A stretch of DNA of 45,776 nt from Betaproteobacteria bacterium (GTDB lineage: Bacteria; Pseudomonadota; Gammaproteobacteria; Burkholderiales; Thiobacillaceae): NCBI GenBank assembly GCA_007280375.1, contig QYQG01000021.1, positions 1 to 45,776 of the forward strand. The letters run 5' to 3'. How positions within the stretch are numbered: position 1 is the first letter of the stretch; each line of letters starts with the position of its first letter. The translations under genes and the position numbers were made by a program. The notes below the pieces were generated by a model. It made no database searches. It had not been told where the DNA came from and saw only the letters and a list, made by a program, of their open reading frames with translations. Below, piece after piece: positions 1 to 45,776 of the stretch.

Positions 1-168
1 ACCGGTTTCACCGCGCACCAGCACCGTCACATAACCGCCACCGACAAACTGGCGACCAATCAAACGCACTTCTGCTGCCTTGGTCATTGCGTCCGCCGCT
101 TCGATAGCGGGAACCAGACCACGCGTTTCAATCATGCCCAAAGCAATACCTGTCATTCCACTCGCCAT
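1..168 (-). CDS. csoS1: Carboxysome shell protein CsoS1 (BMC-H hexamer). First 56 codons only; the C-terminus runs off the window edge.
   Basis: ATG at 168 is preceded by AAGGAG (plus-strand ctcctt, 176-181). Hand translation [56 protein letters not shown] is a canonical BMC-domain N-terminus. It follows csoS4B, as in alpha-carboxysome operons. Confidence 0.9.
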
Positions 169-225
169 GATACTTCTCCTTAAAAAACAGTTAATGAAAC
201 TTTACTTGCCACCTTTGCGGAGCGT

Positions 226-474
226 TTACTCCGCTTTCCACTGATCGATGATCCCGCAGATCGTCAGATCGGTTAAAACCTTGTAATCGCCAGCGGCATA
301 TCGAGCCGCCGAGCCACCGACGGTGAAAACCCATTTCCCCGGCGGTATGCCGACCGGGTCAACCGCCACCGACAGCTTGCCTTTTTCGTCTGCCAGCACG
401 CGTAGTGATGCGCAGGTCAGGCCGTTAATTCGGCGTGTCGCCACCAGATCGGACACCACACGCATGATTTCCAT
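226..474 (-). CDS. csoS4B: Carboxysome vertex protein CsoS4B (BMC-P / EutN-CcmL pentamer)
   Basis: The ORF track gives 226..522. I place the start at ATG 474 (MEIMRVVSDLVATRRINGL...), 1 nt after the csoS4A stop. The protein is a EutN/CcmL-like ~82-aa sequence. Confidence 0.88.
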   Translation of the reverse strand: MEIMRVVSDLVATRRINGLTCASLRVLADEKGKLSVAVDPVGIPPGKWVFTVGGSAARYAAGDYKVLTDLTICGIIDQWKAE

Positions 475-475
475 G

Positions 476-727
476 TCAGGACTCCTGCCAGTGATCGATG
501 ATCCCGATGATGGTGAGATCACTCGGAAAATCCTTGCTACCTGCTGCCTCGCGGGCGGCGGAACTGCCGACGCAAATCACCCAGTCGCCTGGGATGCAGC
601 CGACCGCATCCACCGCGACACTTGGGATGCCGCCACTTTTTTCCTTGACCACCAGCAAAGGGCGATGCCCCATTTCCTGTATCCGGTTGGTCGAAACCAG
701 CGTCTTTTCCACTTGCATGATCTTCAT
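476..727 (-). CDS. csoS4A: Carboxysome vertex protein CsoS4A (BMC-P pentamer)
   Basis: The 83-aa product MKIMQVEKTLVSTNRIQEMGHRPLLVV... is EutN/CcmL-like. GAGGTG lies upstream of ATG 727. The gene sits directly after csoSCA. Confidence 0.9.
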   Translation of the reverse strand: MKIMQVEKTLVSTNRIQEMGHRPLLVVKEKSGGIPSVAVDAVGCIPGDWVICVGSSAAREAAGSKDFPSDLTIIGIIDHWQES

Positions 728-736
728 CGTTTCACC

Positions 737-2293
737 TCAATGCCCATGTGCGTTTATGTCGTTGTCTGCCACTGTTTCCAGGTCGCTGCCCGGCTGTTTG
801 GCCTGCGCGCTCATGCCAAAAACCAGCCAGCCATCCCGCATCAAATCCGGATAACGCGCCTCGATCGCGGCCTTGACGCGGCGGCAGCGTGCCACCGTGC
901 GTTCCCTCGATCCCGGCACCTGACTGTCGTAGCGGTAGTGAATCGCGACCGGAATCGGCAAACCGCGCGCCACGTTCAAGCGGCTAAAAATATTGATGCC
1001 CACATCCATGTCCGCCGCGCCTTCTTCAACCGTATACATGTGGCCAAAATAGGCCAGATTGCGCAGGTGAACTTCTTCAAAACCATCGCCAATGCTGATG
1101 AAGCGTTCGGCATGGCCGATGTCTGCGTAGCGCCCCTGGTGGTGCGTGCAGACGTAGTCGATCTGCGCCAGGTTGTTTGCCAGCAAACGCTCGATCAGTC
1201 GGCGCATGCCCGTCTCTGGCGCGCTGCGTCCATACCGCCGTGCCGTCTCATCGACGACCGACCCCAACTGTCTCAGCGCCTCCGGCGCGGCGCACTCAGC
1301 CGTCGCCTGATACAATGTTATGTTGTCGATCACACACTCCAGGCTCATGCCGCCCTGCGCATCCGGAACATGCACGCGGATGGCGTCGTTGTCCGTGTCC
1401 AGCCCGATCAGCAGGGTGGCGATGGAGGCGCCGCAGCAAAAACCGTTTTCAATCGCGGTGCCAAAAGCCACCAGCCGATCGAGCGCTGCCTGCGCGGCGC
1501 GGTGATCGTCGCTGCCGTGCGCCGCGCAGCCTTCGTGGGTCGGATCCGAGCTGCTGAAGTGGTACACCGCAATCTTGAGATAGCGTGTCCCTGACTCCGG
1601 CAAGGTCGGCACCCCTTCGCGAAAACGCCGCAATTCGGTCTCAGTCCACTGCTTCACGTTCTGCTCGATATCGAACAGGGTGCCGGCGTAAGACTTGTGC
1701 CGCCGAACCGCCTGTTGCGGCAGACGCAGGATGTACTGCAACAAGCCCTTGAGACGGCCATCGGCACAGGCACTTACGTCCACTTCGTGGAAACCGCATT
1801 CGATGAAGAACCGCGTCATCGCCGCTGCTTCCGCGTTGCCATCCTGTTGCGCGCCAGCTTCCCGTGCCAGATCGAGAAAGGTATGCAATACGCTGGCGCC
1901 ATAAAGCTTGCGCATGTCGAGCGCGCTCACCCAGGCATCCGCCAGCACGGTTTCATCGAGCGCAAAACCCAGACGCTCGCGCGCAATCTGCTGCGCCTGC
2001 GTCTCGAAATCGGCTTCATGCTGCCGCGCCGAAATCCGCTTGAGCGTCGGCACGATGTCATCGAAACGCGCCAGCACCCGGCGTTCGTAGTCCGCCATGC
2101 GCGTGTTTTGCCTTTGGTCGGCCAGCGGGTGCGCACGCGCCGCACACAAGGCGCTTACACACTCGCCGTTGCTGTCGGGCACCATGCCGGGCACGCAGAA
2201 GCTCACGCGTTGCGGCCAGCTCGGCATCGCCATCCCCACCGGGGCGACGGGGCTGACCTTGCGCACGAGCTTCTGGCGATTACGGGTATCCAT
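737..2293 (-). CDS. csoSCA: Carboxysomal carbonic anhydrase CsoSCA (CsoS3, epsilon / divergent beta class)
   Basis: 518 aa with N-terminus MDTRNRQK... like H. neapolitanus CsoSCA. It carries the active-site motifs SACADGRLKG (CxDxR) and YHFSSSDPTHEGCAAHG (His...Cys Zn ligands), plus GLDTDNDAIRVH. Position between csoS2 and csoS4A is canonical. Confidence 0.95.
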   Translation of the reverse strand: MDTRNRQKLVRKVSPVAPVGMAMPSWPQRVSFCVPGMVPDSNGECVSALCAARAHPLADQRQNTRMADYERRVLARFDDIVPTLKRISARQHEADFETQAQQIARERLGFALDETVLADAWVSALDMRKLYGASVLHTFLDLAREAGAQQDGNAEAAAMTRFFIECGFHEVDVSACADGRLKGLLQYILRLPQQAVRRHKSYAGTLFDIEQNVKQWTETELRRFREGVPTLPESGTRYLKIAVYHFSSSDPTHEGCAAHGSDDHRAAQAALDRLVAFGTAIENGFCCGASIATLLIGLDTDNDAIRVHVPDAQGGMSLECVIDNITLYQATAECAAPEALRQLGSVVDETARRYGRSAPETGMRRLIERLLANNLAQIDYVCTHHQGRYADIGHAERFISIGDGFEEVHLRNLAYFGHMYTVEEGAADMDVGINIFSRLNVARGLPIPVAIHYRYDSQVPGSRERTVARCRRVKAAIEARYPDLMRDGWLVFGMSAQAKQPGSDLETVADNDINAHGH

Positions 2294-2320
2294 TGTCGTC
2301 GTTCCGTCGCTATGTGCGGC

Positions 2321-4330
2321 TTAGCCGCGTGCGCCGCCAGACAGCGTCACCGCTGAGCCAGCCGTGCTGTTGCCGCTGCTGCCGGTGACTCGGCCGGGCG
2401 CCAGCGCCGGATGCTCCATTTCACGATTGACCCTGGCATTCATGACGCTACCGCGCGACTCACCGCGCTGAGTTGGGTTACGACTCGTCGCGGAACGTCC
2501 TTCGGTACCCGTCACGCGACCGCTACGATCCCATGCATCCCCTGTGACGCTGCGCTCGCGGCCTTCACCCGTAATGCGATCCGGCGCGGGTTCGGTTGCA
2601 ACCACAGCAGCGGCCACAGCGACTGCGGGTTCGCCGCCATCGCGATAACGGAATTCAGGCGTACCCGATACCAGACCGGCAGCGCGTGCCAGCGAACCGG
2701 TGATGCGACCCGTGCCACCAAAGGCGCTACCGGTGATGCGCCGGGTTTCACTGTCCTGAGCCGAGCGTGCCGGAGAAATCACAGAGAAATCACCCGGCTG
2801 ACGGCTGCCTGACGCATCCATCGCATTGCCAGAAACGCCGGGGCTTTGCGTCATACCCTCCGGGCCACGCGCGCGGTAATGCGTTGCCATAGCCGGGCGA
2901 CCGCAAGCGGTAGCCTGCTGAACCTCACCCATATAGGGTGAACCGCTCACGGTCTGACACTCGCCCCGTGTATTGCCGGTCAACTTGGCATCCGGTCCTG
3001 GCTGGATGCCGGTCAACTCGGCGTTACGACCCAGACGCTCACGATTGGCCGCTTCAGCGACCACTCGGGTGGCACAAAAATCAGCGTACTGATCGGCACC
3101 GATATAAGCCGTTCCCGTCACCGGCTTGCAGGCGCCATATTCGTCACCCGTCACGCTGGACGAGCGCCCAACCTGCGTACCCGAGACTTCTTGCCCCTTT
3201 ACGGTGCGCGACACGCCGACCTTGGCTGGTGACTGGTAAGGCTCTGCACGGCAAAACGAAGCAAACTCCTCGGCGCTCAGGTAATCAGAACCCGTCACAC
3301 GCTTGCAAGCACCTTGCTCAGCGCCGGAGATTTTCGATGAGCGCCCCAGTTGGGTGCCGCTCACCGCTCCGCCAACGCTCGTGTGACTGGTTTCCACCTT
3401 TTTTGGCGCATTTCCCGACTTACTGCGAAAGGGGCTGGCGTTGGTATACGCACTGCCTGTGATGGCGCGATTTGCACCGTGCTCGCCGCCCGTCACAGCG
3501 TTCTCGCGAGCGAGATCGCTGCCGCTAATCGCGTTTTTCATGGCCGTCATACCGAAGCCGGCCTTTTCCGGACGCGGCTCGGGCGAGGTGCCGCAGAATG
3601 TACCGGCCTGTTCGGCGGCGATATATTCGGTACCGGTCACGCGCTTGCAGGTGCCGGTCTCGTCGCCGGTCACTTTTTCGCTGCGCCCCACTTCGGTGCC
3701 GGTTACGCGACCGCCCCGGCTGGTGCTGCTGGCCCCTACCTTGGCAGGGGACGGTGCAGGCACCGACTTGCAAAACCGGCTAAATTGTTCGGTGCCAATG
3801 TATTCGGTGCCGGTTATCGCACGGCAGCTACCGGATTCATTGCCCGTCACGCTGGCAGTGCGTTCGATCTGGTTGCCGCTCACCGGCGTACCGGCCAGCG
3901 TCGTGCCGAATTCGACCTTGGGCGGCTCTGGCTGCATCCGCCCGCAGGGACGGCAAGCCGGCGCATCGCCACGGCCTCGCAAAGACTGGTCGATGCGGCG
4001 TTGCTGGGCGGCCGAGATGGGATCCAGAGTCAACGTCGATTTCGCATATTCAACGGTGGCAGAGGAAGACTCGCTGCGTTTGCAACCGCACTCGGAGGGC
4101 GTCGCACTGGCCACAGCCACAGCTGTAGTCGGAGCCGGCACAGAAACCGAGCTAGGCGAAGCATTTCCTTTTTGCGCCGCAAGCCGTGCTTGGGTGGCAC
4201 TGCTGCTTGCCGGGGCTTTACCACCGGTCAAACCCGCTTTTCCATGTAAGGAAAGTGCCCGACGGCGAGCCATCGCCGCCTCGCTGCCGGTCATACGTTC
4301 TGTTTGGGTGTCTGGTGTCGCTTGGCTCAT
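2321..4330 (-). CDS. csoS2: Carboxysome scaffold protein CsoS2 (intrinsically disordered, repeat-containing)
   Basis: 669 aa, Gly/Ser/Thr/Arg-rich. Two N-peptide-like motifs are present (GSEAAMARRRALSLHGKAG and PISAAQQRRIDQSLRGRG). Six middle repeats have (V/I)(T/S)G triplets and paired Cys. C-terminal RITG/VTG repeats follow. AAGGAA lies upstream of ATG 4330. Confidence 0.95.
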   Translation of the reverse strand: MSQATPDTQTERMTGSEAAMARRRALSLHGKAGLTGGKAPASSSATQARLAAQKGNASPSSVSVPAPTTAVAVASATPSECGCKRSESSSATVEYAKSTLTLDPISAAQQRRIDQSLRGRGDAPACRPCGRMQPEPPKVEFGTTLAGTPVSGNQIERTASVTGNESGSCRAITGTEYIGTEQFSRFCKSVPAPSPAKVGASSTSRGGRVTGTEVGRSEKVTGDETGTCKRVTGTEYIAAEQAGTFCGTSPEPRPEKAGFGMTAMKNAISGSDLARENAVTGGEHGANRAITGSAYTNASPFRSKSGNAPKKVETSHTSVGGAVSGTQLGRSSKISGAEQGACKRVTGSDYLSAEEFASFCRAEPYQSPAKVGVSRTVKGQEVSGTQVGRSSSVTGDEYGACKPVTGTAYIGADQYADFCATRVVAEAANRERLGRNAELTGIQPGPDAKLTGNTRGECQTVSGSPYMGEVQQATACGRPAMATHYRARGPEGMTQSPGVSGNAMDASGSRQPGDFSVISPARSAQDSETRRITGSAFGGTGRITGSLARAAGLVSGTPEFRYRDGGEPAVAVAAAVVATEPAPDRITGEGRERSVTGDAWDRSGRVTGTEGRSATSRNPTQRGESRGSVMNARVNREMEHPALAPGRVTGSSGNSTAGSAVTLSGGARG
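2900..3889 (-). repeat. In-frame tandem M-repeats of CsoS2: six ~55-aa units, each with three (V/I)(T/S)G motifs. Five of the six carry a Cys pair.
   Basis: Residues ~148-477 of the CsoS2 translation. Units begin TPVSGNQ, RVTGTEV, AISGSDL (Cys-less, degenerate), AVSGTQL, EVSGTQV and AELTGIQ. Confidence 0.85.
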
Positions 4331-4429
4331 GGATGTTTTCCTTATGCTTCAACGGTTCGTTGTTGGGTCGGGGTGCAGGGTATTTACATCTTCTGCACTT
4401 AGGATGAAATATACGGGTCTTGGCGCATG

Positions 4430-4476
4430 AATAAAAACGAATAGTTTTTATTGTTACCATTTACTTTGGTAAATGG
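4430..4476 (-). promoter_or_regulatory. Two adjacent perfect AT-rich hairpins in the sbtB-csoS2 spacer. They could be an attenuator/terminator or an operator.
   Basis: aataaaaac(4430-4438)/gtttttatt(4444-4452) forms a 9-bp stem with a 5-nt loop. ccatttac(4457-4464)/gtaaatgg(4469-4476) forms an 8-bp stem with a 4-nt loop. They sit in an AT-rich island within a GC-rich locus, 15-60 nt downstream of the PII-like stop. Confidence 0.4.
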
Positions 4477-4490
4477 GTTGACGCGGCTCA

Positions 4491-4799
4491 CTAGTCAAAT
4501 TTCTCGCGCCGTAGTACCTGCGTATCGGACACAAAGGTCGCTAGGTGGTGGCCACGCTTCATCAGCTTTTCAACATCGGCCAACACCTGGTCCAGCTTGG
4601 ACTCCGGCACGAGCAGTAGGAACAAAATGTTGCTTTCGCCATCCAGCGCGCCGGTTTGCAAGCCCGCGCTGCCCGCGCCGCGCGCGTCCAGCACGGTATA
4701 GCCGGAGGCCTCGTGCGCCTCGGCGATATCAACCAGCCGCTCCTCCAGCGTGATGTTGGCGACGATGTTGATGAGTTTCATCGGATAAAGGGGCGGCAT
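4491..4799 (-). CDS. sbtB: PII-like signal-transduction protein, SbtB-like partner of the upstream permease
   Basis: 102 aa. KLINIVANITLEERLVDIAEAHEASGYTVLDARGAGSAG resembles the PII/SbtB fold sequence (KLVIV...GAKGYTV..GGKGS). AGAGAGGAA SD lies before ATG 4799, 27 nt after the sbtA-like stop. Confidence 0.8.
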   Translation of the reverse strand: MPPLYPMKLINIVANITLEERLVDIAEAHEASGYTVLDARGAGSAGLQTGALDGESNILFLLLVPESKLDQVLADVEKLMKRGHHLATFVSDTQVLRREKFD

Positions 4800-4826
4800 G
4801 GAATTCCTCTCTTGAAATCAGCGTGT

Positions 4827-5807
4827 TTAGGCACCCGTCAGGCGGGCGGCAAGATAGTGATAAAGCGGGATGCCGACGATGACATTGAACGGAAACGTCA
4901 CCCCGAGCGACAGCGTTAAATAATAGGACGGGTTGGCTTCCGGAATGGCCAGCCGCATGGCGGGCGGCACTGCGATATACGACGCCGACGCACCCAGCAC
5001 CGCCACCAGCAACACACCGCCTTCGCCAAATCCCAGCCAATAGTGGCCGACCAGCAAACCCGCCGCGCCGCCGATCAGGGGCATCAGAATGCCGAACACC
5101 ACCAAAAACCCGCCGACGCGCTTGAACTCGCCAATGCGCTTGCTGGCTTCCATACCCATTTCCAGCAAAAACAGCGACAGTGCGCCCATGAACAGCGTGC
5201 CGAAAAACGGCGTAATAGTGTCAAGCGACGACGGCTTGACCGCTAGGCCAACCACCATCGCGCCGAACAACAGCATCACGCTGCCGTTGGTAAACGCGTC
5301 GCGCAGCAGTTCGCCCATGTGATTTTCGCGGGCATTTTCTGCGTCGTGCGCTTGACTGCCACGCGAGAATCGCGCCAGTAACAGGCCGATAATAATCGCG
5401 GGCGATTCCATGATTGCCAGCATGATGAGCGGATAGGTTTCGTACTCGATCTGCTGCGCGCTGAGGTAGGCGATTGCGGTCAGGAACGTACCCGCGCTGA
5501 CCGAGCCGTAATGCGCGGCAATGGCCGAGGCGTTGAGCTTGTCGATGCGCCCAGCCAGCAAAATAACATAGGCCACAATCGGCAGCCCAAGACCCAGCAC
5601 CAGCGCGGCGGCCACCGCTTGCGTCGCTTCGCCCAGATCGGCGTGCGCCAGCTCGATCCCGCCTTTAAGGCCGATGCCAATTAATAGATAAATCGACAGC
5701 GCCTTGGCCAGATCAGGCGGAAACTTAAGGTCGGACTTGACCGCCTGCGCCAGAAAGCCCAGGGCAAAAAACAGCACCGCCGGAATCAGCAGATTACTCA
5801 AATCCAT
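4827..5807 (-). CDS. sbtA: SbtA-like (DUF897/Sbt_1 family) putative sodium-dependent bicarbonate transporter
   Basis: 326-aa polytopic protein. The N-terminus MDLSNLLIPAVLFFALGFLAQAVKSDLKFPP and the C-terminal segment MGMEASKRIGEFKRV...ASASYIAVPPAMRLAIPEANPSYY parallel cyanobacterial SbtA (MGMEAWSRIGELRKV...SSSDISGPPTLRAGIPSANPSAY). Confidence 0.85.
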   Translation of the reverse strand: MDLSNLLIPAVLFFALGFLAQAVKSDLKFPPDLAKALSIYLLIGIGLKGGIELAHADLGEATQAVAAALVLGLGLPIVAYVILLAGRIDKLNASAIAAHYGSVSAGTFLTAIAYLSAQQIEYETYPLIMLAIMESPAIIIGLLLARFSRGSQAHDAENARENHMGELLRDAFTNGSVMLLFGAMVVGLAVKPSSLDTITPFFGTLFMGALSLFLLEMGMEASKRIGEFKRVGGFLVVFGILMPLIGGAAGLLVGHYWLGFGEGGVLLVAVLGASASYIAVPPAMRLAIPEANPSYYLTLSLGVTFPFNVIVGIPLYHYLAARLTGA

Positions 5808-6114
5808 TTGCGCGCCCCTTCATGGCAGGGCAAAAGCGCCCACAAGATTAGCAAACCGGGCATCTCAGCCTGCGGCGCTGTTGATGCCAACCTGTAACAT
5901 ACTGAAACTCAAGTCCAGCCACGCCCTATCTCCTGAATTAGAAAAACCGCAAGCGCGTGATAAAATCAAAGAGCTGCACCCGAATGCGACAACCCACCCC
6001 GAGCCGGCTCCGCACGCTGTCGAACCCGATGGAGCCGACGGCAGGACTGTAAACAGGTCTGGCATTGAAAAAAAGTTAATTGTTTAGATGGAATCCATAT
6101 ACAGGAGTAAATGA

Positions 6115-7095
6115 TTGAAATTACGTAACGTCACCTTGAACCAGATGCGCATCTTCCACAGCCTCGGCCGGAACTTGAGCTTCACCCGTGCCGCAGAAGA
6201 GCTGTTTCTGTCCCAGTCGGCGGTATCGATTCAGGTCAAGCGCCTGGGGGAAAGCGTGGGCATGCCCCTGGTTGAACAAGTGGGCAAGCGCATTTTTCTA
6301 ACCGAAGCCGGCAAGGAGTTGTTCGAGGCCTGCCGTGATGTACTTGATCGCTTGCGGGTGCTGGATGAGGACATGACAGGGCTCGAAGAAGGGGTGAGGG
6401 GGCCGCTCAACCTCGCGGTCATCACCACCGCGAAATACTTCATGCCCCACTTGCTCGGTGTCTTTCTGCGCGAGCACCCGGCAGTTGAACCCCGCCTGAC
6501 GGTCACCAATCAGACGCGAATTTTCGAAAGGCTGGAGAGAAACATGGATGACCTGGTCATCATGGGAACCCTGCCCGAAAACCTCGACCTAGAGACGGCG
6601 CATTTTCTGGACAACCCCCTGGTCGTGGTGGCGCCACCCGATCATCCGCTGGTGGGGGTGAAAAGCATTCCGCTGGAGCGACTCGTGCAGGAGCGCTTTC
6701 TGTCACGCGAGCCGGGTTCCGGCACGCGCGCGGCGCGCACCCGCCTGTTTGCCGAGCACGGGCTGGCGATTCGGACTTACATGGAACTGGGCAGCAGCGA
6801 GGCGATCAAGCAGGCCGTCATGGCCGGGTTGGGCATCTCAGTGCTCTCCATCCACAACCTGCGTCTCGAATTGAAAACCGGCCTCATCGCCGTGCTGGAT
6901 GTGGAGCACTTTCCCTTGCATCGGCAGTGGTATGCCGTACACCTGAAGGGCAAAAAGCTGTCGGCGACGACGCGCATGTTCCTAGATTTTTTACTTAAGG
7001 ACGGTGCCCGAGTCTGTGAAGAGATCCAGCCCTATTTGACGGGCTTGTCACCGTCCCCCAAAAAGCCCGGCCCAAGAAAAAGAGACATCAGGTAA
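6115..7095 (+). CDS. LysR-family regulator, CbbR-like paralog, divergent from the sbtA-cso operon
   Basis: TTG start at 6115 lies 7 nt after AGGAG (6103-6107). The N-terminal HTH LSFTRAAEELFLSQSAVSIQVKRLGESVGMPLVEQVGKRIFLTEAGKEL closely parallels the cbbR at 26815. Confidence 0.88.
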   Translation: MKLRNVTLNQMRIFHSLGRNLSFTRAAEELFLSQSAVSIQVKRLGESVGMPLVEQVGKRIFLTEAGKELFEACRDVLDRLRVLDEDMTGLEEGVRGPLNLAVITTAKYFMPHLLGVFLREHPAVEPRLTVTNQTRIFERLERNMDDLVIMGTLPENLDLETAHFLDNPLVVVAPPDHPLVGVKSIPLERLVQERFLSREPGSGTRAARTRLFAEHGLAIRTYMELGSSEAIKQAVMAGLGISVLSIHNLRLELKTGLIAVLDVEHFPLHRQWYAVHLKGKKLSATTRMFLDFLLKDGARVCEEIQPYLTGLSPSPKKPGPRKRDIR

Positions 7096-7135
7096 ACCTG
7101 AAGGGCGCTTCTATAGCAACCGCAGGGCGATCCAG

Positions 7136-8281
7136 CTATAGCGCGTCACGCACCTGTTTCGCCAGCGCCAGGGCAGCGGCGCTGTCCATGTCCAGCACGT
7201 TGAAGTGCCCCATTTTGCGTCCCGGACGGGCGGCGGCTTTACCGTACAAATGCAGCTTAATGGCGGGGTGCGCCAGCAGCGTTTCCCAGCGTGGGCTGTG
7301 CGTTTGCCAGCGCTCACCCAAGATGTTAACCATCGCCACCGGCGACAGCAAGCGCGTGTCGCCCAGCGGCAGCCCTGCCAGCACCCGCACCTGTTGTTCA
7401 AACTGGTCGGTCACGCAAGCATCTAGGGTGTAATGCCCGGAATTGTGCGGACGCGGCGCGATTTCGTTGATCAGCAACTGGCCATTGGCGACAAAAAACT
7501 CGACCGCCATTACGCCGACATAGGCCAGTTGCTCGGCCACCTCACGCGCCATCGTGCAGGCCTGCTGCATCAGCGCATCGGCTACGCGGGCGGGAACAAT
7601 ACTGATGTCGAGGATGCCATTGACATGTTGGTTTTCGGCCAGAGGGAACAGGGCGCAGCGTCCGTCATCGGCGCGTGCCAGCACGACAGAGACTTCGCAT
7701 TCCAGTTGCACAAAGCCTTCTAGCACGCACGCCTGGCCGCCAAAGGCCTGGAACGCGGCGCGGGCTTCGGCCACGCTGCTAACCTTGGCCTGGCCTTTGC
7801 CGTCGTAGCCAAAGCGCGAGACTTTCAATAAGGCGGGGGTTCCAGTGAGCGCCAGCGCGGCGTCTAGATCGGATGCGGCACTGACTATGGCAAACGGCGC
7901 AGTGGCAAACGCGTGCTCGCGCAGCCATGTTTTTTCGTGGCTGCGATCCTGCACGATGGCCACCGCCGCTGCACCGGGCGATACCCGGCAAACCCTCGCC
8001 AGCTCGATCAGGCTGGCCGCCGGAATATTTTCGAATTCGGTCGTCACGGCAGCGCACGCCTGCCCCATGCGGCGCAGTGCCGCGTGGTCGGTGTAGTCGG
8101 CCTGCACATGCAGGTCGGCCATTTGCCCTGCCGGGCTGGCGGGGTCGGGATCGAGCACGATCACCCGATAGCCCATGGTGCGTGCCGCCATCGTGAACAT
8201 GCGCCCCAACTGACCGCCGCCCAAAATACCGAGGGTTGCGCCCGGCAAAATCGGCAACATGGGCGCGGGCTTATTCGACAT
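7136..8281 (-). CDS. purK: N5-carboxyaminoimidazole ribonucleotide synthase PurK
   Basis: 381 aa with the ATP-grasp N-terminus [13 protein letters not shown]. It overlaps the purE stop by 11 nt. Confidence 0.93.
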
Positions 8282-8765
8282 CCGGCAGCCCCATCGCCAT
8301 CACCGAATCGGCCTGCGCCCGGCGGAAGTCATGCAGCCGCTGCGCTAACGCCGTGTCATAGCGTGCGATCAAAGCCGCTGCAAACAGGGCGGCGTTGGCC
8401 GCGCCCGCCTCGCCCACGGCAAAGGTCGCAACCGGAATCCCCTTGGGCATCTGCACAATCGACAGCAGCGAATCCATGCCCTTGAGATACTTCGACGGAA
8501 CCGGCACGCCCAGCACCGGCACGATGGTTTTAGCCGCCAGCATCCCCGGTAAATGCGCCGCCCCGCCCGCGCCCGCGATGATGGCCTTGAGGCCACGCGA
8601 CTCAGCGCCTGTCGCGTACTCAAACAGCAAGTCCGGCGTGCGATGCGCCGACACCACCTGCGTCTCAAACGGAATACCGAGCTGTTTTAACAGCATCGCC
8701 GCCTGCTTCATCACCTCCCAATCGCTGGAAGAACCCATTACCACGCCAACCAAGGGTGTACTCAT
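8271..8765 (-). CDS. purE: N5-CAIR mutase PurE
   Basis: The ORF track gives 8271..8834. The conserved start is [19 protein letters not shown] at ATG 8765. Confidence 0.92.
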
Positions 8766-8852
8766 GTTTGTGTCTCGCTGTTGTCTTGCGCAAGTCAGGA
8801 TTTTACCTGAGAGCGCGCCTCCGTTGGTTGTCATGCTCGAAAATCACCCCGA

Positions 8853-9908
8853 TCAATCTGCTCGCTCGTGCCCCAGCCACTCGCGCCAGATCGCCACCGA
8901 CACCGCCAGCAACACCGGCCCCAGAAATAGGCCGATCAGACCGAACGCATTGACACCGCCCAGCACACCGAGGAACACCAGCAAAAATGGAATCCGCGTC
9001 GGCCCGCTGATGACCAGCGGGCGAATCAGGTTATCGACCCAGCTCACCACCAGCGCACCCCAAAGGAACAGCCCCAACGCGGCCTGGGTGTCGCCCTGTG
9101 CCAGCAAGCTCAGCGACAGCCCAATCCACACCACTGGGCCGACGAAAGGGATCAGCGAAACCAAGGCGGTAATCACCCCCCACAGTGCCGGCGCTTCGAT
9201 CCCCGCCACCCAGTAACCCAGCCCGGCGAGTCCGCCCTGCCCCAAAGCGGTCAACACAATGCCGAATACCACCGCGCGCACCGTCACGCCAACCGAGTGG
9301 ATGTAGCTGTGCGCCACATCGCCCAGCCAGCGCGCGGCGACACCGCGAAACTGCGCCAGAATGTCGTCGCCGTGGCGGTATAAAAAGAATAGCGTAAACA
9401 CCGCCAGACCGAATTTCGCCACATTGCGGCCGACCCCGCCCGCCAGCATTTTCAGTGCGCTGCCATCGGCCAGACCCAGCGTGGCCAGTTGCGTGCGCAC
9501 CCATTCCGGATCGCCCTGCACCCGCTGATACTGTGCGGCCAGCCATTCGCCGCCCGGCAAGGCGTGCATGTTTGCGGGTAAGGGTGGCAAGCCTTCGGTC
9601 GCCAAGCGATTGATGATCGCCGACACTGAAGCGGTGTCGCCGACGACGGTAAACATCACCCATATCAGCGGCAACAGCAAGGTCGCCGCAACCCCCAGCG
9701 TCATCAACAGCGCCGCCAGCGTGTCGCGCCCGGCCAGCCTTTTACGCAGCCGGTGGTGCAGCGGCCAGGTCACATAAGCCAGAATGCCCGCCCACGCCAG
9801 CGCGGCAAAAAATGGCGACAACACCCACAACGTCAAACCGATGATGAGAACGAGAAAGGCAAACGCCGCGATACGGCGCACGATAGGAGAGTCGATATTG
9901 ATAGGCAT
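8853..9908 (-). CDS. AI-2E family (PerM/UPF0118) transporter
   Basis: 351-aa polytopic membrane protein with typical AI-2E family sequence character. Confidence 0.75.
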   Translation of the reverse strand: MPINIDSPIVRRIAAFAFLVLIIGLTLWVLSPFFAALAWAGILAYVTWPLHHRLRKRLAGRDTLAALLMTLGVAATLLLPLIWVMFTVVGDTASVSAIINRLATEGLPPLPANMHALPGGEWLAAQYQRVQGDPEWVRTQLATLGLADGSALKMLAGGVGRNVAKFGLAVFTLFFLYRHGDDILAQFRGVAARWLGDVAHSYIHSVGVTVRAVVFGIVLTALGQGGLAGLGYWVAGIEAPALWGVITALVSLIPFVGPVVWIGLSLSLLAQGDTQAALGLFLWGALVVSWVDNLIRPLVISGPTRIPFLLVFLGVLGGVNAFGLIGLFLGPVLLAVSVAIWREWLGHERAD

Positions 9909-9917
9909 GGGGCGAGT

Positions 9918-11573
9918 TTACCGGTTGTCTGCCGCCGCCTGCAATGCACGGCGAGTCGCGGCGAAGACATCGGCCGCTGCGATGAACACCCGCTCGGCAC
10001 CGCAGATTTCGACGGTGCCGGTTTTCACCAGTTGGGCATACAGCGGCGCGCTCACCTCGGCCAGCATCAGGGTCGCGCCGCCACGCCGGAGTGTGTGCGC
10101 GTATTGCTCGATTACCGTCACCAGGGTGCTGCCCGCGCGCTGCACGCCGCGCAGGCGCAGGATGACGCAGGCACCGGGTGCCGGGTCAGGCAATTTATTC
10201 TCCAGCGTGGCGGCGGCGGCGAAGTGCAAGCTGCCATACGCCGCCAGCACCACGGTCTGCCCCGGTTGCAGCTGCGCCGGCGCCGGGTGTTCGGCGAACG
10301 AGCCGTTGGCAAGCGGCGTCATGCCGACCGTGCGCACGTCCACCGACGAGGCGTACAGATAATGCAGCATCGACAGCGCCACCCCCATGAACACCGCTTG
10401 CTGCACCGGCAGCAGCAGCGTGGCGATAAACGTCGCCAGCAGGATGACGCGCGGTTCCCAGCCGGAATGCCAGACATCGCCGATGCGCGCTGGCTTGATC
10501 GCCTCGATCCCGGCCATCACCAGCAAGGCGGCAATCGCGGGCATGGCGAGATAGCCGACCCCGTCCGCCAGCAGCAACACCGCCAGGATGATGAAGCCGC
10601 CTGAAAAAATACCAGCCCAGCGCGAACGCGCGCCGGCCTTCAGGCTGACCGCGGTTTCCGACATCGCGCCGCCGATCGGCATCCCCTGAAACAGACCGGA
10701 CGCAATATTGGCCACGCCCTTGGCGGAAAAATCGCGCGAGATATTGGGATAGCCGCCGTCGGGATTGGGAATGGTCTTGCTCACGCCCGCCCCCTGCACC
10801 AGGCCGATGATCGCCAGCGCGGCGGCGGCCGGAAACACCGCCGCCACCAAGCTCCACTGCGGCAACACCAGCACGGGGAAGCCGCCGGGAATCAGGGCGG
10901 TGTCGTTCAGCGTGGCCACGCTGTCGAGTCCGGCCAGCGCCACGCCGAGCGTCGCCACGACCAAGGCGATGGCCATCGCCAACTGCGCCGCGCGGGTGCG
11001 GTTGAGCAGCACGATCAGCGCCAGCGTGCCCAGTCCGATGGCGCTGCTCCAGGGATCGGAGCGGTGCAGGTGGCCGATCCAGTCAAGCGTGCGCAGGACG
11101 GCGTTGCTGCCTTGCGCGTGATAGCCGTTCAATTCGCCGAGCTGGCTCAGGATGATGCGCACCGCGATGCCGGTCATGAAACCGATCAGCACGGCATTCG
11201 CCACGAAACGCACCAGGCCGCCCAGGCGCAGCAGCCCCAGGCCAAGCTGGATGAGGCCGACCAGCAGCACCAGCACGATCAGCGCCTGCACCTTGGTCTC
11301 GCCGCCAAATTCGCCCAGCGCGCTGCCGGTGGCCACCGCCAGCGCGCCCGTGTTGGCCACAACCATGAAGTGCGAGCTCGCCAGCATGGCCGCAATCGGC
11401 GTGCCGATCATCAGCGCGTAGAGACCGTGAATCGGGTTGAGTCCGGCCAGTATGGCCGAGGCGATGCCGTCGGGAATCGCGACCAGCGCGGTGGTCAGCC
11501 CGGCCGACAGGTCGGCCTTGAGTGTTTGGGGAAACCAGCGCCGCAGGCGATTTGGCAGCGTAGGTTCAGGCAT
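9918..11573 (-). CDS. SulP-family anion transporter with C-terminal STAS domain (copy 1)
   Basis: 551 aa. The N-terminus carries ...LKADLSAGLTTALVAIPDGIASA, and a C-terminal STAS-like segment is present. Confidence 0.88.
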   Translation of the reverse strand: MPEPTLPNRLRRWFPQTLKADLSAGLTTALVAIPDGIASAILAGLNPIHGLYALMIGTPIAAMLASSHFMVVANTGALAVATGSALGEFGGETKVQALIVLVLLVGLIQLGLGLLRLGGLVRFVANAVLIGFMTGIAVRIILSQLGELNGYHAQGSNAVLRTLDWIGHLHRSDPWSSAIGLGTLALIVLLNRTRAAQLAMAIALVVATLGVALAGLDSVATLNDTALIPGGFPVLVLPQWSLVAAVFPAAAALAIIGLVQGAGVSKTIPNPDGGYPNISRDFSAKGVANIASGLFQGMPIGGAMSETAVSLKAGARSRWAGIFSGGFIILAVLLLADGVGYLAMPAIAALLVMAGIEAIKPARIGDVWHSGWEPRVILLATFIATLLLPVQQAVFMGVALSMLHYLYASSVDVRTVGMTPLANGSFAEHPAPAQLQPGQTVVLAAYGSLHFAAAATLENKLPDPAPGACVILRLRGVQRAGSTLVTVIEQYAHTLRRGGATLMLAEVSAPLYAQLVKTGTVEICGAERVFIAAADVFAATRRALQAAADNR

Positions 11574-11584
11574 GGGTTATCGCT

Positions 11585-13258
11585 TTAATCCGTGACCGCG
11601 CCCAGGCTTGCCGACGACACCAGCTTGGCGTATTTCGCCAATACGCCGCGCGTGTAACGCGGCGCGGGCGCTTGCCAGGCTTTGCGGCGGCGCGCGAGTT
11701 CTTCGTCGGGCACATTGAGCTGGAGCAGGCGCGCATCGGCATCAATGGTGATGGAGTCGCCTTCTTGCACCAACGCGATATTTCCACCCACCGCAGCTTC
11801 GGGCGCGACGTGGCCTACCACCATGCCGTAGGTGCCGCCGGAAAATCTGCCGTCAGTGATAAGACCCACGGAATCGCCCAGGCCCGCGCCGACCAGGGTG
11901 GAGGTGGGCGACAACATCTCGCGCATACCGGGCCCGCCCTTGGGGCCTTCGTAGCGGATGACCACGATATCGCCGGGCTTGATTTTCTGCGCCAGGATGG
12001 CTTCCATGCAAGACTCCTCGGACTCAAACACGCGCGCCGGGCCGGTGATTTTGACCAGCTTGAAGCCGGTTATTTTCGCCACCGATCCTTCCGGCGAAAG
12101 ATTGCCCTTGAGGATGGCGAGGTGTCCTTGCGCAACCATGGGATTTTTCCATGGGCGGATCACATCCTGATCCTGGCGCGGCTGCTCCGGTAACTCTTTC
12201 AACACTTCTGCGACGGTCTGGCCGCTGATGGTGAGCGCGTCGCCGTGCAACACGCCATTGGCGAGCAATATTTTCATGACCTGCGGAATACCGCCCGCCC
12301 GATGCAGATCGGTGGCGACATAACGCCCCGACGGTTTGATGTCGCACAGCACCGGCACGCGCCCGCGAATCGTCTCGAAGTCATCAATCGTGAGCGGCAC
12401 TTTCATGGCGTGCGCGATGGCGAGCAGATGCAACACCGCGTTGGTGGAGCCGCCTACCGCCATGGCCACTGCAATCGCGTTTTCAAACGCCTTGCGCGTC
12501 AATATCTGCTGCGGCAGGATTTGTTTTTTAATCGCATTCACTAACACTTCCGCCGATTGTTCCGCACTCACGGCCTTTTCTTCATCCTCGTTCGCCATGG
12601 TCGAGGAATATGGCAAGCTCATGCCCATCGCCTCGAAGATCGAAGACATGGTGTTGGCGGTAAACATGCCGCCGCACGAACCCGCGCCCGGACAGGCGCG
12701 GCGCTCGATTTCCAGCAGATCGTGTGCGTCAATTTTATGCGCGGTGTATTCACCGACCGCCTCGAACGCGCTCACGATGGTGAGGTCGCGGCCTTGGTAA
12801 TGGCCCGGCTTGATAGTGCCGCCATACACAAATATCGCCGGAATGTTCATGCGCGCGATCGCGATCATCGCGCCCGGCATATTCTTGTCGCAGCCGCCGA
12901 GCGCGAGCACCCCGTCCATACTCTGACCGCTGCACACGGTTTCGATGGAGTCAGCGATGACCTCGCGTGACACCAGCGAATATTTCATGCCCTCGGTGCC
13001 CATCGAAATGCCATCCGAGATGGTGATGGTGCCGAACATCTGCGGCATCGCACCGGCTTTTTTCAACGCGGCTTCAGCCCGCGCAGCCAGCCCGCCGATG
13101 CCCATATTGCACGGCGTAACGGTGCTGTGCGCGTTCGCCACGCCGACGATGGGCTTGTCAAAATCCCCGTCGCCGAAGCCCACCGCACGCAGCAGGGCAC
13201 GGTTGGGCGAGCGCTGCACGCCCTGGGTGACGGTTTTGCTTTTACGGTTGTCAGACAT
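11585..13258 (-). CDS. ilvD: Dihydroxy-acid dehydratase IlvD
   Basis: 557 aa with classic IlvD motifs ([22 protein letters not shown]). Confidence 0.95.
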
Positions 13259-13344
13259 GATTTATCTCCTGATGTGAGCCGTGCCCAAAGCGCGGTGGCC
13301 GGGGACATGGGGTGTGGAATCTTGCAAACGAATACCGTACGAGT

Positions 13345-14379
13345 TCATTCCGCCAGCCTCCACGCAATCGTTTCTCCGGCGCGCAGCGGCACGCCCGTTT
13401 CCTTTCCGAAACGCATCTCCTCGGGCACCGTCCAGCAGCGCTTTTCCAGAGTGAGGGTGTCGCGGTTGCGCGGCAGCCGATAGAAATCCGCGCCGTGGAA
13501 ACTGGCGAACGCCTCCAGCCGGTCAAGCGCACCGGCCTGCTCGAAGACCTCGGCATAGAGTTCGATCGCGGCATGCGCGGTGTATATCCCGGCGCAGCCG
13601 CAAGCGGACTCCTTGGCGTGGCGTGAATGCGGCGCGCTATCAGTGCCGAGGAAAAACTTCGGGTTGCCGCCGGTGGCGGCGGCGACCAGCGCTACGCGAT
13701 GCGTCTCGCGCTTCAGCAGCGGCAGGCAGTAATGGTGCGGCCGCAAGCCCCGCTCAAACATCGCATTGCGATTGAGCAGCAGGTGGTGCGCGGTGACCGT
13801 CGCAGCCACATTGGCCGGCGCCGCGCTGACGAATTCGACCGCAGCACGGGTGGTGATGTGCTCCAGCACCATGCGCAGAGCGGGGAATGCGCGCACCAGC
13901 GGCGTTAGATGGCGCTCAATGAATACCGCCTCGCGATCAAAAGCGTCCACGTCCGGGCCGGTCACCTCGCCGTGCATGAGCAGCGGCAGGTCGTGCCGCT
14001 CCATCGCGGCGAACAGCGGGTAGCAACGCTGGATATCGGTCACGCCAAACTCGGAGTTGGTGGTCCCGTGCGCCGGGTAATACTTGACCGCGTGCACGGC
14101 GCTGCTTGCCTTGGCCCGCGCGATCTCCTCGGGCGGCATGGTCTCGGTGAGGTGGAGCGTCATCAGCGGCTCGAATGACATACTCGCCGGCAATGCCGCC
14201 AGGATGCGTTCGCGGTAAGCCAGCGCCTGCTGCGTCGTGGTCACCGGCGGTTTGAGATTGGGCATGACGATGGCGCGCGCGAAGCGCCGCGCCGTGGCGG
14301 GGAGCACCGCAGCCATCATGTCACCATCGCGCAGGTGAAGATGCCAGTCATCGGGGCGGGTGAGGGTCAAGTGCGTCAT
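13345..14379 (-). CDS. pyrC: Dihydroorotase PyrC (E. coli type)
   Basis: The ORF track extends to 14688. Homology starts at MTHLTLTRPDDWHLHLRDGDMM (ATG 14379), matching E. coli PyrC ...RRPDDWHLHLRDGDML. Confidence 0.9.
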   Translation of the reverse strand: MTHLTLTRPDDWHLHLRDGDMMAAVLPATARRFARAIVMPNLKPPVTTTQQALAYRERILAALPASMSFEPLMTLHLTETMPPEEIARAKASSAVHAVKYYPAHGTTNSEFGVTDIQRCYPLFAAMERHDLPLLMHGEVTGPDVDAFDREAVFIERHLTPLVRAFPALRMVLEHITTRAAVEFVSAAPANVAATVTAHHLLLNRNAMFERGLRPHHYCLPLLKRETHRVALVAAATGGNPKFFLGTDSAPHSRHAKESACGCAGIYTAHAAIELYAEVFEQAGALDRLEAFASFHGADFYRLPRNRDTLTLEKRCWTVPEEMRFGKETGVPLRAGETIAWRLAE

Positions 14380-14671
14380 GATTATAGGTAGCGTCAGGGG
14401 TTGCAGTAGTCGCAGCGGCTCGGGTCGGCATACTGCCGGTCGTGGCACTCGCGGGTGATTCGATGTGCGCGCTGGAGGCCGCTCGGCGCGGGTCTCGCGC
14501 GTGGGTGCGCCGCAATCCGCGCACGGCAGCCCGGCCACGCGCTCGACCCGGCAGCCCAGCGCGGGGCATCCAGCACCGAGGCGATCACGCCTTCCTGACC
14601 ATACTGGGTGAGCAGCGGCAGATATTGCGACTGCATCTGTTTGGCGGGGGGGGGGTCTTTCTACATCGCGT

Positions 14672-15382
14672 TCAGGTTTGCTGTTCATGGTGGCCTTTCA
14701 TGGCTTCGGTAAGTTTCAGTCCGGCGAGTTGCTTGATCGAACCCGCCAAGTAATACAGCACCGCGCCCATAATCAACATCGACGGCAGCGCGATCATGGG
14801 ATAACTCAATAGCGTCAACCGCCCCAGCTCTTCATTAAAAGCGGCTGAGCCGGAGGGGCTGGTGACGATCCAGGTAGCGAGAAAGTAGTTCATGACGGCG
14901 GAGAAAAAGAATGAGCCTGCCAGCATCCAAGTGGCGATGCGCAGACGCGATTCGAAATCGGCGTGATTGCCGCGTTCAGTCAGATTACTTTGGATGCGTT
15001 CGACATCCATCAGCGCCGGGGTGTAGAGCAGCACCCGCACCAGCGGATAACGGGTGTAAGCGGAAATGGTCACAGCGAATCCCAGCAAGCCGGGAATGGC
15101 CGCTTCCTTGACCGCCAGCCACTGGGTATCTAGTTGCAACAAGCCGATGCCACCGGTGAGTAACAGGCTGACCACGCCCAGCGCGGCGAACAGGTTGAGC
15201 TTGCGTTCGCGCAGCAAGCCGCGCACCCCCCAAGCCAGCGGAAACGCCAGCGCCAGCAGCAGCGCGTTCACCGCGCCTAGGTCTTCTGGATCACTCAACT
15301 TCATCAGGATGAGCGACGGAATAATCAGCGTGATCGTCAGCTCGATCAGCGGATTGGATGGGGTCGTAGTCGTGGCAGTCAT
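14672..15382 (-). CDS. Hypothetical polytopic inner-membrane protein
   Basis: 236 aa with several hydrophobic helices. I did not recognise a family with confidence. Confidence 0.6.
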   Translation of the reverse strand: MTATTTTPSNPLIELTITLIIPSLILMKLSDPEDLGAVNALLLALAFPLAWGVRGLLRERKLNLFAALGVVSLLLTGGIGLLQLDTQWLAVKEAAIPGLLGFAVTISAYTRYPLVRVLLYTPALMDVERIQSNLTERGNHADFESRLRIATWMLAGSFFFSAVMNYFLATWIVTSPSGSAAFNEELGRLTLLSYPMIALPSMLIMGAVLYYLAGSIKQLAGLKLTEAMKGHHEQQT

Positions 15383-15402
15383 GGATTCTGTTCCTGCGGG
15401 CT

Positions 15403-15810
15403 TCAGATTTTTGTCACGGGCAGCTTCTCGCCAATCCAGCCGGTAATGCCATCACGCACATTGTAGACCTGGGTGTAACCGTGTTTTGCCATCAATTCGC
15501 GTGCCAGTTTGTCGGTGCGGTTGCCGGTGCGGCAGATCAGGATGAGCGGGGCGTTCTTGCCCACTTCAGCGGTCAAACGCGGCATGAATTCCGGGCTTGG
15601 CTGCCCGCTCTTGTCCACCCAAGTCAACTTGCGGCTACCTTCCACGATGCCGGTCTGCCGCCATTCTTCCGCACGACGCACATCGTAGATCGGCACGCCT
15701 TGGGCGATCAGGGTTTTCAGTTGCGCGTTATCGATATTGGTGTAGGGCGGCTTGGCGCAAGCACCGAGGGCGAGCAATACTGTCAGGGCGGCAAATAAAC
15801 GAGGCCACAT
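15403..15810 (-). CDS. Rhodanese-domain protein, probable lipoprotein
   Basis: I place the start at ATG 15810 (MWPRLFAALTVLLALGAC), with GGAGAG SD inside the terC 3' end. It has a lipobox-like LGAC and a rhodanese active-site loop ICRTGNRT. Confidence 0.8.
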   Translation of the reverse strand: MWPRLFAALTVLLALGACAKPPYTNIDNAQLKTLIAQGVPIYDVRRAEEWRQTGIVEGSRKLTWVDKSGQPSPEFMPRLTAEVGKNAPLILICRTGNRTDKLARELMAKHGYTQVYNVRDGITGWIGEKLPVTKI

Positions 15811-15811
15811 T

Positions 15812-16786
15812 TCAACTCTCCTTTTTACGAGTAGCAATCAAGCTGGCGACAACACTTGACCCAATCAGCGTCGCCACGACAGCGAGCGAAACCTGCACCG
15901 GGATGTGAACCCACGGCAAGATGAGCATTTTGGTGCCGATGAAGGTGAGCACCATGGCCAGGCCATATTTCAGCAGATGAAAACGATCCGCCACGTCGGC
16001 CAGCAGGAAGTACAGTGCGCGCAAGCCCATGATGGCGAAGATGTTGGAAGTAAAGACGATGAAGGGGGCAGTGGTAATCGCGAAAATAGCCGGAATGGAA
16101 TCCACTGCGAATACCAGGTCGGTGACTTCGATCAGGATCAGCACCAGAAACAGCGGGGTGAAATAGCGCACGCCGTCCTGCATCACGCTGAATTTTTCGC
16201 CGTGATCGCCGTCGGAAATACGCAGATGTTTGCGGGCGAATTTCAGCACCGGGTTCTTTTCCAGATCGGGCGTTTTTTCTGCCATCACCAGCATGCGTAT
16301 CCCGGTGACAACCAGGAAAGCGCCGAAGAAATACAGCACCCAGTTGAATTCGCGCACTACCCAGGCGCCCGCCAGAATCATGATGGCGCGTAGCACAATC
16401 GCGCCCAGCACGCCGTAGATCAACACCCGGCGCTGGAATTCCGGCTTGACGTGGAAGGCGGCGAAAATCAGCAGAAAGACGAACACGTTATCCACCGACA
16501 ACGATTTTTCGATCAAATAGCCGGTGAAGAATTCCAGTGCCTTCTTGTCGGCGACTTCCGCGCCGACCGTGCCGTTCAGATACCACCACAAGCCAGCGTT
16601 GAAAATAAGCGCCATCGAAAACCATGCCAGCGACCACAGCGCGGCTTCCTTGACGCTGACCTTGTGTGCCTTTTTACCGCCGAACACGAACAGGTCGAGC
16701 ACCAGCATGACCAGCACAAAGGCGATGAAAGCGCCCCACATCCAGGGTTCGCCGATTGAGACTGCGTTATTCATAGTGGTTTCCAA
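15812..16786 (-). CDS. terC: TerC/Alx-family integral membrane protein
   Basis: 324 aa with TerC-family sequence (...FTGYLIEKSLSVDNVFVF...). Confidence 0.88.
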   Translation of the reverse strand: METTMNNAVSIGEPWMWGAFIAFVLVMLVLDLFVFGGKKAHKVSVKEAALWSLAWFSMALIFNAGLWWYLNGTVGAEVADKKALEFFTGYLIEKSLSVDNVFVFLLIFAAFHVKPEFQRRVLIYGVLGAIVLRAIMILAGAWVVREFNWVLYFFGAFLVVTGIRMLVMAEKTPDLEKNPVLKFARKHLRISDGDHGEKFSVMQDGVRYFTPLFLVLILIEVTDLVFAVDSIPAIFAITTAPFIVFTSNIFAIMGLRALYFLLADVADRFHLLKYGLAMVLTFIGTKMLILPWVHIPVQVSLAVVATLIGSSVVASLIATRKKES

Positions 16787-16799
16787 TACTTCTTCAGGT

Positions 16800-17081
16800 T
16801 TATTCCAGAGCGGTCACGCGCGCCCGGCATTCGTTCATGACGGCAGGTGGGATCAGTCGCAGCGCCAGCCAGACCAAACCCGGCACGATGATGAGGTCGT
16901 CGAGCTGGCCGATGACCGGTAGAAAATCCGGGATCAGATCAAACGGTAGCAGCGCGTAACCTACCGCTGCACCCAATAACAAGCGTGCGGACAGCGGCGT
17001 GCGCGGATCGGCAAGTGCGCAGCGATACACCGCGAATTCGCGTTTGAAGACCTGTGCCAGCGCGGCCAGCTGGGTGCGCAT
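16800..17081 (-). CDS. DUF1232 (YkvA-family) membrane protein
   Basis: 93 aa with signature [22 protein letters not shown]. Its ATG abuts the htpX stop (TAAATG). Confidence 0.8.
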
Positions 17082-17957
17082 TTATTGCACCGCGCGCAGT
17101 GCCGCGATCCGCTCTTCCAGCGGTGGGTGGGTCATGAACAGACGCTTGATGCCGGAAGCACCGCCACCGGCGATACCAAAGGCCGCCATCTTCTCGGGCA
17201 GCGGCGCGGGATGTAGGCTCGCCAAGCGCGCCAGCGCGCCGATCATGTTCTGCTTGCCGGCCAGACTGGCACCGCCCCTGTCGGCGCGGAATTCGCGCTT
17301 GCGCGAAAACCACATGACGATGATCGAGGCGAGTACGCCGAGCACCAGTTCGGCGATGATCATGGTGACGAAAAACGCCGGGCCGGTGCCGCGCTCGGTT
17401 TTGAACACAAGCTTGTCCACCATGTAACCGATGACGCGCGACAGGAACACGACAAAGGTGTTGACCACGCCCTGAATCAGCGCCAGCGTCACCATGTCGC
17501 CGTTGGCGATGTGGGCGATTTCATGGCCGATCACGGCCTCGGCTTCGCCTTTCGACATCTGCTGCAACAGGCCGGACGACACCGCGACCAGCGCGTTGTT
17601 CTTGTTCATGCCGGTGGCAAAGGCATTGGCTTCTGGCGTATCAAAAATCCCAACTTCCGGCATGCCGATTCCGGCGTCAGCCGCGTATTTTTTGACGGTA
17701 TCGACCAGCCAGGTTTCCTGCGAATTCGACGGCGTTTCGATCACCCGCACGCCCATGGATTTTTTCGCCATCCACTTGGAAATCGCCAGCGAAATCAGCG
17801 AGCCGCCAAAACCCATTACGGCTGCAAAAATCAGCAGCGAGCCGAGATTCAAGCCATTGGCGGTGAGGTAAGGCTCGACCCCGAGCAGACGCATGGTGAC
17901 GGACAGCACCAGCACGATGGCCATGTTGGTGGCAAGAAACAAGAAGATGCGTTTCAT
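17082..17957 (-). CDS. htpX: Membrane zinc protease HtpX
   Basis: 291 aa with the HEIAH zinc motif ([14 protein letters not shown]) and a typical HtpX N-terminus. Confidence 0.94.
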
Positions 17958-17983
17958 TTTAGGGCTCCTGAAAAAAGCGGGAA

Positions 17984-18520
17984 TCAGTGCTCGGCAGCGC
18001 TGTGCTTGCTGCCAGCGATGCGATCCATGAGTGCGAACAACACCCCTGATAGCACCAGGATGAAGTGTATGCCGACGACCCAGGCCAGTTCGTAATGGCC
18101 ATTGGGTGAAGCGATGATTTCTTTGATGTTGACGAAGTATTTCAGCAGTTCGATGCCGGAAATGGCCACGATCGAGCCGATCAGTTTGAGCTTGAGGTCG
18201 GAAAAACTCACATGCCCCATCCAGCTTGGACGGTCTTCATTGTCACCCGTGTCGATTTTGGAAACAAAGTTTTCATAGCCGGCAAAAATGATGATGATCA
18301 ACAGGTTGGCCACCAGCGTGATGTCCACCAATGACAATATTCCCAACAGGGCAGCGCCGCTGTCACCGGAAAATACGGTGGGAACCAGCGCGATAAACGC
18401 CTTGACGAATTTTACTAATAGCAAGGCGATGCCGCCGACCAGCCCCAGATAAAAAGGCACTAGTAGCCAGCGGCTGTTGAACATGAAATGTTCCAGGCCG
18501 TGCTCGATTTTTTTGTTCAT
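17984..18520 (-). CDS. yqhA: UPF0114 / YqhA-family membrane protein
   Basis: 178 aa. [15 protein letters not shown]... is typical of the YqhA family. It overlaps the upstream gene by 4 nt (ATGA). Confidence 0.8.
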
Positions 18521-18888
18521 GTTGGGTTTCCTGATTGTGTAATGTGGTCTGCATTATCTACTTCTATGGCCAAGCCGGGGGCGAATTCCCGCCGCCGCGC
18601 CAAACTGCGTGCCAGGGCGCTGCCGGCGCGTTCGGTGGCACGATCGATGGCGACATAAAGATCCGCCTCGGTGTCCTCGATCACCACCTCCGGCGCAACT
18701 TTAAGCCGCAGCTCGATAAGGCAGCGCTTGTCGACACCGCCGCGCGGCCCGTTGATGTCGGCTAACCGCACGGTGACCCGAGTGATGGTTTCGCTGCCGT
18801 GGTGCAGCCTATAAGACAAGCGCCTCATGACATAGTCGCGCAGGTCGTCCGTGAGCGTGAACCCCTGACTCTGAATCTGCATCTGCAT
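18517..18888 (-). CDS. HPF/RaiA-family ribosome-associated (hibernation) protein-like
   Basis: 123 aa. MQMQIQSQGFTLTDDLRDYV... matches the HPF/RaiA family start. AAGGGA lies 7 nt upstream of ATG 18888. Confidence 0.7.
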   Translation of the reverse strand: MQMQIQSQGFTLTDDLRDYVMRRLSYRLHHGSETITRVTVRLADINGPRGGVDKRCLIELRLKVAPEVVIEDTEADLYVAIDRATERAGSALARSLARRREFAPGLAIEVDNADHITQSGNPT

Positions 18889-18933
18889 GGCCGTTTCCCT
18901 TTAATGACTGAACACGGATGAATCTTAGCTGAT

Positions 18934-18962
18934 TTGTAGATAATGAAAATTCGAATTATAAT
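18934..18962 (+). promoter_or_regulatory. Candidate sigma70 promoter for the NhaR-type regulator gene
   Basis: TTGTAG (18934-18939), a 17-nt spacer, then perfect TATAAT (18957-18962), about 40 nt before ATG 19002. The 10-bp palindrome AATTCGAATT (18948-18957) overlaps the spacer. Confidence 0.3.
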
Positions 18963-19001
18963 GATTATTAGTTCGTGTTTATCGAGCATTTAAGGGGCGC
19001 C

Positions 19002-19919
19002 ATGCTCAACTTCAAACACCTGCATTATTTCTTTGTCGTGGCCAAGACTGGGGCGGTGAATCGCGCGGCGGAAAAACTGCATCTCACCCCTCAGACCCTG
19101 TCCGGCCAGATCTCACAATTTGAGGAACGGCTCGGCGTGAGCCTGTTCCGGCGCGCCGGGCGAGGTCTGGAACTAACTGAAATCGGGCGCTTGGCGTTGT
19201 CCTACGCCGAGGAGATATTCCAGGCTGGCGAGGATCTGGAGGCGTTCCTGCGTGGCGGTATGCACGATCGTGTTTTCCCGTTCCGGGTCGGCATTGCCAA
19301 CGTTGTTCCCAAGTCCATTGCTCACCAATTGCTAATGCCTGCATTAGCCCTGCCCGAGCCGGTGCAACTAGTGTGCCGGGAAGACCGGCTAGACCGCCTG
19401 CTGGCGGAACTGGCCATTCATCGCCTGGACATGGTGCTGGCCGACCGCCCGCTGCCGCCGGGCATGGACGTGAAAGGCTACAGCCATCCGCTGGGTGAAT
19501 GCGGCGTTACCTTCTTTGCCGCGCCCAGTCTGGCGACCCGCCTGGGCGCTGATTTTCCCGGCAACCTAGATGGCGCTCCGCTGCTCATTCCTGGCGAGGA
19601 CAGCGCCTTGCACACCCCGCTCATGCGCTGGCTGGAGCGCGGCAAGCTGCGGCCGCGCATCGTCGGGGAATTCGACGACAGCGCGTTGATGAAGGCCTTC
19701 GGCCAGGCGGGGGTTGGTGTGTTTCCCGCGACGACGGCCAGTGCGGCCAGTGTGGAGAAGCAGTACGGTGTGCGTCGCTTGGGCGAGACAGAGGAAATCA
19801 GGGAACGCTTGTTTGCCATCTCGGTGGAACGCCGGATCACGCATCCCGCCGTACTGGCGGTGAGCGAGGCAGCGCGTAACGGATTGTTTACGATGCCGGG
19901 CAGGGCGCGTTTGAGTTGA
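19002..19919 (+). CDS. LysR-family regulator, NhaR-type
   Basis: I place the start at ATG 19002 (MLNFKHLHYFFVVAKTGAVNRAAEKLHLTPQTLSGQI), which parallels E. coli NhaR (NYNHLYYFWHV...AAEALYLTPQTITGQI). Confidence 0.85.
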   Translation: MLNFKHLHYFFVVAKTGAVNRAAEKLHLTPQTLSGQISQFEERLGVSLFRRAGRGLELTEIGRLALSYAEEIFQAGEDLEAFLRGGMHDRVFPFRVGIANVVPKSIAHQLLMPALALPEPVQLVCREDRLDRLLAELAIHRLDMVLADRPLPPGMDVKGYSHPLGECGVTFFAAPSLATRLGADFPGNLDGAPLLIPGEDSALHTPLMRWLERGKLRPRIVGEFDDSALMKAFGQAGVGVFPATTASAASVEKQYGVRRLGETEEIRERLFAISVERRITHPAVLAVSEAARNGLFTMPGRARLS

Positions 19920-19945
19920 GAGCCAATTCCTGCTGAAACAGGTGG

Positions 19946-20995
19946 CTAGCCGAGCAATTCGAGCTTGCGGCTCTCCCAACTCAGCACCGCTGTGCGGCGG
20001 TGCATTTTTTCTGCGAGTTGCGGGAATTCCCGCGTAATGGCCGCGGCGGCAAAGTCGGACAGGAAGCGCGATTTGATTTCTGCGCGGGCGCGGTCAACAC
20101 CTGTTTCGTGGTAGGGCACCGAAGCGAGCAGTAAAAAGCCGTCGTCGGGAACGCGCCCAGCGGCCATGTTGCTTTGCAGAATGCCTGCCGCTTTGCGCAC
20201 CGGGTCGGCGAGGTCGGGGCTATAGGGGCCGATGATCAGCGCCTGGTTAGGCGTGTGCAGCCAGTCGAAGCCGCTCCCCAGGCAAATCATCCATTCGCGG
20301 TGTTCAATGTTGATTTCGCGGTTGGTTTGCCGCACCTGCGTCACATGCCGCAGGTTGCCTTGAATCAGCGGCAGCAGGTCGGCGCGTATTTGTTCCGGCA
20401 TATCGGGAAACAGGCTGCTTAAATAGGCCGGTACCATATCCGTCGTGGTCAGCTCGGCGACATTGAGGGTGGCACCGTTTGCGCCGTGCAAAATCAGCGC
20501 ATCCTCGTCGGTTTCAAACCCGCATACCAGCGGATAAACGGTTTGGTGCCCCGCACCGTAGACCTGCTCGATCTGGCGGCGAATGGCGAAGGTATGTTCG
20601 CGCGCGGCCTCGGTATCGTAGTTAAACCCAGCGCAGCCCCGGTGTGGGTCGCCTTTGGAGAAGTGGTAGTTGGACATCATCAGCACGCGCCGCCCTTCGC
20701 GCACCCTCGGCATCACATAGTCAAACAACACTTCACCCAAATGCGGCCAACCCAGATCAAAGCGCCCGCCCAAGTTGCGAAAAGGCTGAATAATGCCCAT
20801 CGGGGTTTCGGTGGCGACCGGAATATTGACGCGACCATCCATGCATTTGAGCACCGCCAGCGCCGTCGGATGTTCGGCCAGATAACGCTTGCGTGCCAGC
20901 CAGGTTTCCGAGCTGCCAAAAGAGGCAGCATGGTTTTGTGCGTGGTCGAACAGCCAGGTTAAACGAGTTGCGATAGGTTGCGCGTAAAGATCCAT
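19946..20995 (-). CDS. Stand-alone CsoSCA-like (carboxysomal carbonic-anhydrase-like) protein, paralog 1. It lacks the CsoSCA N-terminal region.
   Basis: I favour ATG 20995 (AGAGG SD, 349 aa) over TTG 21025. Motifs LKCMDGRVNI, NYHFSKGDPHRGCAGF, GFETDEDALILH and HREWMICLGSGFDWLH align with the window's csoSCA motifs SACADGRLKG, VYHFSSSDPTHEGCAAH, GLDTDNDAIRVH and HAERFISIGDGFEEVH. Confidence 0.75.
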   Translation of the reverse strand: MDLYAQPIATRLTWLFDHAQNHAASFGSSETWLARKRYLAEHPTALAVLKCMDGRVNIPVATETPMGIIQPFRNLGGRFDLGWPHLGEVLFDYVMPRVREGRRVLMMSNYHFSKGDPHRGCAGFNYDTEAAREHTFAIRRQIEQVYGAGHQTVYPLVCGFETDEDALILHGANGATLNVAELTTTDMVPAYLSSLFPDMPEQIRADLLPLIQGNLRHVTQVRQTNREINIEHREWMICLGSGFDWLHTPNQALIIGPYSPDLADPVRKAAGILQSNMAAGRVPDDGFLLLASVPYHETGVDRARAEIKSRFLSDFAAAAITREFPQLAEKMHRRTAVLSWESRKLELLG

Positions 20996-21052
20996 GCTTT
21001 GCCTCTGTGTGAAGGGCGTGCTCAAACCAAGCGGCGGCTACATCTTGCCTGA

Positions 21053-21349
21053 TTATTCGTTTTCGCCCAATTCGGGATCCCAGCCTTTGGTTCTAGCCGC
21101 AGCCACCGCCTTGGCGTAAATCTCGGTATGGCGTTGCTGAAGTTCGGGCGGCAGACGGCTGGGCAGGTTGGCGTATTTGTCCCATTCCACGCTTATTTTA
21201 TCCATTAGTAGTTGCATCCGCCCTAAATCCCAGCCGGAGCAGTCTTCGTTTTCCGGAAGAATGCCGAAGACCCAGCTATCGAGCACCATGCGCCCGAGCT
21301 GGGTGATGCCGTGATTGTCATGATGAAGTCCAACATAGGTGTTGCTCAT
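21053..21349 (-). CDS. Small conserved-looking hypothetical protein (98 aa) between cbbO and the CsoSCA-like gene
   Basis: Clean ORF with non-shadow-like composition (MSNTYVGLHHDNHGITQLGRMVLDSWVFGILPENEDC...), co-oriented in the cbbLSQO operon. It may correspond to the small cbbN-type gene reported after cbbO in nitrifiers, but I cannot verify this. Confidence 0.55.
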   Translation of the reverse strand: MSNTYVGLHHDNHGITQLGRMVLDSWVFGILPENEDCSGWDLGRMQLLMDKISVEWDKYANLPSRLPPELQQRHTEIYAKAVAAARTKGWDPELGENE

Positions 21350-21441
21350 GGGTTAAAACCTTTTCTATCCGTGAGGGTCAATCGAATGTATAGCGTGGAT
21401 GAGCATAGCGTTATCTGCCCACGAACTCGCCGAAGGAAAAC

Positions 21442-23784
21442 TCAGCGGGTCAGGCCAGCATACAGCAGTGGCAGTTTTTCGGGTAGGCGCTGCACATGAT
21501 CGACCACCATAAAATTGTTCTGTCCAAAGATGCGGCTGACATAATTGTCGGCACGCGGATCGAGGCTCATGCAATACGTGATCACGCCGAGTTTGGCGAC
21601 TTCTTCCACCGCTTTTTTGGTGTCGGAGCGCAAGTATTGCGGGTCGCGCACGTCCACGTCGGCCGGTTCGCCGTCGGTAATCACGATGAGCAACCGCTTG
21701 GCGGAGCGTTGCAGTTGCAGGTGATGGCCGGCGTGGCGAATCGCCGCGCCCATGCGCGTGGAGAGCTGTCCGGTCATGCCGGCGAGTTTGGCCTTTGGAG
21801 CGTCGTCCCACTGCTGGTCGAAGTCTTTGAAGCGGTAATACTCAACATCGTGACGACCGTCGGAACAAAAGCCGTGGATGGCGAATGGGTCACCCACTTT
21901 GTTGATGGCATCGGCGAGCAACACGCAGGCTTGCTGGGTGAGTTCGCGCACCGAATACTCTTGGCCGTGTACGGTTTCGTTGGTCGATTCGGATAGGTCG
22001 AGCAGCACCAAAATCGAGAAATCACGCACCTTGCGCACGCTACGCATCATGATGCGCGGGTCGGGCTGGTTGCCCAGACGAATGTCGATAAAGCTGGCAA
22101 TCGCCGCGTTGATGTCGATTTCGTCGCCGTCTTCGAGCTTGCGAATGCGCTGCACGCCTTGTGGCTGCATCGCGTCGAGCAGGAACTTCATGCGGTGGAT
22201 TTCGCGTTTGTACTTGGCGGTAATGTCGTCGATGACTTGCAAATCGCCTGACTTGGCGCGTTTTTCCTGCACCGTTGCCCAAGCGGGGCGCTCCAACTGA
22301 ATCTGGTAGTCCCACTCGGAATAATGGAAGGGGTCGGACAGCGGCTCTTTACCTTCCAGCTCGTTCCAACTCTTGCCCATGTCTTCATACGGAAACAGCT
22401 CGGTCGGCAGCACCCAGATCTCCTGTGCGTCATCGCCCGCGCCTTCGACCTCGACTTCGTTCGCCATTTCCATCACATTGACATATTTGCGCGTCTGCTT
22501 GACGGAGTCATAGCCCGCACCAGCCGCCTTGTTGAAATCGAATTCCTCGAATTCCCAGAAGTAGCGGTTGTCGTCGCGGTAGATCGCGGTGAGGAGGTCT
22601 TTGCGTGGATTGAACGGGATGCGTTTTTGAACAAAGCTGTGCGCGAGTTGCACGCCGATGTCCCACGAGGTGTGGTTGGTGTCGAGTTTGTCTTGCGCCT
22701 GTGCAAACAATGCACGGCCTTCTGCAATCCACGGGTCGCTGTCCGCGTAGCTGTCGTCAAGCAGCGCGCGCGCCAGGCGATTGAGGTAGTCGCCCATGCT
22801 GGTGGTCATGGCGGGTGTAGCGGTGTGCAGTTTCGCCCATAACGGCTTCATGCCGGGGAAGCGGCGGATTGTCAGCGCCTCAACACGCGCATCTTCGATG
22901 ACAGAAATCACGGCCATCTGCATCGGATTGAGCGCTTCGGCGGAAATGGGGGTTTTGGTTTCGACCATGTGCGCGGCGCAGTGCGCGGCGGTGGCGCGAT
23001 AAAGCTCCAGACCCGAGACAGGATCAAAGCCTTCAAGCGTGAAATCATCGAGCGCATCCGGTAGATGCAACAGATAGTCTTCGATATAGGGTTTATGACC
23101 TTCGCGTGTCTCAAAATCACCCGCCGTCGGGCGCATAAAAAAGTCGCGCGCCCACAGTGCCCGCAGATACATATTGATGCGGCGCTGCACATCGACCAGC
23201 AGCGTGCCTTTACGCTCCTTCTGCAGCATCGCAATCGAGTCTTTCGATTCCAGACTGAAGTAGCGAATCTGCTCTTCGTAGTTGGTGCGATGCGCGTGCG
23301 CGCCCCACAACGCCCAGCGCCGCAAGCCGCCCAGCGTGAGCTGCTGAAACAGCACTTCGAGCTTGTCCAGCATCGGGCGCACGCCGCGCGGCGCTTGGGC
23401 GATCAGGGTGTTGATGAATTGCAGGTAATTAATGAACAACGCGGCATCGCCGAGCCGGTTCGCCGCCGTCGGTGCCGTCGCCAGTAGCAGTTCGATGACC
23501 GAACCCGAGGTGCGCGATGCGAGTGACAGCGCGGCGGTAATTAGCTCACCGATGACATCTTCGCCTACTTCTTTGGCCACTTGCGGCGCGTCCACTATCC
23601 ACGCCTCGACCAGCGTGTCGCCCTTGCCCAGCCCGCGCATGGCGGCCGCGCCCTTGAGATAGGTGTCCAAGCCACGCGGCGAGAACACCTTGGTGGCGTC
23701 ATGCCAGTTGGCGTTGAGCGCATCCTGACTGTGTTGCGACAGACCTTCTAATAGTTCGGCGTAGTCAGCGAGATTGATCGACAT
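21442..23784 (-). CDS. cbbO: RuBisCO activase adaptor CbbO (vWA-domain protein), copy 1
   Basis: 780 aa with a C-terminal vWA MIDAS motif LVLLDLSESTNE. It follows cbbQ. GAGGTGAA lies before ATG 23784. Confidence 0.93.
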   Translation of the reverse strand: MSINLADYAELLEGLSQHSQDALNANWHDATKVFSPRGLDTYLKGAAAMRGLGKGDTLVEAWIVDAPQVAKEVGEDVIGELITAALSLASRTSGSVIELLLATAPTAANRLGDAALFINYLQFINTLIAQAPRGVRPMLDKLEVLFQQLTLGGLRRWALWGAHAHRTNYEEQIRYFSLESKDSIAMLQKERKGTLLVDVQRRINMYLRALWARDFFMRPTAGDFETREGHKPYIEDYLLHLPDALDDFTLEGFDPVSGLELYRATAAHCAAHMVETKTPISAEALNPMQMAVISVIEDARVEALTIRRFPGMKPLWAKLHTATPAMTTSMGDYLNRLARALLDDSYADSDPWIAEGRALFAQAQDKLDTNHTSWDIGVQLAHSFVQKRIPFNPRKDLLTAIYRDDNRYFWEFEEFDFNKAAGAGYDSVKQTRKYVNVMEMANEVEVEGAGDDAQEIWVLPTELFPYEDMGKSWNELEGKEPLSDPFHYSEWDYQIQLERPAWATVQEKRAKSGDLQVIDDITAKYKREIHRMKFLLDAMQPQGVQRIRKLEDGDEIDINAAIASFIDIRLGNQPDPRIMMRSVRKVRDFSILVLLDLSESTNETVHGQEYSVRELTQQACVLLADAINKVGDPFAIHGFCSDGRHDVEYYRFKDFDQQWDDAPKAKLAGMTGQLSTRMGAAIRHAGHHLQLQRSAKRLLIVITDGEPADVDVRDPQYLRSDTKKAVEEVAKLGVITYCMSLDPRADNYVSRIFGQNNFMVVDHVQRLPEKLPLLYAGLTR

Positions 23785-23836
23785 GGTTCACCTCGATAGG
23801 TAGGGTGAGTACGTGCTTGCGTCCACCCTGCTCGGC

Positions 23837-24640
23837 TTAAAAGAATGTGCTAACAGCAGCGTCCAGCGCGTCGCGCATGTCTGGGTCGTCAGTAATCGGG
23901 CGCACCAAGGCCACGCGGCAGGCGGCCAGCGGATTCACATTTTTAGCGATCAGCGAACCGGCGTAAATCAGCATCCGGGTGGACAGACCTTCGTCCAGGC
24001 CATGGCCTTTGAGGTTGCGGCTACGCTCGGCGATCGACACCAGTTTGCCGGCGACTTCGAGGGACACACCCGATTCGTGCGCCACAATTTCAGATTCAAT
24101 CGTGTGATCGGGGTAGGTGAAATCCAGTCCACCGAAACGCTGCTTGGTCGATTGCTTCAAGTCCTTCATCAACGATTGATAGCCGGGATTGTAGGAAATC
24201 ACAATCTGGAAATCGGGATGGGCGTGGAGCAGTTCGCCTTTCTTTTCCAGCGGCAGCACGCGGCGGTTGTCGGTGAGCGGGTGGATGACGACGGTGGTGT
24301 CCTGACGCGCTTCGACGATTTCATCGAGATACACAATCGCGCCGTGACGCGCACCGATGGCGAGCGGGCCGTCCTGCCATTCAGTGCCGGACGCCGACAA
24401 CAGGAAACGCCCGACCAGATCGGAAGCGGTCATGTCTTCGTTACACGCCACGGTAATCAGCGGCTTGCCCAGCTTATGCGCGATGTACTCGACAAAGCGC
24501 GTCTTGCCGCAGCCGGTCGGGCCTTTCAGCATCATCGGCATGCGCACTGAGTAGGCGGCCTCGAAGAGCTCGACTTCGTCGGCGACGGGACGGTAGTAGG
24601 GTGCTTTGGGGATGCGGTACTGATCAACGATATTGCTCAT
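23837..24640 (-). CDS. cbbQ: RuBisCO activase CbbQ (MoxR-type AAA+), copy 1
   Basis: 267 aa with Walker A GPTGCGKT and Walker [16 protein letters not shown] lies before ATG 24640. Confidence 0.95.
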
Positions 24641-24710
24641 GCTGGCTCCTTAGAGAAAGACTTATTCATCCGCGAATGCCTTGCCAAATTCGGCGTGGCA
24701 TTCGTGGGCA

Positions 24711-24754
24711 AACAAAAAGCCCCCGCGCCCAGCGGGCGACGGGCGACGGGGGCT
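24711..24754 (-). terminator. Intrinsic terminator/attenuator between cbbS and cbbQ
   Basis: On the minus strand, AGCCCCCG...CGGGGGCT forms an 8-bp outer stem with an inner CGCCC/GGGCG stem, followed by TTTTGTTT. It starts about 20 nt after the cbbS stop. Confidence 0.55.
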
Positions 24755-24774
24755 GCTGGGTCACCCGTCGCGGC

Positions 24775-25131
24775 TTAAACGGTCTTGCCGCGATAAATCA
24801 CCATGGCCGCACCTTGCGACTGGTTGAAGTTGTTGTAGCCGACCAGACGAACATGGTTGTCCGGGTTGGCTTTGTGGCAGGCTTCCGCTTCGGCCAGCAC
24901 GACTGACACGTCGGTTTCGCCAAACATCGGCAGCTTCCACATGTACCAGTACGAATCCATGATGTACACGGGCTCGGTGTGTTCAATCGCCGGGTTCCAG
25001 CCTTTTTTCACCAGATACGAAACCTGCGCCTTGATCTGCTCTGCGGTCATTGCGGGCAGGTAGGAGAAGGTTTCGAACTTGCGGCTCGCGGGGTCAGACA
25101 CGCGGCTTTTGTAATCCATAACTTCAGACAT
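24775..25131 (-). CDS. cbbS: RuBisCO form I small subunit CbbS
   Basis: I place the start at ATG 25131 ([26 protein letters not shown]), with AGGAA upstream. 118 aa. Confidence 0.93.
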
Positions 25132-25159
25132 TTTTGTTCCTTTCAAATTGTTTATCTGG

Positions 25160-25213
25160 ATCCCGGATCAACCCTGCGGCTGTCCGGGATGACCTTGCGC
25201 AAAGGCGCAAGGT
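25160..25213 (-). other. Two perfect intercistronic hairpins between cbbL and cbbS (probable mRNA-stabilising or processing structures)
   Basis: atcccgga(25160-25167)/tccgggat(25183-25190) pair as one stem. accttgcgc(25192-25200)/gcgcaaggt(25205-25213) pair as the second, which abuts the cbbL stop codon. Confidence 0.5.
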
Positions 25214-26634
25214 CACTTGTGGGCAACATCCAGCTTGTCCACGGTATCGAACTCGAACTTGATTTCTTTCCATGTTTCCATGGCGATCTTCAGTTCGGGG
25301 CTGTGGGCAGCGGCTTTGGTCAGGATGTCCTTACCGGCTTTCTCGAGTTCGACGCCTTCGTTACGCGCTTGCACACAGGCTTCGAGTGCGACGCGGTTGG
25401 CCGCAGCGCCAGCCGCGTTGCCCCACGGGTGGCCGAGCGTACCGCCACCAAACTGCAGCACCGAATCGTCACCAAAGATGGCCACCAGCGCAGGCATGTG
25501 CCAGACATGGATACCGCCGGAGGCCACCGGGATCACGCCAGGCATGGAACCCCAATCTTGGTCAAAGAACAGGCCACGGCTACGATCTTCGGGGATGAAG
25601 CTATCTCGCATGGTGTCGATCCAGCCCAGCGTCGCTTCGCGGTCGCCTTCGAGCTTGCCGACAACGGTGCCGGAGTGCAGGTGATCGCCACCCGACAAAC
25701 GCAGCACCTTGGTCAGCACGCGGAAGTGAATACCGTGGTGCGGATTGCGGTCGAGCACGGCGTGCATGGCGCGGTGAATGTGCAGCAACATGCCGTTTTT
25801 ACGACACCAGTTGGCCAGACCCGTGTTGGCAGTCAAGCCGCCGGTCAGGTAGTCGTGCATGATGATCGGTGCGCCCAGCTCTTTAGCAAACTCGGCACGC
25901 TCGTACATCATTTCCGGCGTCGGTGCGGTGACGTTCAGGTAGTGACCCTTACGCTCGCCGGTTTCGCGCTCGGCTTTTTGGCAAGCTTCAACCACGAATT
26001 CAAAACGGTCACGCCAACGCATGAACGGCTGGCTGTTGACATTCTCGTCGTCCTTGGTGAAGTCGAGACCGCCACGCAGACATTCGTACACCGCGCGGCC
26101 GTAGTTCTTGGCGCTCAGGCCCAGCTCCGGCTTGATGGTGCAGCCCAGCATAGGACGGCCATATTTGTTCAGGCGGTCACGCTCGACCTGGATACCCGCC
26201 GGCGGGCCGCCGCAGGTTTTGACATACGCAATCGGGAAGCGAATGTCTTCCAGACGCAGGGCGCGCAAGGCTTTAAAGCCGAACACATTGCCGACCAGCG
26301 AGGTCAGCACATTGACGACGGAGCCTTCTTCGAAGAGGTCGATCGGATAGGCCACAAAGGCGTAGAAACAGGTGTCGTCGCCGGGCACATCTTCGATGCG
26401 ATAGGCGCGGCCTTTGTAGTAGTCGAGGTCGGTCAAGAGGTCAGTCCACACCGTGGTCCAAGTACCGGTTGACGATTCAGCCGCCACCGCAGCAGCGACC
26501 TCTTCACGCGGCACACCGGCTTGCGGGGTGATCTTGAAGCAGGCCAAAAGGTCGGTGTCCAGCGGGATGTAATCCGGGGTCCAATAGGTTTGGCGATACT
26601 CTTTCACGCCAGCGTTGTAAGTCTTAGCAGCCAT
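25213..26634 (-). CDS. cbbL: RuBisCO form IA large subunit CbbL, with Glu at the K177-equivalent position
   Basis: 473 aa beginning [22 protein letters not shown]... Active-site motifs [46 protein letters not shown] and ASGGIH are all present. The TIKPKLGL motif instead reads [19 protein letters not shown] is present. Confidence 0.95.
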
Positions 26635-26741
26635 AATTCCTCCTAAAGATAAGGTCGGGTTTCCGTGCCAAGCCCCAGCGGCAAGACACGATGGGACGCA
26701 TCATGCCGGATAGCAATCATCAGTGATAATCGATTCTTTCT

Positions 26742-26766
26742 GTCTATACGATAGACTATCGTCTAT
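26742..26766. promoter_or_regulatory. Interlocking dyad-symmetric operator in the cbbL-cbbR divergent intergenic region (candidate CbbR site)
   Basis: GTCTAT-acg-ATAGAC (26742-26756), ACGATAG-a-CTATCGT (26748-26762) and ATAGAC-tatc-GTCTAT (26751-26766). The site lies about 50 nt upstream of cbbR and about 110 nt upstream of cbbL. Confidence 0.5.
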
Positions 26767-26814
26767 GCATTTGTTAGGATTCCCAGCTCCTCTCCTAGCC
26801 CAAGGCAGCCCATC

Positions 26815-27774
26815 ATGCGCCACCACACCACTTTTCGTCAGCTGGAGATTTTCGAGTCCATCGCTCGTCTCGGCAGTTTTACCCGCGCATCCGAAGCGCT
26901 GTTTCTCACCCAACCCACGGTGTCGATGCAGATGAAAAAGCTCAGCGACATCGTGGGTGCGCCACTGGTGGAGCAGGTGGGCAAGAAAATCACGCTCACC
27001 GAAGATGGCCGCGAACTGGCGCAAGCCAGCCGAGAAATCTTCGCCATCCTCGACCACTACACCATGTCGGTGTCCGAACGGCAGGGCTTGAAAAAGGGCA
27101 AGTTAAAGCTGATGGCGATCACCACCGCGTCCTATTTTACGCCACGCCTGCTGGGCGATTTCGTTAAGTTGCACCCCGGCATCGATGTGTCCTTGCATGT
27201 CAGCAACAAAGAACATGTGCTGGCCAGCATGGCTGACAATCTTGATGATCTTTACCTGTTGGGCACGCCACCCGATGATATCGATATGATCGCCATCCCC
27301 ATCATGGATAACCCCATCGTTGTCTTGGCTGCGCCGGATCACCCGTTGGCGAAGCAAAAAAACATCACGCTTGAACGCCTGGCACAGGAACCTTGGATCA
27401 TGCGCGAAGCCGGTTCTGGCACCCGCAACGCCATAGAGTGCATGTTCACAGCAAAGGGGCTGGAAATTCGCCCGCGTCTAGAGCTGGGCAGCAATGAAGC
27501 GATCAAGCAGGCTATTCTCGCTGACCTCGGTATCTCTGCGCTGTCCTGCCATGCGCTCGCCCTGCACGCGCCCGGTCAGTTCGCCGTGTTAGATGTAAAA
27601 GATTTCCCCATCCGGCGCCATTGGTACGCGGTTTATCCAGCCGGACGGCAGATATCCGTGGTCGCGCGCGCCTTCCTCGATTTTTTACTGGCGCAGCGCG
27701 ACGATCTCTCCGCCTGTGCGCCGGACGGCGGTAAGGCTGCTGGCGAATCGCCTCTCTTCGTGGCGACCGTTTAG
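26815..27774 (+). CDS. cbbR: LysR-family RuBisCO operon regulator CbbR
   Basis: 319 aa beginning MRHHTTFRQLEIFESIARLGSFTRASEALFLTQPTVSMQMKKL... It is divergent from cbbL and upstream of cbbM. Confidence 0.92.
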   Translation: MRHHTTFRQLEIFESIARLGSFTRASEALFLTQPTVSMQMKKLSDIVGAPLVEQVGKKITLTEDGRELAQASREIFAILDHYTMSVSERQGLKKGKLKLMAITTASYFTPRLLGDFVKLHPGIDVSLHVSNKEHVLASMADNLDDLYLLGTPPDDIDMIAIPIMDNPIVVLAAPDHPLAKQKNITLERLAQEPWIMREAGSGTRNAIECMFTAKGLEIRPRLELGSNEAIKQAILADLGISALSCHALALHAPGQFAVLDVKDFPIRRHWYAVYPAGRQISVVARAFLDFLLAQRDDLSACAPDGGKAAGESPLFVATV

Positions 27775-28094
27775 GCGATGTGATGCGCTTGGAAAAAGAC
27801 CTTGGTGGCGGTGCGCGTCCCTGAACCCAATTTGCGGCTTAAAAAGGGTTCTGTCGTGCGGTGGGTGAGGCATTCGGCGATGTCTGGCCGGCCCTCTCGA
27901 ACAGAGGGATGTCAATGGCGTATTGCCTATGATTGGTTGGCCTATGCGTGTCAGGCTATGCGAGGCGTATAGGGGCTTGTATCAGTAATTATTATTCTTC
28001 GTATTAGAAGATTTTAATTCCCATTATGATGGCAGGGTCTTATAGTGCGCGGGCTGTCTCGTTAATCAACCGATTCTCTTACTTGGAGTTACTC

Positions 28095-29474
28095 ATGGAT
28101 CAATCTGCACGCTACGCCGACCTGTCTTTGAAAGAAGACGACCTAATCAAGGGAGATAGGCACATCCTCGTCGCTTATCACATGCAGCCCGCTACGGGTT
28201 ATGGCTATCTGGAAACGGCGGCGCACATCGCCGCCGAGTCTTCCACGGGCACCAATGTGGAGGTGTGTACCACCGATGACTTCACTAAGGGCGTGGATGC
28301 GCTGGTGTATGAGATCGACGAAGCTAAAGGCGTGATGAAGGTCGCTTATCCGATCGAGCTGTTCGACCGCAACATGATCGACGGGCGCGCCATGATCGTG
28401 TCGTTCCTGACCTTGGCGATCGGTAACAACCAAGGCCAGGGCGATGTGAAGTGCCTGAAGATGCATGACTTCTATGTGCCGTGGTCGATGCTGCGTCTGT
28501 TTGATGGCCCGTCTAAAGATATCACCGATATGTGGGACATCCTCGGTCGCCCGCGCGTCAACGGCGGCTACATCGCCGGCACCATCATCAAACCGAAACT
28601 CGGCCTGCGTCCTGAGCCGTTTGCTAAGGCGGCCTACCAGTTCTGGCTCGGTGGCGACTTCATCAAGAACGACGAGCCGCAAGGCAACCAAGTGTTCTGC
28701 CCGGCCAAGAAGGTTTACCCGCTGGTGTATGACGCGATGAAGCGCGCCATGGACGAAACCGGCCAGGCCAAGCTGTTCTCCGCCAACATCACCGCTGACG
28801 ACCACTACGAAATGCTCGCTCGTGCCGATTTCCTTCTGGAAACCTTCGGCCCGGATGCCAATAAACTGGCCTTCCTGGTCGACGGCTATGTCGGCGGCCC
28901 TGGCATGGTGACCACCGCCCGCCGTCAGTACCCGGATCAGTACCTGCACTATCACCGTGCCGGTCACGGCGCAGTCACTTCGCCTTCCGCCCTGCGTGGC
29001 TACACCGCCTTCGTGCTGTCCAAGATGTCCCGTCTGCAAGGGGCTTCCGGCATCCATGTAGGCACGATGGGTTACGGCAAGATGGAAGGCGCGGCGGACG
29101 ACCGCGACATCGCCTATATGATCGAGCGTGATTCGGCTGACGGCCCGTACTACCACCAAGAATGGCACGGCATGAAGCCGACCACCCCGATCATCTCCGG
29201 CGGCATGAACGCCTTGCGTCTGCCGGGCTTCTTCGAGAACTTGGGCCACGGTAATGTGATCAACACCTCCGGTGGTGGTTCTTACGGCCATATCGACTCC
29301 CCGGCCGCTGGCGCGATCTCCCTGCGTCAGTCCTACGAGTGCTGGAAGGCCGGCGCTGACCCGATCGAGTTCGCGAAAGAGCACAAAGAGTTTGCCCGTG
29401 CCTTCGAGTCCTTCCCGGGCGATGCCGACAAGCTCTTCCCGGGCTGGCGTGACAAGCTGGGCGTGCATAAGTAA
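28095..29474 (+). CDS. cbbM: RuBisCO form II CbbM
   Basis: I place the start at ATG 28095 (GGAG at 28085-28088). [20 protein letters not shown]... is near-identical in pattern to Thiobacillus CbbM as I recall it. Active-site motifs [29 protein letters not shown] and GKMEG are intact. Confidence 0.96.
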
Positions 29475-29517
29475 TTGTGTGCCAAACCATCTTAGTGTTA
29501 TGCGCTAAGCGGTAAGG

Positions 29518-29550
29518 AACGCCCCCGGTACGCTGGGGGCGTTTTTATTT
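29518..29550 (+). terminator. Intrinsic terminator/attenuator after cbbM
   Basis: aacgccccc(29518-29526)/gggggcgtt(29535-29543) forms a 9-bp stem with an 8-nt loop, followed by TTTATTT. Confidence 0.75.
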
Positions 29551-29579
29551 CCAGATTAAAACCCTCACAGGATAACGCT

Positions 29580-30380
29580 ATGAACACAGAGCAATATACG
29601 ATACAGACCGAGCCGTATTACCAGTCGCAAGGTCGCGAGGTCGCCTTGTACGAGGCCGCCTATGCCGCGCGTCTGCCGGTGATGGTCAAAGGCCCGACGG
29701 GTTGCGGTAAGTCGCGCTTCGTCGAATACATGGCGTGGAAGCTAAAGCGGCCGTTGATTACCGTGGCCTGTAACGAGGATATGACGGCCAGCGATCTGGT
29801 CGGTCGTTACCTGTTGGACGCCAATGGCACGCGCTGGCTGGACGGTCCGTTGACGACGGCCGCCCGCATCGGGGCGATTTGCTACCTCGATGAGATCGTC
29901 GAGGCGCGTCAAGATACCACGGTGGTCATCCATCCGTTGACCGACCATCGCCGCGTCTTGCCCTTGGATAAAAAGGGCGAGTTGATCGCCGCGCACCCCG
30001 ATTTTCAGTTGGTCATCTCCTACAACCCCGGCTATCAATCGTTGATGAAGGAGCTGAAACAGTCCACCAAACAGCGTTTTGTCGGGTTTGACTTCGACTA
30101 TCCCGAGGCCGAATTAGAGACGCTGATCTTGGCCAAGGAGACCGGTCTAGACGCGGCCATGGCGGGTCGCTTGGTGAAGATCGCGGGGGTTGCACGCAAC
30201 CTGAAAGGCCATGGTCTGGATGAAGGCATCTCGACGCGCTTGTTGGTCTATGCCGCGACCTTAATCAAACACGGTGTGGCGGCACAGGATGCGTGTCGTA
30301 TGGCCTTGGTGCGCCCGCTCACCGATGACGCGGACATCCGCGAGACCTTGGATCACGCCATTGATTCGACCTTTGCGTAA
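29580..30380 (+). CDS. cbbQ: RuBisCO activase CbbQ (AAA+), copy 2
   Basis: 266 aa with Walker A GPTGCGKS and Walker [10 protein letters not shown]. Highly similar to copy 1. Confidence 0.95.
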
Positions 30381-30414
30381 CCCCCCCCAATGACCCGCTC
30401 AGGATAAACAGGCC

Positions 30415-32712
30415 ATGACTGAAATCCCTCTCATTGTCCCTATCGGCACGTTGCCGGTTACGGAGTATCAGCACCCGTTGATGCAGGCCTATTGGGTGCA
30501 ACTCGACACCCAGTTCAAACCGGTAGAGGAGGTGTTTGAGGCGGTGATGGAGGAGGCCTTGGCCCTCCTCACCCGCGCAGGCATTAAAGATTACCTCGAT
30601 GCGGCGCGGCTGATTGGCAAGCTGGGGCGCGGGGCCGAACCCATGTTGGCCTTCCTCGAAGCATGGCCATCGGCAGCGAGCACCTTGGGCGAGGCGGCCT
30701 TGCCCGAGATCATGGCGGTGATCGATAAAATGCAACGCTCGCCCAACAGCAAGGCGATCACCCCCTTTTTGCAAACGCTGGCGCCGGTGGCGCGCAGTGT
30801 GCAGACGCAGGCACAGATGCAGCATTACCTCGCCCTGACGCTCGACTTTATGGAGCGCACCACGGGGTCCATCCACGGCCATCACACCACCTTCCCTAGC
30901 CCTGGCCTGCCCGATTTTTTGTTACAAGCGCCGTTTTTGCTCAGCCAACTCAGCCTGGGCGGTCTGAAAAACTGGGTGGAATACGGGGTTCGCAACTACC
31001 GCAGCCACCCAGAGCGGCAGATCGATTACTTCACCGTGCAATCGGCCGACAGCCGCGCCGTCTTGCAACGCGAACGACATGGCACCCTGTTTATGGATGT
31101 CGAGCGTCGCTTAGATCTCTATCTGCGTGGCCTGTGGCAGGATAGCGATCAGCTCGTGCCCTATTCCTCGGCCTATGACGAGATCCGTAAACCGATCCCG
31201 TATTACGACAAATTGGGCTTGCGCGTCCCCGATGTGTTTGACGATAGGGCCGGGGTGACGGGCATGGATCGGTATCGCGTGGTGTTGGCGCACATGATCG
31301 GCCATCGCCGTTGGACGACCACGCAGGTGGCCGATAACTGGAGTCCGTTTCAGCGCATGGCGGTGGAATTCTTTGAAGACTGCCGCGTCGAGACCTTGCT
31401 CTGCCGCGAATATCCTGGCCTGCATCGGCTCTTGTTGGCCTTGCACCCGCACCCCGTCGAGGCGGCGTGTGACCCGTTGACGACCTCGTGTCTGCGTCAT
31501 CGGCTGGCGATGTTGTCACGCGCCTTGCTCGACCCGCAACACGGCTATCACGATGCCGATCTGCTCGATTTTACGGCCCGTTTCCATGCCCTGATGGCCG
31601 AGGGTGAGGCCAGTACTGGGGCGATTGCGACCTTGGCCTTGTCCTATGTGGCACGCACACGGCGGCAGACGGATCAACTGGCGAAGGTGCATTTTGACGA
31701 TACCGTCATCGACTACCGCGACGATAACCGGCAGATGTGGCGCTTTATCGAAGAGGATGACGAAGGCGAGATCGCCGATCAACATCGAAAAATGGACAAG
31801 AGCGAGGAGCTTAAAGGCCTGCCGCCACGCCATTATCCGGAGTGGGATTATCAAAGTCAGACCTATCGCCCCGATTGGGCCAGCGTCTATGAAGGCCTGC
31901 ACCCGTCAGGCAATGCCGGCGATATCGACAGCCTGTTGCAAAAACATGGCGCCTTGGCCAAGCGCTTGAAGAAGATGCTCGACCTGTTAAAACCGCAAGA
32001 CAAGGTGCGTATCCGCTATCAAGAAGAGGGCAGTGAGCTAGACCTTGATGTCGCCCTGCGTTCCTTGATCGACTTTAAGGGCGGCGCGCAACCGGACACC
32101 CGCATCAATATGAGCCACCGCACCGATGGACGCGATATCGCGGTGTTGCTGTTGGTGGATCTGTCCGAATCGCTGAACGAAAAGGTGGCCGGGTCGGAGC
32201 AGACGATCTTGGAGTTGTCGCAGGAGGCGGTGTCATTGCTGGCCTGGGCGATCGAACACCTAGGCGACCCATTTGCGATTGCCGGTTTTCATTCCAACAC
32301 CCGCCACGAGGTGCGTTATCAGCACATCAAGGGCTTCTCTGAGCATTTTGACGACACCGTCAAAGGCCGTCTGGCGGCGATGCAGGCGGGTTATTCGACC
32401 CGCATGGGGGCGGCGATTCGCCACGCGGCGCACTATCTGGGCGGCAAAAAAGCGGACAAGAAGTTGTTGTTGGTCCTCACCGATGGTCAGCCGGCCGATG
32501 TCGATGTCCATGATGAACGCCTACTCATCGAGGACGCGCGGCAGGCGGTGAAAGAGGTCGATCGCGAGGGCATCTTCACCTATTGCATCAACCTAGACCC
32601 GAAGGCGGACGAGTATGTCGCCGACATCTTTGGTCGTCAGTACAGCGTCATCGACAACATTCAACGCCTGCCAGAACGCCTGCCCGAGCTGTTCTTGGCC
32701 TTGACCAAGTAA
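30415..32712 (+). CDS. cbbO: RuBisCO activase adaptor CbbO (vWA), copy 2
   Basis: 765 aa with MIDAS motif LLLVDLSESLNE. The C-terminus ...RLPERLPELFLALTK parallels copy 1 (...RLPEKLPLLYAGLTR). Confidence 0.93.
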   Translation: MTEIPLIVPIGTLPVTEYQHPLMQAYWVQLDTQFKPVEEVFEAVMEEALALLTRAGIKDYLDAARLIGKLGRGAEPMLAFLEAWPSAASTLGEAALPEIMAVIDKMQRSPNSKAITPFLQTLAPVARSVQTQAQMQHYLALTLDFMERTTGSIHGHHTTFPSPGLPDFLLQAPFLLSQLSLGGLKNWVEYGVRNYRSHPERQIDYFTVQSADSRAVLQRERHGTLFMDVERRLDLYLRGLWQDSDQLVPYSSAYDEIRKPIPYYDKLGLRVPDVFDDRAGVTGMDRYRVVLAHMIGHRRWTTTQVADNWSPFQRMAVEFFEDCRVETLLCREYPGLHRLLLALHPHPVEAACDPLTTSCLRHRLAMLSRALLDPQHGYHDADLLDFTARFHALMAEGEASTGAIATLALSYVARTRRQTDQLAKVHFDDTVIDYRDDNRQMWRFIEEDDEGEIADQHRKMDKSEELKGLPPRHYPEWDYQSQTYRPDWASVYEGLHPSGNAGDIDSLLQKHGALAKRLKKMLDLLKPQDKVRIRYQEEGSELDLDVALRSLIDFKGGAQPDTRINMSHRTDGRDIAVLLLVDLSESLNEKVAGSEQTILELSQEAVSLLAWAIEHLGDPFAIAGFHSNTRHEVRYQHIKGFSEHFDDTVKGRLAAMQAGYSTRMGAAIRHAAHYLGGKKADKKLLLVLTDGQPADVDVHDERLLIEDARQAVKEVDREGIFTYCINLDPKADEYVADIFGRQYSVIDNIQRLPERLPELFLALTK

Positions 32713-32722
32713 CGATAGGGTG

Positions 32723-32770
32723 CTGCGCCCACAAAAAACCCGGCCTGAGCCGGGTTTTTTGTGGGCGCAG
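32723..32770. terminator. Long perfect hairpin, a bidirectional terminator between convergent cbbO2 and the secreted-protein gene
   Basis: ctgcgcccacaaaaaacccggc / gccgggttttttgtgggcgcag forms a 22-bp perfect stem with a 4-nt loop. T-runs are present on both strands inside the stem. Confidence 0.7.
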
Positions 32771-32774
32771 CGGT

Positions 32775-33617
32775 TTAGGAGCAGACCTGCTGTAGCGTCC
32801 ACGGCAAGAGGTCGGTGGAGTTGATCGCACTAAAGCCTGAATCGAGGATAAAGCGTATGGCCTTGGTGGTCGGGGAGGTGATGCCGAGTGCCTGGGTGGG
32901 GCAATTGAAGGAGACGATGACCATGGGTCTCTCGCCGGTCGGATAGACCTTTTTGATGGTCGGGAGGATGGAGCCTAGGCCAAAGCCTTTGCTTGCTTCG
33001 TTGAGCGGGGTGGCGGTTGGGACCTTCGCCTGAACACTGGCGTTGGCTGGGGTCTGCCACCAACCTGCAGGGGTGATCGCCTCTGTCGCGGGTGCAACGG
33101 GGGTTGCCGGGGCCATCGTGACGGTGATCGGTTGGACGATATAAGGATTGGGGCGTGGCGACCAGGGGGCCGGTGCATAAGCGATAAAAGGCTCTGCGGA
33201 GGGGGTGATCTTGACCGTCATTTCCTGTTCGTTGGGCGGTGTTTGCAGCGGGGCTTGGGTGGCGAACGGGGGCATGAATACGAAGGGCGCGATCGTGGTG
33301 GCGGTGGCGTTTACGGCATCGGGCATCGCTGCGGTCAGCGTGGATGTTGTCGCCGCGGGTGCTACTGTGGTTACGGGTGTTTTGGCTACCGTCTGTTGGG
33401 CCTCTACGCGAGGCGCTGTCTTGGCGTTTGTTTTTTTCTTGGCGGCGTTGGTTGCCGATTTCTGAGCCTTCTGTGTCTTTGCGGTGAGCGGGGCGTTCGC
33501 GGCGGGTTTGTCCGCAGCTGCAGGCTGTGTCATCGCTAAGAAGATGCAGGGCACGATGGCCATCAGCGCCCTTAGGCCGTGTGTGCGTATATTCAGGACA
33601 TTACCGAGATTTTGCAT
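32775..33617 (-). CDS. Hypothetical secreted protein with an Ala/Thr/Pro-rich low-complexity region and a Cys-containing C-terminal domain
   Basis: 280 aa with an N-terminal signal-like segment LRALMAIVPCIFLAMTQPAAA. I did not recognise a family. Confidence 0.55.
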   Translation of the reverse strand: MQNLGNVLNIRTHGLRALMAIVPCIFLAMTQPAAADKPAANAPLTAKTQKAQKSATNAAKKKTNAKTAPRVEAQQTVAKTPVTTVAPAATTSTLTAAMPDAVNATATTIAPFVFMPPFATQAPLQTPPNEQEMTVKITPSAEPFIAYAPAPWSPRPNPYIVQPITVTMAPATPVAPATEAITPAGWWQTPANASVQAKVPTATPLNEASKGFGLGSILPTIKKVYPTGERPMVIVSFNCPTQALGITSPTTKAIRFILDSGFSAINSTDLLPWTLQQVCS

Positions 33618-33879
33618 AGCCTTACCTCACATAGGTCATTTTCATGAAGGCGTACCATACGCCGGTATGCGGGTGATGTAAATAAAACTGTCACGCAGGG
33701 TTTGTGCGTGGGGGTACGCGTTGTTTTTTGTAGTTTGTTGATATGTATGTATTTTTTGTTTTTAGCCTGTTTTTGATGGGATGATTTAATCCGCGCGTAG
33801 TGCATTTTAACTATGTTATTTGTCGGGCTATCCAATTGCACGCATTTGCGGTACAAAGCTCAGGTCTAAACAAACGAGG

Positions 33880-34293
33880 ATGACGGAGATGAAACAAAAT
33901 CGGATGTCAGTGATGTGCTTGAGCGTGCTGAGCGTGATAGAGCATGTGGGTTTGATCGTGATTACCTTGGCGACCATCAGTGCGATGGCGACGGAGGTGT
34001 TGACGATCGTGGGTGCGGGCGTGGCGACCTTGGCGGATCTTTTGCTCTTGTTCTTGTATCTAGAGGTTATCGCGATGGTGGGCTTGTATTACAAGTCGGG
34101 CAAGTTGCCGGTGCGCTTCCCGATCTATATCGCGATCGTTGCCATGGCGCGCTACCTCGTCTTGGAGATGAAGACTCTGGAGACGATGCAGATCATCGGT
34201 GTGGCGGGTGCGGTCTTGTTGCTGACCTTGGCCGTCTTCGCGATCCGTTTTGGCCATGTGCGCTATCCGTATAGCGAGGATGGAAGCACATAA
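33880..34293 (+). CDS. psiE: PsiE-family (phosphate-starvation-inducible) membrane protein
   Basis: FLYLEVIAMVGLYYKSGKLPVRFPIYIAIVAMAR parallels E. coli PsiE [35 protein letters not shown]. The start is uncertain: 33880 or 33889, while the ORF track gives 33820. Confidence 0.8.
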   Translation: MTEMKQNRMSVMCLSVLSVIEHVGLIVITLATISAMATEVLTIVGAGVATLADLLLLFLYLEVIAMVGLYYKSGKLPVRFPIYIAIVAMARYLVLEMKTLETMQIIGVAGAVLLLTLAVFAIRFGHVRYPYSEDGST

Positions 34294-34331
34294 CGAAAAC
34301 ACATAACGTTCGGTTACACTGACGACGCGAG

Positions 34332-34366
34332 CAAAACCTCCTGCCTACGGGCTGGGGGTTTTGTTT
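34332..34366 (+). terminator. Probable intrinsic terminator after psiE
   Basis: aaaacctcc(34332-34340)/gggggtttt(34353-34361) forms a stem with one mismatch, followed by GTTTT. Confidence 0.5.
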
Positions 34367-34395
34367 TATGAGGTTTTAGAAAGAGGATAAAGAGA

Positions 34396-35742
34396 GTGAC
34401 TGATACTGCAACTTTGCCGCGCCCCGCACAACCTAGTCTGTTGGAGGCCTTTGGCTATTGGCTGAAACTGGGCTTCATTAGCTTTGGCGGCCCGGCCGGT
34501 CAGATCGCTATGATGCATCAGGAGTTGGTCGAAAAACGCCGCTGGATCTCCGAGCATCGTTACCTGCACGGCCTTAACTACTGCATGTTGTTGCCCGGCC
34601 CCGAGGCCATCCAACTGGCGATCTACATCAGTTGGTTGATGCACGGTGTGAAGGGCGCGTTGCTGGCGGGGGTGTTGTTCTTCCTGCCGGCGTTTGTGTT
34701 GCTTTCGGCCTTGGCGGCGGTGTACCTGAATTACGGTGATGTGCCGCTGGTGCAAGGGATCTTCTACGGCATCAAGCCGGCGGTGGTGGCGGTGGTGCTG
34801 TTCGCGGCCTGGCGTATCGGCTCGCGTGCATTGAAGAATAAGGTGTTGTGGGGCATGTCCGCCTTGGCCTTCGTCGGCATCTTTTTCTTTCAGATTGGCT
34901 TTCCGTGGATCGTGCTGGTGGCGGCCATCTTGGGCGCGCTCGGCGGAAAATGGCTGCCGGCCAAGTTCAAGGGTGGCGCGGGGCATGGCGCATCAAATAA
35001 AGAATACGGCCCGGCCTTGATCGATGACGATACGCCGACGCCGGCGCATGCGCGTTTTTCGTGGACGAAGTTTGCCGTGACGACGCTGGCCTTTGTCGTG
35101 ATCTGGGCGGTGGCGATGTGGGCCATCAGCGGTCAGCAAACGCTCACGAACATGGGCGAGTTTTTCACCAAGGCGGCCTTTCTGACCATCGGCGGGGCCT
35201 ATGCCGTGTTGCCGTATGTCTATCAGGGCGGCGTGGATCAGTTTGCATGGCTGACCGGCGCGCAAATGATGGATGGCCTCGCGCTCGGTGAGACCACGCC
35301 CGGCCCCTTGATCATGATCGTGACCTGGGTGGGCTATCTAGGCGGCGTGGCCAAGCAGGTGTTCGGGAGCACCGTCGCGGCCGGTCTGGCCGGTGCTGCG
35401 GCGGCGACTTTCTTCACCTTTTTGCCCTCGTTCTGGTTCATCTTGGCCGGTGGCCCGTGGGTGGAATCGACTCGCGGCGAGATCAAGTTTACCGCGCCGT
35501 TGACCGGCATCACCGCCGCCGTCGTCGGCGTGATCATCAACCTCGCCGTGTTCTTCGCGTGGCACACCTTTTGGCCGCAGGCGACCGAGGCCGCACCGTT
35601 TACGGGCCCGTTTGACGCGTTGTCGGTGGTGGTCGCCATCGCCGCCTTTGTTGCCTTGTGGCGCTATAAGGCGGACATCATGAAGGTCATCGGCGCGTGT
35701 GCGTTGGTGGGCCTCGCCTACACCCTAGCTTTAGGAGCTTAA
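34396..35742 (+). CDS. chrA: ChrA (chromate ion transporter, CHR) family permease
   Basis: 448 aa with a GTG start 8 nt after AAGAGGA. LEAFGYWLKLGFISFGGPAGQIAMMHQELVEKRRWISE is a classic CHR-family N-terminus, and the protein is two-domain length. Confidence 0.88.
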   Translation: MTDTATLPRPAQPSLLEAFGYWLKLGFISFGGPAGQIAMMHQELVEKRRWISEHRYLHGLNYCMLLPGPEAIQLAIYISWLMHGVKGALLAGVLFFLPAFVLLSALAAVYLNYGDVPLVQGIFYGIKPAVVAVVLFAAWRIGSRALKNKVLWGMSALAFVGIFFFQIGFPWIVLVAAILGALGGKWLPAKFKGGAGHGASNKEYGPALIDDDTPTPAHARFSWTKFAVTTLAFVVIWAVAMWAISGQQTLTNMGEFFTKAAFLTIGGAYAVLPYVYQGGVDQFAWLTGAQMMDGLALGETTPGPLIMIVTWVGYLGGVAKQVFGSTVAAGLAGAAAATFFTFLPSFWFILAGGPWVESTRGEIKFTAPLTGITAAVVGVIINLAVFFAWHTFWPQATEAAPFTGPFDALSVVVAIAAFVALWRYKADIMKVIGACALVGLAYTLALGA

Positions 35743-35744
35743 CG

Positions 35745-36059
35745 ATGGATCGCACGATTACCCCCAACACCTTGCAAACCGAGTTGGCCGGAAAATATCT
35801 TTTGGATGTGCGCCGAGCGGACGACATGAAGGCCAGCACGGAACACCTGGCCGGCGCGCATTGGCAAGACCCGACGCAGATCGCAGAGTGGGCCGACACC
35901 CTGCCTAAGGATCAAGAGATTGTGCTGTATTGCGTGCGCGGCGGCGCGGTGTCCAACAGCGTGGTCGATACCTTGCAGGCCAAGGGCTTGCGGGCGCGTT
36001 TCATTGAAGGCGGCATCGAGGGTTGGAAGGCGGCCGGCGGCACGGTGGTCAGCAAATGA
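35745..36059 (+). CDS. Single-domain rhodanese-like protein, translationally coupled to chrA
   Basis: ATG 35745 lies 2 nt after the chrA stop, with AGGAG at 35733-35737. 104 aa with the active-site loop LYCVRGGAVS. Confidence 0.85.
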   Translation: MDRTITPNTLQTELAGKYLLDVRRADDMKASTEHLAGAHWQDPTQIAEWADTLPKDQEIVLYCVRGGAVSNSVVDTLQAKGLRARFIEGGIEGWKAAGGTVVSK

Positions 36060-36155
36060 AAGACTCTATGTGGTTTGTAATGGGTAAACCACGCCGTCCA
36101 TGGCCTATAAAGAAGGCGGTAAAGGCTGCTGTTGGCGGGCTGGTGAATAGCGCTG

Positions 36156-36178
36156 TTCGCGGGCAAGCCCGCTCCTAC
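36156..36178. repeat. REP-type palindromic element, copy A
   Basis: TTCGCGGGCAAGCCCGCTCCTAC contains the internal palindrome GCGGGC-aa-GCCCGC. It is the exact reverse complement of 38862-38884. Confidence 0.85.
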
Positions 36179-36197
36179 GGGTGAATAACGGCTATTT

Positions 36198-38708
36198 CTA
36201 GACACATAGAGCCGCTTTTTGTCCTCGGCCTCCGTCGGCGAGTGAGCGGCCACTCTTAGCGATCAACACCGGCCATTCGGCAAGGCCGATAAGCCGGTCG
36301 GTGGGGCTGTTGGGTAGCAGACGATTCAAGCCGCCGTGGCGTTTGCCGAGGATGATGAGGTCGGCTCCGATCTCGCGGGCGAGCGTGGCTAGGGCGTTGG
36401 CGGGTGCGCCGTGGAGGATGCGAACCTCGACGCTGACGCCTTCGGCACGCAACTCTGCGGCGGCATCCTGGGTCATTTGGGTCAGGGCTGCGGCTGAGGG
36501 CGAGCCTGCTTTGACGACCGTGGCCAGCGTCATCGGTACGCCGGTGGCGCGCGCGAGCGTGGCGGCAAGTTCTAGGACGGTAATCGCGGAGGGGTTGGCG
36601 TCATAGCCAACCAAGATGTGCCGTTGCCAGAGGCCGTGTCCGTGTGGACAGACCAAGACCGGGCAGGGGGCCTCGTCGATGAGCCGTGCGGCATGGGCGC
36701 CGACCCAGCGATCGGTCAGTCCCTTGGGCGGGGTGCGGCCGATAACGAGGATCTGGGTGTCGGCTTGGGTGGCGGCATGGATGACGGCGCGTATCGGGTC
36801 AACGCCTTCGACGATGAGGTCGTTGCAGGGAACCGCTAGGTGGGCGGCCTCGTCATGGACGAGGGAGAGGCGTAGCTGTGCCCGTTCTGGCTCCGCGCCG
36901 GGTTGCACCATGGTCATGACATCGAGGGTGACGCCCATGCGTTGGGCGAGGGCGATGGCGAGGCTGCGTGGGGCGACACTGTGGGCGTTGCCATCGGTGG
37001 CCAGCATCAGGCGCAGGCGACGGTGGCCGTCGGGCAGGACATTGCCGTGACATTCTTTGAAGATGCGTGTCTTGCAGCTACGGCAGATGTCCGGGTCTAG
37101 CGTCCAGTAGACCGCACCGGCGACATTGGAGCCGCGCGGGAAGAAGCCGCCTTCGCCGATGTCTTTGAGGTATTCGCCTTGACGCAGGAAACGGTGGATC
37201 GAGTCACGCAGGGCGTAGAAATAGAGGCCGCCGCCCATGCGCCGCCGCCGCCGTGCCTCTTGGGCCAGCATCTCGGCCCCGGCGACATCGATGAAGTTGA
37301 TCGCGGGGGCGTAGATGACGACAGTTTTGTGTTGCAGGTTATCGGTGTCGATCTGTTGCAAGGCCCCTTGGATGTGATCGACCGCGCCGAAATAGATCGA
37401 GCCGTTGAGGCGGACGAAGCGCATCTGCGGACATTCGGGGTGACCCTTGGCCTCGGTGATCTGGCAGGCGGCGGCGCCCTCTTGCCCGGCGGGGACAACG
37501 GGGACGATCTCGGGGCGCGAGGTGCGGTAGAGATACATGATGAGCGACAACAAGACCCCGGCAAAGATGCCCATCTCGAGGTTGATTAGCGTGCCGCCCA
37601 GGGTGACCCAGAGGATGATCGCTTCAGGTTTACAGGTCTGCCAGATGGCCTTGATATGGTGGAAATCGATCAGTCCCCAGGCGACGAGGAAGAGGATGCC
37701 GGCCATCGCGGCGGTGGGGAGATAGGCGGCGAGCGGCGCGACGAGGAGCAGGATGATGACGAGGAAGACGGCGGCGAAGACGGTGGCCAACGGGGTGCGT
37801 GCGCCGGCCTCAAAGTTGACGCCACTGCGGTTGAACGAACCGGAACTGGCGTAGCCGGAGAAGAAGCTGCCGACCAAGTTGGAGAGGCCTTGACCGACGA
37901 ATTCTTGGTTGCCATCGATGCGTTGTTCGGTCTTGCTGGCGATGGAGCGTGAGATGGATACGGCCTCGGTGAGGGCTAATAAGGTGATGACCAGCGCGGG
38001 CATGGCGGTTTGTTTGAGGGCGTCGATGGAGAAATCGGGCAGGGATAGCGGCGGCAGGCCGGCGGGGAGTGCGCCCACGGTCTTGATGCCGGTGATCGCT
38101 TCGCCGCCAAAGAAGATATTTAGGCCGGCGGCGACAACGCTGCTGACGATCATGGCGGCGATCATGTAAGGGAATTTGGGGACGAATCTGCGCGCCAAGA
38201 GACCCGTGACTAAGGTGAGCGCACCGATGCCCAGCACAAAGGGGTTGATGGCCGCGAACTGGACGACGAGCTGATGCAGGGTCTCGTAGAACGGCGTGCC
38301 GCGCGGGATGGGGATGCCAGTGAAGTTTTTGATCTGGCTGCCGGCAATCAACACGGCGGCGCCGGCGGTAAAGCCGATCACCACGGTGTGCGAGATGAAG
38401 TTGACCAAGGCGCCCATACGCGCCAGACCGAGGATGAGTTGATAAAGGCCGACCAGAAAGGTGAGGGTCAAGACAAGCTGGATGTATTCGCCGCTACCCG
38501 GTTCGGCGAGGCTGTGCAGGGCGGCGAAGATGGCGATGGAGATCGCCGTGGTGGGGCCGGATACGAGGTGCCAGCTCGACCCGAACAGGGCGGCGATGAT
38601 GGCCGGCACCATGGCGGCGTAGAGGCCAAATTGCGGCGGCAGGCCGGCGATGGTGGCGAAGGCCACGCCTTGCGGTAGGACGATCATCGCCCCGGTCAGC
38701 CCGGCCAT
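36198..38708 (-). CDS. SulP-family anion transporter fused to STAS plus two tandem universal-stress-protein (USP) domains (copy 2). The native start is unresolved.
   Basis: 836 aa from the first ATG. It has a SulP core (AGLTGAMIVLPQGVAFATIAGLP..., VGALPAGLPPLSLP), a STAS segment (RFVRLNGSIYFGAVDHI) and two USP-like modules (LRLMLATDGNAHS...PVLVCP and HILVGYDANPS...WPVLIAK). SulP-like coding continues upstream of the ATG to 38819. Confidence 0.85.
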   Translation of the reverse strand: MAGLTGAMIVLPQGVAFATIAGLPPQFGLYAAMVPAIIAALFGSSWHLVSGPTTAISIAIFAALHSLAEPGSGEYIQLVLTLTFLVGLYQLILGLARMGALVNFISHTVVIGFTAGAAVLIAGSQIKNFTGIPIPRGTPFYETLHQLVVQFAAINPFVLGIGALTLVTGLLARRFVPKFPYMIAAMIVSSVVAAGLNIFFGGEAITGIKTVGALPAGLPPLSLPDFSIDALKQTAMPALVITLLALTEAVSISRSIASKTEQRIDGNQEFVGQGLSNLVGSFFSGYASSGSFNRSGVNFEAGARTPLATVFAAVFLVIILLLVAPLAAYLPTAAMAGILFLVAWGLIDFHHIKAIWQTCKPEAIILWVTLGGTLINLEMGIFAGVLLSLIMYLYRTSRPEIVPVVPAGQEGAAACQITEAKGHPECPQMRFVRLNGSIYFGAVDHIQGALQQIDTDNLQHKTVVIYAPAINFIDVAGAEMLAQEARRRRRMGGGLYFYALRDSIHRFLRQGEYLKDIGEGGFFPRGSNVAGAVYWTLDPDICRSCKTRIFKECHGNVLPDGHRRLRLMLATDGNAHSVAPRSLAIALAQRMGVTLDVMTMVQPGAEPERAQLRLSLVHDEAAHLAVPCNDLIVEGVDPIRAVIHAATQADTQILVIGRTPPKGLTDRWVGAHAARLIDEAPCPVLVCPHGHGLWQRHILVGYDANPSAITVLELAATLARATGVPMTLATVVKAGSPSAAALTQMTQDAAAELRAEGVSVEVRILHGAPANALATLAREIGADLIILGKRHGGLNRLLPNSPTDRLIGLAEWPVLIAKSGRSLADGGRGQKAALCV

Positions 38709-38861
38709 CGCGTCGTCGCGCAGGGTGGCGCGGTTGACCTGTGGCCACCATAGGCGATAGGCGACAAAGGGGCGGAGCCAAGCGGGGGTATGTGGGCGGG
38801 AAAAAGATAACCTTAAAGATCACCTTGGTATTCTACGCCAACGAACACACCGCCTGTCATT

Positions 38862-38884
38862 GTAGGAGCGGGCTTGCCCGCGAA
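38862..38884. repeat. REP-type palindromic element, copy B (inverted relative to copy A)
   Basis: GTAGGAGCGGGCTTGCCCGCGAA is a 23/23 reverse-complement match to 36156-36178. Confidence 0.85.
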
Positions 38885-38891
38885 AACACGC

Positions 38892-40157
38892 CTAGCTCGG
38901 ATGCCAGCCCACGGTAAGCAACATGATGAAGAAGCCGATGACATAGGCGACGGCGATATGCCAACCGTGGCGTAACCACAAGCCCACCGAGCGTGCCTCG
39001 GGGAAGATGCTGGATAAGGCGACGCCAGCGGAGGAGCCGAACCAGATCATCGAGCCACCAAAGCCGACCGCATAGGCGAGCACGCCCCAGTCATAGCCGC
39101 CCTGCGTTAAGGCCAGCGCGGTGAGCGGGATGTTGTCGAACACGGCGGAGACAAAACCTAGGCCAAAGGCGGTCTCCCAGGCGGCCACGGGGAGTTTTTC
39201 GACCGGCATCATCGAGGCGCAGAGCACTAGGGAAAGCAGGAACACGCTGCCCTTGAAGGCCTCGGGGAGGAGACTCCATTCGGGTCGTTTGAAAGGGGTG
39301 GCGGCCAAGAGTGCGACCCAGACGGCGACGCCGATGAAGGGAAAGGCCGTGGCGATGTTCGAATATTGGGTGTTGACGACGATGTTGGCGCCGATGGCAG
39401 CGGCGAGGATGAGGCCGACAACCCCGATGCGCCCCCAGTCTATGCTCAGGTTGGAGGTGTCGCTGGCGTGGATGGGGGCATAACGGGCCTGTTGCTTGGC
39501 CGCGATGATGCCGAAGATAAACAGCGCCGGGATGGCGGCGACATAGGCGTGCAGCACCTCCATGGGGCCGATGCCGCTGATCCACATCATGGTGGTGGTG
39601 GTATCGCCGACGACGGATCCCGAGCCGCCGGCGTTGGAGGCGGCGACGATGGCGGCGAGATAGCCAATATGGACCCGGCGCCGGTACACCGTGGCCGCGA
39701 CGGTGGCGCCAATCAAGGCGGCGGCGATGTTGTCCAGAAAGGAGGACAGCACGAAGATCATGATGAGAAGGACGAAGCCGCCACGCCAGTCGCCGGGCAG
39801 ATAGCGCGGGATAATGGCGGGGATGCCAGATTCTTCAAAGTGACGGGCCAATAGGGAAAAGCCGAGCAGCAAGCCGAGCAGATTGGCGATTGTGACCCAT
39901 TCGTGGCCGAGGTGAGTGAATAGGCCCTCTAGCCCGGTGATGCCGCGAAAGTCGGTGAAGCCGAGTTTGTAGAGGATGATGCTGGCCAGCCCAGTGAGCG
40001 CGACATAGAGGGTGGAATGGTGGAAGACGGCTACGCCCAACAGGGTAAGGGCGAAGAAGATGAAATCGATCGGGATGCCCGCGAGTTCGGGGCCGGTGGC
40101 GGCCAGCGCCGGCAGCGGTAAGCACAGTAAAACCAGACAAAGAGAGACGCGATTCAT
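38892..40157 (-). CDS. nhaD: NhaD/ArsB-superfamily permease, probable NhaD-type Na+/H+ antiporter
   Basis: The ORF track extends to 40454. A plausible start is ATG 40157 (MNRVSLCLVLLCLPLPALAATG...). 421 aa, polytopic, with FFALTLLGVAVFHHSTLYVALTGLA resembling the NhaD N-terminus as I recall it. Confidence 0.65.
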   Translation of the reverse strand: MNRVSLCLVLLCLPLPALAATGPELAGIPIDFIFFALTLLGVAVFHHSTLYVALTGLASIILYKLGFTDFRGITGLEGLFTHLGHEWVTIANLLGLLLGFSLLARHFEESGIPAIIPRYLPGDWRGGFVLLIMIFVLSSFLDNIAAALIGATVAATVYRRRVHIGYLAAIVAASNAGGSGSVVGDTTTTMMWISGIGPMEVLHAYVAAIPALFIFGIIAAKQQARYAPIHASDTSNLSIDWGRIGVVGLILAAAIGANIVVNTQYSNIATAFPFIGVAVWVALLAATPFKRPEWSLLPEAFKGSVFLLSLVLCASMMPVEKLPVAAWETAFGLGFVSAVFDNIPLTALALTQGGYDWGVLAYAVGFGGSMIWFGSSAGVALSSIFPEARSVGLWLRHGWHIAVAYVIGFFIMLLTVGWHPS

Positions 40158-40272
40158 GGGGTATCTATAAGCGATATGAGGGTGTAATAGGGGGTTAATT
40201 CTAGCCACTTCGAGGCGCGGCTGGCGTAAAATAAACCTATCCCCACCGCCTGTATGCCCTTCGGAGGACACT

Positions 40273-40692
40273 ATGTTTAGACAGCTTGTACCCATTGATG
40301 GTTCTGATTCCGCGTACCGCGCTCTGCGTTTTGTGTGTGCCGGCCCCTGTGATGATACCGAGATCCATGTGCTCAATGTCCAAGAACCTATCGTGGACTG
40401 GGAGGTGCGTCGTTTTATGCGCGATGACGAGATCGAGGCGATGTTACGCGCCAAGGCCGAAACCTTCTTGGCCGAGGCCGAGGCGATAGCGGTTGCGGCG
40501 GGGCGGCGCGTCGTGCGTCATCTCTACCTAGGTGAAACCGCGCACGGCATCGCCGAGCAGGCTAAGGCCTTGGCCTGCGATCAGATTGTCATGGGGTCGC
40601 GCGGCATGAGCGCCTTGCAGGGCATGCTGTTAGGCTCGATCTCGAGCAAGGTCTTGCATCTGGTGGACATCCCCGTGACGCTGGTGAAATAG
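40273..40692 (+). CDS. Universal stress protein (UspA family)
   Basis: 139 aa with GGAGGA SD. ...QIVMGSRGMSALQGMLLGSISSKVLHLVDIPVTLVK is a typical USP C-terminal ATP-binding motif. Confidence 0.9.
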   Translation: MFRQLVPIDGSDSAYRALRFVCAGPCDDTEIHVLNVQEPIVDWEVRRFMRDDEIEAMLRAKAETFLAEAEAIAVAAGRRVVRHLYLGETAHGIAEQAKALACDQIVMGSRGMSALQGMLLGSISSKVLHLVDIPVTLVK

Positions 40693-40694
40693 CG

Positions 40695-41751
40695 ATGCAT
40701 ACGCTCCCCATACAGCAACGGATCGAGTGGTTGTTTGACCTAGCCTATCGGCACGCGGATGAGTTTGTGATGCCGGAGGCCTTCTTGGCACGCAAGCGTT
40801 ATCTGGCCGAACACCCAACGGCGATCTTGGTGCTTAAGTGCATGGATGGGCGTATCAATATTCCGATCGCGACCAATACGCCCGCAGGCATTATTCAGCC
40901 CTTTCGAAACTTGGGCGGGATGTTTAACCTTGGTTGGCCGCATCTGGGGGAGACGCTGGCCGATGCGGTCAATAAGTCGGTGAATCGTGGTCGCCGTAGT
41001 CTGATCATGATTACCTATCACTACTCTAAGGGTAGCGAGCGTCGCGGCTGTGCGGGGTTTAACTACTGCACAGATGCGGCGCGCGCACACCTTTGAGATC
41101 AAGGCGCAAGTGGAATCGCTCTTTGGTGATGCGCATGGTACGGTGTATCCGTTGGTGTGCGGGTTTGAGACCGATGAGGATGCCATTATCTTGCATGGCG
41201 TGACGGGCGAGTTGCTGAACATGAGCGATGTCAGTGCTCAAGGTGCGGCGGGGCGCGAGGGGTTGCCGGCGCAGGTGCTGCGCCTCTTCCCGGACATGCC
41301 GACGCAGGTGCGCGTCGACTTGTTGCCCTTGCTGCTGGGCAATCTTGATCACATCGCTGAGGTGCGTCAGGCGGCGCGGCCTTTGGCGGTCGAGCACCGC
41401 GAATGGATGATTTGCGTGGGCCGCGGCTTTGATTGGTTGCACATGCCGAATCTGGCCCTCATCATCGGTCCCTATAGCCCAGATCTGGCGGACCCGATTC
41501 GTAAGGCGGCGGGCATCATCGAGGCCAATATGCAGGCGGGACGCATCCCTGACGATGGTTTTTTGTTATTGGCCTCTGCGCCTTATGACGAGGTGGGCGT
41601 CGATCGTGCCCGCGCCGTACTGAAGGCGCGTTTTATGGGCGAGTTTGCCGCTGAGGTAATCCAGGCATCGCATCCGGCGGTCGCGGCCAAGATGACGCGC
41701 AAAACGGGCGTTCTGAACTGGGGGACGCGATCCTTGGAGGTGTTTCGTTAA
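40695..41751 (+). pseudogene. CsoSCA-like protein, paralog 2, interrupted by a frameshift at ~41079-41090
   Basis: Two ORFs (40695..41096 and 41050..41751) together align end-to-end with paralog 1 at 19946-20995. The frames switch at DAARAH|TFEIKAQ, inside a (GC)4(AC)2 tract. Confidence 0.8.
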
Positions 41752-41853
41752 GAATTTGATGGCCGCTTTAGTGGTACACTGCGTCAAAATTCAGCCTGTC
41801 GGCGCGTGTGTTGGCGCACGAAATTATTTATCAATCTAAAAATAGCCTATAAA

Positions 41854-43992
41854 ATGAACGGTTTTTCTCGTTACCTCCCTTTTGTGAAATGGTTTCCGCT
41901 GGACAAGGACACCTTGAAATTTGATTTCTTGGCGGGGATTACCGTTGCCTTGATTATCATCCCGCAGTCGATGGCGTATGCCCAATTGGCGGGGATGCCA
42001 GCCTATTACGGCCTTTATGCCGCGTTTTTGCCGGTCGCCGTCGCAGCGTTGTTTGGGTCGAGTAATTTTTTAGGCACGGGCCCGGTCGCGGTGGTGTCGT
42101 TGTTGACCGCGTCGTCGCTGGCCCCGTTGGCCGCGCCTGGCTCAGAACAGTTTATCGCCTTGGCTATCTTGCTGGCTTTGCTGGTGGGTCTCGTTCAGAT
42201 CACCTTGGGCGTGTTCAAGCTGGGTGTTGTGGTCAACTTTCTGTCGCATCCGGTCATTGTGGGATTCACTAATGCGGCGGCGATCATCATCGGTTTGTCA
42301 CAGGTGTCCAAGTTGTTTGGGGTGCCGATGGGTCGCTCCGAGCATTTTCTGAACGACATCTGGGGCGTGTTTGCGCAGATTGGCGATACGCACCTGCCCA
42401 CCTTGGCGATGGGCGCGTTGGCGATCGCGTTGATGTGGGGGATGAAGCGATTCGTGCCTAAATGGCCGGGGGTCTTGGTGGCGGTAGTGGTCACGACAGC
42501 CCTGTCGTGGGGAATGGGGTTTGAGAAAAACATGCCGGGGACCACCGCGCAGATCATGAGCCCCGATCTGGCGGTGAGGGTCAACGAGGTTTATCGCGCG
42601 CAACAAGAACAGCACCGCGTGACTGAGCATAAATCACGCCTCAGCGCGGCCTTGACCTACGCGCGTAAGCACGAGAAGGTCGAGAGCGTAGAGACGGCGC
42701 GTGTGGCGTACGATTTAGAATTGGCGGAGATCGCCTTGCTGAAGGCCGAGGCAGAGACCGCATTACTCAAAAAGAGCCTGCGCCAGACATGGGTGGTGCG
42801 GGTTAAGGATGGCGTAGGCGGCACGGCAATCTATCTTGCCGATCATGCGCCTGCTGACCGGCAGACCGATGGCTATCGCTATCGTATCCGGTCTATCCAA
42901 GGGGATGGTTTCCAGTTGGTCGGTGGCGGCGAGGTGGTGGGTGCCGTGCCCGAGGGTCTGCCGGCGATGGCGATGCCCGACCTTAACTGGGATGCGCTGG
43001 CCTCTTTGTTGTCGGCGGCGATCGTCATTTCCTTGGTGGGCTTTATGGAGGCGATCTCAATCGCTAAGGCCTTGGCAACTAAGGCCAAACAAAAGGTCGA
43101 TCCTAATCAAGAGTTGATCGGTCAGGGCTTGGCCAATATCGTCGGCGGTTTTACGCAGGCGTTTCCGGTGTCAGGTTCGTTTTCGCGCTCGGCGGTTAAT
43201 TTTGACGCAGGCGCTAAGACCGGGATGGCGGCGGTGATTACGGCGGTGTTTGTGTTGATTGCCTTGTTGTTTTTGACCCCCTTGCTCTATCACCTGCCGC
43301 AGGCGGTGTTGGCCGCAATCATTATCATGGCGGTGGCGGGCTTGGTGAACTTCGAGGCGGTCAAGCATGCATGGCAGGCGAGTCGGCATGACGGGGTGGC
43401 GGCAATCGTGACCTTTGTTGCAACGATGTTGGTGGCGCCGCATCTGGACAAGGGCATTATGGTCGGTGCCGGATTGGCGATTTTGCTTTTTCTCTATCGC
43501 ACCATGACCCCGCGTGTGGCTATTTTGGGTCGTTACCACGATGGCACGCTGCGTGATATTAAGGTCAATCCTAATCTGGCAACCAGTAAACATGTTGTGG
43601 CGATGCGTTTTGATGGTTCGCTTTATTTTGCCAATGTCGCCCATTTTGAGGATGCGGTGTTGGAGGTGGTGGCCGATCATAAGGAGGCAACATTTATCCT
43701 CGTTGTCGGTGATGCCATCAACCAACTCGATGCCTCGGGTGAAGAGGTCGTGCATCACCTTGTCGATCGTCTCCGCGAATCGGGTATCGAGTTGATCTTC
43801 TCTGGTCTAAAGAAACAGGTTCTTGATGTTATGCGACAGACGCATCTGTTCGATCTGATCGGCGGGGGGAACATCTTTGCTACGGAGAATCAAGCCTTGG
43901 CGGCAATCTACGAGCGACTTGGCGCAGACGCGGCCGATGACCTGCTCTGTCCGTTGCCCTCACCGTGGGGGCAAACCGCATCGCATTCATGA
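41854..43992 (+). CDS. SulP-family anion transporter with STAS domain and a ~130-aa insertion in an extramembrane loop (copy 3)
   Basis: I place the start at ATG 41854 (MNGFSRYLPFVKWFPLDKDTLKFDFLAGITVALIIIPQSMAYA). The SulP core and STAS domain (VVAMRFDGSLYFANVAHFED) are present. Residues ~226-357 have no counterpart in copies 1 and 2. Confidence 0.88.
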   Translation: MNGFSRYLPFVKWFPLDKDTLKFDFLAGITVALIIIPQSMAYAQLAGMPAYYGLYAAFLPVAVAALFGSSNFLGTGPVAVVSLLTASSLAPLAAPGSEQFIALAILLALLVGLVQITLGVFKLGVVVNFLSHPVIVGFTNAAAIIIGLSQVSKLFGVPMGRSEHFLNDIWGVFAQIGDTHLPTLAMGALAIALMWGMKRFVPKWPGVLVAVVVTTALSWGMGFEKNMPGTTAQIMSPDLAVRVNEVYRAQQEQHRVTEHKSRLSAALTYARKHEKVESVETARVAYDLELAEIALLKAEAETALLKKSLRQTWVVRVKDGVGGTAIYLADHAPADRQTDGYRYRIRSIQGDGFQLVGGGEVVGAVPEGLPAMAMPDLNWDALASLLSAAIVISLVGFMEAISIAKALATKAKQKVDPNQELIGQGLANIVGGFTQAFPVSGSFSRSAVNFDAGAKTGMAAVITAVFVLIALLFLTPLLYHLPQAVLAAIIIMAVAGLVNFEAVKHAWQASRHDGVAAIVTFVATMLVAPHLDKGIMVGAGLAILLFLYRTMTPRVAILGRYHDGTLRDIKVNPNLATSKHVVAMRFDGSLYFANVAHFEDAVLEVVADHKEATFILVVGDAINQLDASGEEVVHHLVDRLRESGIELIFSGLKKQVLDVMRQTHLFDLIGGGNIFATENQALAAIYERLGADAADDLLCPLPSPWGQTASHS

Positions 43993-44014
43993 GGCGGCGG
44001 GTTAGAACACGATA

Positions 44015-45460
44015 ATGTTACACACGCTGCTGGCTTTACCCTTGTTGGGTGTCGTGCTGATCGCGCTGTTGCCCGTGCGCTGGACGCGTGTGATCGCGTT
44101 GATGACCGCCGGGGTGACGCTGGCCTTTTCGCTCGTGTTGCTGGTGTCGTTTGATCTGCAAGAGGCGGCGCCACAGTTGTTTGAGACGCATCGCTGGAAC
44201 CCGCGGCTCGGCTCGGCCTTTTCGTTGGCCATTGATGGGTTTTCGTTGCCGATGATCTTGCTGGCCACGCTGTTAGTCGTGATCTCGGTGTTGGCCTCGG
44301 GCGGCATTCGGACGCGTCAAAAAGGCTATTACGCCCTGATCTTGATGTTGGAAAGCGCCATGCTCGGGGTGTTTTCGGCACGCGATTGGTCGTTGTTTTA
44401 TGTGTTTTGGGAACTGACCCTGATCCCGTTGTTTTTCTTGATCGACCGTTACGGCGGCGTGCATCGTAGCCGTGCGGCGCTGAACTTCGTGCTCTATACC
44501 ATGGGCGGTTCGACCTTCATGCTCATCGCACTGTTGATGCTCTATGATCTTTCGGCGGCGCATAGCTTTGATATGACCGTCTTGCGCGAAACGGGGCGCA
44601 GTCTGCCGGCCGAGACGCAGGCCTGGTTGTTTGCTGGGTTGTTGATCGGCTTCGGCGTAAAGATGCCGATCTTTCCATTGCATGGTTGGCTCCCGCTCGC
44701 GCATGTGGAGGCGCCGAGTCCGGTTTCTATCCTGTTGTCGGGCATCCTGCTGAAGATGGGCAGTTATGGTCTGATCCGTGCGGCGAGTGCCTTGCCCGCT
44801 GGGGCGCAGGTTTTGCAGCCGCTTTTAGTTGCCTTGGGCTTGATCAGTTTGATCTACGGCGGGGTGTTAGCCTGGCAACAACGCGACCTCAAAAAGATGG
44901 TGGCCTATTCGTCCTTCTCGCATATGGGGGTGGTCTTGTTGGGCATCGCCTCGTTAAATGCGCTGGGTTTTACGGGGGCCATCGTGCAGATGGTGGCGCA
45001 TGGCCTAGTCGCGGGCGCGCTGTTTTTGCTTATAGGCTTGCTGTATGAGCGCACGCATACTCGTGATATTGGCGATTACGCCTCGCTGGTGCGCGTGATG
45101 CCGCGCTTCGCATTCTTTACGGTGCTGGCCTTGGTCGCGGCCGTGGGCTTTCCGGGGACGGTGGGTTTCGTCGCTGAACTGCATGTCTTGCTCGGTGCCT
45201 TTGATCAGTTTGGTCTCTGGGCGGCCTTGCTGTCGTTGGGTGTGTTGATCTCGGCGGCCTATGCCTTGCGCACGGTGGGGCGGCTCTTCACCGGCCCGAT
45301 TAGTCCAACCATGCAGCAGATCCCCGACCTGACGCGAACCGAGTTTATGGCCGCCGCCGTACTGACCAGTGGCATCTTGGTGCTAGGGGTGTTTCCGATG
45401 GGCTTGTTGGCGCTGGTGAGCCCGTCGGTCGAGCGCCTGGCGCGCCTGTTCGGCGCATGA
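44015..45460 (+). CDS. dabB: DabB: PF00361-type proton-conducting membrane subunit (NuoM/NdhD-like) of a DAB inorganic-carbon pump
   Basis: 481 aa. LAIDGFSLPM, FYVFWELTLIPLFFLI, GVKMPIFPLHGWLPLAHVEAPSPVS, VAYSSFSHMG and IVQMVAHGLVAGALFLLIGLLYERTHTRD mirror E. coli NuoM motifs. A DUF2309 gene follows directly. Confidence 0.85.
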   Translation: MLHTLLALPLLGVVLIALLPVRWTRVIALMTAGVTLAFSLVLLVSFDLQEAAPQLFETHRWNPRLGSAFSLAIDGFSLPMILLATLLVVISVLASGGIRTRQKGYYALILMLESAMLGVFSARDWSLFYVFWELTLIPLFFLIDRYGGVHRSRAALNFVLYTMGGSTFMLIALLMLYDLSAAHSFDMTVLRETGRSLPAETQAWLFAGLLIGFGVKMPIFPLHGWLPLAHVEAPSPVSILLSGILLKMGSYGLIRAASALPAGAQVLQPLLVALGLISLIYGGVLAWQQRDLKKMVAYSSFSHMGVVLLGIASLNALGFTGAIVQMVAHGLVAGALFLLIGLLYERTHTRDIGDYASLVRVMPRFAFFTVLALVAAVGFPGTVGFVAELHVLLGAFDQFGLWAALLSLGVLISAAYALRTVGRLFTGPISPTMQQIPDLTRTEFMAAAVLTSGILVLGVFPMGLLALVSPSVERLARLFGA

Positions 45461-45476
45461 GCGTGAGGTAAAAGGG

Positions 45477-45776
45477 ATGAACACGCATACGAACGCGCCT
45501 ACTTCGACAGACCCACAGGCAGCCTCTAAGGCGCGCCTGGACGCGTTGCTGCACCACTTGGAGCATGTGTTGCCCGCGCAGGCGCCGATTCGTGATTTCG
45601 TTCATCACAACACCTTGCATGGCTACCAGCATTTGGCATTTCCGGATGCCTTGCGTGCAGCGCGGGAGCTGACCGGAGCCGAGGGTTATCTGCCGCCGGA
45701 GCGTTTTCGTGTCTTGTATGCCGAGGGGCGTATCGATGCGACGGACTTGGACGCGGCCTTGGAGCAGGCTGATATC
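45477..45776 (+). CDS. dabA: DabA (DUF2309/UPF0753) N-terminal 100 codons; continues beyond the window
   Basis: ATG 45477 lies 8 nt after GAGG. Hand translation ...LLHHLEHVLPAQAPIRDFVHHNTLHGYQHLAFPDALRAARELTG matches the P-I-x-D-F-(I/V)-H-H-N-T-L-H signature of UPF0753/DUF2309 proteins. Confidence 0.85.
   Translation, partial: MNTHTNAPTSTDPQAASKARLDALLHHLEHVLPAQAPIRDFVHHNTLHGYQHLAFPDALRAARELTGAEGYLPPERFRVLYAEGRIDATDLDAALEQADI

Follow-up and report, generated by a model that had tools for sequence, protein, structure and literature searches.

The window analysed here, a stretch of 45,776 nucleotides, brings genes for carboxysomes, two operons for RuBisCO and a number of likely transporters of inorganic carbon close together. 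Its carbon genes fall into three modules, and a housekeeping block of 12 kb (7.1-18.9 kb) lies between the first two. The genes listed in an earlier note were each recovered at or near their places with Pfam and NCBIfam profiles, subject to the corrections given below. Module 1 comprises an sbtA-like gene, a PII-like gene and csoS2-csoSCA-csoS4AB-csoS1, with a cbbR-like gene running divergently:

1-168, reverse strand: csoS1, BMC shell hexamer, 5' part, running off the window (PF00936 BMC, 62 bits)
226-474, reverse strand: csoS4B, pentamer vertex protein (PF03319 EutN_CcmL, 73 bits)
476-727, reverse strand: csoS4A, pentamer vertex protein (PF03319, 83 bits)
737-2293, reverse strand: csoSCA, carboxysomal beta-carbonic anhydrase (TIGR02701, 643 bits, cut-off 241)
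2321-4330, reverse strand: csoS2, carboxysome assembly protein (PF12288, 483 bits)
4491-4799, reverse strand: P-II-like partner of the Sbt permease, SbtB/CPII-like (PF00543, 55 bits)
4827-5807, reverse strand: SbtA-family (Sbt_1) permease, candidate HCO3- transporter (PF05982, 377 bits)
6115-7095, forward strand: cbbR-like LysR regulator, divergent from sbtA (CbbR NF045990, 248 bits, cut-off 450)

The csoSCA product is a full three-domain protein, matching CsoSCA_N, CsoSCA_cat and CsoSCA_C. The sbtA-like gene lies 27 bp upstream of the PII-like gene on the strand shared with the cso genes, and the same SbtA-PII-csoS2 order occurs on contig L090, whose SbtA-like protein is 95% identical. The permease matches SbtA 7CYE (E 2.6e-34), and the P-II-like protein matches 2CZ4 (2e-9), CPII 5D4N (5e-5) and SbtB 6N4A (3e-4). 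Module 1 reads as a 'split' alpha-carboxysome operon in which the sbtA-like and PII-like genes take the place usually held by cbbLS upstream of csoS2. The best NCBIfam match of the divergent regulator is CbbR, yet it scores under the cut-off.

Modules 1 and 2 are separated by the housekeeping block:

7136-18888, reverse strand: housekeeping block (Pfam and NCBIfam matches)
9918-11573, reverse strand: SulP1 (TIGR00815, 236 bits, cut-off 380; BicA, 104 bits, cut-off 880)

Its genes include purK, purE, an AI-2E permease, SulP1, ilvD, pyrC and a VC0807-family gene, together with a 144-aa rhodanese (15403-15837), terC, DUF1232, htpX, UPF0114 and HPF-like genes. SulP1 and the rhodanese are both embedded among housekeeping genes; the block, SulP1 included, is outside the carbon system, and SulP1 is accordingly removed from the uptake stack in which it had been counted.

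Module 2 consists of cbbLSQO-orf98-CsoSCA2a, cbbR and cbbMQO, the central cbbR being common to both RuBisCO operons; the NhaR-type gene listed first borders the module:

18975-19919, forward strand: NhaR-type LysR regulator, convergent with CsoSCA2a (NF008284 NhaR, 240 bits, cut-off 219)
19946-20995, reverse strand: CsoSCA2a, short non-carboxysomal CsoSCA homologue, intact, 349 aa (PF20686, 30 bits, cut-off 21.5)
21053-21349, reverse strand: orf98, conserved 98-aa protein following cbbO (homologue family and neighbourhoods)
21442-26634, reverse strand: cbbL-cbbS-cbbQ-cbbO, form IA RuBisCO and activase pair (Pfam)
26815-27774, forward strand: cbbR, divergent from cbbL and upstream of cbbM (best NCBIfam match CbbR, 230 bits, below cut-off)
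28095-32712, forward strand: cbbM-cbbQ-cbbO, form II RuBisCO and activase pair (NF010002, 891 bits, cut-off 489; CbbQ_C, VWA)

Among solved structures CbbL is closest to 1SVD (980 bits), and no form I RuBisCO other than this cbbQO-linked one is in view. Two CbbR-type regulators had been proposed, and both (6115-7095 and 26815-27774) are present and CbbR-like. A third LysR gene (18975-19919) is NhaR-type and not CbbR-type, scoring above the NhaR cut-off; a regulator of this type also adjoins CsoSCA2 on contig L074. Scans for promoters, terminators and CbbR boxes returned a few hairpins and nothing informative otherwise: a terminator-like hairpin lies 3' of cbbS (24736-24722), and in the form II operon hairpins lie 3' of cbbM and 3' of cbbO. 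The best metatranscriptomes contain no more than 16% of the cbbL words, and their signal is that of relatives of the window's population.

The small gene orf98 has 473 homologues, all about 98 aa long, with 46 invariant columns. It lies immediately 3' of cbbO on contigs L008, L075, L078 and L088, and near cbbQ/cbbO on L165; its AF2 model (pLDDT 85) has three helices, with which a fold search of the PDB gave no match. CsoSCA2a follows orf98 on the same strand after a 57 bp gap and is apparently co-transcribed with cbbLSQO. The 'three CsoSCA-family genes' of the earlier note resolve into one genuine CsoSCA (737-2293) and two short CsoSCA2-type homologues. A profile search with CsoSCA2a reached CsoSCA 8THM/2FGY at E ~4e-6, and the top four Foldseek matches of its model (pLDDT 51) are all CsoSCA (E 3e-11); in CsoSCA2 the C-x-D-x-R motif, a His and a Cys are invariant. 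An identical CsoSCA2a protein (P0001) is encoded on contigs L001-L004 from four samples, with the same neighbour genes on L001-L003, and the DNA runs that contain the sequence are freshwater and lake-water metagenomes. The nearest named relatives are Thiobacillus MAGs. The window's contig itself is Thiobacillus-like and comes from a JGI lake metagenome.

Module 3 opens with a ChrA-rhodanese pair, SulP-STAS-USP and a weakly NhaD-like permease, continues with USP-CsoSCA2b-SulP3 and then enters a DabA operon:

34396-35742, forward strand: two-domain ChrA-family permease (PF02417 in two copies; TIGR00937, 234 bits, cut-off 172)
35745-36059, forward strand: 104-aa rhodanese, 2 bp after ChrA (PF00581)
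36198-38708, reverse strand: SulP2, SulP-STAS fused to two USP domains (PF00916, 324 bits; STAS; Usp in two copies)
38892-40157, reverse strand: ion-transporter-superfamily permease, distantly NhaD/CitMHS-like, 421 aa (TIGR00775, 59 bits, cut-off 577)
40273-40692, forward strand: stand-alone USP, 2 bp before CsoSCA2b (PF00582, 92 bits)
40695-41751, forward strand: CsoSCA2b, second CsoSCA2 copy, frameshifted (tblastn, two frames, 66% and 61% identity)
41854-43992, forward strand: SulP3, SulP-STAS with a ~130-aa insertion splitting the transmembrane domain (PF00916, 355 bits, two stretches)
44015-45460, forward strand: NuoM/NdhD-like antiporter subunit, first of a five-gene DabA operon (TIGR01972, 498 bits)
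45477-45776, forward strand: dabA, first 100 codons (contig continuation L085, PF10070)

The ChrA-rhodanese pair is kept in eight of the 11 SbtA loci that have ChrA. The start of SulP2 is uncertain, the JGI call extending to 38804; its homologues (71-75%) lie near cbbLSQO-orf98 on L075 and L088, and SulP3 homologues at 62-68% share the split transmembrane domain. None of the three SulPs reached the BicA equivalog cut-off of 880 bits (scores 104-165, SulP2 at 165). The permease at 38892-40157 also matched NF038006 (36 bits, cut-off 80) and CitMHS (25 bits, cut-off 32), and a 72% homologue adjoins USP and CsoSCA2 on L075. It fails every NhaD and CitMHS cut-off, so that its likeness to NhaD is no more than distant; four of the five transporter families claimed earlier stand (Sbt, SulP, Chr and DAB-type), this permease having been the fifth.

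CsoSCA2b is 63% identical to CsoSCA2a and is interrupted by a frameshift at ~41080-41090, where the sequence reads CAC CTT TGA. The region is the same, with no indel, in contigs of runs X1 (115x), X3 and X4, so that three independent runs from two studies agree. From the USP onward the genes form a co-oriented, tightly spaced run (USP, CsoSCA2b, SulP3, NuoM-like, DabA, NuoL-like and two antiporter-like genes), with gaps of 22 bp between SulP3 and the NuoM-like gene and 16 bp between the latter and dabA. On the contig continuation (L085) dabA encodes 1080 aa and is followed, beyond the window, by a NuoL-like gene (519 aa) and two PF00361 genes (507 and 496 aa). DabA matches DabA2 9RD0_A (1.3e-59) and conserves C-x-D-x-R and GHGS..NNPH..DCGAC. 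The gene at 44015-45460, previously called DabB, is NuoM-like: its best PDB matches are NuoM/NdhD (8e-88), and DabB2 is absent among the 60 best chains. The 519-aa NuoL-like protein matches DabB2 9RD0_B (2e-32), and on sequence similarity this gene, outside the window, is the DabB equivalent; of the 'DabB/DabA' pair the window has only the first 100 codons of dabA. The broken second CsoSCA2 copy and the unusual five-gene DabA operon are the less ordinary parts of the window.

The same families recur together elsewhere. Among 80 SbtA-like loci a PII partner was found in 45 and CbbR in 46, and within 8 kb csoS2 in 24, ChrA in 11 and a SulP3-type gene in 11. In 80 CsoSCA2 loci, one per species, cbbO occurs in six, a SulP3-type gene in seven and ChrA in four; in 25 a five-gene DabA operon is no more than 10 kb away. 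It is downstream of CsoSCA2 on the opposite strand in at least 24 of the 25 (19 of those within 650 bp), with its ORF-based position ambiguous in L081. The relative L102 carries ChrA-rhodanese, SulP3, SbtA-PII, cbbR, cbbLS and cso genes in ~12 kb and is denser than the window. Because the same families adjoin in differing orders in many unrelated contigs, the clustering is beyond chance, and comparison of the SbtA-like loci and L102 supports the proposal that several candidate DIC-uptake systems are stacked around RuBisCO and carboxysome genes. 'Exceptionally dense' is an overstatement, given L102 and an arrangement already published; related sulfur bacteria show the same layout, most of which has been described. 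Guilt by association can be extended to CsoSCA2, orf98, the small rhodanese after ChrA and the USP modules, and not to the 144-aa rhodanese of the housekeeping block.

Taken as a whole, the window is probably a chromosomal segment from a Thiobacillus-like sulfur oxidiser of fresh water, not yet in culture, and carries the CO2-fixation island of that lineage. At low CO2, cytoplasmic HCO3- would accumulate through cation-coupled uptake by Sbt, at least one SulP and perhaps Chr, and the DabA complex would add to the pool by energised hydration of CO2. HCO3- would then enter carboxysomes, where CsoSCA would free CO2 for form IA RuBisCO, while form II RuBisCO might be used at high CO2 or low O2. 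CsoSCA2a may equilibrate CO2 and HCO3- for non-encapsulated RuBisCO while the concentrating mechanism is off. The two CbbR regulators, together with modules of PII-like, STAS and USP type, may provide condition-specific control.

Several observations weigh against this island reading. An active cytosolic CsoSCA2a, if co-expressed, would short-circuit a carboxysome-based mechanism, and the sole form I RuBisCO in view is cbbQO-linked, a type whose encapsulation is unproven. It is conceivable, if rather unlikely, that the cso genes build no working carboxysomes, a suspicion already raised for T. denitrificans, and that free form IA and form II RuBisCO are fed by CsoSCA2a and the uptake systems: the cso operon lacks cbbLS, an intact CsoSCA2 lies downstream in the form IA operon, and in T. 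denitrificans carboxysomes or polyhedral bodies were not seen despite its cso genes (PMC9164163). However, the cso genes here are all intact and full length (CsoSCA at 643 bits), CbbL is nearest to the encapsulated H. neapolitanus enzyme, and T. thioparus, with a syntenic locus, makes polyhedral bodies (PMC9164163); moreover CsoSCA2b, the cytosolic copy beside the uptake genes, is inactivated, as expected if a carboxysome-based mechanism is used. Least probable is that the clustering reflects the inherited gene order of one lineage, with modules and housekeeping block together by accident and without shared function or regulation. Descent would predict the synteny of rhodanese, terC, htpX, HPF and NhaR with CsoSCA2 on L074 and L075, and it fits the 12 kb of housekeeping genes parting the cso and cbb modules and a cso-cbbLS distance of 2.6-21 kb across Thiobacillaceae, but it is insufficient alone because the same families adjoin in many orders and orientations and do so in distant taxa (Thiodiazotropha, Rhodocyclaceae, Sulfuricella and other metagenome contigs).

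The most serious competitor, a real though lesser possibility, concerns substrates: SulP1, SulP2, SulP3 and ChrA-rhodanese might carry sulfur oxyanions rather than inorganic carbon, since a sulfur oxidiser makes much sulfate and must export it, and proximity to cbb would then reflect energy and carbon genes sharing an island. The families bear sulfate and chromate names, all three SulPs fall far under the BicA cut-off, which also weakens the island reading, and SulP1 is surrounded by housekeeping genes. Further, a rhodanese (a sulfur-transfer fold) is paired with ChrA, and in L088 TusA and DsrE-like genes adjoin cbbR-cbbL. Carbonic-anhydrase-free E. coli was rescued by T. pelophila Sbt, SulP and a DabA-type complex, and not by its Chr or distal SulP (PMC12628692), a failure that counts against the island reading too. 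Against sulfur transport, the ChrA-rhodanese pair and SulP3-type permeases turn up repeatedly right next to SbtA-PII, cbbR and genes of the carboxysome on contigs that differ in gene order, the DabA operon starts 22 bp after SulP3, and in other genera SulP3-headed operons converge on CsoSCA2; in other chemolithoautotrophs a carboxysome-adjacent SulP and a Chr move DIC, the Chr-family transporter moving HCO3- (PMC10880623). A transporter's family is no predictor of its substrate.

Split alpha-carboxysome loci of T. denitrificans and T. thioparus (Cannon 2003, Beller 2006) are reviewed in PMC9164163, with csoS1-4 lying 2.6-21 kb from cbbLS in Thiobacillaceae. The window agrees in its csoS2-csoSCA-csoS4AB-csoS1 order with no cbbLS just upstream, in a cbbLS ~20 kb off (inside the published range) and in a cbbR flanked by form IA cbbLSQO and form II cbbMQO; it differs in having sbtA-like and PII-like genes in the cbbLS position. 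That review is silent on flanking transporters, orf98, a cbbO-linked CsoSCA2 in Thiobacillus and a second, broken CsoSCA2. Stacking of several transporter families near carboxysome loci is already described in Thiotrichales (Hydrogenovibrio, Thiomicrorhabdus and Thiomicrospira pelophila; PMC12628692, PMC10880623), where evolutionarily unrelated candidates (Sbt, SulP, Chr, DabA-type complex) likewise share a genome, some of them beside the carboxysome locus. In contrast, the window is from Betaproteobacteria, two RuBisCO operons, and not the cso genes alone, lie amid its candidate transporters, and its DabA operon has five genes. Published CsoSCA2 proteins are non-carboxysomal CsoSCA homologues with catalytic residues kept (PMC9164163); those here share the short N-terminus, the catalytic Cys-Asp-Arg, His and Cys, and a place outside carboxysome loci; the published one in Sulfuricella is, as here, near cbbLS. 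A frequent arrangement, seen in 25 of 80 species, in which CsoSCA2 and the five-gene DabA operon are convergent neighbours goes without mention in PMC9164163. Unlike the published cases, the window carries CsoSCA2 twice within a single locus, and one copy is frameshifted.

The complexes DAB2 (DabA2-DabB2) and DAB1 (DabA1-DabC-DabB1), from H. neapolitanus and T. albus, hydrate CO2 vectorially. The operon described here shares with them a PF10070 DabA with a beta-carbonic-anhydrase-like zinc motif and a NuoL-like PF00361 gene directly after dabA, but has five genes rather than two or three, with a full-length NuoM/NdhD-like gene before dabA, two extra PF00361 genes after the NuoL-like gene, no small DabC and a SulP 22 bp upstream. 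Among cyanobacterial systems, SbtA-SbtB is likewise a pair of permease and PII-like regulator, although the similarity is distant (SbtA E 2.6e-34, SbtB E 3e-4). CupA and DabA are not related, and the DabA operon encodes no redox module, yet NuoM-like and NuoL-like subunits accompany a CO2-hydrating protein just as in the NDH-1 CO2-uptake modules (NdhD3/F3-CupA).

Comparison of gene neighbourhoods, which the earlier note had proposed, shows that the clustering of inorganic-carbon gene families in this window is real and non-random across many orders and taxa. The window is a typical case, and not the exceptionally dense one it had been taken for. The gene map, made by scanning long non-overlapping open reading frames against Pfam and NCBIfam, resolves into three modules and a housekeeping block:

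1-4330, minus strand: csoS1 (partial), csoS4B, csoS4A, csoSCA (737-2293; all three CsoSCA domains, TIGR02701 643 bits) and csoS2
Minus strand, on the upstream side of csoS2 and 160 bp from it: P-II-like gene, then, after a gap of 27 bp, an Sbt_1 permease
6115-7095, divergent from the Sbt_1 permease: cbbR-like LysR gene, closing module 1
7136-18888: housekeeping block of purK, purE, AI-2E permease, SulP1 (9918-11573), ilvD, pyrC, VC0807-family protein, rhodanese, terC, DUF1232, htpX, UPF0114 and HPF-like genes, followed by an NhaR-type LysR gene
Module 2, minus strand: cbbL-cbbS-cbbQ-cbbO-orf98 (21053-21349)-CsoSCA2a (19946-20995)
Module 2, centre and plus strand: cbbR (26815-27774), then cbbM-cbbQ-cbbO on the plus strand
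Module 3: 280-aa protein of no family, psiE, ChrA (34396-35742), 104-aa rhodanese 2 bp behind ChrA (35745-36059), SulP2 (SulP-STAS-USP-USP) and a distant NhaD/CitMHS-like permease
Module 3, end, plus strand: USP, CsoSCA2b (40695-41751), SulP3, PF00361 gene (44015-45460) and the start of dabA

Among named relatives, Thiobacillus MAGs are closest to the window proteins, with identities of 79-87% for CsoSCA2 and 94-96% for CbbL. A 104.7-kb contig of a JGI metagenome (3300022553, Ga0212124_10000044) encodes the identical CsoSCA2a protein (P0001), and the NuoM-like protein of the window maps to this contig as well. Contigs of three further samples also encode CsoSCA2a unaltered, and its neighbour genes are unchanged on contigs L001-L003. 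The sequence is also present in DNA runs of freshwater and lake-water metagenomes. GC content is 57-67%, and tRNA and Rfam scans of the window found no tRNA gene and no non-coding RNA family. Over the last part of the window, from about 32 kb onward (32000-45776), GC skew climbs from near 0 to values of +0.11 to +0.19.

Two scans, each with 80 loci kept, underlie the comparison: one genome per species was scanned with a CsoSCA2 alignment, the open reading frames of the loci being labelled by BLAST against the window proteins, and the SbtA-like protein was compared with metagenome contigs, many of them too short to show more. The last gene of a five-gene DabA operon lies within 10 kb of CsoSCA2 at 25 of the 80 loci, downstream and on the opposite strand in at least 24 of the 25 (the ORF-based position in contig L081 is ambiguous) and no more than 650 bp away in 19. 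Six CsoSCA2 loci have cbbO, seven a SulP3-type permease and four ChrA; a Thiobacillus MAG contig (L008) carries rhodanese, ChrA, cbbR, cbbLSQO, orf98, CsoSCA2 and a convergent DabA operon in that order, a tighter arrangement than the window has. Around the SbtA-like gene, the pairing with PII is conserved at 45 of 80 loci, and CbbR (46), csoS2 (24), a SulP3-type permease (11) and ChrA (11, eight of them with the small rhodanese) recur. One 95% identical contig (L090) keeps the order SbtA-PII-csoS2-csoSCA-csoS4A, and another (L102) packs purEK, rhodanese-ChrA, SulP3, SbtA-PII, cbbR, cbbLS and cso genes into about 12 kb. PurK uses HCO3-, and purE/purK (7136-8834 in the window) adjoin SbtA-like genes in seven of the 80 metagenome loci (L093, L102, L124, L128, L132, L133, L139), an adjacency that may reflect functional linkage or plain synteny.

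Every item that the earlier note listed is present, and several components stand as it described them. The alpha-carboxysome shell operon is present on one strand (1-4330), with CsoS2 (PF12288), CsoSCA (N, cat and C domains), two CsoS4 (PF03319) and CsoS1 (PF00936) genes. Where cbbLS would typically lie immediately upstream of csoS2 there are instead the PII-like and SbtA-like genes, and the end of cbbS is about 20.4 kb away; this matches the split cso type of Thiobacillaceae, in which csoS1-4 sit 2.6-21 kb from cbbLS (PMC9164163). The Sbt_1 permease scores far above the Pfam cut-off (PF05982, 377 bits against 27) and aligns in two stretches with the SbtA structure 7CYE (E 2.6e-34), which by family makes it a candidate HCO3- transporter of the SbtA type; the PF00543 gene 27 bp downstream has SbtB and CPII as weak matches. 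Both RuBisCO forms, each with CbbQ/CbbO, are likewise there: CbbL scores 980 bits against 1SVD and 618 against the form IC 1BXN, with PF00101, CbbQ_C and VWA genes downstream (form IA), and cbbM scores 890.8 bits against NF010002 (cut-off 489), has no small-subunit gene and is directly followed by cbbQ (form II). The two CbbR-type regulators diverge from sbtA (6115-7095) and cbbL (26815-27774), and CbbR is the best NCBIfam match of both (248 and 230 bits), under the 450-bit cut-off of an equivalog model that is Rhodobacter-specific.

A search for CbbR boxes in three regulator intergenic regions found generic T-N11-A boxes only, with no common motif, and promoter and terminator scans scarcely exceed shuffled expectation. 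The only sensibly placed elements are terminator-like hairpins after cbbS (24722-24736), cbbM (29530-29542) and cbbO2 (32742-32756), which suggest that attenuation separates each RuBisCO from the cbbQO genes that follow it; the same scan predicted no terminator between cbbO, orf98 and CsoSCA2a. At most 16% of cbbL words were matched in RNA runs. Reads at 85% likeness indicate that relatives express cbbLS and cbbM, and they leave CsoSCA2a uncovered. Metatranscriptome contigs from another community (sequencing runs X5-X8), 85-95% identical to window positions 19000-33000, cover cbbLS and cbbM and none covers CsoSCA2a; cbbM depth in these runs is roughly ten-fold above that of cbbLS.

Of the three CsoSCA-family genes reported earlier, all of them present, a single one encodes the carboxysomal enzyme; two encode homologues of about 350 aa that belong to CsoSCA2, a family named in PMC9164163, where it is noted near cbbLS in Sulfuricella. 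Their CsoSCA_cat match (PF20686) is weak yet above threshold at 30 bits. A search of the PDB with the single CsoSCA2a sequence gave no match; a profile built from eleven CsoSCA2-type proteins matches solved CsoSCA structures (E about 4e-6), and a low-confidence model of CsoSCA2a (pLDDT 51) has CsoSCA entries as its top four Foldseek hits (E 3e-11). The zinc-site residues C51, D53, R55, H111 and C121 are invariant. With its short N-terminus, its position outside the cso operon and its retained catalytic residues, the intact 349-aa CsoSCA2a is, as judged from sequence, a CsoSCA2. An NhaR-type LysR gene adjoins CsoSCA2 both in the window (18975-19919, convergent) and in a distant MAG (L074:9009-9947, co-directional).

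The frame of CsoSCA2b is broken: tblastn with CsoSCA2a matches two frames, with the switch at the sequence CAC CTT TGA near 41080-41090. Contigs of three runs from two studies, one at 115x depth, cover the site with the same sequence and no indel, so that the frameshift is a feature of the population and assembly error is rejected as its cause. The CTT TGA is the same slippery motif as the programmed +1 site of prfB, and no Shine-Dalgarno-like element was found upstream of it; a programmed +1 frameshift at CUU UGA is possible but unsupported, and the sequence suggests that 2 bp were lost from CACACC TTT GAG, within its CACAC run.

The transporters call for more caution. The earlier note counted five candidate families for dissolved inorganic carbon (DIC), of which four hold; the fifth is an uncertain permease, since the supposed NhaD-like antiporter fails every NhaD/CitMHS cut-off (TIGR00775 59 bits against 577, NF038006 36 against 80, CitMHS below its gathering score). 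All three SulP proteins carry PF00916 and the STAS domain PF01740, but none nears the 880-bit cut-off of the BicA equivalog NF050096 (SulP1 104, SulP2 165, SulP3 131) and SulP1 lies in the housekeeping block. They belong to SulP without being BicA orthologues. About 130 aa are inserted into SulP3 (41854-43992), at roughly residues 236-375; the partly coiled-coil-like insert divides the Sulfate_transp domain in two, and homologues of about 715 aa share the split. SulP2 (36198-38804) has no canonical start upstream of the ATG at 38708, though conserved N-terminal residues run some 30 codons further; JGI calls an 868-aa product. The ChrA-family permease is confirmed by two PF02417 domains and a TIGR00937 score of 234.5 bits (cut-off 171.7), and DIC as its substrate, in place of chromate or sulfate, is suggested only by its position near SbtA and cso loci in those 11 of 80 contigs. 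One Chr-family transporter is known to move HCO3- (PMC10880623). T. pelophila has six candidate transporters from four families: carbonic-anhydrase-free E. coli was rescued by its DabA-type complex and by the Sbt and SulP encoded next to the carboxysome genes, and not by Chr or a distal SulP (PMC12628692).

Guilt by association, invoked earlier for the genes interleaved with these systems, applies to CsoSCA2, orf98, the ChrA-linked rhodanese and the USP modules, all with conserved neighbours, but not to the 144-aa rhodanese of the housekeeping block, whose sole recurring company is terC and htpX and whose position looks like inherited synteny. The orf98 family comprises 473 proteins, all of about 98 aa and with 46 invariant columns; the gene is 3' of cbbO in four related contigs (L008, L075, L078, L088) and near cbbQ/cbbO in a fifth (L165). 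Its confident model (pLDDT 85) consists of three helices and matched no fold in the PDB, and the sequence falls into no Pfam or NCBIfam family. In relatives, the USP beside CsoSCA2b and the rhodanese linked to ChrA retain their neighbours, and SulP-STAS-USP and psiE recur close to cbbLSQO-orf98. Between cbbO2 and psiE, the 280-aa protein (32775-33617) is Ala/Pro/Thr-rich, with an apparent signal peptide and no Pfam or NCBIfam match.

The idea that uptake systems are stacked around the RuBisCOs is supported in part: gene content and conserved linkage, which are observed, favour it, and the five families and the exceptional density fall away. How the parts work together we infer from what has been published on how these families work. 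Import of HCO3- would fall to Sbt, to one or more of the SulPs and perhaps to Chr, and the DabA complex would carry out vectorial CO2 hydration driven by membrane potential; the HCO3- pool would feed carboxysomes, in which CsoSCA would give CO2 to form IA RuBisCO, with form II serving at high CO2 or low O2. CsoSCA2a may equilibrate CO2 and HCO3- for free RuBisCO while the concentrating mechanism is off, a role proposed for CsoSCA2 in Sulfuricella (PMC9164163). A carboxysome-based mechanism fails when a cytosolic carbonic anhydrase is expressed alongside HCO3- pumps. The loss of CsoSCA2b, placed in a row with SulP3 and the DabA operon, might fit a logic of avoiding such a short circuit, offered as hypothesis only.

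The strongest rival to this DIC-centred scheme has some of the permeases transporting sulfur oxyanions. In its favour are the organism's sulfur-oxidising metabolism, family names that refer to sulfate and chromate, the rhodanese paired with ChrA, and one earlier case in which membership of a family did not predict DIC transport; the conserved linkage to SbtA and carboxysome genes speaks against it. It is also possible that the carboxysome genes go unused in this organism, for which T. denitrificans is a suspected precedent, though every cso gene in the window is intact. Inherited synteny alone does not explain the clustering, leaving the many differing gene orders unaccounted for.

Where the earlier note had DabB/DabA, DabA is real, but the gene preceding it (44015-45460) is NuoM/NdhD-like and not a NuoL-like DabB: it scores 498 bits against TIGR01972, its best solved relatives are NuoM and NdhD, and DabB2 is absent among the best 60 PDB chains. 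Only 100 codons of dabA fall inside the window, and the remainder was read from the contig continuation. The operon (44015-45776 and beyond; contig L085:10001-19279) has five genes, encoding a NuoM-like protein (481 aa), DabA (1080 aa), a NuoL-like protein (519 aa) and two PF00361 proteins (507 and 496 aa). DabA (PF10070) retains, when aligned to DabA2 (9RD0_A), CxDxR and GHGS..NNPH..DCGAC, the zinc motif of Cys-x-Asp-x-Arg and His/Cys that resembles that of beta-carbonic anhydrases, and the 519-aa gene, 3' of dabA and beyond the window, carries Proton_antipo_N and matches solved DabB2 at 2e-32. The same five-gene set occurs in more than 20 species, and at 50-70% identity in Thiodiazotropha, Rhodocyclaceae and Thiobacillus genomes.

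It is tempting, though doubtful, to see CsoSCA2, the insertion-bearing SulP3 and the five-gene operon as one undescribed machine resembling a complex-I membrane arm, for energised CO2/HCO3- handling and widespread in sulfur-oxidising and rhodocyclacean bacteria. Were that so, CsoSCA2 may be its soluble partner and not a free housekeeping carbonic anhydrase, and the CsoSCA2b frameshift would record selection against this partner in a carboxysome-running lineage. In Sulfuricella-like contigs (L080:11070-20648; also L027, L042, L067) a SulP3-type permease heads an operon convergent on CsoSCA2 that encodes NuoL-like, NuoH-like, 228-aa and NuoM-like proteins, a NuoC/D fusion and NuoB, and is Ehr-like or group-4-hydrogenase-like. 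This arrangement points the same way. In the literature searched we met no description of the five-gene DabA form or of its linkage to CsoSCA2, which is not proof of novelty.

Among chemolithoautotrophs, only three, all of them Gammaproteobacteria, have had their CO2-concentrating mechanisms worked out (PMC12628692), and a Betaproteobacterial island with Sbt-PII in the cbbLS slot of its carboxysome operon offers a compact, testable parts list from a freshwater sulfur oxidiser. The comparison singles out four candidates for the first tests: CsoSCA2, a widespread, unstudied family; orf98, with its link to cbbLSQO; the pair of ChrA and rhodanese; and the five-gene DabA operon. The cluster as a whole extends known patterns and overturns nothing; worth pursuing are the frameshift of CsoSCA2b, which is reproducible, and the five-gene operon with its ties to CsoSCA2 and SulP3. 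DAB2 is a two-gene operon with two subunits, and DAB1 has three, one of them the small DabC, similar to half of a NuoM. The five genes found here fit neither, and may reveal how DabA is coupled to an antiporter chain longer than that of the solved DAB1 and DAB2.

Follow-up and report, generated by a model that had tools for sequence, protein, structure and literature searches.

A compact CsoSCA2 protein, putatively a cytoplasmic beta-carbonic anhydrase, encoded at the end of a cbbLSQO operon

The product of csoSCA2 copy 1 (Table 1) is a member of the CsoSCA2 clade, a family that is already catalogued and not new. We consider it probable that the protein is a soluble, cytoplasmic, zinc-dependent beta-class carbonic anhydrase (CA) which was recruited to the cbbLSQO operon in Thiobacillus. 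The initial annotation of the window (the whole stretch of DNA analysed, 45,776 nucleotides) had proposed a non-encapsulated CsoSCA-family enzyme, and sequence, profile, predicted fold and the conservation of the zinc and dyad residues agree with this. The name CsoSCA2 dates from 2022 (USF Genomics Class, Scott, Sutter, Kerfeld et al., Front Microbiol; PMC9164163), and the clade was described again in 2024, by Pulsford et al., as the orphan "non-cso" cluster of CsoSCA (Sci Adv; PMC11086599). Both papers present AlphaFold models, note the intact active site and have already proposed the cytosolic CA reading (PMC9164163; PMC11086599). In the literature searched, no biochemical data on any CsoSCA2 member were found, and searches for expression or characterisation of CsoSCA-like proteins, or for Ehr together with carbonic anhydrase, gave nothing useful. 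Hence, the earlier statement that no function had been described for such a family is correct as to function, but the family itself had been described (PMC9164163; PMC11086599).

Table 1 Features of the window that bear on csoSCA2
Feature	Position	Strand	Description
csoSCA, bona fide carboxysomal	737..2293	-	Downstream of csoS2; Pfam domains N/cat/C; comparator
LysR-family regulator	18975..19919	+	Convergent on csoSCA2, stop codons 26 bp apart; Pfam
csoSCA2 copy 1	19946..20995	-	Intact CDS, 349 aa; compact CsoSCA-family beta-carbonic anhydrase (putative)
Catalytic codon segment of copy 1	20633..20845	-	Cys51 (20843-20845), Asp53, Arg55, His111 (20663-20665), Cys121 (20633-20635)
orf98	21053..21349	-	Small conserved gene between cbbO and csoSCA2
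cbbO	21442..23784	-	VWA-domain RuBisCO activase adaptor; Pfam VWA
cbbQ	23837..24640	-	AAA+ RuBisCO activase; Pfam CbbQ_C + AAA_5
Terminator-like hairpin	24722..24736	-	In the cbbS/cbbQ gap; consensus scan only
cbbS	24775..25146	-	RuBisCO small subunit; Pfam RuBisCO_small
cbbL	25213..26634	-	Form I RuBisCO large subunit; RuBisCO_large + RuBisCO_large_N; NCBIfam PRK04208, 794 bits
LysR-family regulator, cbbR-like	26815..27774	+	Divergent from cbbL; Pfam HTH_1 + LysR_substrate
usp	40273..40692	+	Separated by 2 bp from the start codon of copy 2; Pfam Usp
csoSCA2 copy 2	40695..41751	+	(GC)n run with 2 bp deleted between 41085 and 41086; otherwise intact, catalytic residues all present
SulP/STAS anion transporter	41806..43992	+	54 bp downstream of copy 2; Pfam + NCBIfam
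NuoM-like antiporter subunit	44015..45460	+	Pfam Proton_antipo_M
dabA homolog, 5' end	45504..45767	+	Runs off the window; tblastn with L004 DabA, 63% over residues 2-90

Homology to CsoSCA, active site and predicted fold

The reading frame of copy 1 extends from ATG 20995 to the stop codon TAG at 19946-19948 and is intact, with 349 aa. An AGAGG Shine-Dalgarno-like motif is located 6 nt upstream of the ATG. A longer version starting with TTG at 21025 is less likely because the homologs and copy 2 begin at the equivalent of the ATG. Between copy 1 and its Thiobacillus orthologs, dN/dS is 0.11-0.14, which shows strong purifying selection.

By BLASTP, copy 1 and the window's own CsoSCA share 26% identity along 243 aa (E 2e-11, 51 bits). 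The alignment reproduced all four motif pairs that had been matched by eye and agreed with three further details of that comparison: Cys51 pairs with Cys176 of CsoSCA, the His-to-Cys spacing is 10 as opposed to 11, and about 125 N-terminal residues are missing. A CsoSCA profile search and a structural superposition had also been suggested. In the former, Pfam CsoSCA_cat passed its threshold (30.4 bits, cut-off 21.5), matching residues 108-182 only, and TIGR02701 matched with E 2.4e-10 and 39.9 bits without reaching the equivalog cut-off of 241. A PDB search with the CsoSCA2 family profile matched CsoSCA chains exclusively (E 1e-6). It could not be replaced with a single-sequence phmmer search of the same database, which returned only a chance match for the copy 1 product; the window's CsoSCA matched 2fgy with E 1.7e-145. 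The likeness of the copy 1 product to CsoSCA is far beyond chance.

More than 2,366 CsoSCA2 homologs were found, in at least 594 species genomes, and those with E<=1e-30 fall into 233 clusters at 50% identity. Bit scores are bimodal, with 169-462 to the best 150 of the 233 representatives of these clusters and 51 to the window's CsoSCA. The identity of 65-87% to orthologs in other genera, compared with 26% to the window's CsoSCA, argues for a separate, old and widespread clade. A recent paralog of the window's CsoSCA is ruled out by the same identities, and the term "paralog" in the initial annotation does not hold in this sense. Some CsoSCA2 homologs are named "carboxysome shell carbonic anhydrase" by NCBI.

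C51, D53, R55, H111 and C121: These residues are invariant in 98/98 diverse family members, a set that includes 96 representatives of clusters at 50% identity, and also in 41 close homologs. H111 and C121 align to His242 and Cys253 of H. neapolitanus CsoSCA (2fgy chain residues 270 and 281; family profile), and C51, D53 and R55 are in register with the CxDxR motif of the window's CsoSCA (BLASTP). The complete Cys-His-Cys ligand set and the Asp-Arg dyad of beta-class carbonic anhydrases are therefore in register in copy 1, and the product is predicted to bind zinc and to be catalytically active.

D244: This residue aligns cleanly to Asp409 of H. neapolitanus CsoSCA. In the RuBP-gated CsoSCA of Cyanobium, Lys469 is at the equivalent position. 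D244 points to the constitutively active type rather than the RuBP-gated one. At Arg196, the partner of Asp409, the alignment is ambiguous by one residue (Phe72/Arg73 of copy 1 against Arg196/Lys197 of H. neapolitanus).

H232, E234 and G240: In the alignment of 98 sequences, only these residues of the C-terminal half are at least 95% conserved. The conserved Cys/His/Cys set is absent from this half in the same alignment, and C238 is replaced with Ala or Gly in most members.

The AF2 model of copy 1 has a pLDDT of 87.5 and a pTM of 0.86. In the superposition with Foldseek, CsoSCA structures alone were at the top, with a TM-score of about 0.7: the first five matches are chains of 8thm, 2fgy and 9g4t (E about 1e-15, prob 1.00; TMq 0.69-0.74), aligned over 378-396 columns to the full CsoSCA chains. 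Canonical beta-CAs rank next, weakly (E 0.02-0.1). N-terminal to the catalytic Cys there are only 50 residues; they are modelled as ordered helices (8-26 and 29-41), followed by a strand (44-50) leading to Cys51. Foldseek and residue conservation indicate one active and one defunct domain per chain with a single putative zinc site. In the copy 1 product, Pfam detected neither CsoSCA_N (PF20687) nor CsoSCA_C, and no DNA-binding domain, signalling domain or predicted membrane or docking element was found. Domain fusions were sought in the long or unusual family members (e.g., P0124, 704 aa), where Pfam gave CsoSCA_cat only. Four of these members are circular permutations.

Copy 1 resembles variant 2 of CsoSCA2, a compact form in which a ~40-aa N-terminal region of two helices takes the place of the ~144-aa N-terminal domain (PMC9164163). 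Both have about 350 aa, begin with a two-helix stub (about 40 aa), pair an active domain with a defunct one and retain all active-site residues; both are encoded outside cso loci and belong to a group widespread in autotrophs and heterotrophs, and nothing essential differs. For CsoSCA2, dimer contacts are predicted to have been lost (PMC9164163). With carboxysomal CsoSCA (CsoS3; PDB 2FGY, 9G4T, 8THM), CsoSCA2 is predicted to share the fold, the pseudo-dimer and the single zinc site, and it has in common the CxDxR...H...C set and the H-x-E / G-x-G-F-D motif that opens the C-terminal domain. Apart from the lower identity, the altered His-Cys spacing, the score below the TIGR02701 cut-off and the shortened N-terminus, it differs in lacking CsoSCA_N and the RuBisCO-binding tail and in having shorter loops, and copy 1 does not follow csoS2. 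Canonical cytosolic beta-CAs (E. coli Can/CynT, H. influenzae HICA, CcaA) have the zinc ligands and the Asp-Arg dyad in common with CsoSCA2, and the job of equilibrating CO2 and HCO3- in the cell is probably shared as well. However, they are homodimers or higher oligomers of subunits of about 220 aa, whereas CsoSCA2 consists of two fused, diverged domains with one site, and the structural similarity is weak.

The cbb operon and the second copy

The gene order obtained with Pfam confirmed that csoSCA2 is the last gene of cbbL-cbbS-cbbQ-cbbO-orf98-csoSCA2 and not part of a cso operon, as annotated; the csoS2-csoSCA pair is 17.7 kb away (2293 to 19946). Intergenic gaps are short from cbbO to the end of csoSCA2, no terminator-like site was detected on the minus strand of this segment in a consensus scan, and a promoter scan gave no sigma-70-like site near copy 1. 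Judged only from gene spacing and consensus scans, csoSCA2 is probably co-transcribed with cbbLSQO-orf98. The hairpin between cbbS and cbbQ is a possible attenuator, by which cbbQ-cbbO-orf98-csoSCA2 would be expressed below cbbLS.

The order cbbO(-orf98)-csoSCA2 is repeated in four other Thiobacillus genomes, and cbbO orthologs with 86-88% identity are directly upstream of csoSCA2 at loci L001-L004. orf98 gave no match in Pfam, NCBIfam or the PDB. In L004, L076 and L079 it comes after cbbO, and csoSCA2 may or may not be the next gene. In L075, csoSCA2 is immediately preceded, in the same orientation, by a 73% identical homolog of the LysR regulator that converges on copy 1. [quoted passage not shown] In the accessible text of the two papers, non-carboxysomal cbbLS beside csoSCA2 is reported for Sulfuricella, which is the only betaproteobacterial case given there (PMC9164163; PMC11086599). 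With respect to that text, the position of csoSCA2 as the terminal gene of cbbLSQO-orf98 in Thiobacillus is added here, as is a second, frameshifted csoSCA2 heading a sulP-nuoM-like-dabA row.

This second copy, 63% identical to copy 1, is present where it had been annotated, but the 2-bp frameshift that breaks it had been overlooked. The deletion was placed using translations and a DNA alignment with L076 and copy 1. In the repaired frame, there are no further stops and dN/dS is 0.08. The row usp-csoSCA2-sulP-nuoM-like-dabA is tight and on one strand. Orthologs of its NuoM-like protein (63-72% identical) are directly upstream of dabA in DAB-type operons elsewhere, and the L004 DabA used to detect the dabA homolog matches Pfam PF10070 with 786 bits.

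Gene neighbourhoods and membrane modules

We surveyed the csoSCA2 loci of 80 species genomes. The link of csoSCA2 with cbb genes is narrow, being found in Thiobacillus and, in a different arrangement, in Sulfuricella. The association with cbbQO that the initial annotation had wished to see traced thus exists but is lineage-restricted, and the SulP and DAB neighbours it had also named occur at part of the loci. More often than cbb genes, csoSCA2 adjoins DAB-type operons, SulP transporters, ATP synthase or a hydrogenase-like complex devoid of Ni-Fe cysteines. DabA and/or DabB are encoded within 10 kb in 20/80 genomes, in an antiM-dabA-dabB-antiM-antiM operon wherever the contig is long enough; L044 and L072, where an adjacent antiporter-like gene is followed by the contig end, are additional to these. 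In 18 genomes, an antiporter-like gene is convergent at less than 800 bp from csoSCA2. The genus Thiodiazotropha accounts for about 17 of the DAB cases, which are thus not independent. The complex-I-like Ehr-type complex, whose large subunit lacks the Ni-Fe cysteines, is encoded in a cluster convergent on csoSCA2 in 8 genomes; in L086/L087, with a 42%-identical member, it is on the same strand, 150 bp upstream. A reading of the NuoCD-like neighbour clusters as "Hyf hydrogenase" was discarded, as neither a CxxC motif nor a conserved Cys was found in them. In 7 genomes, most of them from Nitrospira, and also in L088, csoSCA2 has SulP as a same-strand neighbour. At 38/80 loci, none of these neighbours is present. 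Homologs also occur in heterotrophs and in housekeeping contexts, e.g., rnf and atp operons, which favours a general role in the cytosol, and the spread includes non-sulfur heterotrophs, Nitrospira and candidate phyla.

According to Pulsford et al., genes near csoSCA2 carry NAD(H)/[NiFe]-hydrogenase/permease annotations (PMC11086599). Relative to the accessible text of both papers, we add that the neighbours called "NADH dehydrogenase-like" belong to DAB-type operons and to Ehr-type clusters lacking the Ni-Fe cysteines. These neighbourhoods, including the published annotations and the one-strand row of copy 2, lend some support to the transporter-coupled alternative that had been raised at the outset. 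In that case, CsoSCA2 would be a soluble catalyst in partnership with energy-coupled membrane modules (DAB-type, Ehr-type complex, SulP), its (de)hydration reaction coupled functionally, perhaps physically, to ion translocation or bicarbonate transport as in CupA/NDH-1 and DabA/DabB, and the cbb-operon copy would be a secondary recruitment. With DabA and with CupA/CupB of cyanobacterial NDH-1 (vectorial CO2 hydration), CsoSCA2 would share CA-type zinc chemistry, and it shares the genomic association with antiporter-like NuoL/M-type subunits. However, it belongs to no common sequence family with them and has no membrane-inserting elements, its genes are mostly convergent to the subunit genes and not operonic, and the neighbouring DAB operons carry their own DabA, which already supplies a CA-like site. 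Neither a docking element nor a fusion to such partners was found, copy 1 has no such neighbour at all, and the loci without any such neighbour and the concentration of DAB cases in one genus likewise count against a partnership. We regard it as unlikely for these reasons.

A broader form, in which CsoSCA2 is more than a housekeeping cytosolic CA, namely a recurrent soluble partner of ion-translocating modules (the DAB-type operon with three extra antiporter-like subunits, the Ehr-type complex, SulP and ATP synthase operons) and forms carboxysome-independent, energy-coupled CO2/HCO3-/H+ handling systems with them, is put forward as a tentative and rather unlikely proposal. The convergent arrangement, or the frameshift in copy 2, could then reflect a need to prevent free CA and active DIC pumps from operating at the same time.

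Remaining alternatives and proposed role

COS/CS2 hydrolases with the beta-CA fold have the same Cys-His-Cys zinc site and Asp-Arg dyad, T. thioparus COSase being a known example. Since the five conserved residues of CsoSCA2 are common to these enzymes, they do not discriminate a CA from a hydrolase of COS, CS2 or another small linear molecule. The host, a sulfur oxidiser of the Thiobacillus group, would suit such a substrate. The nearest folds are nevertheless true carbonic anhydrases (Foldseek), the neighbours are carbon-fixation, DIC-transport and bioenergetic genes rather than sulfur genes, and the family is widespread beyond sulfur oxidisers, which makes a hydrolase very unlikely.

Still less credible is a non-catalytic, CA-derived CO2/HCO3- sensor or regulator. 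LysR regulators adjoin csoSCA2 in the window and in L075, and the C-terminal domain of Cyanobium CsoSCA is a ligand-binding regulatory site, but family-wide invariance of the five catalytic residues, dyad included, is unexpected in a pseudo-enzyme, and a DNA-binding or signalling domain is absent. The least probable reading is that of an alternative carboxysomal CA, packaged with CbbLS through another contact, or of a carboxysome locus in decay: despite the NCBI name of some homologs and the co-location with cbbLS that may fill Thiobacillaceae carboxysomes, the RuBisCO-binding N-terminal domain and tail are missing, and the clade is frequently found where carboxysome genes are absent, both by organism and by locus. 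A remnant was rejected for copy 1 because of a dN/dS of about 0.12, the clade being separate, old and under strong purifying selection.

For a cytoplasmic CsoSCA2 carbonic anhydrase, we infer the following organisation and role. A two-helix N-terminal stub of about 40-50 residues would be followed by the catalytic domain with one Cys51-His111-Cys121 zinc site and the Asp53-Arg55 dyad, and a degenerate C-terminal copy of this domain would complete the pseudo-dimer, as in carboxysomal CsoSCA. Lacking the parts for encapsulation, namely the large N-terminal domain and the RuBisCO-binding tail, the enzyme would interconvert CO2 and HCO3- in the cytosol. In this Thiobacillus-type genome, its most likely job would be to hold CO2 and HCO3- close to equilibrium for RuBisCO outside, or not yet inside, carboxysomes, with bicarbonate drawn from the many candidate DIC transporters encoded nearby. 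In Hydrogenovibrio, beta-CA genes adjoin non-carboxysomal RuBisCO genes (PMC9164163).

The basic picture is unchanged: earlier publications already cover both the family and its likely activity. The putative CA clade CsoSCA2 is very widespread, strongly conserved and may be ancestral to the carboxysomal enzyme. A free cytosolic CA should short-circuit a CO2-concentrating mechanism (CCM) that accumulates bicarbonate. It speaks against the cytosolic reading that the genome also encodes carboxysome parts and may have no form I RuBisCO besides that of cbbLS; the expression or activity of CsoSCA2 would then have to be controlled. A free CA co-encoded with RuBisCO raises the question of how such bacteria avoid this short-circuit. 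The Thiobacillus operon is a clean, testable case of it, and the DAB, Ehr-like and SulP neighbourhoods bear on the coupling of carbonic anhydrases to transporters.

The csoSCA2 gene, its homologs and its predicted fold

Copy 1 of csoSCA2 reads from ATG 20995 to TAG 19946 (349 aa), with an AGAGG motif 6 nt 5' of the ATG. By BLASTP, its product is 26% identical over 243 residues (E 2e-11) to the carboxysomal CsoSCA encoded in the window, and all motif pairs that the initial annotation had matched by eye are recovered. Cys51, Asp53 and Arg55 are equivalent to Cys176, Asp178 and Arg180 of CsoSCA, and His111 and Cys121 (spacing 10) to His245 and Cys256 (spacing 11); the Cys51/Cys176 register and both spacings are as first described. 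In the family-profile search, Pfam CsoSCA_cat scored 30.4 bits (gathering score 21.5) over residues 108-182 only. TIGR02701 matched with E 2.4e-10, yet its 39.9 bits fall short of the cut-off (241). A 41-homolog profile matched only CsoSCA chains among the PDB sequences and places His111 and Cys121 at 2FGY chain residues 270 and 281, which are native His242 and Cys253.

An AlphaFold2 model built on a 41-sequence alignment gave a mean pLDDT of 87.5 and a pTM of 0.86. The structural comparison points to the same family, as the top five Foldseek matches in the PDB are CsoSCA chains (8THM, 2FGY, 9G4T; E about 1e-15, probability 1.00, query TM 0.69-0.74, 378-396 aligned columns). Canonical beta-carbonic anhydrases rank next, with E values of only 0.02-0.1. 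The N-terminal helices 8-26 and 29-41 run directly into the Cys51-bearing strand, and the modelled protein has no space for the ~144-residue N-terminal domain or the disordered RuBisCO-binding tail.

Database matches to copy 1 number more than 2,366, nearly all of them proteins of about 350 aa. Among the matches listed, which come from Thiobacillus, Sulfuricella, Sulfuritalea, Rhodocyclaceae and Candidatus Thiodiazotropha, identities are 64-87%, and the best named homolog is that of Thiobacillus sp. SCN 63-374 (87%). An exhaustive search of 50%-identity representatives gave 532 clusters at E<=1e-3, of which 233 also pass E<=1e-30. When a single genome was scanned for each species, at least 594 species carried a copy, including Nitrospira, Azoarcus/Aromatoleum, Dechloromonas-type organisms, Desulfobulbus and Geobacteraceae. 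We aligned 96 full-length representatives with both window copies: Cys51, Asp53, Arg55, His111 and Cys121 are each kept in 98/98 sequences, and the C-terminal halves hold no conserved Cys/His/Cys set. The dN/dS of copy 1 against Thiobacillus orthologs is 0.11-0.14. Copy 1 belongs to a large, tightly conserved family and is a functional gene from what appears to be an old clade. A recent paralog of the window's csoSCA was rejected, as was, from the dN/dS, a decaying remnant.

Some homologs (P0206, P0208, P0250, P0269; locus L084 5001-6128) are circularly permuted, with the C-terminal (defunct) domain at residues 14-173 preceding the N-terminal helices and catalytic domain at 198-368. Six others (P0019, P0059, P0066, P0095, P0102, P0118) are named 'carboxysome shell carbonic anhydrase' by NCBI/UniRef. 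They score below the TIGR02701 equivalog cut-off, their loci mostly lack carboxysome genes, and the naming is probably an over-annotation.

The clade received the name CsoSCA2 in 'Atypical carboxysome loci: JEEPs or junk?' (PMC9164163, 2022). That paper describes a 'second variant' in which truncation goes further, leaving just 40 residues of N-terminal domain (predicted as two short helices); one of its two domains is active and the other defunct, and no active-site residue is missing. It occurs in autotrophs as well as heterotrophs of many phyla and was 'yet to be studied' in 2022; in two Sulfuricella species, non-carboxysomal cbbLS adjoins csoSCA2, and the enzyme was proposed to hold cytoplasmic CO2/HCO3- near equilibrium for RuBisCO (PMC9164163). 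Pulsford et al. (2024) re-described the cluster as 'non-cso' orphan CsoSCA: the modelled protein matches HnCsoSCA, with one zinc site per pseudo-dimer and no N-terminal hook, and neighbours are annotated as NAD(H) dehydrogenases, [NiFe] hydrogenases or permeases (PMC11086599). A 2025 PNAS paper uses CsoSCA2 solely as an outgroup, and our literature search found no published assay of any member. Copy 1 is therefore a further member of a known, uncharacterised clade. The initial observation is confirmed, and its core reading as a non-encapsulated CsoSCA-family enzyme is supported by homology, predicted fold, invariant catalytic residues and missing encapsulation parts; the novelty claimed for it was too high.

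The carbon-fixation island and the second copy

Pfam and NCBIfam scans map the window as a carbon-fixation island. Its host is taken to be a Thiobacillus-like betaproteobacterium, on the strength of the best named homolog of copy 1 (87% identity).

Features of the window with coordinates, strand and source
Feature	Position	Strand	Source
csoS4-like	226-522	-	Pfam/NCBIfam
csoSCA	737-2293	-	Pfam/NCBIfam
csoS2	2321-4330	-	Pfam/NCBIfam
Sbt_1-family gene	4827-5807	-	Pfam/NCBIfam
LysR regulator	6115-7095	+	Pfam/NCBIfam
SulP	9918-11573	-	Pfam/NCBIfam
LysR regulator	18975-19919	+	Pfam/NCBIfam
csoSCA2 copy 1	19946-20995	-	Pfam/NCBIfam
terminator-like hairpin	19984-20003	+	
orf98	21053-21349	-	map entry
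cbbO	21442-23784	-	Pfam/NCBIfam
cbbQ	23837-24640	-	Pfam/NCBIfam
terminator-like hairpin	24722-24736	-	
cbbS	24775-25146	-	Pfam/NCBIfam
cbbL	25213-26634	-	Pfam/NCBIfam
cbbR-like regulator	26815-27774	+	Pfam/NCBIfam
form II cbbM-cbbQ-cbbO	28026-32712	+	Pfam/NCBIfam
Chr-family transporter	34396-35742	+	Pfam/NCBIfam
SulP-Usp fusion	36198-38708	-	Pfam/NCBIfam
NhaD-like	38892-40454	-	Pfam/NCBIfam
usp	40273-40692	+	Pfam/NCBIfam
csoSCA2 copy 2	40695-41751	+	Pfam/NCBIfam map
SulP	41806-43992	+	Pfam/NCBIfam
NuoM-like	44015-45460	+	Pfam/NCBIfam
dabA homolog, start of gene	45504-45767	+	separate search

In typical cso operons, cbbLS occupy the position directly upstream of csoS2. Here, this place is taken by the Sbt_1-family (SbtA-like) membrane protein gene, next to a divergent LysR gene, which fits the split cso/cbbLS arrangement described for Thiobacillaceae (PMC9164163) and present in the window. 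Candidate DIC transporters are unusually dense in these 45 kb: SulP genes occur three times, once as a fusion with tandem Usp domains, and the Chr-family transporter, the Sbt_1 gene and the start of a DAB operon add to them.

Copy 2 shares 63% identity with copy 1 and 79% with the homolog at locus L076. The initial annotation had located it correctly and overlooked, as its sole omission, a frameshift caused by a 2-bp deletion between 41085 and 41086 within a (GC)n run. With the lesion repaired, no other stops occur. The dN/dS against the L076 homolog is 0.05-0.09 either side of the lesion (overall about 0.08), and such purifying selection on both sides indicates that the lesion is very recent or a sequencing error; the readings are recent pseudogene, slipped-strand switching or sequencing error. 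The frameshifted copy heads a row of DIC-pump genes: it begins 2 bp past usp, and SulP, NuoM-like and dabA come after it on the same strand (gaps of 54, 22 and 43 bp), in what looks like a single operon.

Gene neighbourhoods and possible coupling to membrane modules

To see whether the gene tracks cbbQO or transporters, as the initial annotation had asked, we surveyed up to 10 kb on each side of csoSCA2 in 80 species genomes. The order cbbO(-orf98)-csoSCA2 on one strand occurs at 4/80 loci, all Thiobacillus, and DabA and/or DabB at 20/80. SulP is adjacent on the same strand at 7/80 (mostly Nitrospira), a complex-I-like cluster (NuoL-like, NuoH-like, NuoL/M-like, NuoCD fusion, NuoB-like) is convergent at 8/80, and 38/80 have none of these neighbours. 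At one Sulfuricella locus, cbbL is divergent from csoSCA2 with a LysR gene between. The link to cbb genes is narrow, and ion-translocating or anion-transport systems are commoner as neighbours.

The DAB loci carry an antiM-dabA-dabB-antiM-antiM operon (antiM, antiporter-like Proton_antipo_M gene) wherever the contig extends far enough, and in 18 of the 20 an antiporter-like gene is convergent on csoSCA2 within 800 bp. About 17 are Thiodiazotropha species, so these cases are not independent. At two further loci (L044, L072), the adjacent antiporter-like gene is all that can be seen up to the contig end. Compared with the published DabAB/DabABC, this extended operon (L004 13127-20871, minus strand), made up of a NuoM-like gene, dabA, dabB and another two full-length Proton_antipo_M genes, has three additional antiporter-like subunits; it occurs in Thiobacillus, Thiodiazotropha and Rhodocyclaceae and starts at the window's right end (40273-45776, plus strand).

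In the complex-I-like cluster, the large subunit lacks both a CxxC motif and any conserved cysteine, so this is an 'Ehr-type' complex and not a [NiFe] hydrogenase. This complex-I/group-4-hydrogenase-like cluster lies beside csoSCA2 in L047 (11805-18960, minus strand; the only locus with a confirmed NuoB-like gene) and L086 (1-5850, plus strand), and also in L002, L003, L023, L040, L060, L068 and L079. Its upstream end bears SulP in L023, L040 and L068 and a CitMHS-type transporter in L047.

Beyond the 80, ten more distant representatives were examined. One (42% identical) has the complex-I-like cluster 150 bp upstream on the same strand, one forms csoSCA2-SulP on one strand after the atp operon, three lie directly after or convergent with atpC, and one lies behind an rnf operon; the other four have housekeeping or uninformative context or too short a contig. 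The atpC-adjacent genes, where the F1Fo ATP synthase operon ends, are at L088 6001-7059, L090 3820-4926, L091, L092 1159-2253 and L089; two have a small Pro_CA_2 gene nearby, and one also a SulP gene.

These neighbours make functional coupling of CsoSCA2 to membrane modules or SulP the serious rival. It is nonetheless unlikely, given their mostly convergent orientation, the many loci that have none and their absence beside copy 1.

Predicted role of copy 1

Copy 1 quite probably encodes an active cytosolic carbonic anhydrase. It would be a soluble beta-carbonic anhydrase, each chain having a single predicted Cys-His-Cys zinc site. The counterpart of Asp244 is Asp409 in H. neapolitanus CsoSCA, a constitutively active enzyme, but Lys469 in the RuBP-gated Cyanobium enzyme; Asp or Glu is found here in 76/98 family members. 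Hence, RuBP-independent activity would be expected from the alignment. A COS/CS2 hydrolase is very improbable, a non-catalytic sensor slightly more so, and an alternative encapsulated enzyme or remnant the least credible; against these three stand the family's distribution, its gene context, its invariant catalytic residues, the purifying selection and the lack of encapsulation parts.

The gene is probably carried on the cbbLSQO-orf98 transcript. The cbbO-orf98 and orf98-csoSCA2 gaps are 92 and 57 bp, and the minus strand shows no terminator-like site from cbbO through csoSCA2. The hairpin between cbbS and cbbQ may lower the copy 1 level relative to cbbLS. A second hairpin lies inside the csoSCA2 3' end, about 65 nt beyond the convergent LysR stop, so transcripts of the two genes may overlap. 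The conserved 98-aa orf98 product has no match in Pfam, NCBIfam or PDB; its gene comes after cbbO in the window as in L004, L076 and L079, with or without csoSCA2 next, and thus tracks cbbO and not the anhydrase.

The enzyme would draw on the cytosolic bicarbonate pool to supply CO2 to RuBisCO outside carboxysomes; that keeping CO2 available to the non-carboxysomal RuBisCO is its role has about an even chance. A free carbonic anhydrase is expected to collapse a bicarbonate-accumulating CCM. With carboxysome genes in the same genome, timing or control of its activity must therefore matter. The survey sharpens a vague published remark on csoSCA2 neighbours and uncovers nothing new in kind; the worth of copy 1 lies in a clean operonic test case and a refined neighbourhood picture.

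Follow-up and report, generated by a model that had tools for sequence, protein, structure and literature searches.

Gene content of the locus

The 3' end of the window, the 45,776-nt stretch of DNA analyzed here, carries five co-oriented genes on the forward strand (40273-45776; Table 1). An ORF check of the window returned the coordinates, orientation, and gaps (2, 102, 22, and 16 nt) of the original prediction, and homology supports each ORF as a real gene. The five genes had been taken for the complete unit, however, whereas the source contig shows eight. Beyond the window it continues with full-length DabA (1080 aa), a NuoL-class subunit (L; 519 aa), and two further NuoM-class subunits (M2 and M3; 507 and 496 aa). 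The junctions from M1 through M3 measure 16, 4, -4, and -1 nt, and a 113-nt gap follows M3. The gene order of the cluster is usp, csoSCA2 (broken here), sulP3, M1, dabA, L, M2, M3. The surrounding island contains two RuBisCO operons, a split alpha-carboxysome locus, an SbtA-like gene, Chr, and two further SulP genes.

A GGAGGA Shine-Dalgarno sequence lies upstream of usp. The encoded universal stress protein (USP) has the motif GSRGMSALQGMLLGS at residue 108 and displays the G-x2-G-x9-G-S ATP-binding pattern, which is consistent with the nucleotide-sensing USP that had been predicted. Divergent from usp is a permease that scores under the cut-off with both the CitMHS (26 bits) and NhaD models and that also adjoins the usp-csoSCA2 pair at loci L001 to L003 and L081. 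A SulP-STAS-USP-USP fusion transporter is likewise a conserved divergent neighbor of the cluster; at locus L097, too, it is paired divergently with SulP3.

Table 1. Features of the window discussed in the text
Feature	Position	Strand	Description
csoS4A/B	226-727		csoS4-like ORFs, same cso locus as CsoSCA
Carboxysomal CsoSCA	737-2293	-	Genuine, 518 aa; CsoSCA_N 113, CsoSCA_cat 362, CsoSCA_C 169 bits
csoS2	2321-4330		Same cso locus as CsoSCA; CsoS2_M 483 bits
SbtA-like gene	4827-5807		Same cso locus as CsoSCA; Sbt_1 377 bits
CsoSCA2 paralog	19946-21025	-	Intact, 359 aa; directly after cbbL-cbbS-cbbQ-cbbO
SulP-STAS-USP-USP fusion	36198-38708	-	Transporter; Sulfate_transp 324, STAS 33, Usp 112 bits (two stretches)
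Permease	38892-40157	-	ArsB/NhaD/CitMHS superfamily, 421 aa; JGI gene call on source contig
usp	40273-40692	+	Stand-alone USP, ATP-binding type, 139 aa; PF00582 91.9 bits
csoSCA2 pseudogene	40695-41751	+	Compact non-carboxysomal CsoSCA homolog; 352 aa once repaired
2-nt deletion site	41076-41090	+	(GC)n/(CA)n tract; cause of frameshift
csoSCA2-sulP spacer	41752-41853	+	102 nt, AT-rich
sulP3	41854-43992	+	SulP/SLC26 with STAS domain, 712 aa; Sulfate_transp 355 (two stretches), STAS 58.7 bits
SulP3 insertion	42529-42921	+	~130 aa (about residues 226-356), between two transport-domain halves
M1	44015-45460	+	NuoM/NdhD-class antiporter-like subunit, 481 aa; Proton_antipo_M (PF00361) 226.9 bits
dabA, first 100 codons	45477-45776	+	Cut by window end; PF10070 63.1 bits over 100 residues

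A frameshift in csoSCA2

The gene after usp had been assigned to the CsoSCA family of carbonic anhydrase (CA)-like proteins, and both profile and fold searches bear this out. The five best matches in a PDB profile search were all CsoSCA (E ~7e-5), as were the five best Foldseek matches to an AF2 model (E ~1e-12, TM 0.61 to 0.67). Although the gene sits where it was predicted, it is not an intact ORF: the frame is split into ORFs of 133 aa (40695-41096) and 233 aa (41050-41751). Once repaired, the protein aligns without gaps to >2,195 homologs (~350 aa, 65 to 84% identity) and keeps the Zn-site residues C49, D51, R53, H109, C119, and H235. Its N-terminus, read directly, contains no signal peptide.

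In a DNA alignment, the window reads 'GCGG--CGCGCGCACACC' where loci L081, L001, and L002 are in frame. The break is real, because at least three independent assemblies contain the identical truncated product, the same 133-aa protein being encoded on five contigs (JGI 3300022553, JGI 3300013092, and Logan SRR6481037). A search of 5.8 billion clusters returned no intact allele of near-identical sequence. This frameshift was the only one detected in the window by comparison with relatives. Among 154 columns that are invariant in homologs, the repaired protein departs at just 2, and the loss is therefore recent.

The window also encodes an intact CsoSCA2 paralog, which could cover for the broken copy. 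It is 63% identical to the repaired protein and 79% identical to Thiobacillus copies located after cbbO, and its CsoSCA_cat score (30.4 bits) exceeds the gathering score of 21.5. The carboxysomal CsoSCA has the vicinal Cys pair 'FCCG', which is absent from both CsoSCA2 copies of the window.

A SulP transporter with an insertion

SulP3 belongs to a large insertion-bearing subfamily (~706 aa, 67 to 86% identity). It scores 436 bits with TIGR00815 and 131 bits with the BicA equivalog model, for which the cut-off is 880. The insertion that had been predicted is real, being present in all 19 homologs aligned, and it is the least conserved segment of the aligned family. The AF2 model, otherwise poor, has pLDDT values of 72 to 89 here, with helices at residues 237-273 and 279-310 and strands at 313-357, so that the insertion is predicted to form a helical hairpin and a small beta unit. 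It had no Foldseek match; only the SLC26 and STAS parts were matched. From the 7+7 inverted-repeat topology, the insertion would be periplasmic.

In nearly all genomes examined, and in five of six cluster-anchored loci, sulP3 stands at the head of the DabA cluster. It was seen in this position at L087, L097, L099, L100, L101, and L102. Within Thiobacillus, SulP3-type genes head a group-4-hydrogenase/Ehr-like cluster in place of DabA, which suggests that the link is perhaps to antiporter-like modules generally and not to CO2 uptake.

DabA and four antiporter-like subunits

The gene downstream of sulP3, M1, is NuoM-like with a PF00361 domain, as originally described, but it is not the DabB that had also been proposed; the NuoL-class partner sits after dabA. 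M1 scores 497.9 bits with TIGR01972 NDH_I_M (cut-off 263.8), its best PDB matches are NuoM, ND4, and NdhD (299 to 256 bits), and DabB2 is absent from the best 60. The NuoL-class L subunit scores higher for NdhF/NuoL (200 bits) than for DabB2 (116 bits), which makes its membership in the DabB clade uncertain. M1 and M3 keep the NuoM channel residues E144, K234, K265, and E407, while in M2 these positions are occupied by S, R, K, and A, so that three of the four are lost. Full-length DabA scores 768 bits with PF10070 and retains CMDDR at residue 559 and GHGS...H...CGAC at residue 746; the DabA of a relative matches DabA2 (9rd0_A) with 215 bits.

DabA and the four antiporter-like subunits might instead make up a Mrp-like cation/proton antiporter or membrane-potential generator; in a sulfur oxidizer, the substrate of SulP3 would then be sulfate or a different sulfur anion. 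This was the original MpsAB and COGNAT reading. The COGNAT authors proposed an exergonic complex that exports ions (PMC5700660), and Mrp antiporters are also built of PF00361 subunits. The SulP3 score, which is not that of a BicA ortholog, and the position of SulP3 before a hydrogenase-like complex in Thiobacillus would fit as well. However, the beta-CA zinc-site motifs that DabA retains are required for DAB activity (PMC13144422), and the small subunits MrpC, E, F, and G are all absent from the cluster. Furthermore, the genes around the cluster include those for RuBisCO, the carboxysome, SbtA, and Chr, and the cluster recurs beside cbb operons and csoSCA2. We regard this alternative as highly improbable.

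Conservation of the cluster

Co-occurrence across genomes had been suggested as a check, and the components do recur together in several proteobacterial lineages. The cluster was found in Thiodiazotropha, Rhodocyclaceae, Thiobacillus, Thiohalomonas, and gammaproteobacterial MAGs. A sister population has the same eight-gene order and spacing with csoSCA2 intact. Between the two populations, the nhaD-to-M3 block (14 kb) is 64 to 88% identical (81% for the permease), compared with 98% for flanking genes, including the SulP-STAS-USP-USP fusion. This difference indicates that the whole block was replaced at once. The usp-csoSCA2 pair, with equal 2-nt spacing, is also present at loci L001 and L081 to L086. 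Of 80 CsoSCA2-anchored loci, 17 have CsoSCA2 next to the cluster, as do two of six cluster-anchored loci, and its orientation is usually convergent.

It is possible that the region comprises two neighboring, unrelated units: a decaying usp-csoSCA2 remnant and a sulP3-M1-dabA-L-M2-M3 operon that is independent of it and has a separate promoter, the two sharing regulation at most. The 102-nt AT-rich gap contains a promoter-like match just ahead of sulP (41828-41855, 9/12) and a weak hairpin (41805-41820), and may hold a candidate internal promoter. Yet counts from promoter and terminator scans of this spacer were not above those of shuffled controls, i.e., at chance level, and the spacer showed no conservation with locus L081. 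Separate units would also accord with sulP3 being the first cluster gene in other genomes, with the dead csoSCA2 copy here, and with loci L001 to L003, where nhaD-usp-csoSCA2 occurs with no DabA cluster within 10 kb. In contrast, csoSCA2 adjoins the DabA cluster in at least six lineages, either upstream and codirectional or downstream and convergent, and the uniform divergence from nhaD to M3 between 98% identical flanks indicates that the region traveled as one piece. On balance, we consider two unrelated units unlikely.

In the original prediction, the CA-like protein could associate physically with the STAS domain of SulP or with an antiporter-like subunit; the five genes would then encode a new CA-transporter metabolon under control of the USP. 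Such an association could be read from the 2-nt usp-csoSCA2 junction, from co-orientation with sulP and the DabA genes, and from the same order in the sister population. Similar pairings exist elsewhere, with a short SulP directly upstream of and co-oriented with csoSCA2 in Hydrogenophaga (nine loci) and a SulP-csoSCA2 pair in Thiohalomonas, and the authors who described CsoSCA2 speculated that it might build other enzyme complexes (PMC9164163). Against this, the unit has eight genes rather than five, csoSCA2 is broken in every sampled contig of the lineage, and the cluster search yielded no intact near-identical allele. Given its inactivation at the population level, csoSCA2 cannot be required as a partner by SulP or the membrane subunits in this organism. 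Convergent orientation to the cluster, observed for csoSCA2 in 14 of 68 loci, implies a separate transcript there, and four of six cluster-anchored loci have no csoSCA2 within reach. The mostly convergent orientation and the frequent absence of csoSCA2 argue against a stoichiometric complex, and we judge the metabolon to be quite improbable.

A proposed role in inorganic-carbon acquisition

We favor, with moderate confidence, the interpretation that the region makes up the first (5') half of a ~13-kb cluster of eight genes for inorganic-carbon acquisition, serving CO2 and bicarbonate uptake, from which csoSCA2 has recently been lost in this lineage. DabA, with its active-site motif intact, would be the zinc-binding, beta-CA-like subunit. 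As in DAB complexes, it would dock on the NuoL-class protein, and the proton gradient would power its one-way hydration of CO2 to bicarbonate. M1 and M3 could lengthen the membrane arm and provide additional proton paths, by analogy with complex I or Mrp; M2 would perhaps be structural, comparable to DabC. Alongside the DabA module, SulP3 would bring in bicarbonate or a related anion, and the ATP-binding USP might adjust CsoSCA2 or the SulP carriers according to the energy state of the cell.

Where intact, CsoSCA2 may act as a cytosolic CA without the redox switch of the carboxysomal enzyme (described for CsoSCA in bioRxiv 10.64898/2026.04.02.716132). It would bring the accumulated bicarbonate into equilibrium with CO2, either for RuBisCO that lies outside carboxysomes or for carboxylases that use bicarbonate. 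The operon-embedded copy was lost recently through a 2-nt slippage deletion, in a carboxysome-bearing lineage with a second, intact CsoSCA2. Loss was perhaps favored because a cytosolic CA expressed alongside the pumps would dissipate the bicarbonate pool; effects of expressing CA together with DAB have been reported (PMC9894237). The loss, seen in one lineage, may have been adaptive.

Comparison with known systems

The combination of genes had been thought undescribed. In fact, the SulP, NuoM, DabA, and NuoL neighborhood was published in 2017 and CsoSCA2 in 2022, while the DAB literature searched is silent on the CsoSCA2/USP linkage and on the composition of five subunits. The cluster shares with DAB, DAC, and MpsAB systems a PF10070 DabA with CxDxR and H...C zinc motifs and an adjoining NuoL-class PF00361 gene. 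DAB2 consists of DabA and DabB, and DAB1 of DabA, DabB, and a small DabC (for mechanism and DabC, see PMC13144422 and bioRxiv 10.64898/2026.05.01.722082). The long DabA resembles that of DAB1 (DabA1, 1046 aa), and the degenerate M2 recalls the nonconducting DabC. Unlike those systems of two or three genes, the module here has five, including three full-length NuoM-class subunits, two with intact proton-channel residues; a NuoM-class gene rather than DabB precedes dabA, and a SulP gene regularly leads.

The same module can be recognized in COGNAT "clade C" (Biol Direct, 2017; PMC5700660), where ybcC (dabA) precedes a nuoL homolog and genes of COG0659 (SulP) and COG1008 (NuoM) are found nearby. 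Its authors, writing before the function of DAB was discovered, proposed an exergonic, ion-exporting complex and suggested that additional membrane subunits would allow more ions to be moved. Nothing is said in their paper about CsoSCA2, USP, the SulP insertion, or any association with RuBisCO and carboxysome loci.

The CsoSCA2 family, named in 2022 (Front Microbiol; PMC9164163), has the traits seen here: ~350 aa, a short two-helix N-terminus, the two-domain CsoSCA fold, a complete active site, and genes that are not part of carboxysome loci. For Sulfuricella, a gene following cbbLS(QO) was reported, and the window has one in that position as well (19946-21025). The cluster copy differs in being frameshifted, and its linkage to SulP3/DabA and usp is absent from that paper. 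Our literature search turned up no biochemical study of the family.

Cyanobacterial NDH-1MS/MS' complexes (NdhD3/NdhF3/CupA/CupS) similarly join a vectorial CO2-hydrating protein to one NuoL-class and at least one NuoM-class subunit, but DabA is unrelated to CupA. An NDH-1 redox module is not encoded nearby, so that coupling would be to the proton gradient alone. As with BicA and with SulP carriers fused or adjacent to a beta-CA, a SulP/STAS gene neighbors a beta-class CA homolog, together with further inorganic-carbon genes. By NCBIfam score, however, SulP3 is not a BicA ortholog, and it carries an extra domain of ~130 aa between the transport-domain repeats. Its most constant neighbor, moreover, is not a CA but an antiporter-like module of the DabA or Ehr/Hyf type.

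RESULTS

Gene content and boundaries of the cluster

Gene assignments were based on Pfam and NCBIfam profile scores. The five co-oriented genes usp, csoSCA2, sulP3, M1, and dabA are separated by gaps of 2, 102, 22, and 16 nt, as ORF listing and direct reading confirmed (see table). These genes had been proposed to form a unit, but the cluster extends beyond the window. On the 104.7-kb source contig (L090), which we reached by looking up the window's own protein, dabA is followed by a NuoL-class subunit gene (L) and two NuoM-class subunit genes (M2 and M3). The junctions M1-dabA, dabA-L, L-M2, and M2-M3 measure 16, 4, −4, and −1 nt, and an unrelated gene lies 113 nt beyond M3.

Regulation by a nucleotide-sensing universal stress protein had also been predicted. 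The leading gene product carries the motif G-x2-G-x9-G-(S/T), with Ser in the last position (GSRGMSALQGMLLGS at residue 108), which supports the prediction as far as membership in the putatively ATP-binding (UspFG-type) class. We found no Rfam match at E ≤ 0.1 in a scan of 33000-45776, promoter and terminator scans gave match counts at the level of shuffled controls, and no conserved intergenic motifs were found when the window was compared with L081, a sister-population contig, or with the locus L001.

Coordinates of the features discussed (positions are in the window unless another contig or locus is named)
Feature	Position	Strand	Evidence or remark
usp	40273-40692	+	PF00582, 91.9 bits (Pfam)
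csoSCA2, split (CA-like gene)	40695-41751	+	ORF listing and direct reading
sulP3 (insertion-bearing SulP)	41854-43992	+	PF00916 (Sulfate_transp), 355 bits in two stretches; PF01740 (STAS), 58.7 bits; candidate inorganic-carbon transporter
M1 (PF00361 gene)	44015-45460	+	Proton_antipo_M, 226.9 bits; TIGR01972 (NuoM), 498 bits
dabA (DUF2309), first 100 codons	45477-45776	+	DabA, 63.1 bits over 100 residues
DabA cluster	44015-end	+	Candidate inorganic-carbon transporter
Split alpha-carboxysome locus	226-5807	-	csoS4B, csoS4A, true csoSCA, csoS2, upstream SbtA-like bicarbonate transporter
True carboxysomal csoSCA	737-2293	-	Adjoins csoS2, csoS4A/B, SbtA-like gene
SbtA-like	4827-5807	-	Candidate inorganic-carbon transporter
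SulP1	9918-11573		Candidate inorganic-carbon transporter
LysR-type regulator	18975-19919	+	Converges on intact csoSCA2 paralog
csoSCA2 paralog, intact	19946-21025	-	63% identical to repaired copy; directly after cbbL-cbbS-cbbQ-cbbO, as in Thiobacillus
cbbO-cbbQ-cbbS-cbbL	21442-26634	-	csoSCA2 paralog is last gene of cbbLSQO-csoSCA2 string
Form I and form II RuBisCO operons	21442-32712	-/+	cbbLSQO (-) and cbbM-cbbQ-cbbO (+)
cbbR	26815-27774		Both RuBisCO operons diverge from it
Ala/Pro/Thr-rich protein	32775-33617	-	280 aa
Chr	34396-35742		Next to PsiE and rhodanese; candidate inorganic-carbon transporter
SulP-USP	36198-38708	-	Candidate inorganic-carbon transporter
SulP-STAS-USP-USP fusion gene	36198-38804	-	
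Permease-to-M3 block, ~14 kb	L090 4878-19279; L087 3008-17390		Source contig and sister population
SulP-csoSCA2 pair	L098 11713-14559		Thiohalomonas denitrificans
SulP3-led hydrogenase-like cluster	L076 11148-20210; L096 10001-19567		Thiobacillus
SulP and USP genes, adjacent	L096 2984-5265		T. denitrificans

DabA is accompanied by four antiporter-like subunits

The complete DabA on the source contig (1080 aa; PF10070, 768 bits) has the intact zinc-site motifs of DAB proteins, CMDDR at residue 559 and GHGS..H..CGAC at residue 746. The PF00361 gene upstream of it had been named DabB. By its TIGR01972 score it is instead of the NuoM/NdhD class. Among solved structures it matches NuoM, ND4, and NdhD best (256 to 299 bits), and DabB2 (9rd0_B) fell outside the best 60. 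DabB is NuoL-like in published structures (PMC13144422), and M1 does not fit the description of a NuoL-class PF00361 subunit with 15 transmembrane helices and a short lateral helix encoded beside dabA. The L subunit after dabA (519 aa, with Proton_antipo_N) is NuoL class by score, matching NdhF with 200 bits and DabB2 with 116 bits, while M2 (507 aa) and M3 (496 aa) are NuoM class.

All four membrane subunits are full-length PF00361 proteins. In an alignment with Escherichia coli NuoM, M1 and M3 keep E144, K234, K265, and E407, and M2 carries Ser, Arg, Lys, and Ala at these positions. A rival reading of such a set of subunits is an Mrp-like antiporter; the same cluster encodes a DabA with an intact zinc site.

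CsoSCA2 is a compact member of the CsoSCA family

A CA-like protein of the CsoSCA family had been predicted from the second gene, and profile search, fold, and active-site residues bear this out. In the window, csoSCA2 consists of a 133-aa and a 233-aa ORF. Rejoined, they give a repaired product of 352 aa (homologs, 345 to 374 aa) that gives ungapped alignments with over 2,195 database proteins of ~350 aa (65 to 84% identity); when aligned, its start coincides with that of the catalytic region in the window's true CsoSCA. The family profile matched only CsoSCA structures among PDB sequences (E ~7e-5), with the same top five as Foldseek. For the AlphaFold2 model (pLDDT 68), the only matches at E < 1e-3 were 8thm, 9g4t, and 2fgy, all CsoSCA (E ~1e-12; TM 0.61 to 0.67), and the modeled protein adopts the two-domain CsoSCA fold. 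The beta-CA active-site set is complete: C49, D51, R53, and H109 are invariant and C119 nearly so, aligning with C176, D178, R180, H245, and C256 of the true CsoSCA. The zinc ligands, the Asp/Arg dyad, and the His397 equivalent are all conserved.

Carboxysomal CsoSCA combines PF20687, PF20686, and PF08936. In contrast, the repaired copy scores 18.6 bits with CsoSCA_cat, under the gathering score of 21.5, has no match to CsoSCA_N or CsoSCA_C, and is not encoded after csoS2. A short N-terminus of ~40 aa stands in place of the N-terminal RuBisCO-binding domain (144 aa in CsoSCA). The vicinal Cys pair, 'FCCG' in the window's true CsoSCA, is also absent; the corresponding columns read G-A, G-D, G-E, or G-S in both CsoSCA2 copies and two homologs, the window's copies having Gly-Ala or Gly-Asp. 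In Halothiobacillus neapolitanus this pair (Cys283/284) was recently shown to be a redox switch through which the reducing environment of the cytosol inactivates carboxysomal CsoSCA (bioRxiv 10.64898/2026.04.02.716132). The compact variant was named CsoSCA2 in 2022 (Front Microbiol; PMC9164163), where it was called "extremely widespread" and unstudied. That paper mentions copies adjoining cbbLS and is silent on SulP or DAB neighbors; besides it, we found just one further relevant paper using the name.

The operon copy of csoSCA2 carries a frameshift

Aligned at the DNA level with three in-frame homologs, the gene shows two nucleotides deleted from a (GC)n tract near 41081-41086, which leaves the operon copy without an intact reading frame in at least three assemblies. 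The identical 133-aa truncated product was found on five contigs from at least three samples or assemblies: JGI 3300022553 (the window's source contig), JGI 3300013092, and the independent Logan assembly of SRR6481037. This recurrence, together with the lack of any further frameshift found within the window, rules out a sequencing or assembly error. Programmed frameshifting is also excluded, since every homolog is in frame at the deletion site. Nor is this an old, decayed pseudogene: of 154 columns invariant among homologs, just 2 differ in the repaired protein, a count within the intact-control range. Because the truncated product recurs, the protein search revealed no near-identical intact allele, and a single frameshift coincides with so few changes, the sequences point to an inactivation that is real, recent, and apparently fixed.

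Linkage of csoSCA2, sulP3, and the DabA cluster

In a sister population (JGI contigs L081-L088), the order is SulP-STAS-USP(-), permease(-), usp, csoSCA2, sulP3, M1, dabA, L, M2, M3, identical to that of the window's lineage. Here csoSCA2 is intact (352 aa), so the gene is not dead in all relatives. Flanking genes are 98% identical between the two populations, whereas the block from the permease to M3 is 64 to 88% identical at the protein level and 77 to 79% at the DNA level. This discontinuity indicates that the whole cassette was replaced as a unit by recombination.

We surveyed 80 species-level loci anchored on CsoSCA2. The M1-dabA-L-M2-M3 cluster occurs within 10 kb of csoSCA2 in 17 of them, from Thiodiazotropha, Rhodocyclaceae, Thiobacillus, and gammaproteobacterial MAGs, usually converging on the csoSCA2 3' end. 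In this survey csoSCA2 directly follows cbbO in six loci and has a short SulP directly upstream in nine; 38 loci offered 9 kb or more of flanking sequence on each side, and in 24 of these one or more neighbors are inorganic-carbon or cbb genes. A second survey, anchored on six further clusters, found a SulP3-type leader in five and csoSCA2 alongside in two, one of them from cultured Thiohalomonas denitrificans. SulP3 therefore almost always accompanies the cluster, and CsoSCA2 adjoins it often but facultatively. Co-occurrence across genomes, put forward as a check, stands for the cluster with SulP3 and holds only in a minority of loci for csoSCA2. These counts bear on two rival readings, a physical CA-transporter metabolon and two unrelated neighboring units: csoSCA2 and the cluster recur together, and each is also found apart from the other.

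The order sulP3, NuoM class, dabA, NuoL class, NuoM class, NuoM class is found on the source contig, on L087 from the sister population, and at the further loci L097 and L099-L102. A 381-aa gene after M3 in L102, considered as a further CsoSCA2, is not one. At L098 (Thiohalomonas denitrificans), a co-oriented pair of SulP (579 aa) and csoSCA2 converges on a DabA cluster without a leading SulP3, a third arrangement joining the three elements. In the Thiobacillus locus L073, a single csoSCA2 lies between the cbb operon and a convergent DabA cluster.

SulP3 represents a conserved, insertion-bearing subfamily

SulP3 belongs to the SulP/SLC26 family by its Pfam scores, by TIGR00815 (436 bits; cut-off 380), and by Foldseek matches of its model to SLC26 structures (E 1e-15). 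With 131 bits against a cut-off of 880 for the BicA equivalog NF050096, it is excluded by score as a BicA ortholog. It is part of a large, well-conserved subfamily of ~706 aa, and the insertion already recognized in the sequence proved to be a subfamily trait: every aligned member carries ~130 aa between the transport-domain halves, as its least conserved segment. AlphaFold2 predicts a helical hairpin and a small beta unit with fair confidence for the insertion, in a model that is poor elsewhere (mean pLDDT 54), and Foldseek found no fold match for the insertion. Judging from the 7+7 inverted-repeat topology of SLC26 proteins, it would lie in the periplasm.

In Thiobacillus (T. denitrificans included), the cluster headed by this type of SulP3 is group-4-hydrogenase/Ehr-like rather than a DabA cluster. 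At L076 and L096, the six genes after SulP3 resemble group-4 [NiFe]-hydrogenase/Ehr complexes and encode a NuoL-like protein, a NuoH-like protein, a 220-aa protein, a PF00361 protein, a NuoCD fusion, and a NuoB-like protein.

Carboxysome and RuBisCO genes in the window

The window holds three CsoSCA-family genes: the broken csoSCA2, its intact paralog, and the true carboxysomal csoSCA. Since csoS2, csoSCA, and csoS4A/B are present at the left end, the organism has carboxysome genes, and a natural carboxysome-free CO2-concentrating mechanism is excluded. No cbbLS adjoins the cso locus; cbbLS lies ~21 kb away, matching the "split" arrangement already described for Thiobacillaceae. Form I and form II RuBisCO operons diverge from one cbbR, and a LysR-type regulator gene converges on the intact csoSCA2 paralog.

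Six candidate inorganic-carbon transporters are encoded inside or just past these 46 kb. One, the SulP-STAS-USP-USP fusion, has 836 aa from its first ATG/GTG/TTG start; its homologs (861 aa) and the JGI call (868 aa) reach further upstream through an open frame starting at a Phe codon. In T. denitrificans, SulP and USP occur again, as separate adjacent genes. A gene between the form II operon and psiE encodes a protein of 280 aa rich in Ala, Pro, and Thr; its N-terminus is hydrophobic, and it matches no Pfam family.

DISCUSSION

The observation behind the original prediction was confirmed and its interpretation partly supported. From the gene identities, conserved motifs, and linkage established here, we infer a mechanism in which a DabA complex driven by the proton gradient, its membrane arm extended to four subunits, would hydrate CO2, SulP3 would import bicarbonate or a related anion, and USP would provide nucleotide-dependent tuning. 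An intact CsoSCA2 would equilibrate bicarbonate and CO2 in the cytosol. In the carboxysome-bearing lineage studied here, the copy embedded in the operon has been lost and the cbb-linked copy kept. This loss may be neutral through redundancy, or it may have been favored, sparing the bicarbonate pool a short circuit. In the absence of carboxysomes, coexpressing DAB2 and a cytosolic CA helped E. coli to grow in dependence on RuBisCO and did no harm to Cupriavidus necator (PMC9894237); according to classic work cited in the same paper, the carbon pool of cyanobacteria collapsed when a CA was present in the cytosol.

A more far-reaching joint reading is possible, and we consider it rather improbable as a whole. 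DabA and the four antiporter-like subunits would constitute a distinct, higher-stoichiometry class of vectorial CA, a redox-free 'mini complex-I membrane arm' for CO2 capture, and would stand for the ancestral, unreduced form of DAB1, DabC being an M-type relic. The complex would form a functional unit with the insertion-bearing SulP and, optionally, a switch-less cytosolic CsoSCA2, and by losing the operon CsoSCA2 population-wide, a lineage with carboxysomes would have adaptively removed a short circuit.

Structural studies of DAB-type CO2 pumps, and their engineering into crops and production strains, deal with machines of two or three subunits. A version with five subunits, regularly with SulP3 at its head, is present in many sulfur- and iron-oxidizing proteobacteria and in lucinid symbionts. 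The repeated link to this cluster gives the widespread CsoSCA2 family a testable context, and near-identical populations with intact and broken CA offer a natural comparison of whether a cytosolic CA is helpful or harmful alongside pumps and carboxysomes. The importance is tempered by the fact that all families are known, the core neighborhood was noted in 2017, and functions are predicted; should CO2 uptake turn out to require the additional antiporter-like subunits, the locus would gain in interest.

That genes of the inorganic-carbon toolkit generally lie together with Calvin-cycle genes is the subject of a review (PMC10880623). The combination of genes had been thought undescribed, which is true in part. 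CsoSCA2 had been named, and the COGNAT study (Biol Direct 2017; PMC5700660) reported that ybcC (COG3002, now DabA), where it precedes a nuoL homolog, often has SulP (COG0659) and NuoM (COG1008) in its neighborhood ("clade C"). Its authors suggested that more membrane subunits would move more ions. The cluster described here has this clade C composition, with dabA before a nuoL homolog and SulP and NuoM alongside. The locus is a new arrangement of known parts, with usp-csoSCA2 at the head of the SulP-NuoM-DabA-NuoL cluster already noted. Its under-appreciated aspects are the five-subunit DabA module and the recurrent CsoSCA2 link. In the DAB literature, we found no description of DabA with several PF00361 subunits, the COGNAT paper being the only prior mention. 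Known DAB complexes consist of DabA and DabB (DAB2) or of DabA, DabB, and the small, non-conducting, non-Pfam DabC (DAB1). Compared with these two- and three-gene operons, the present cluster has five genes: M1, dabA, L, M2, and M3.
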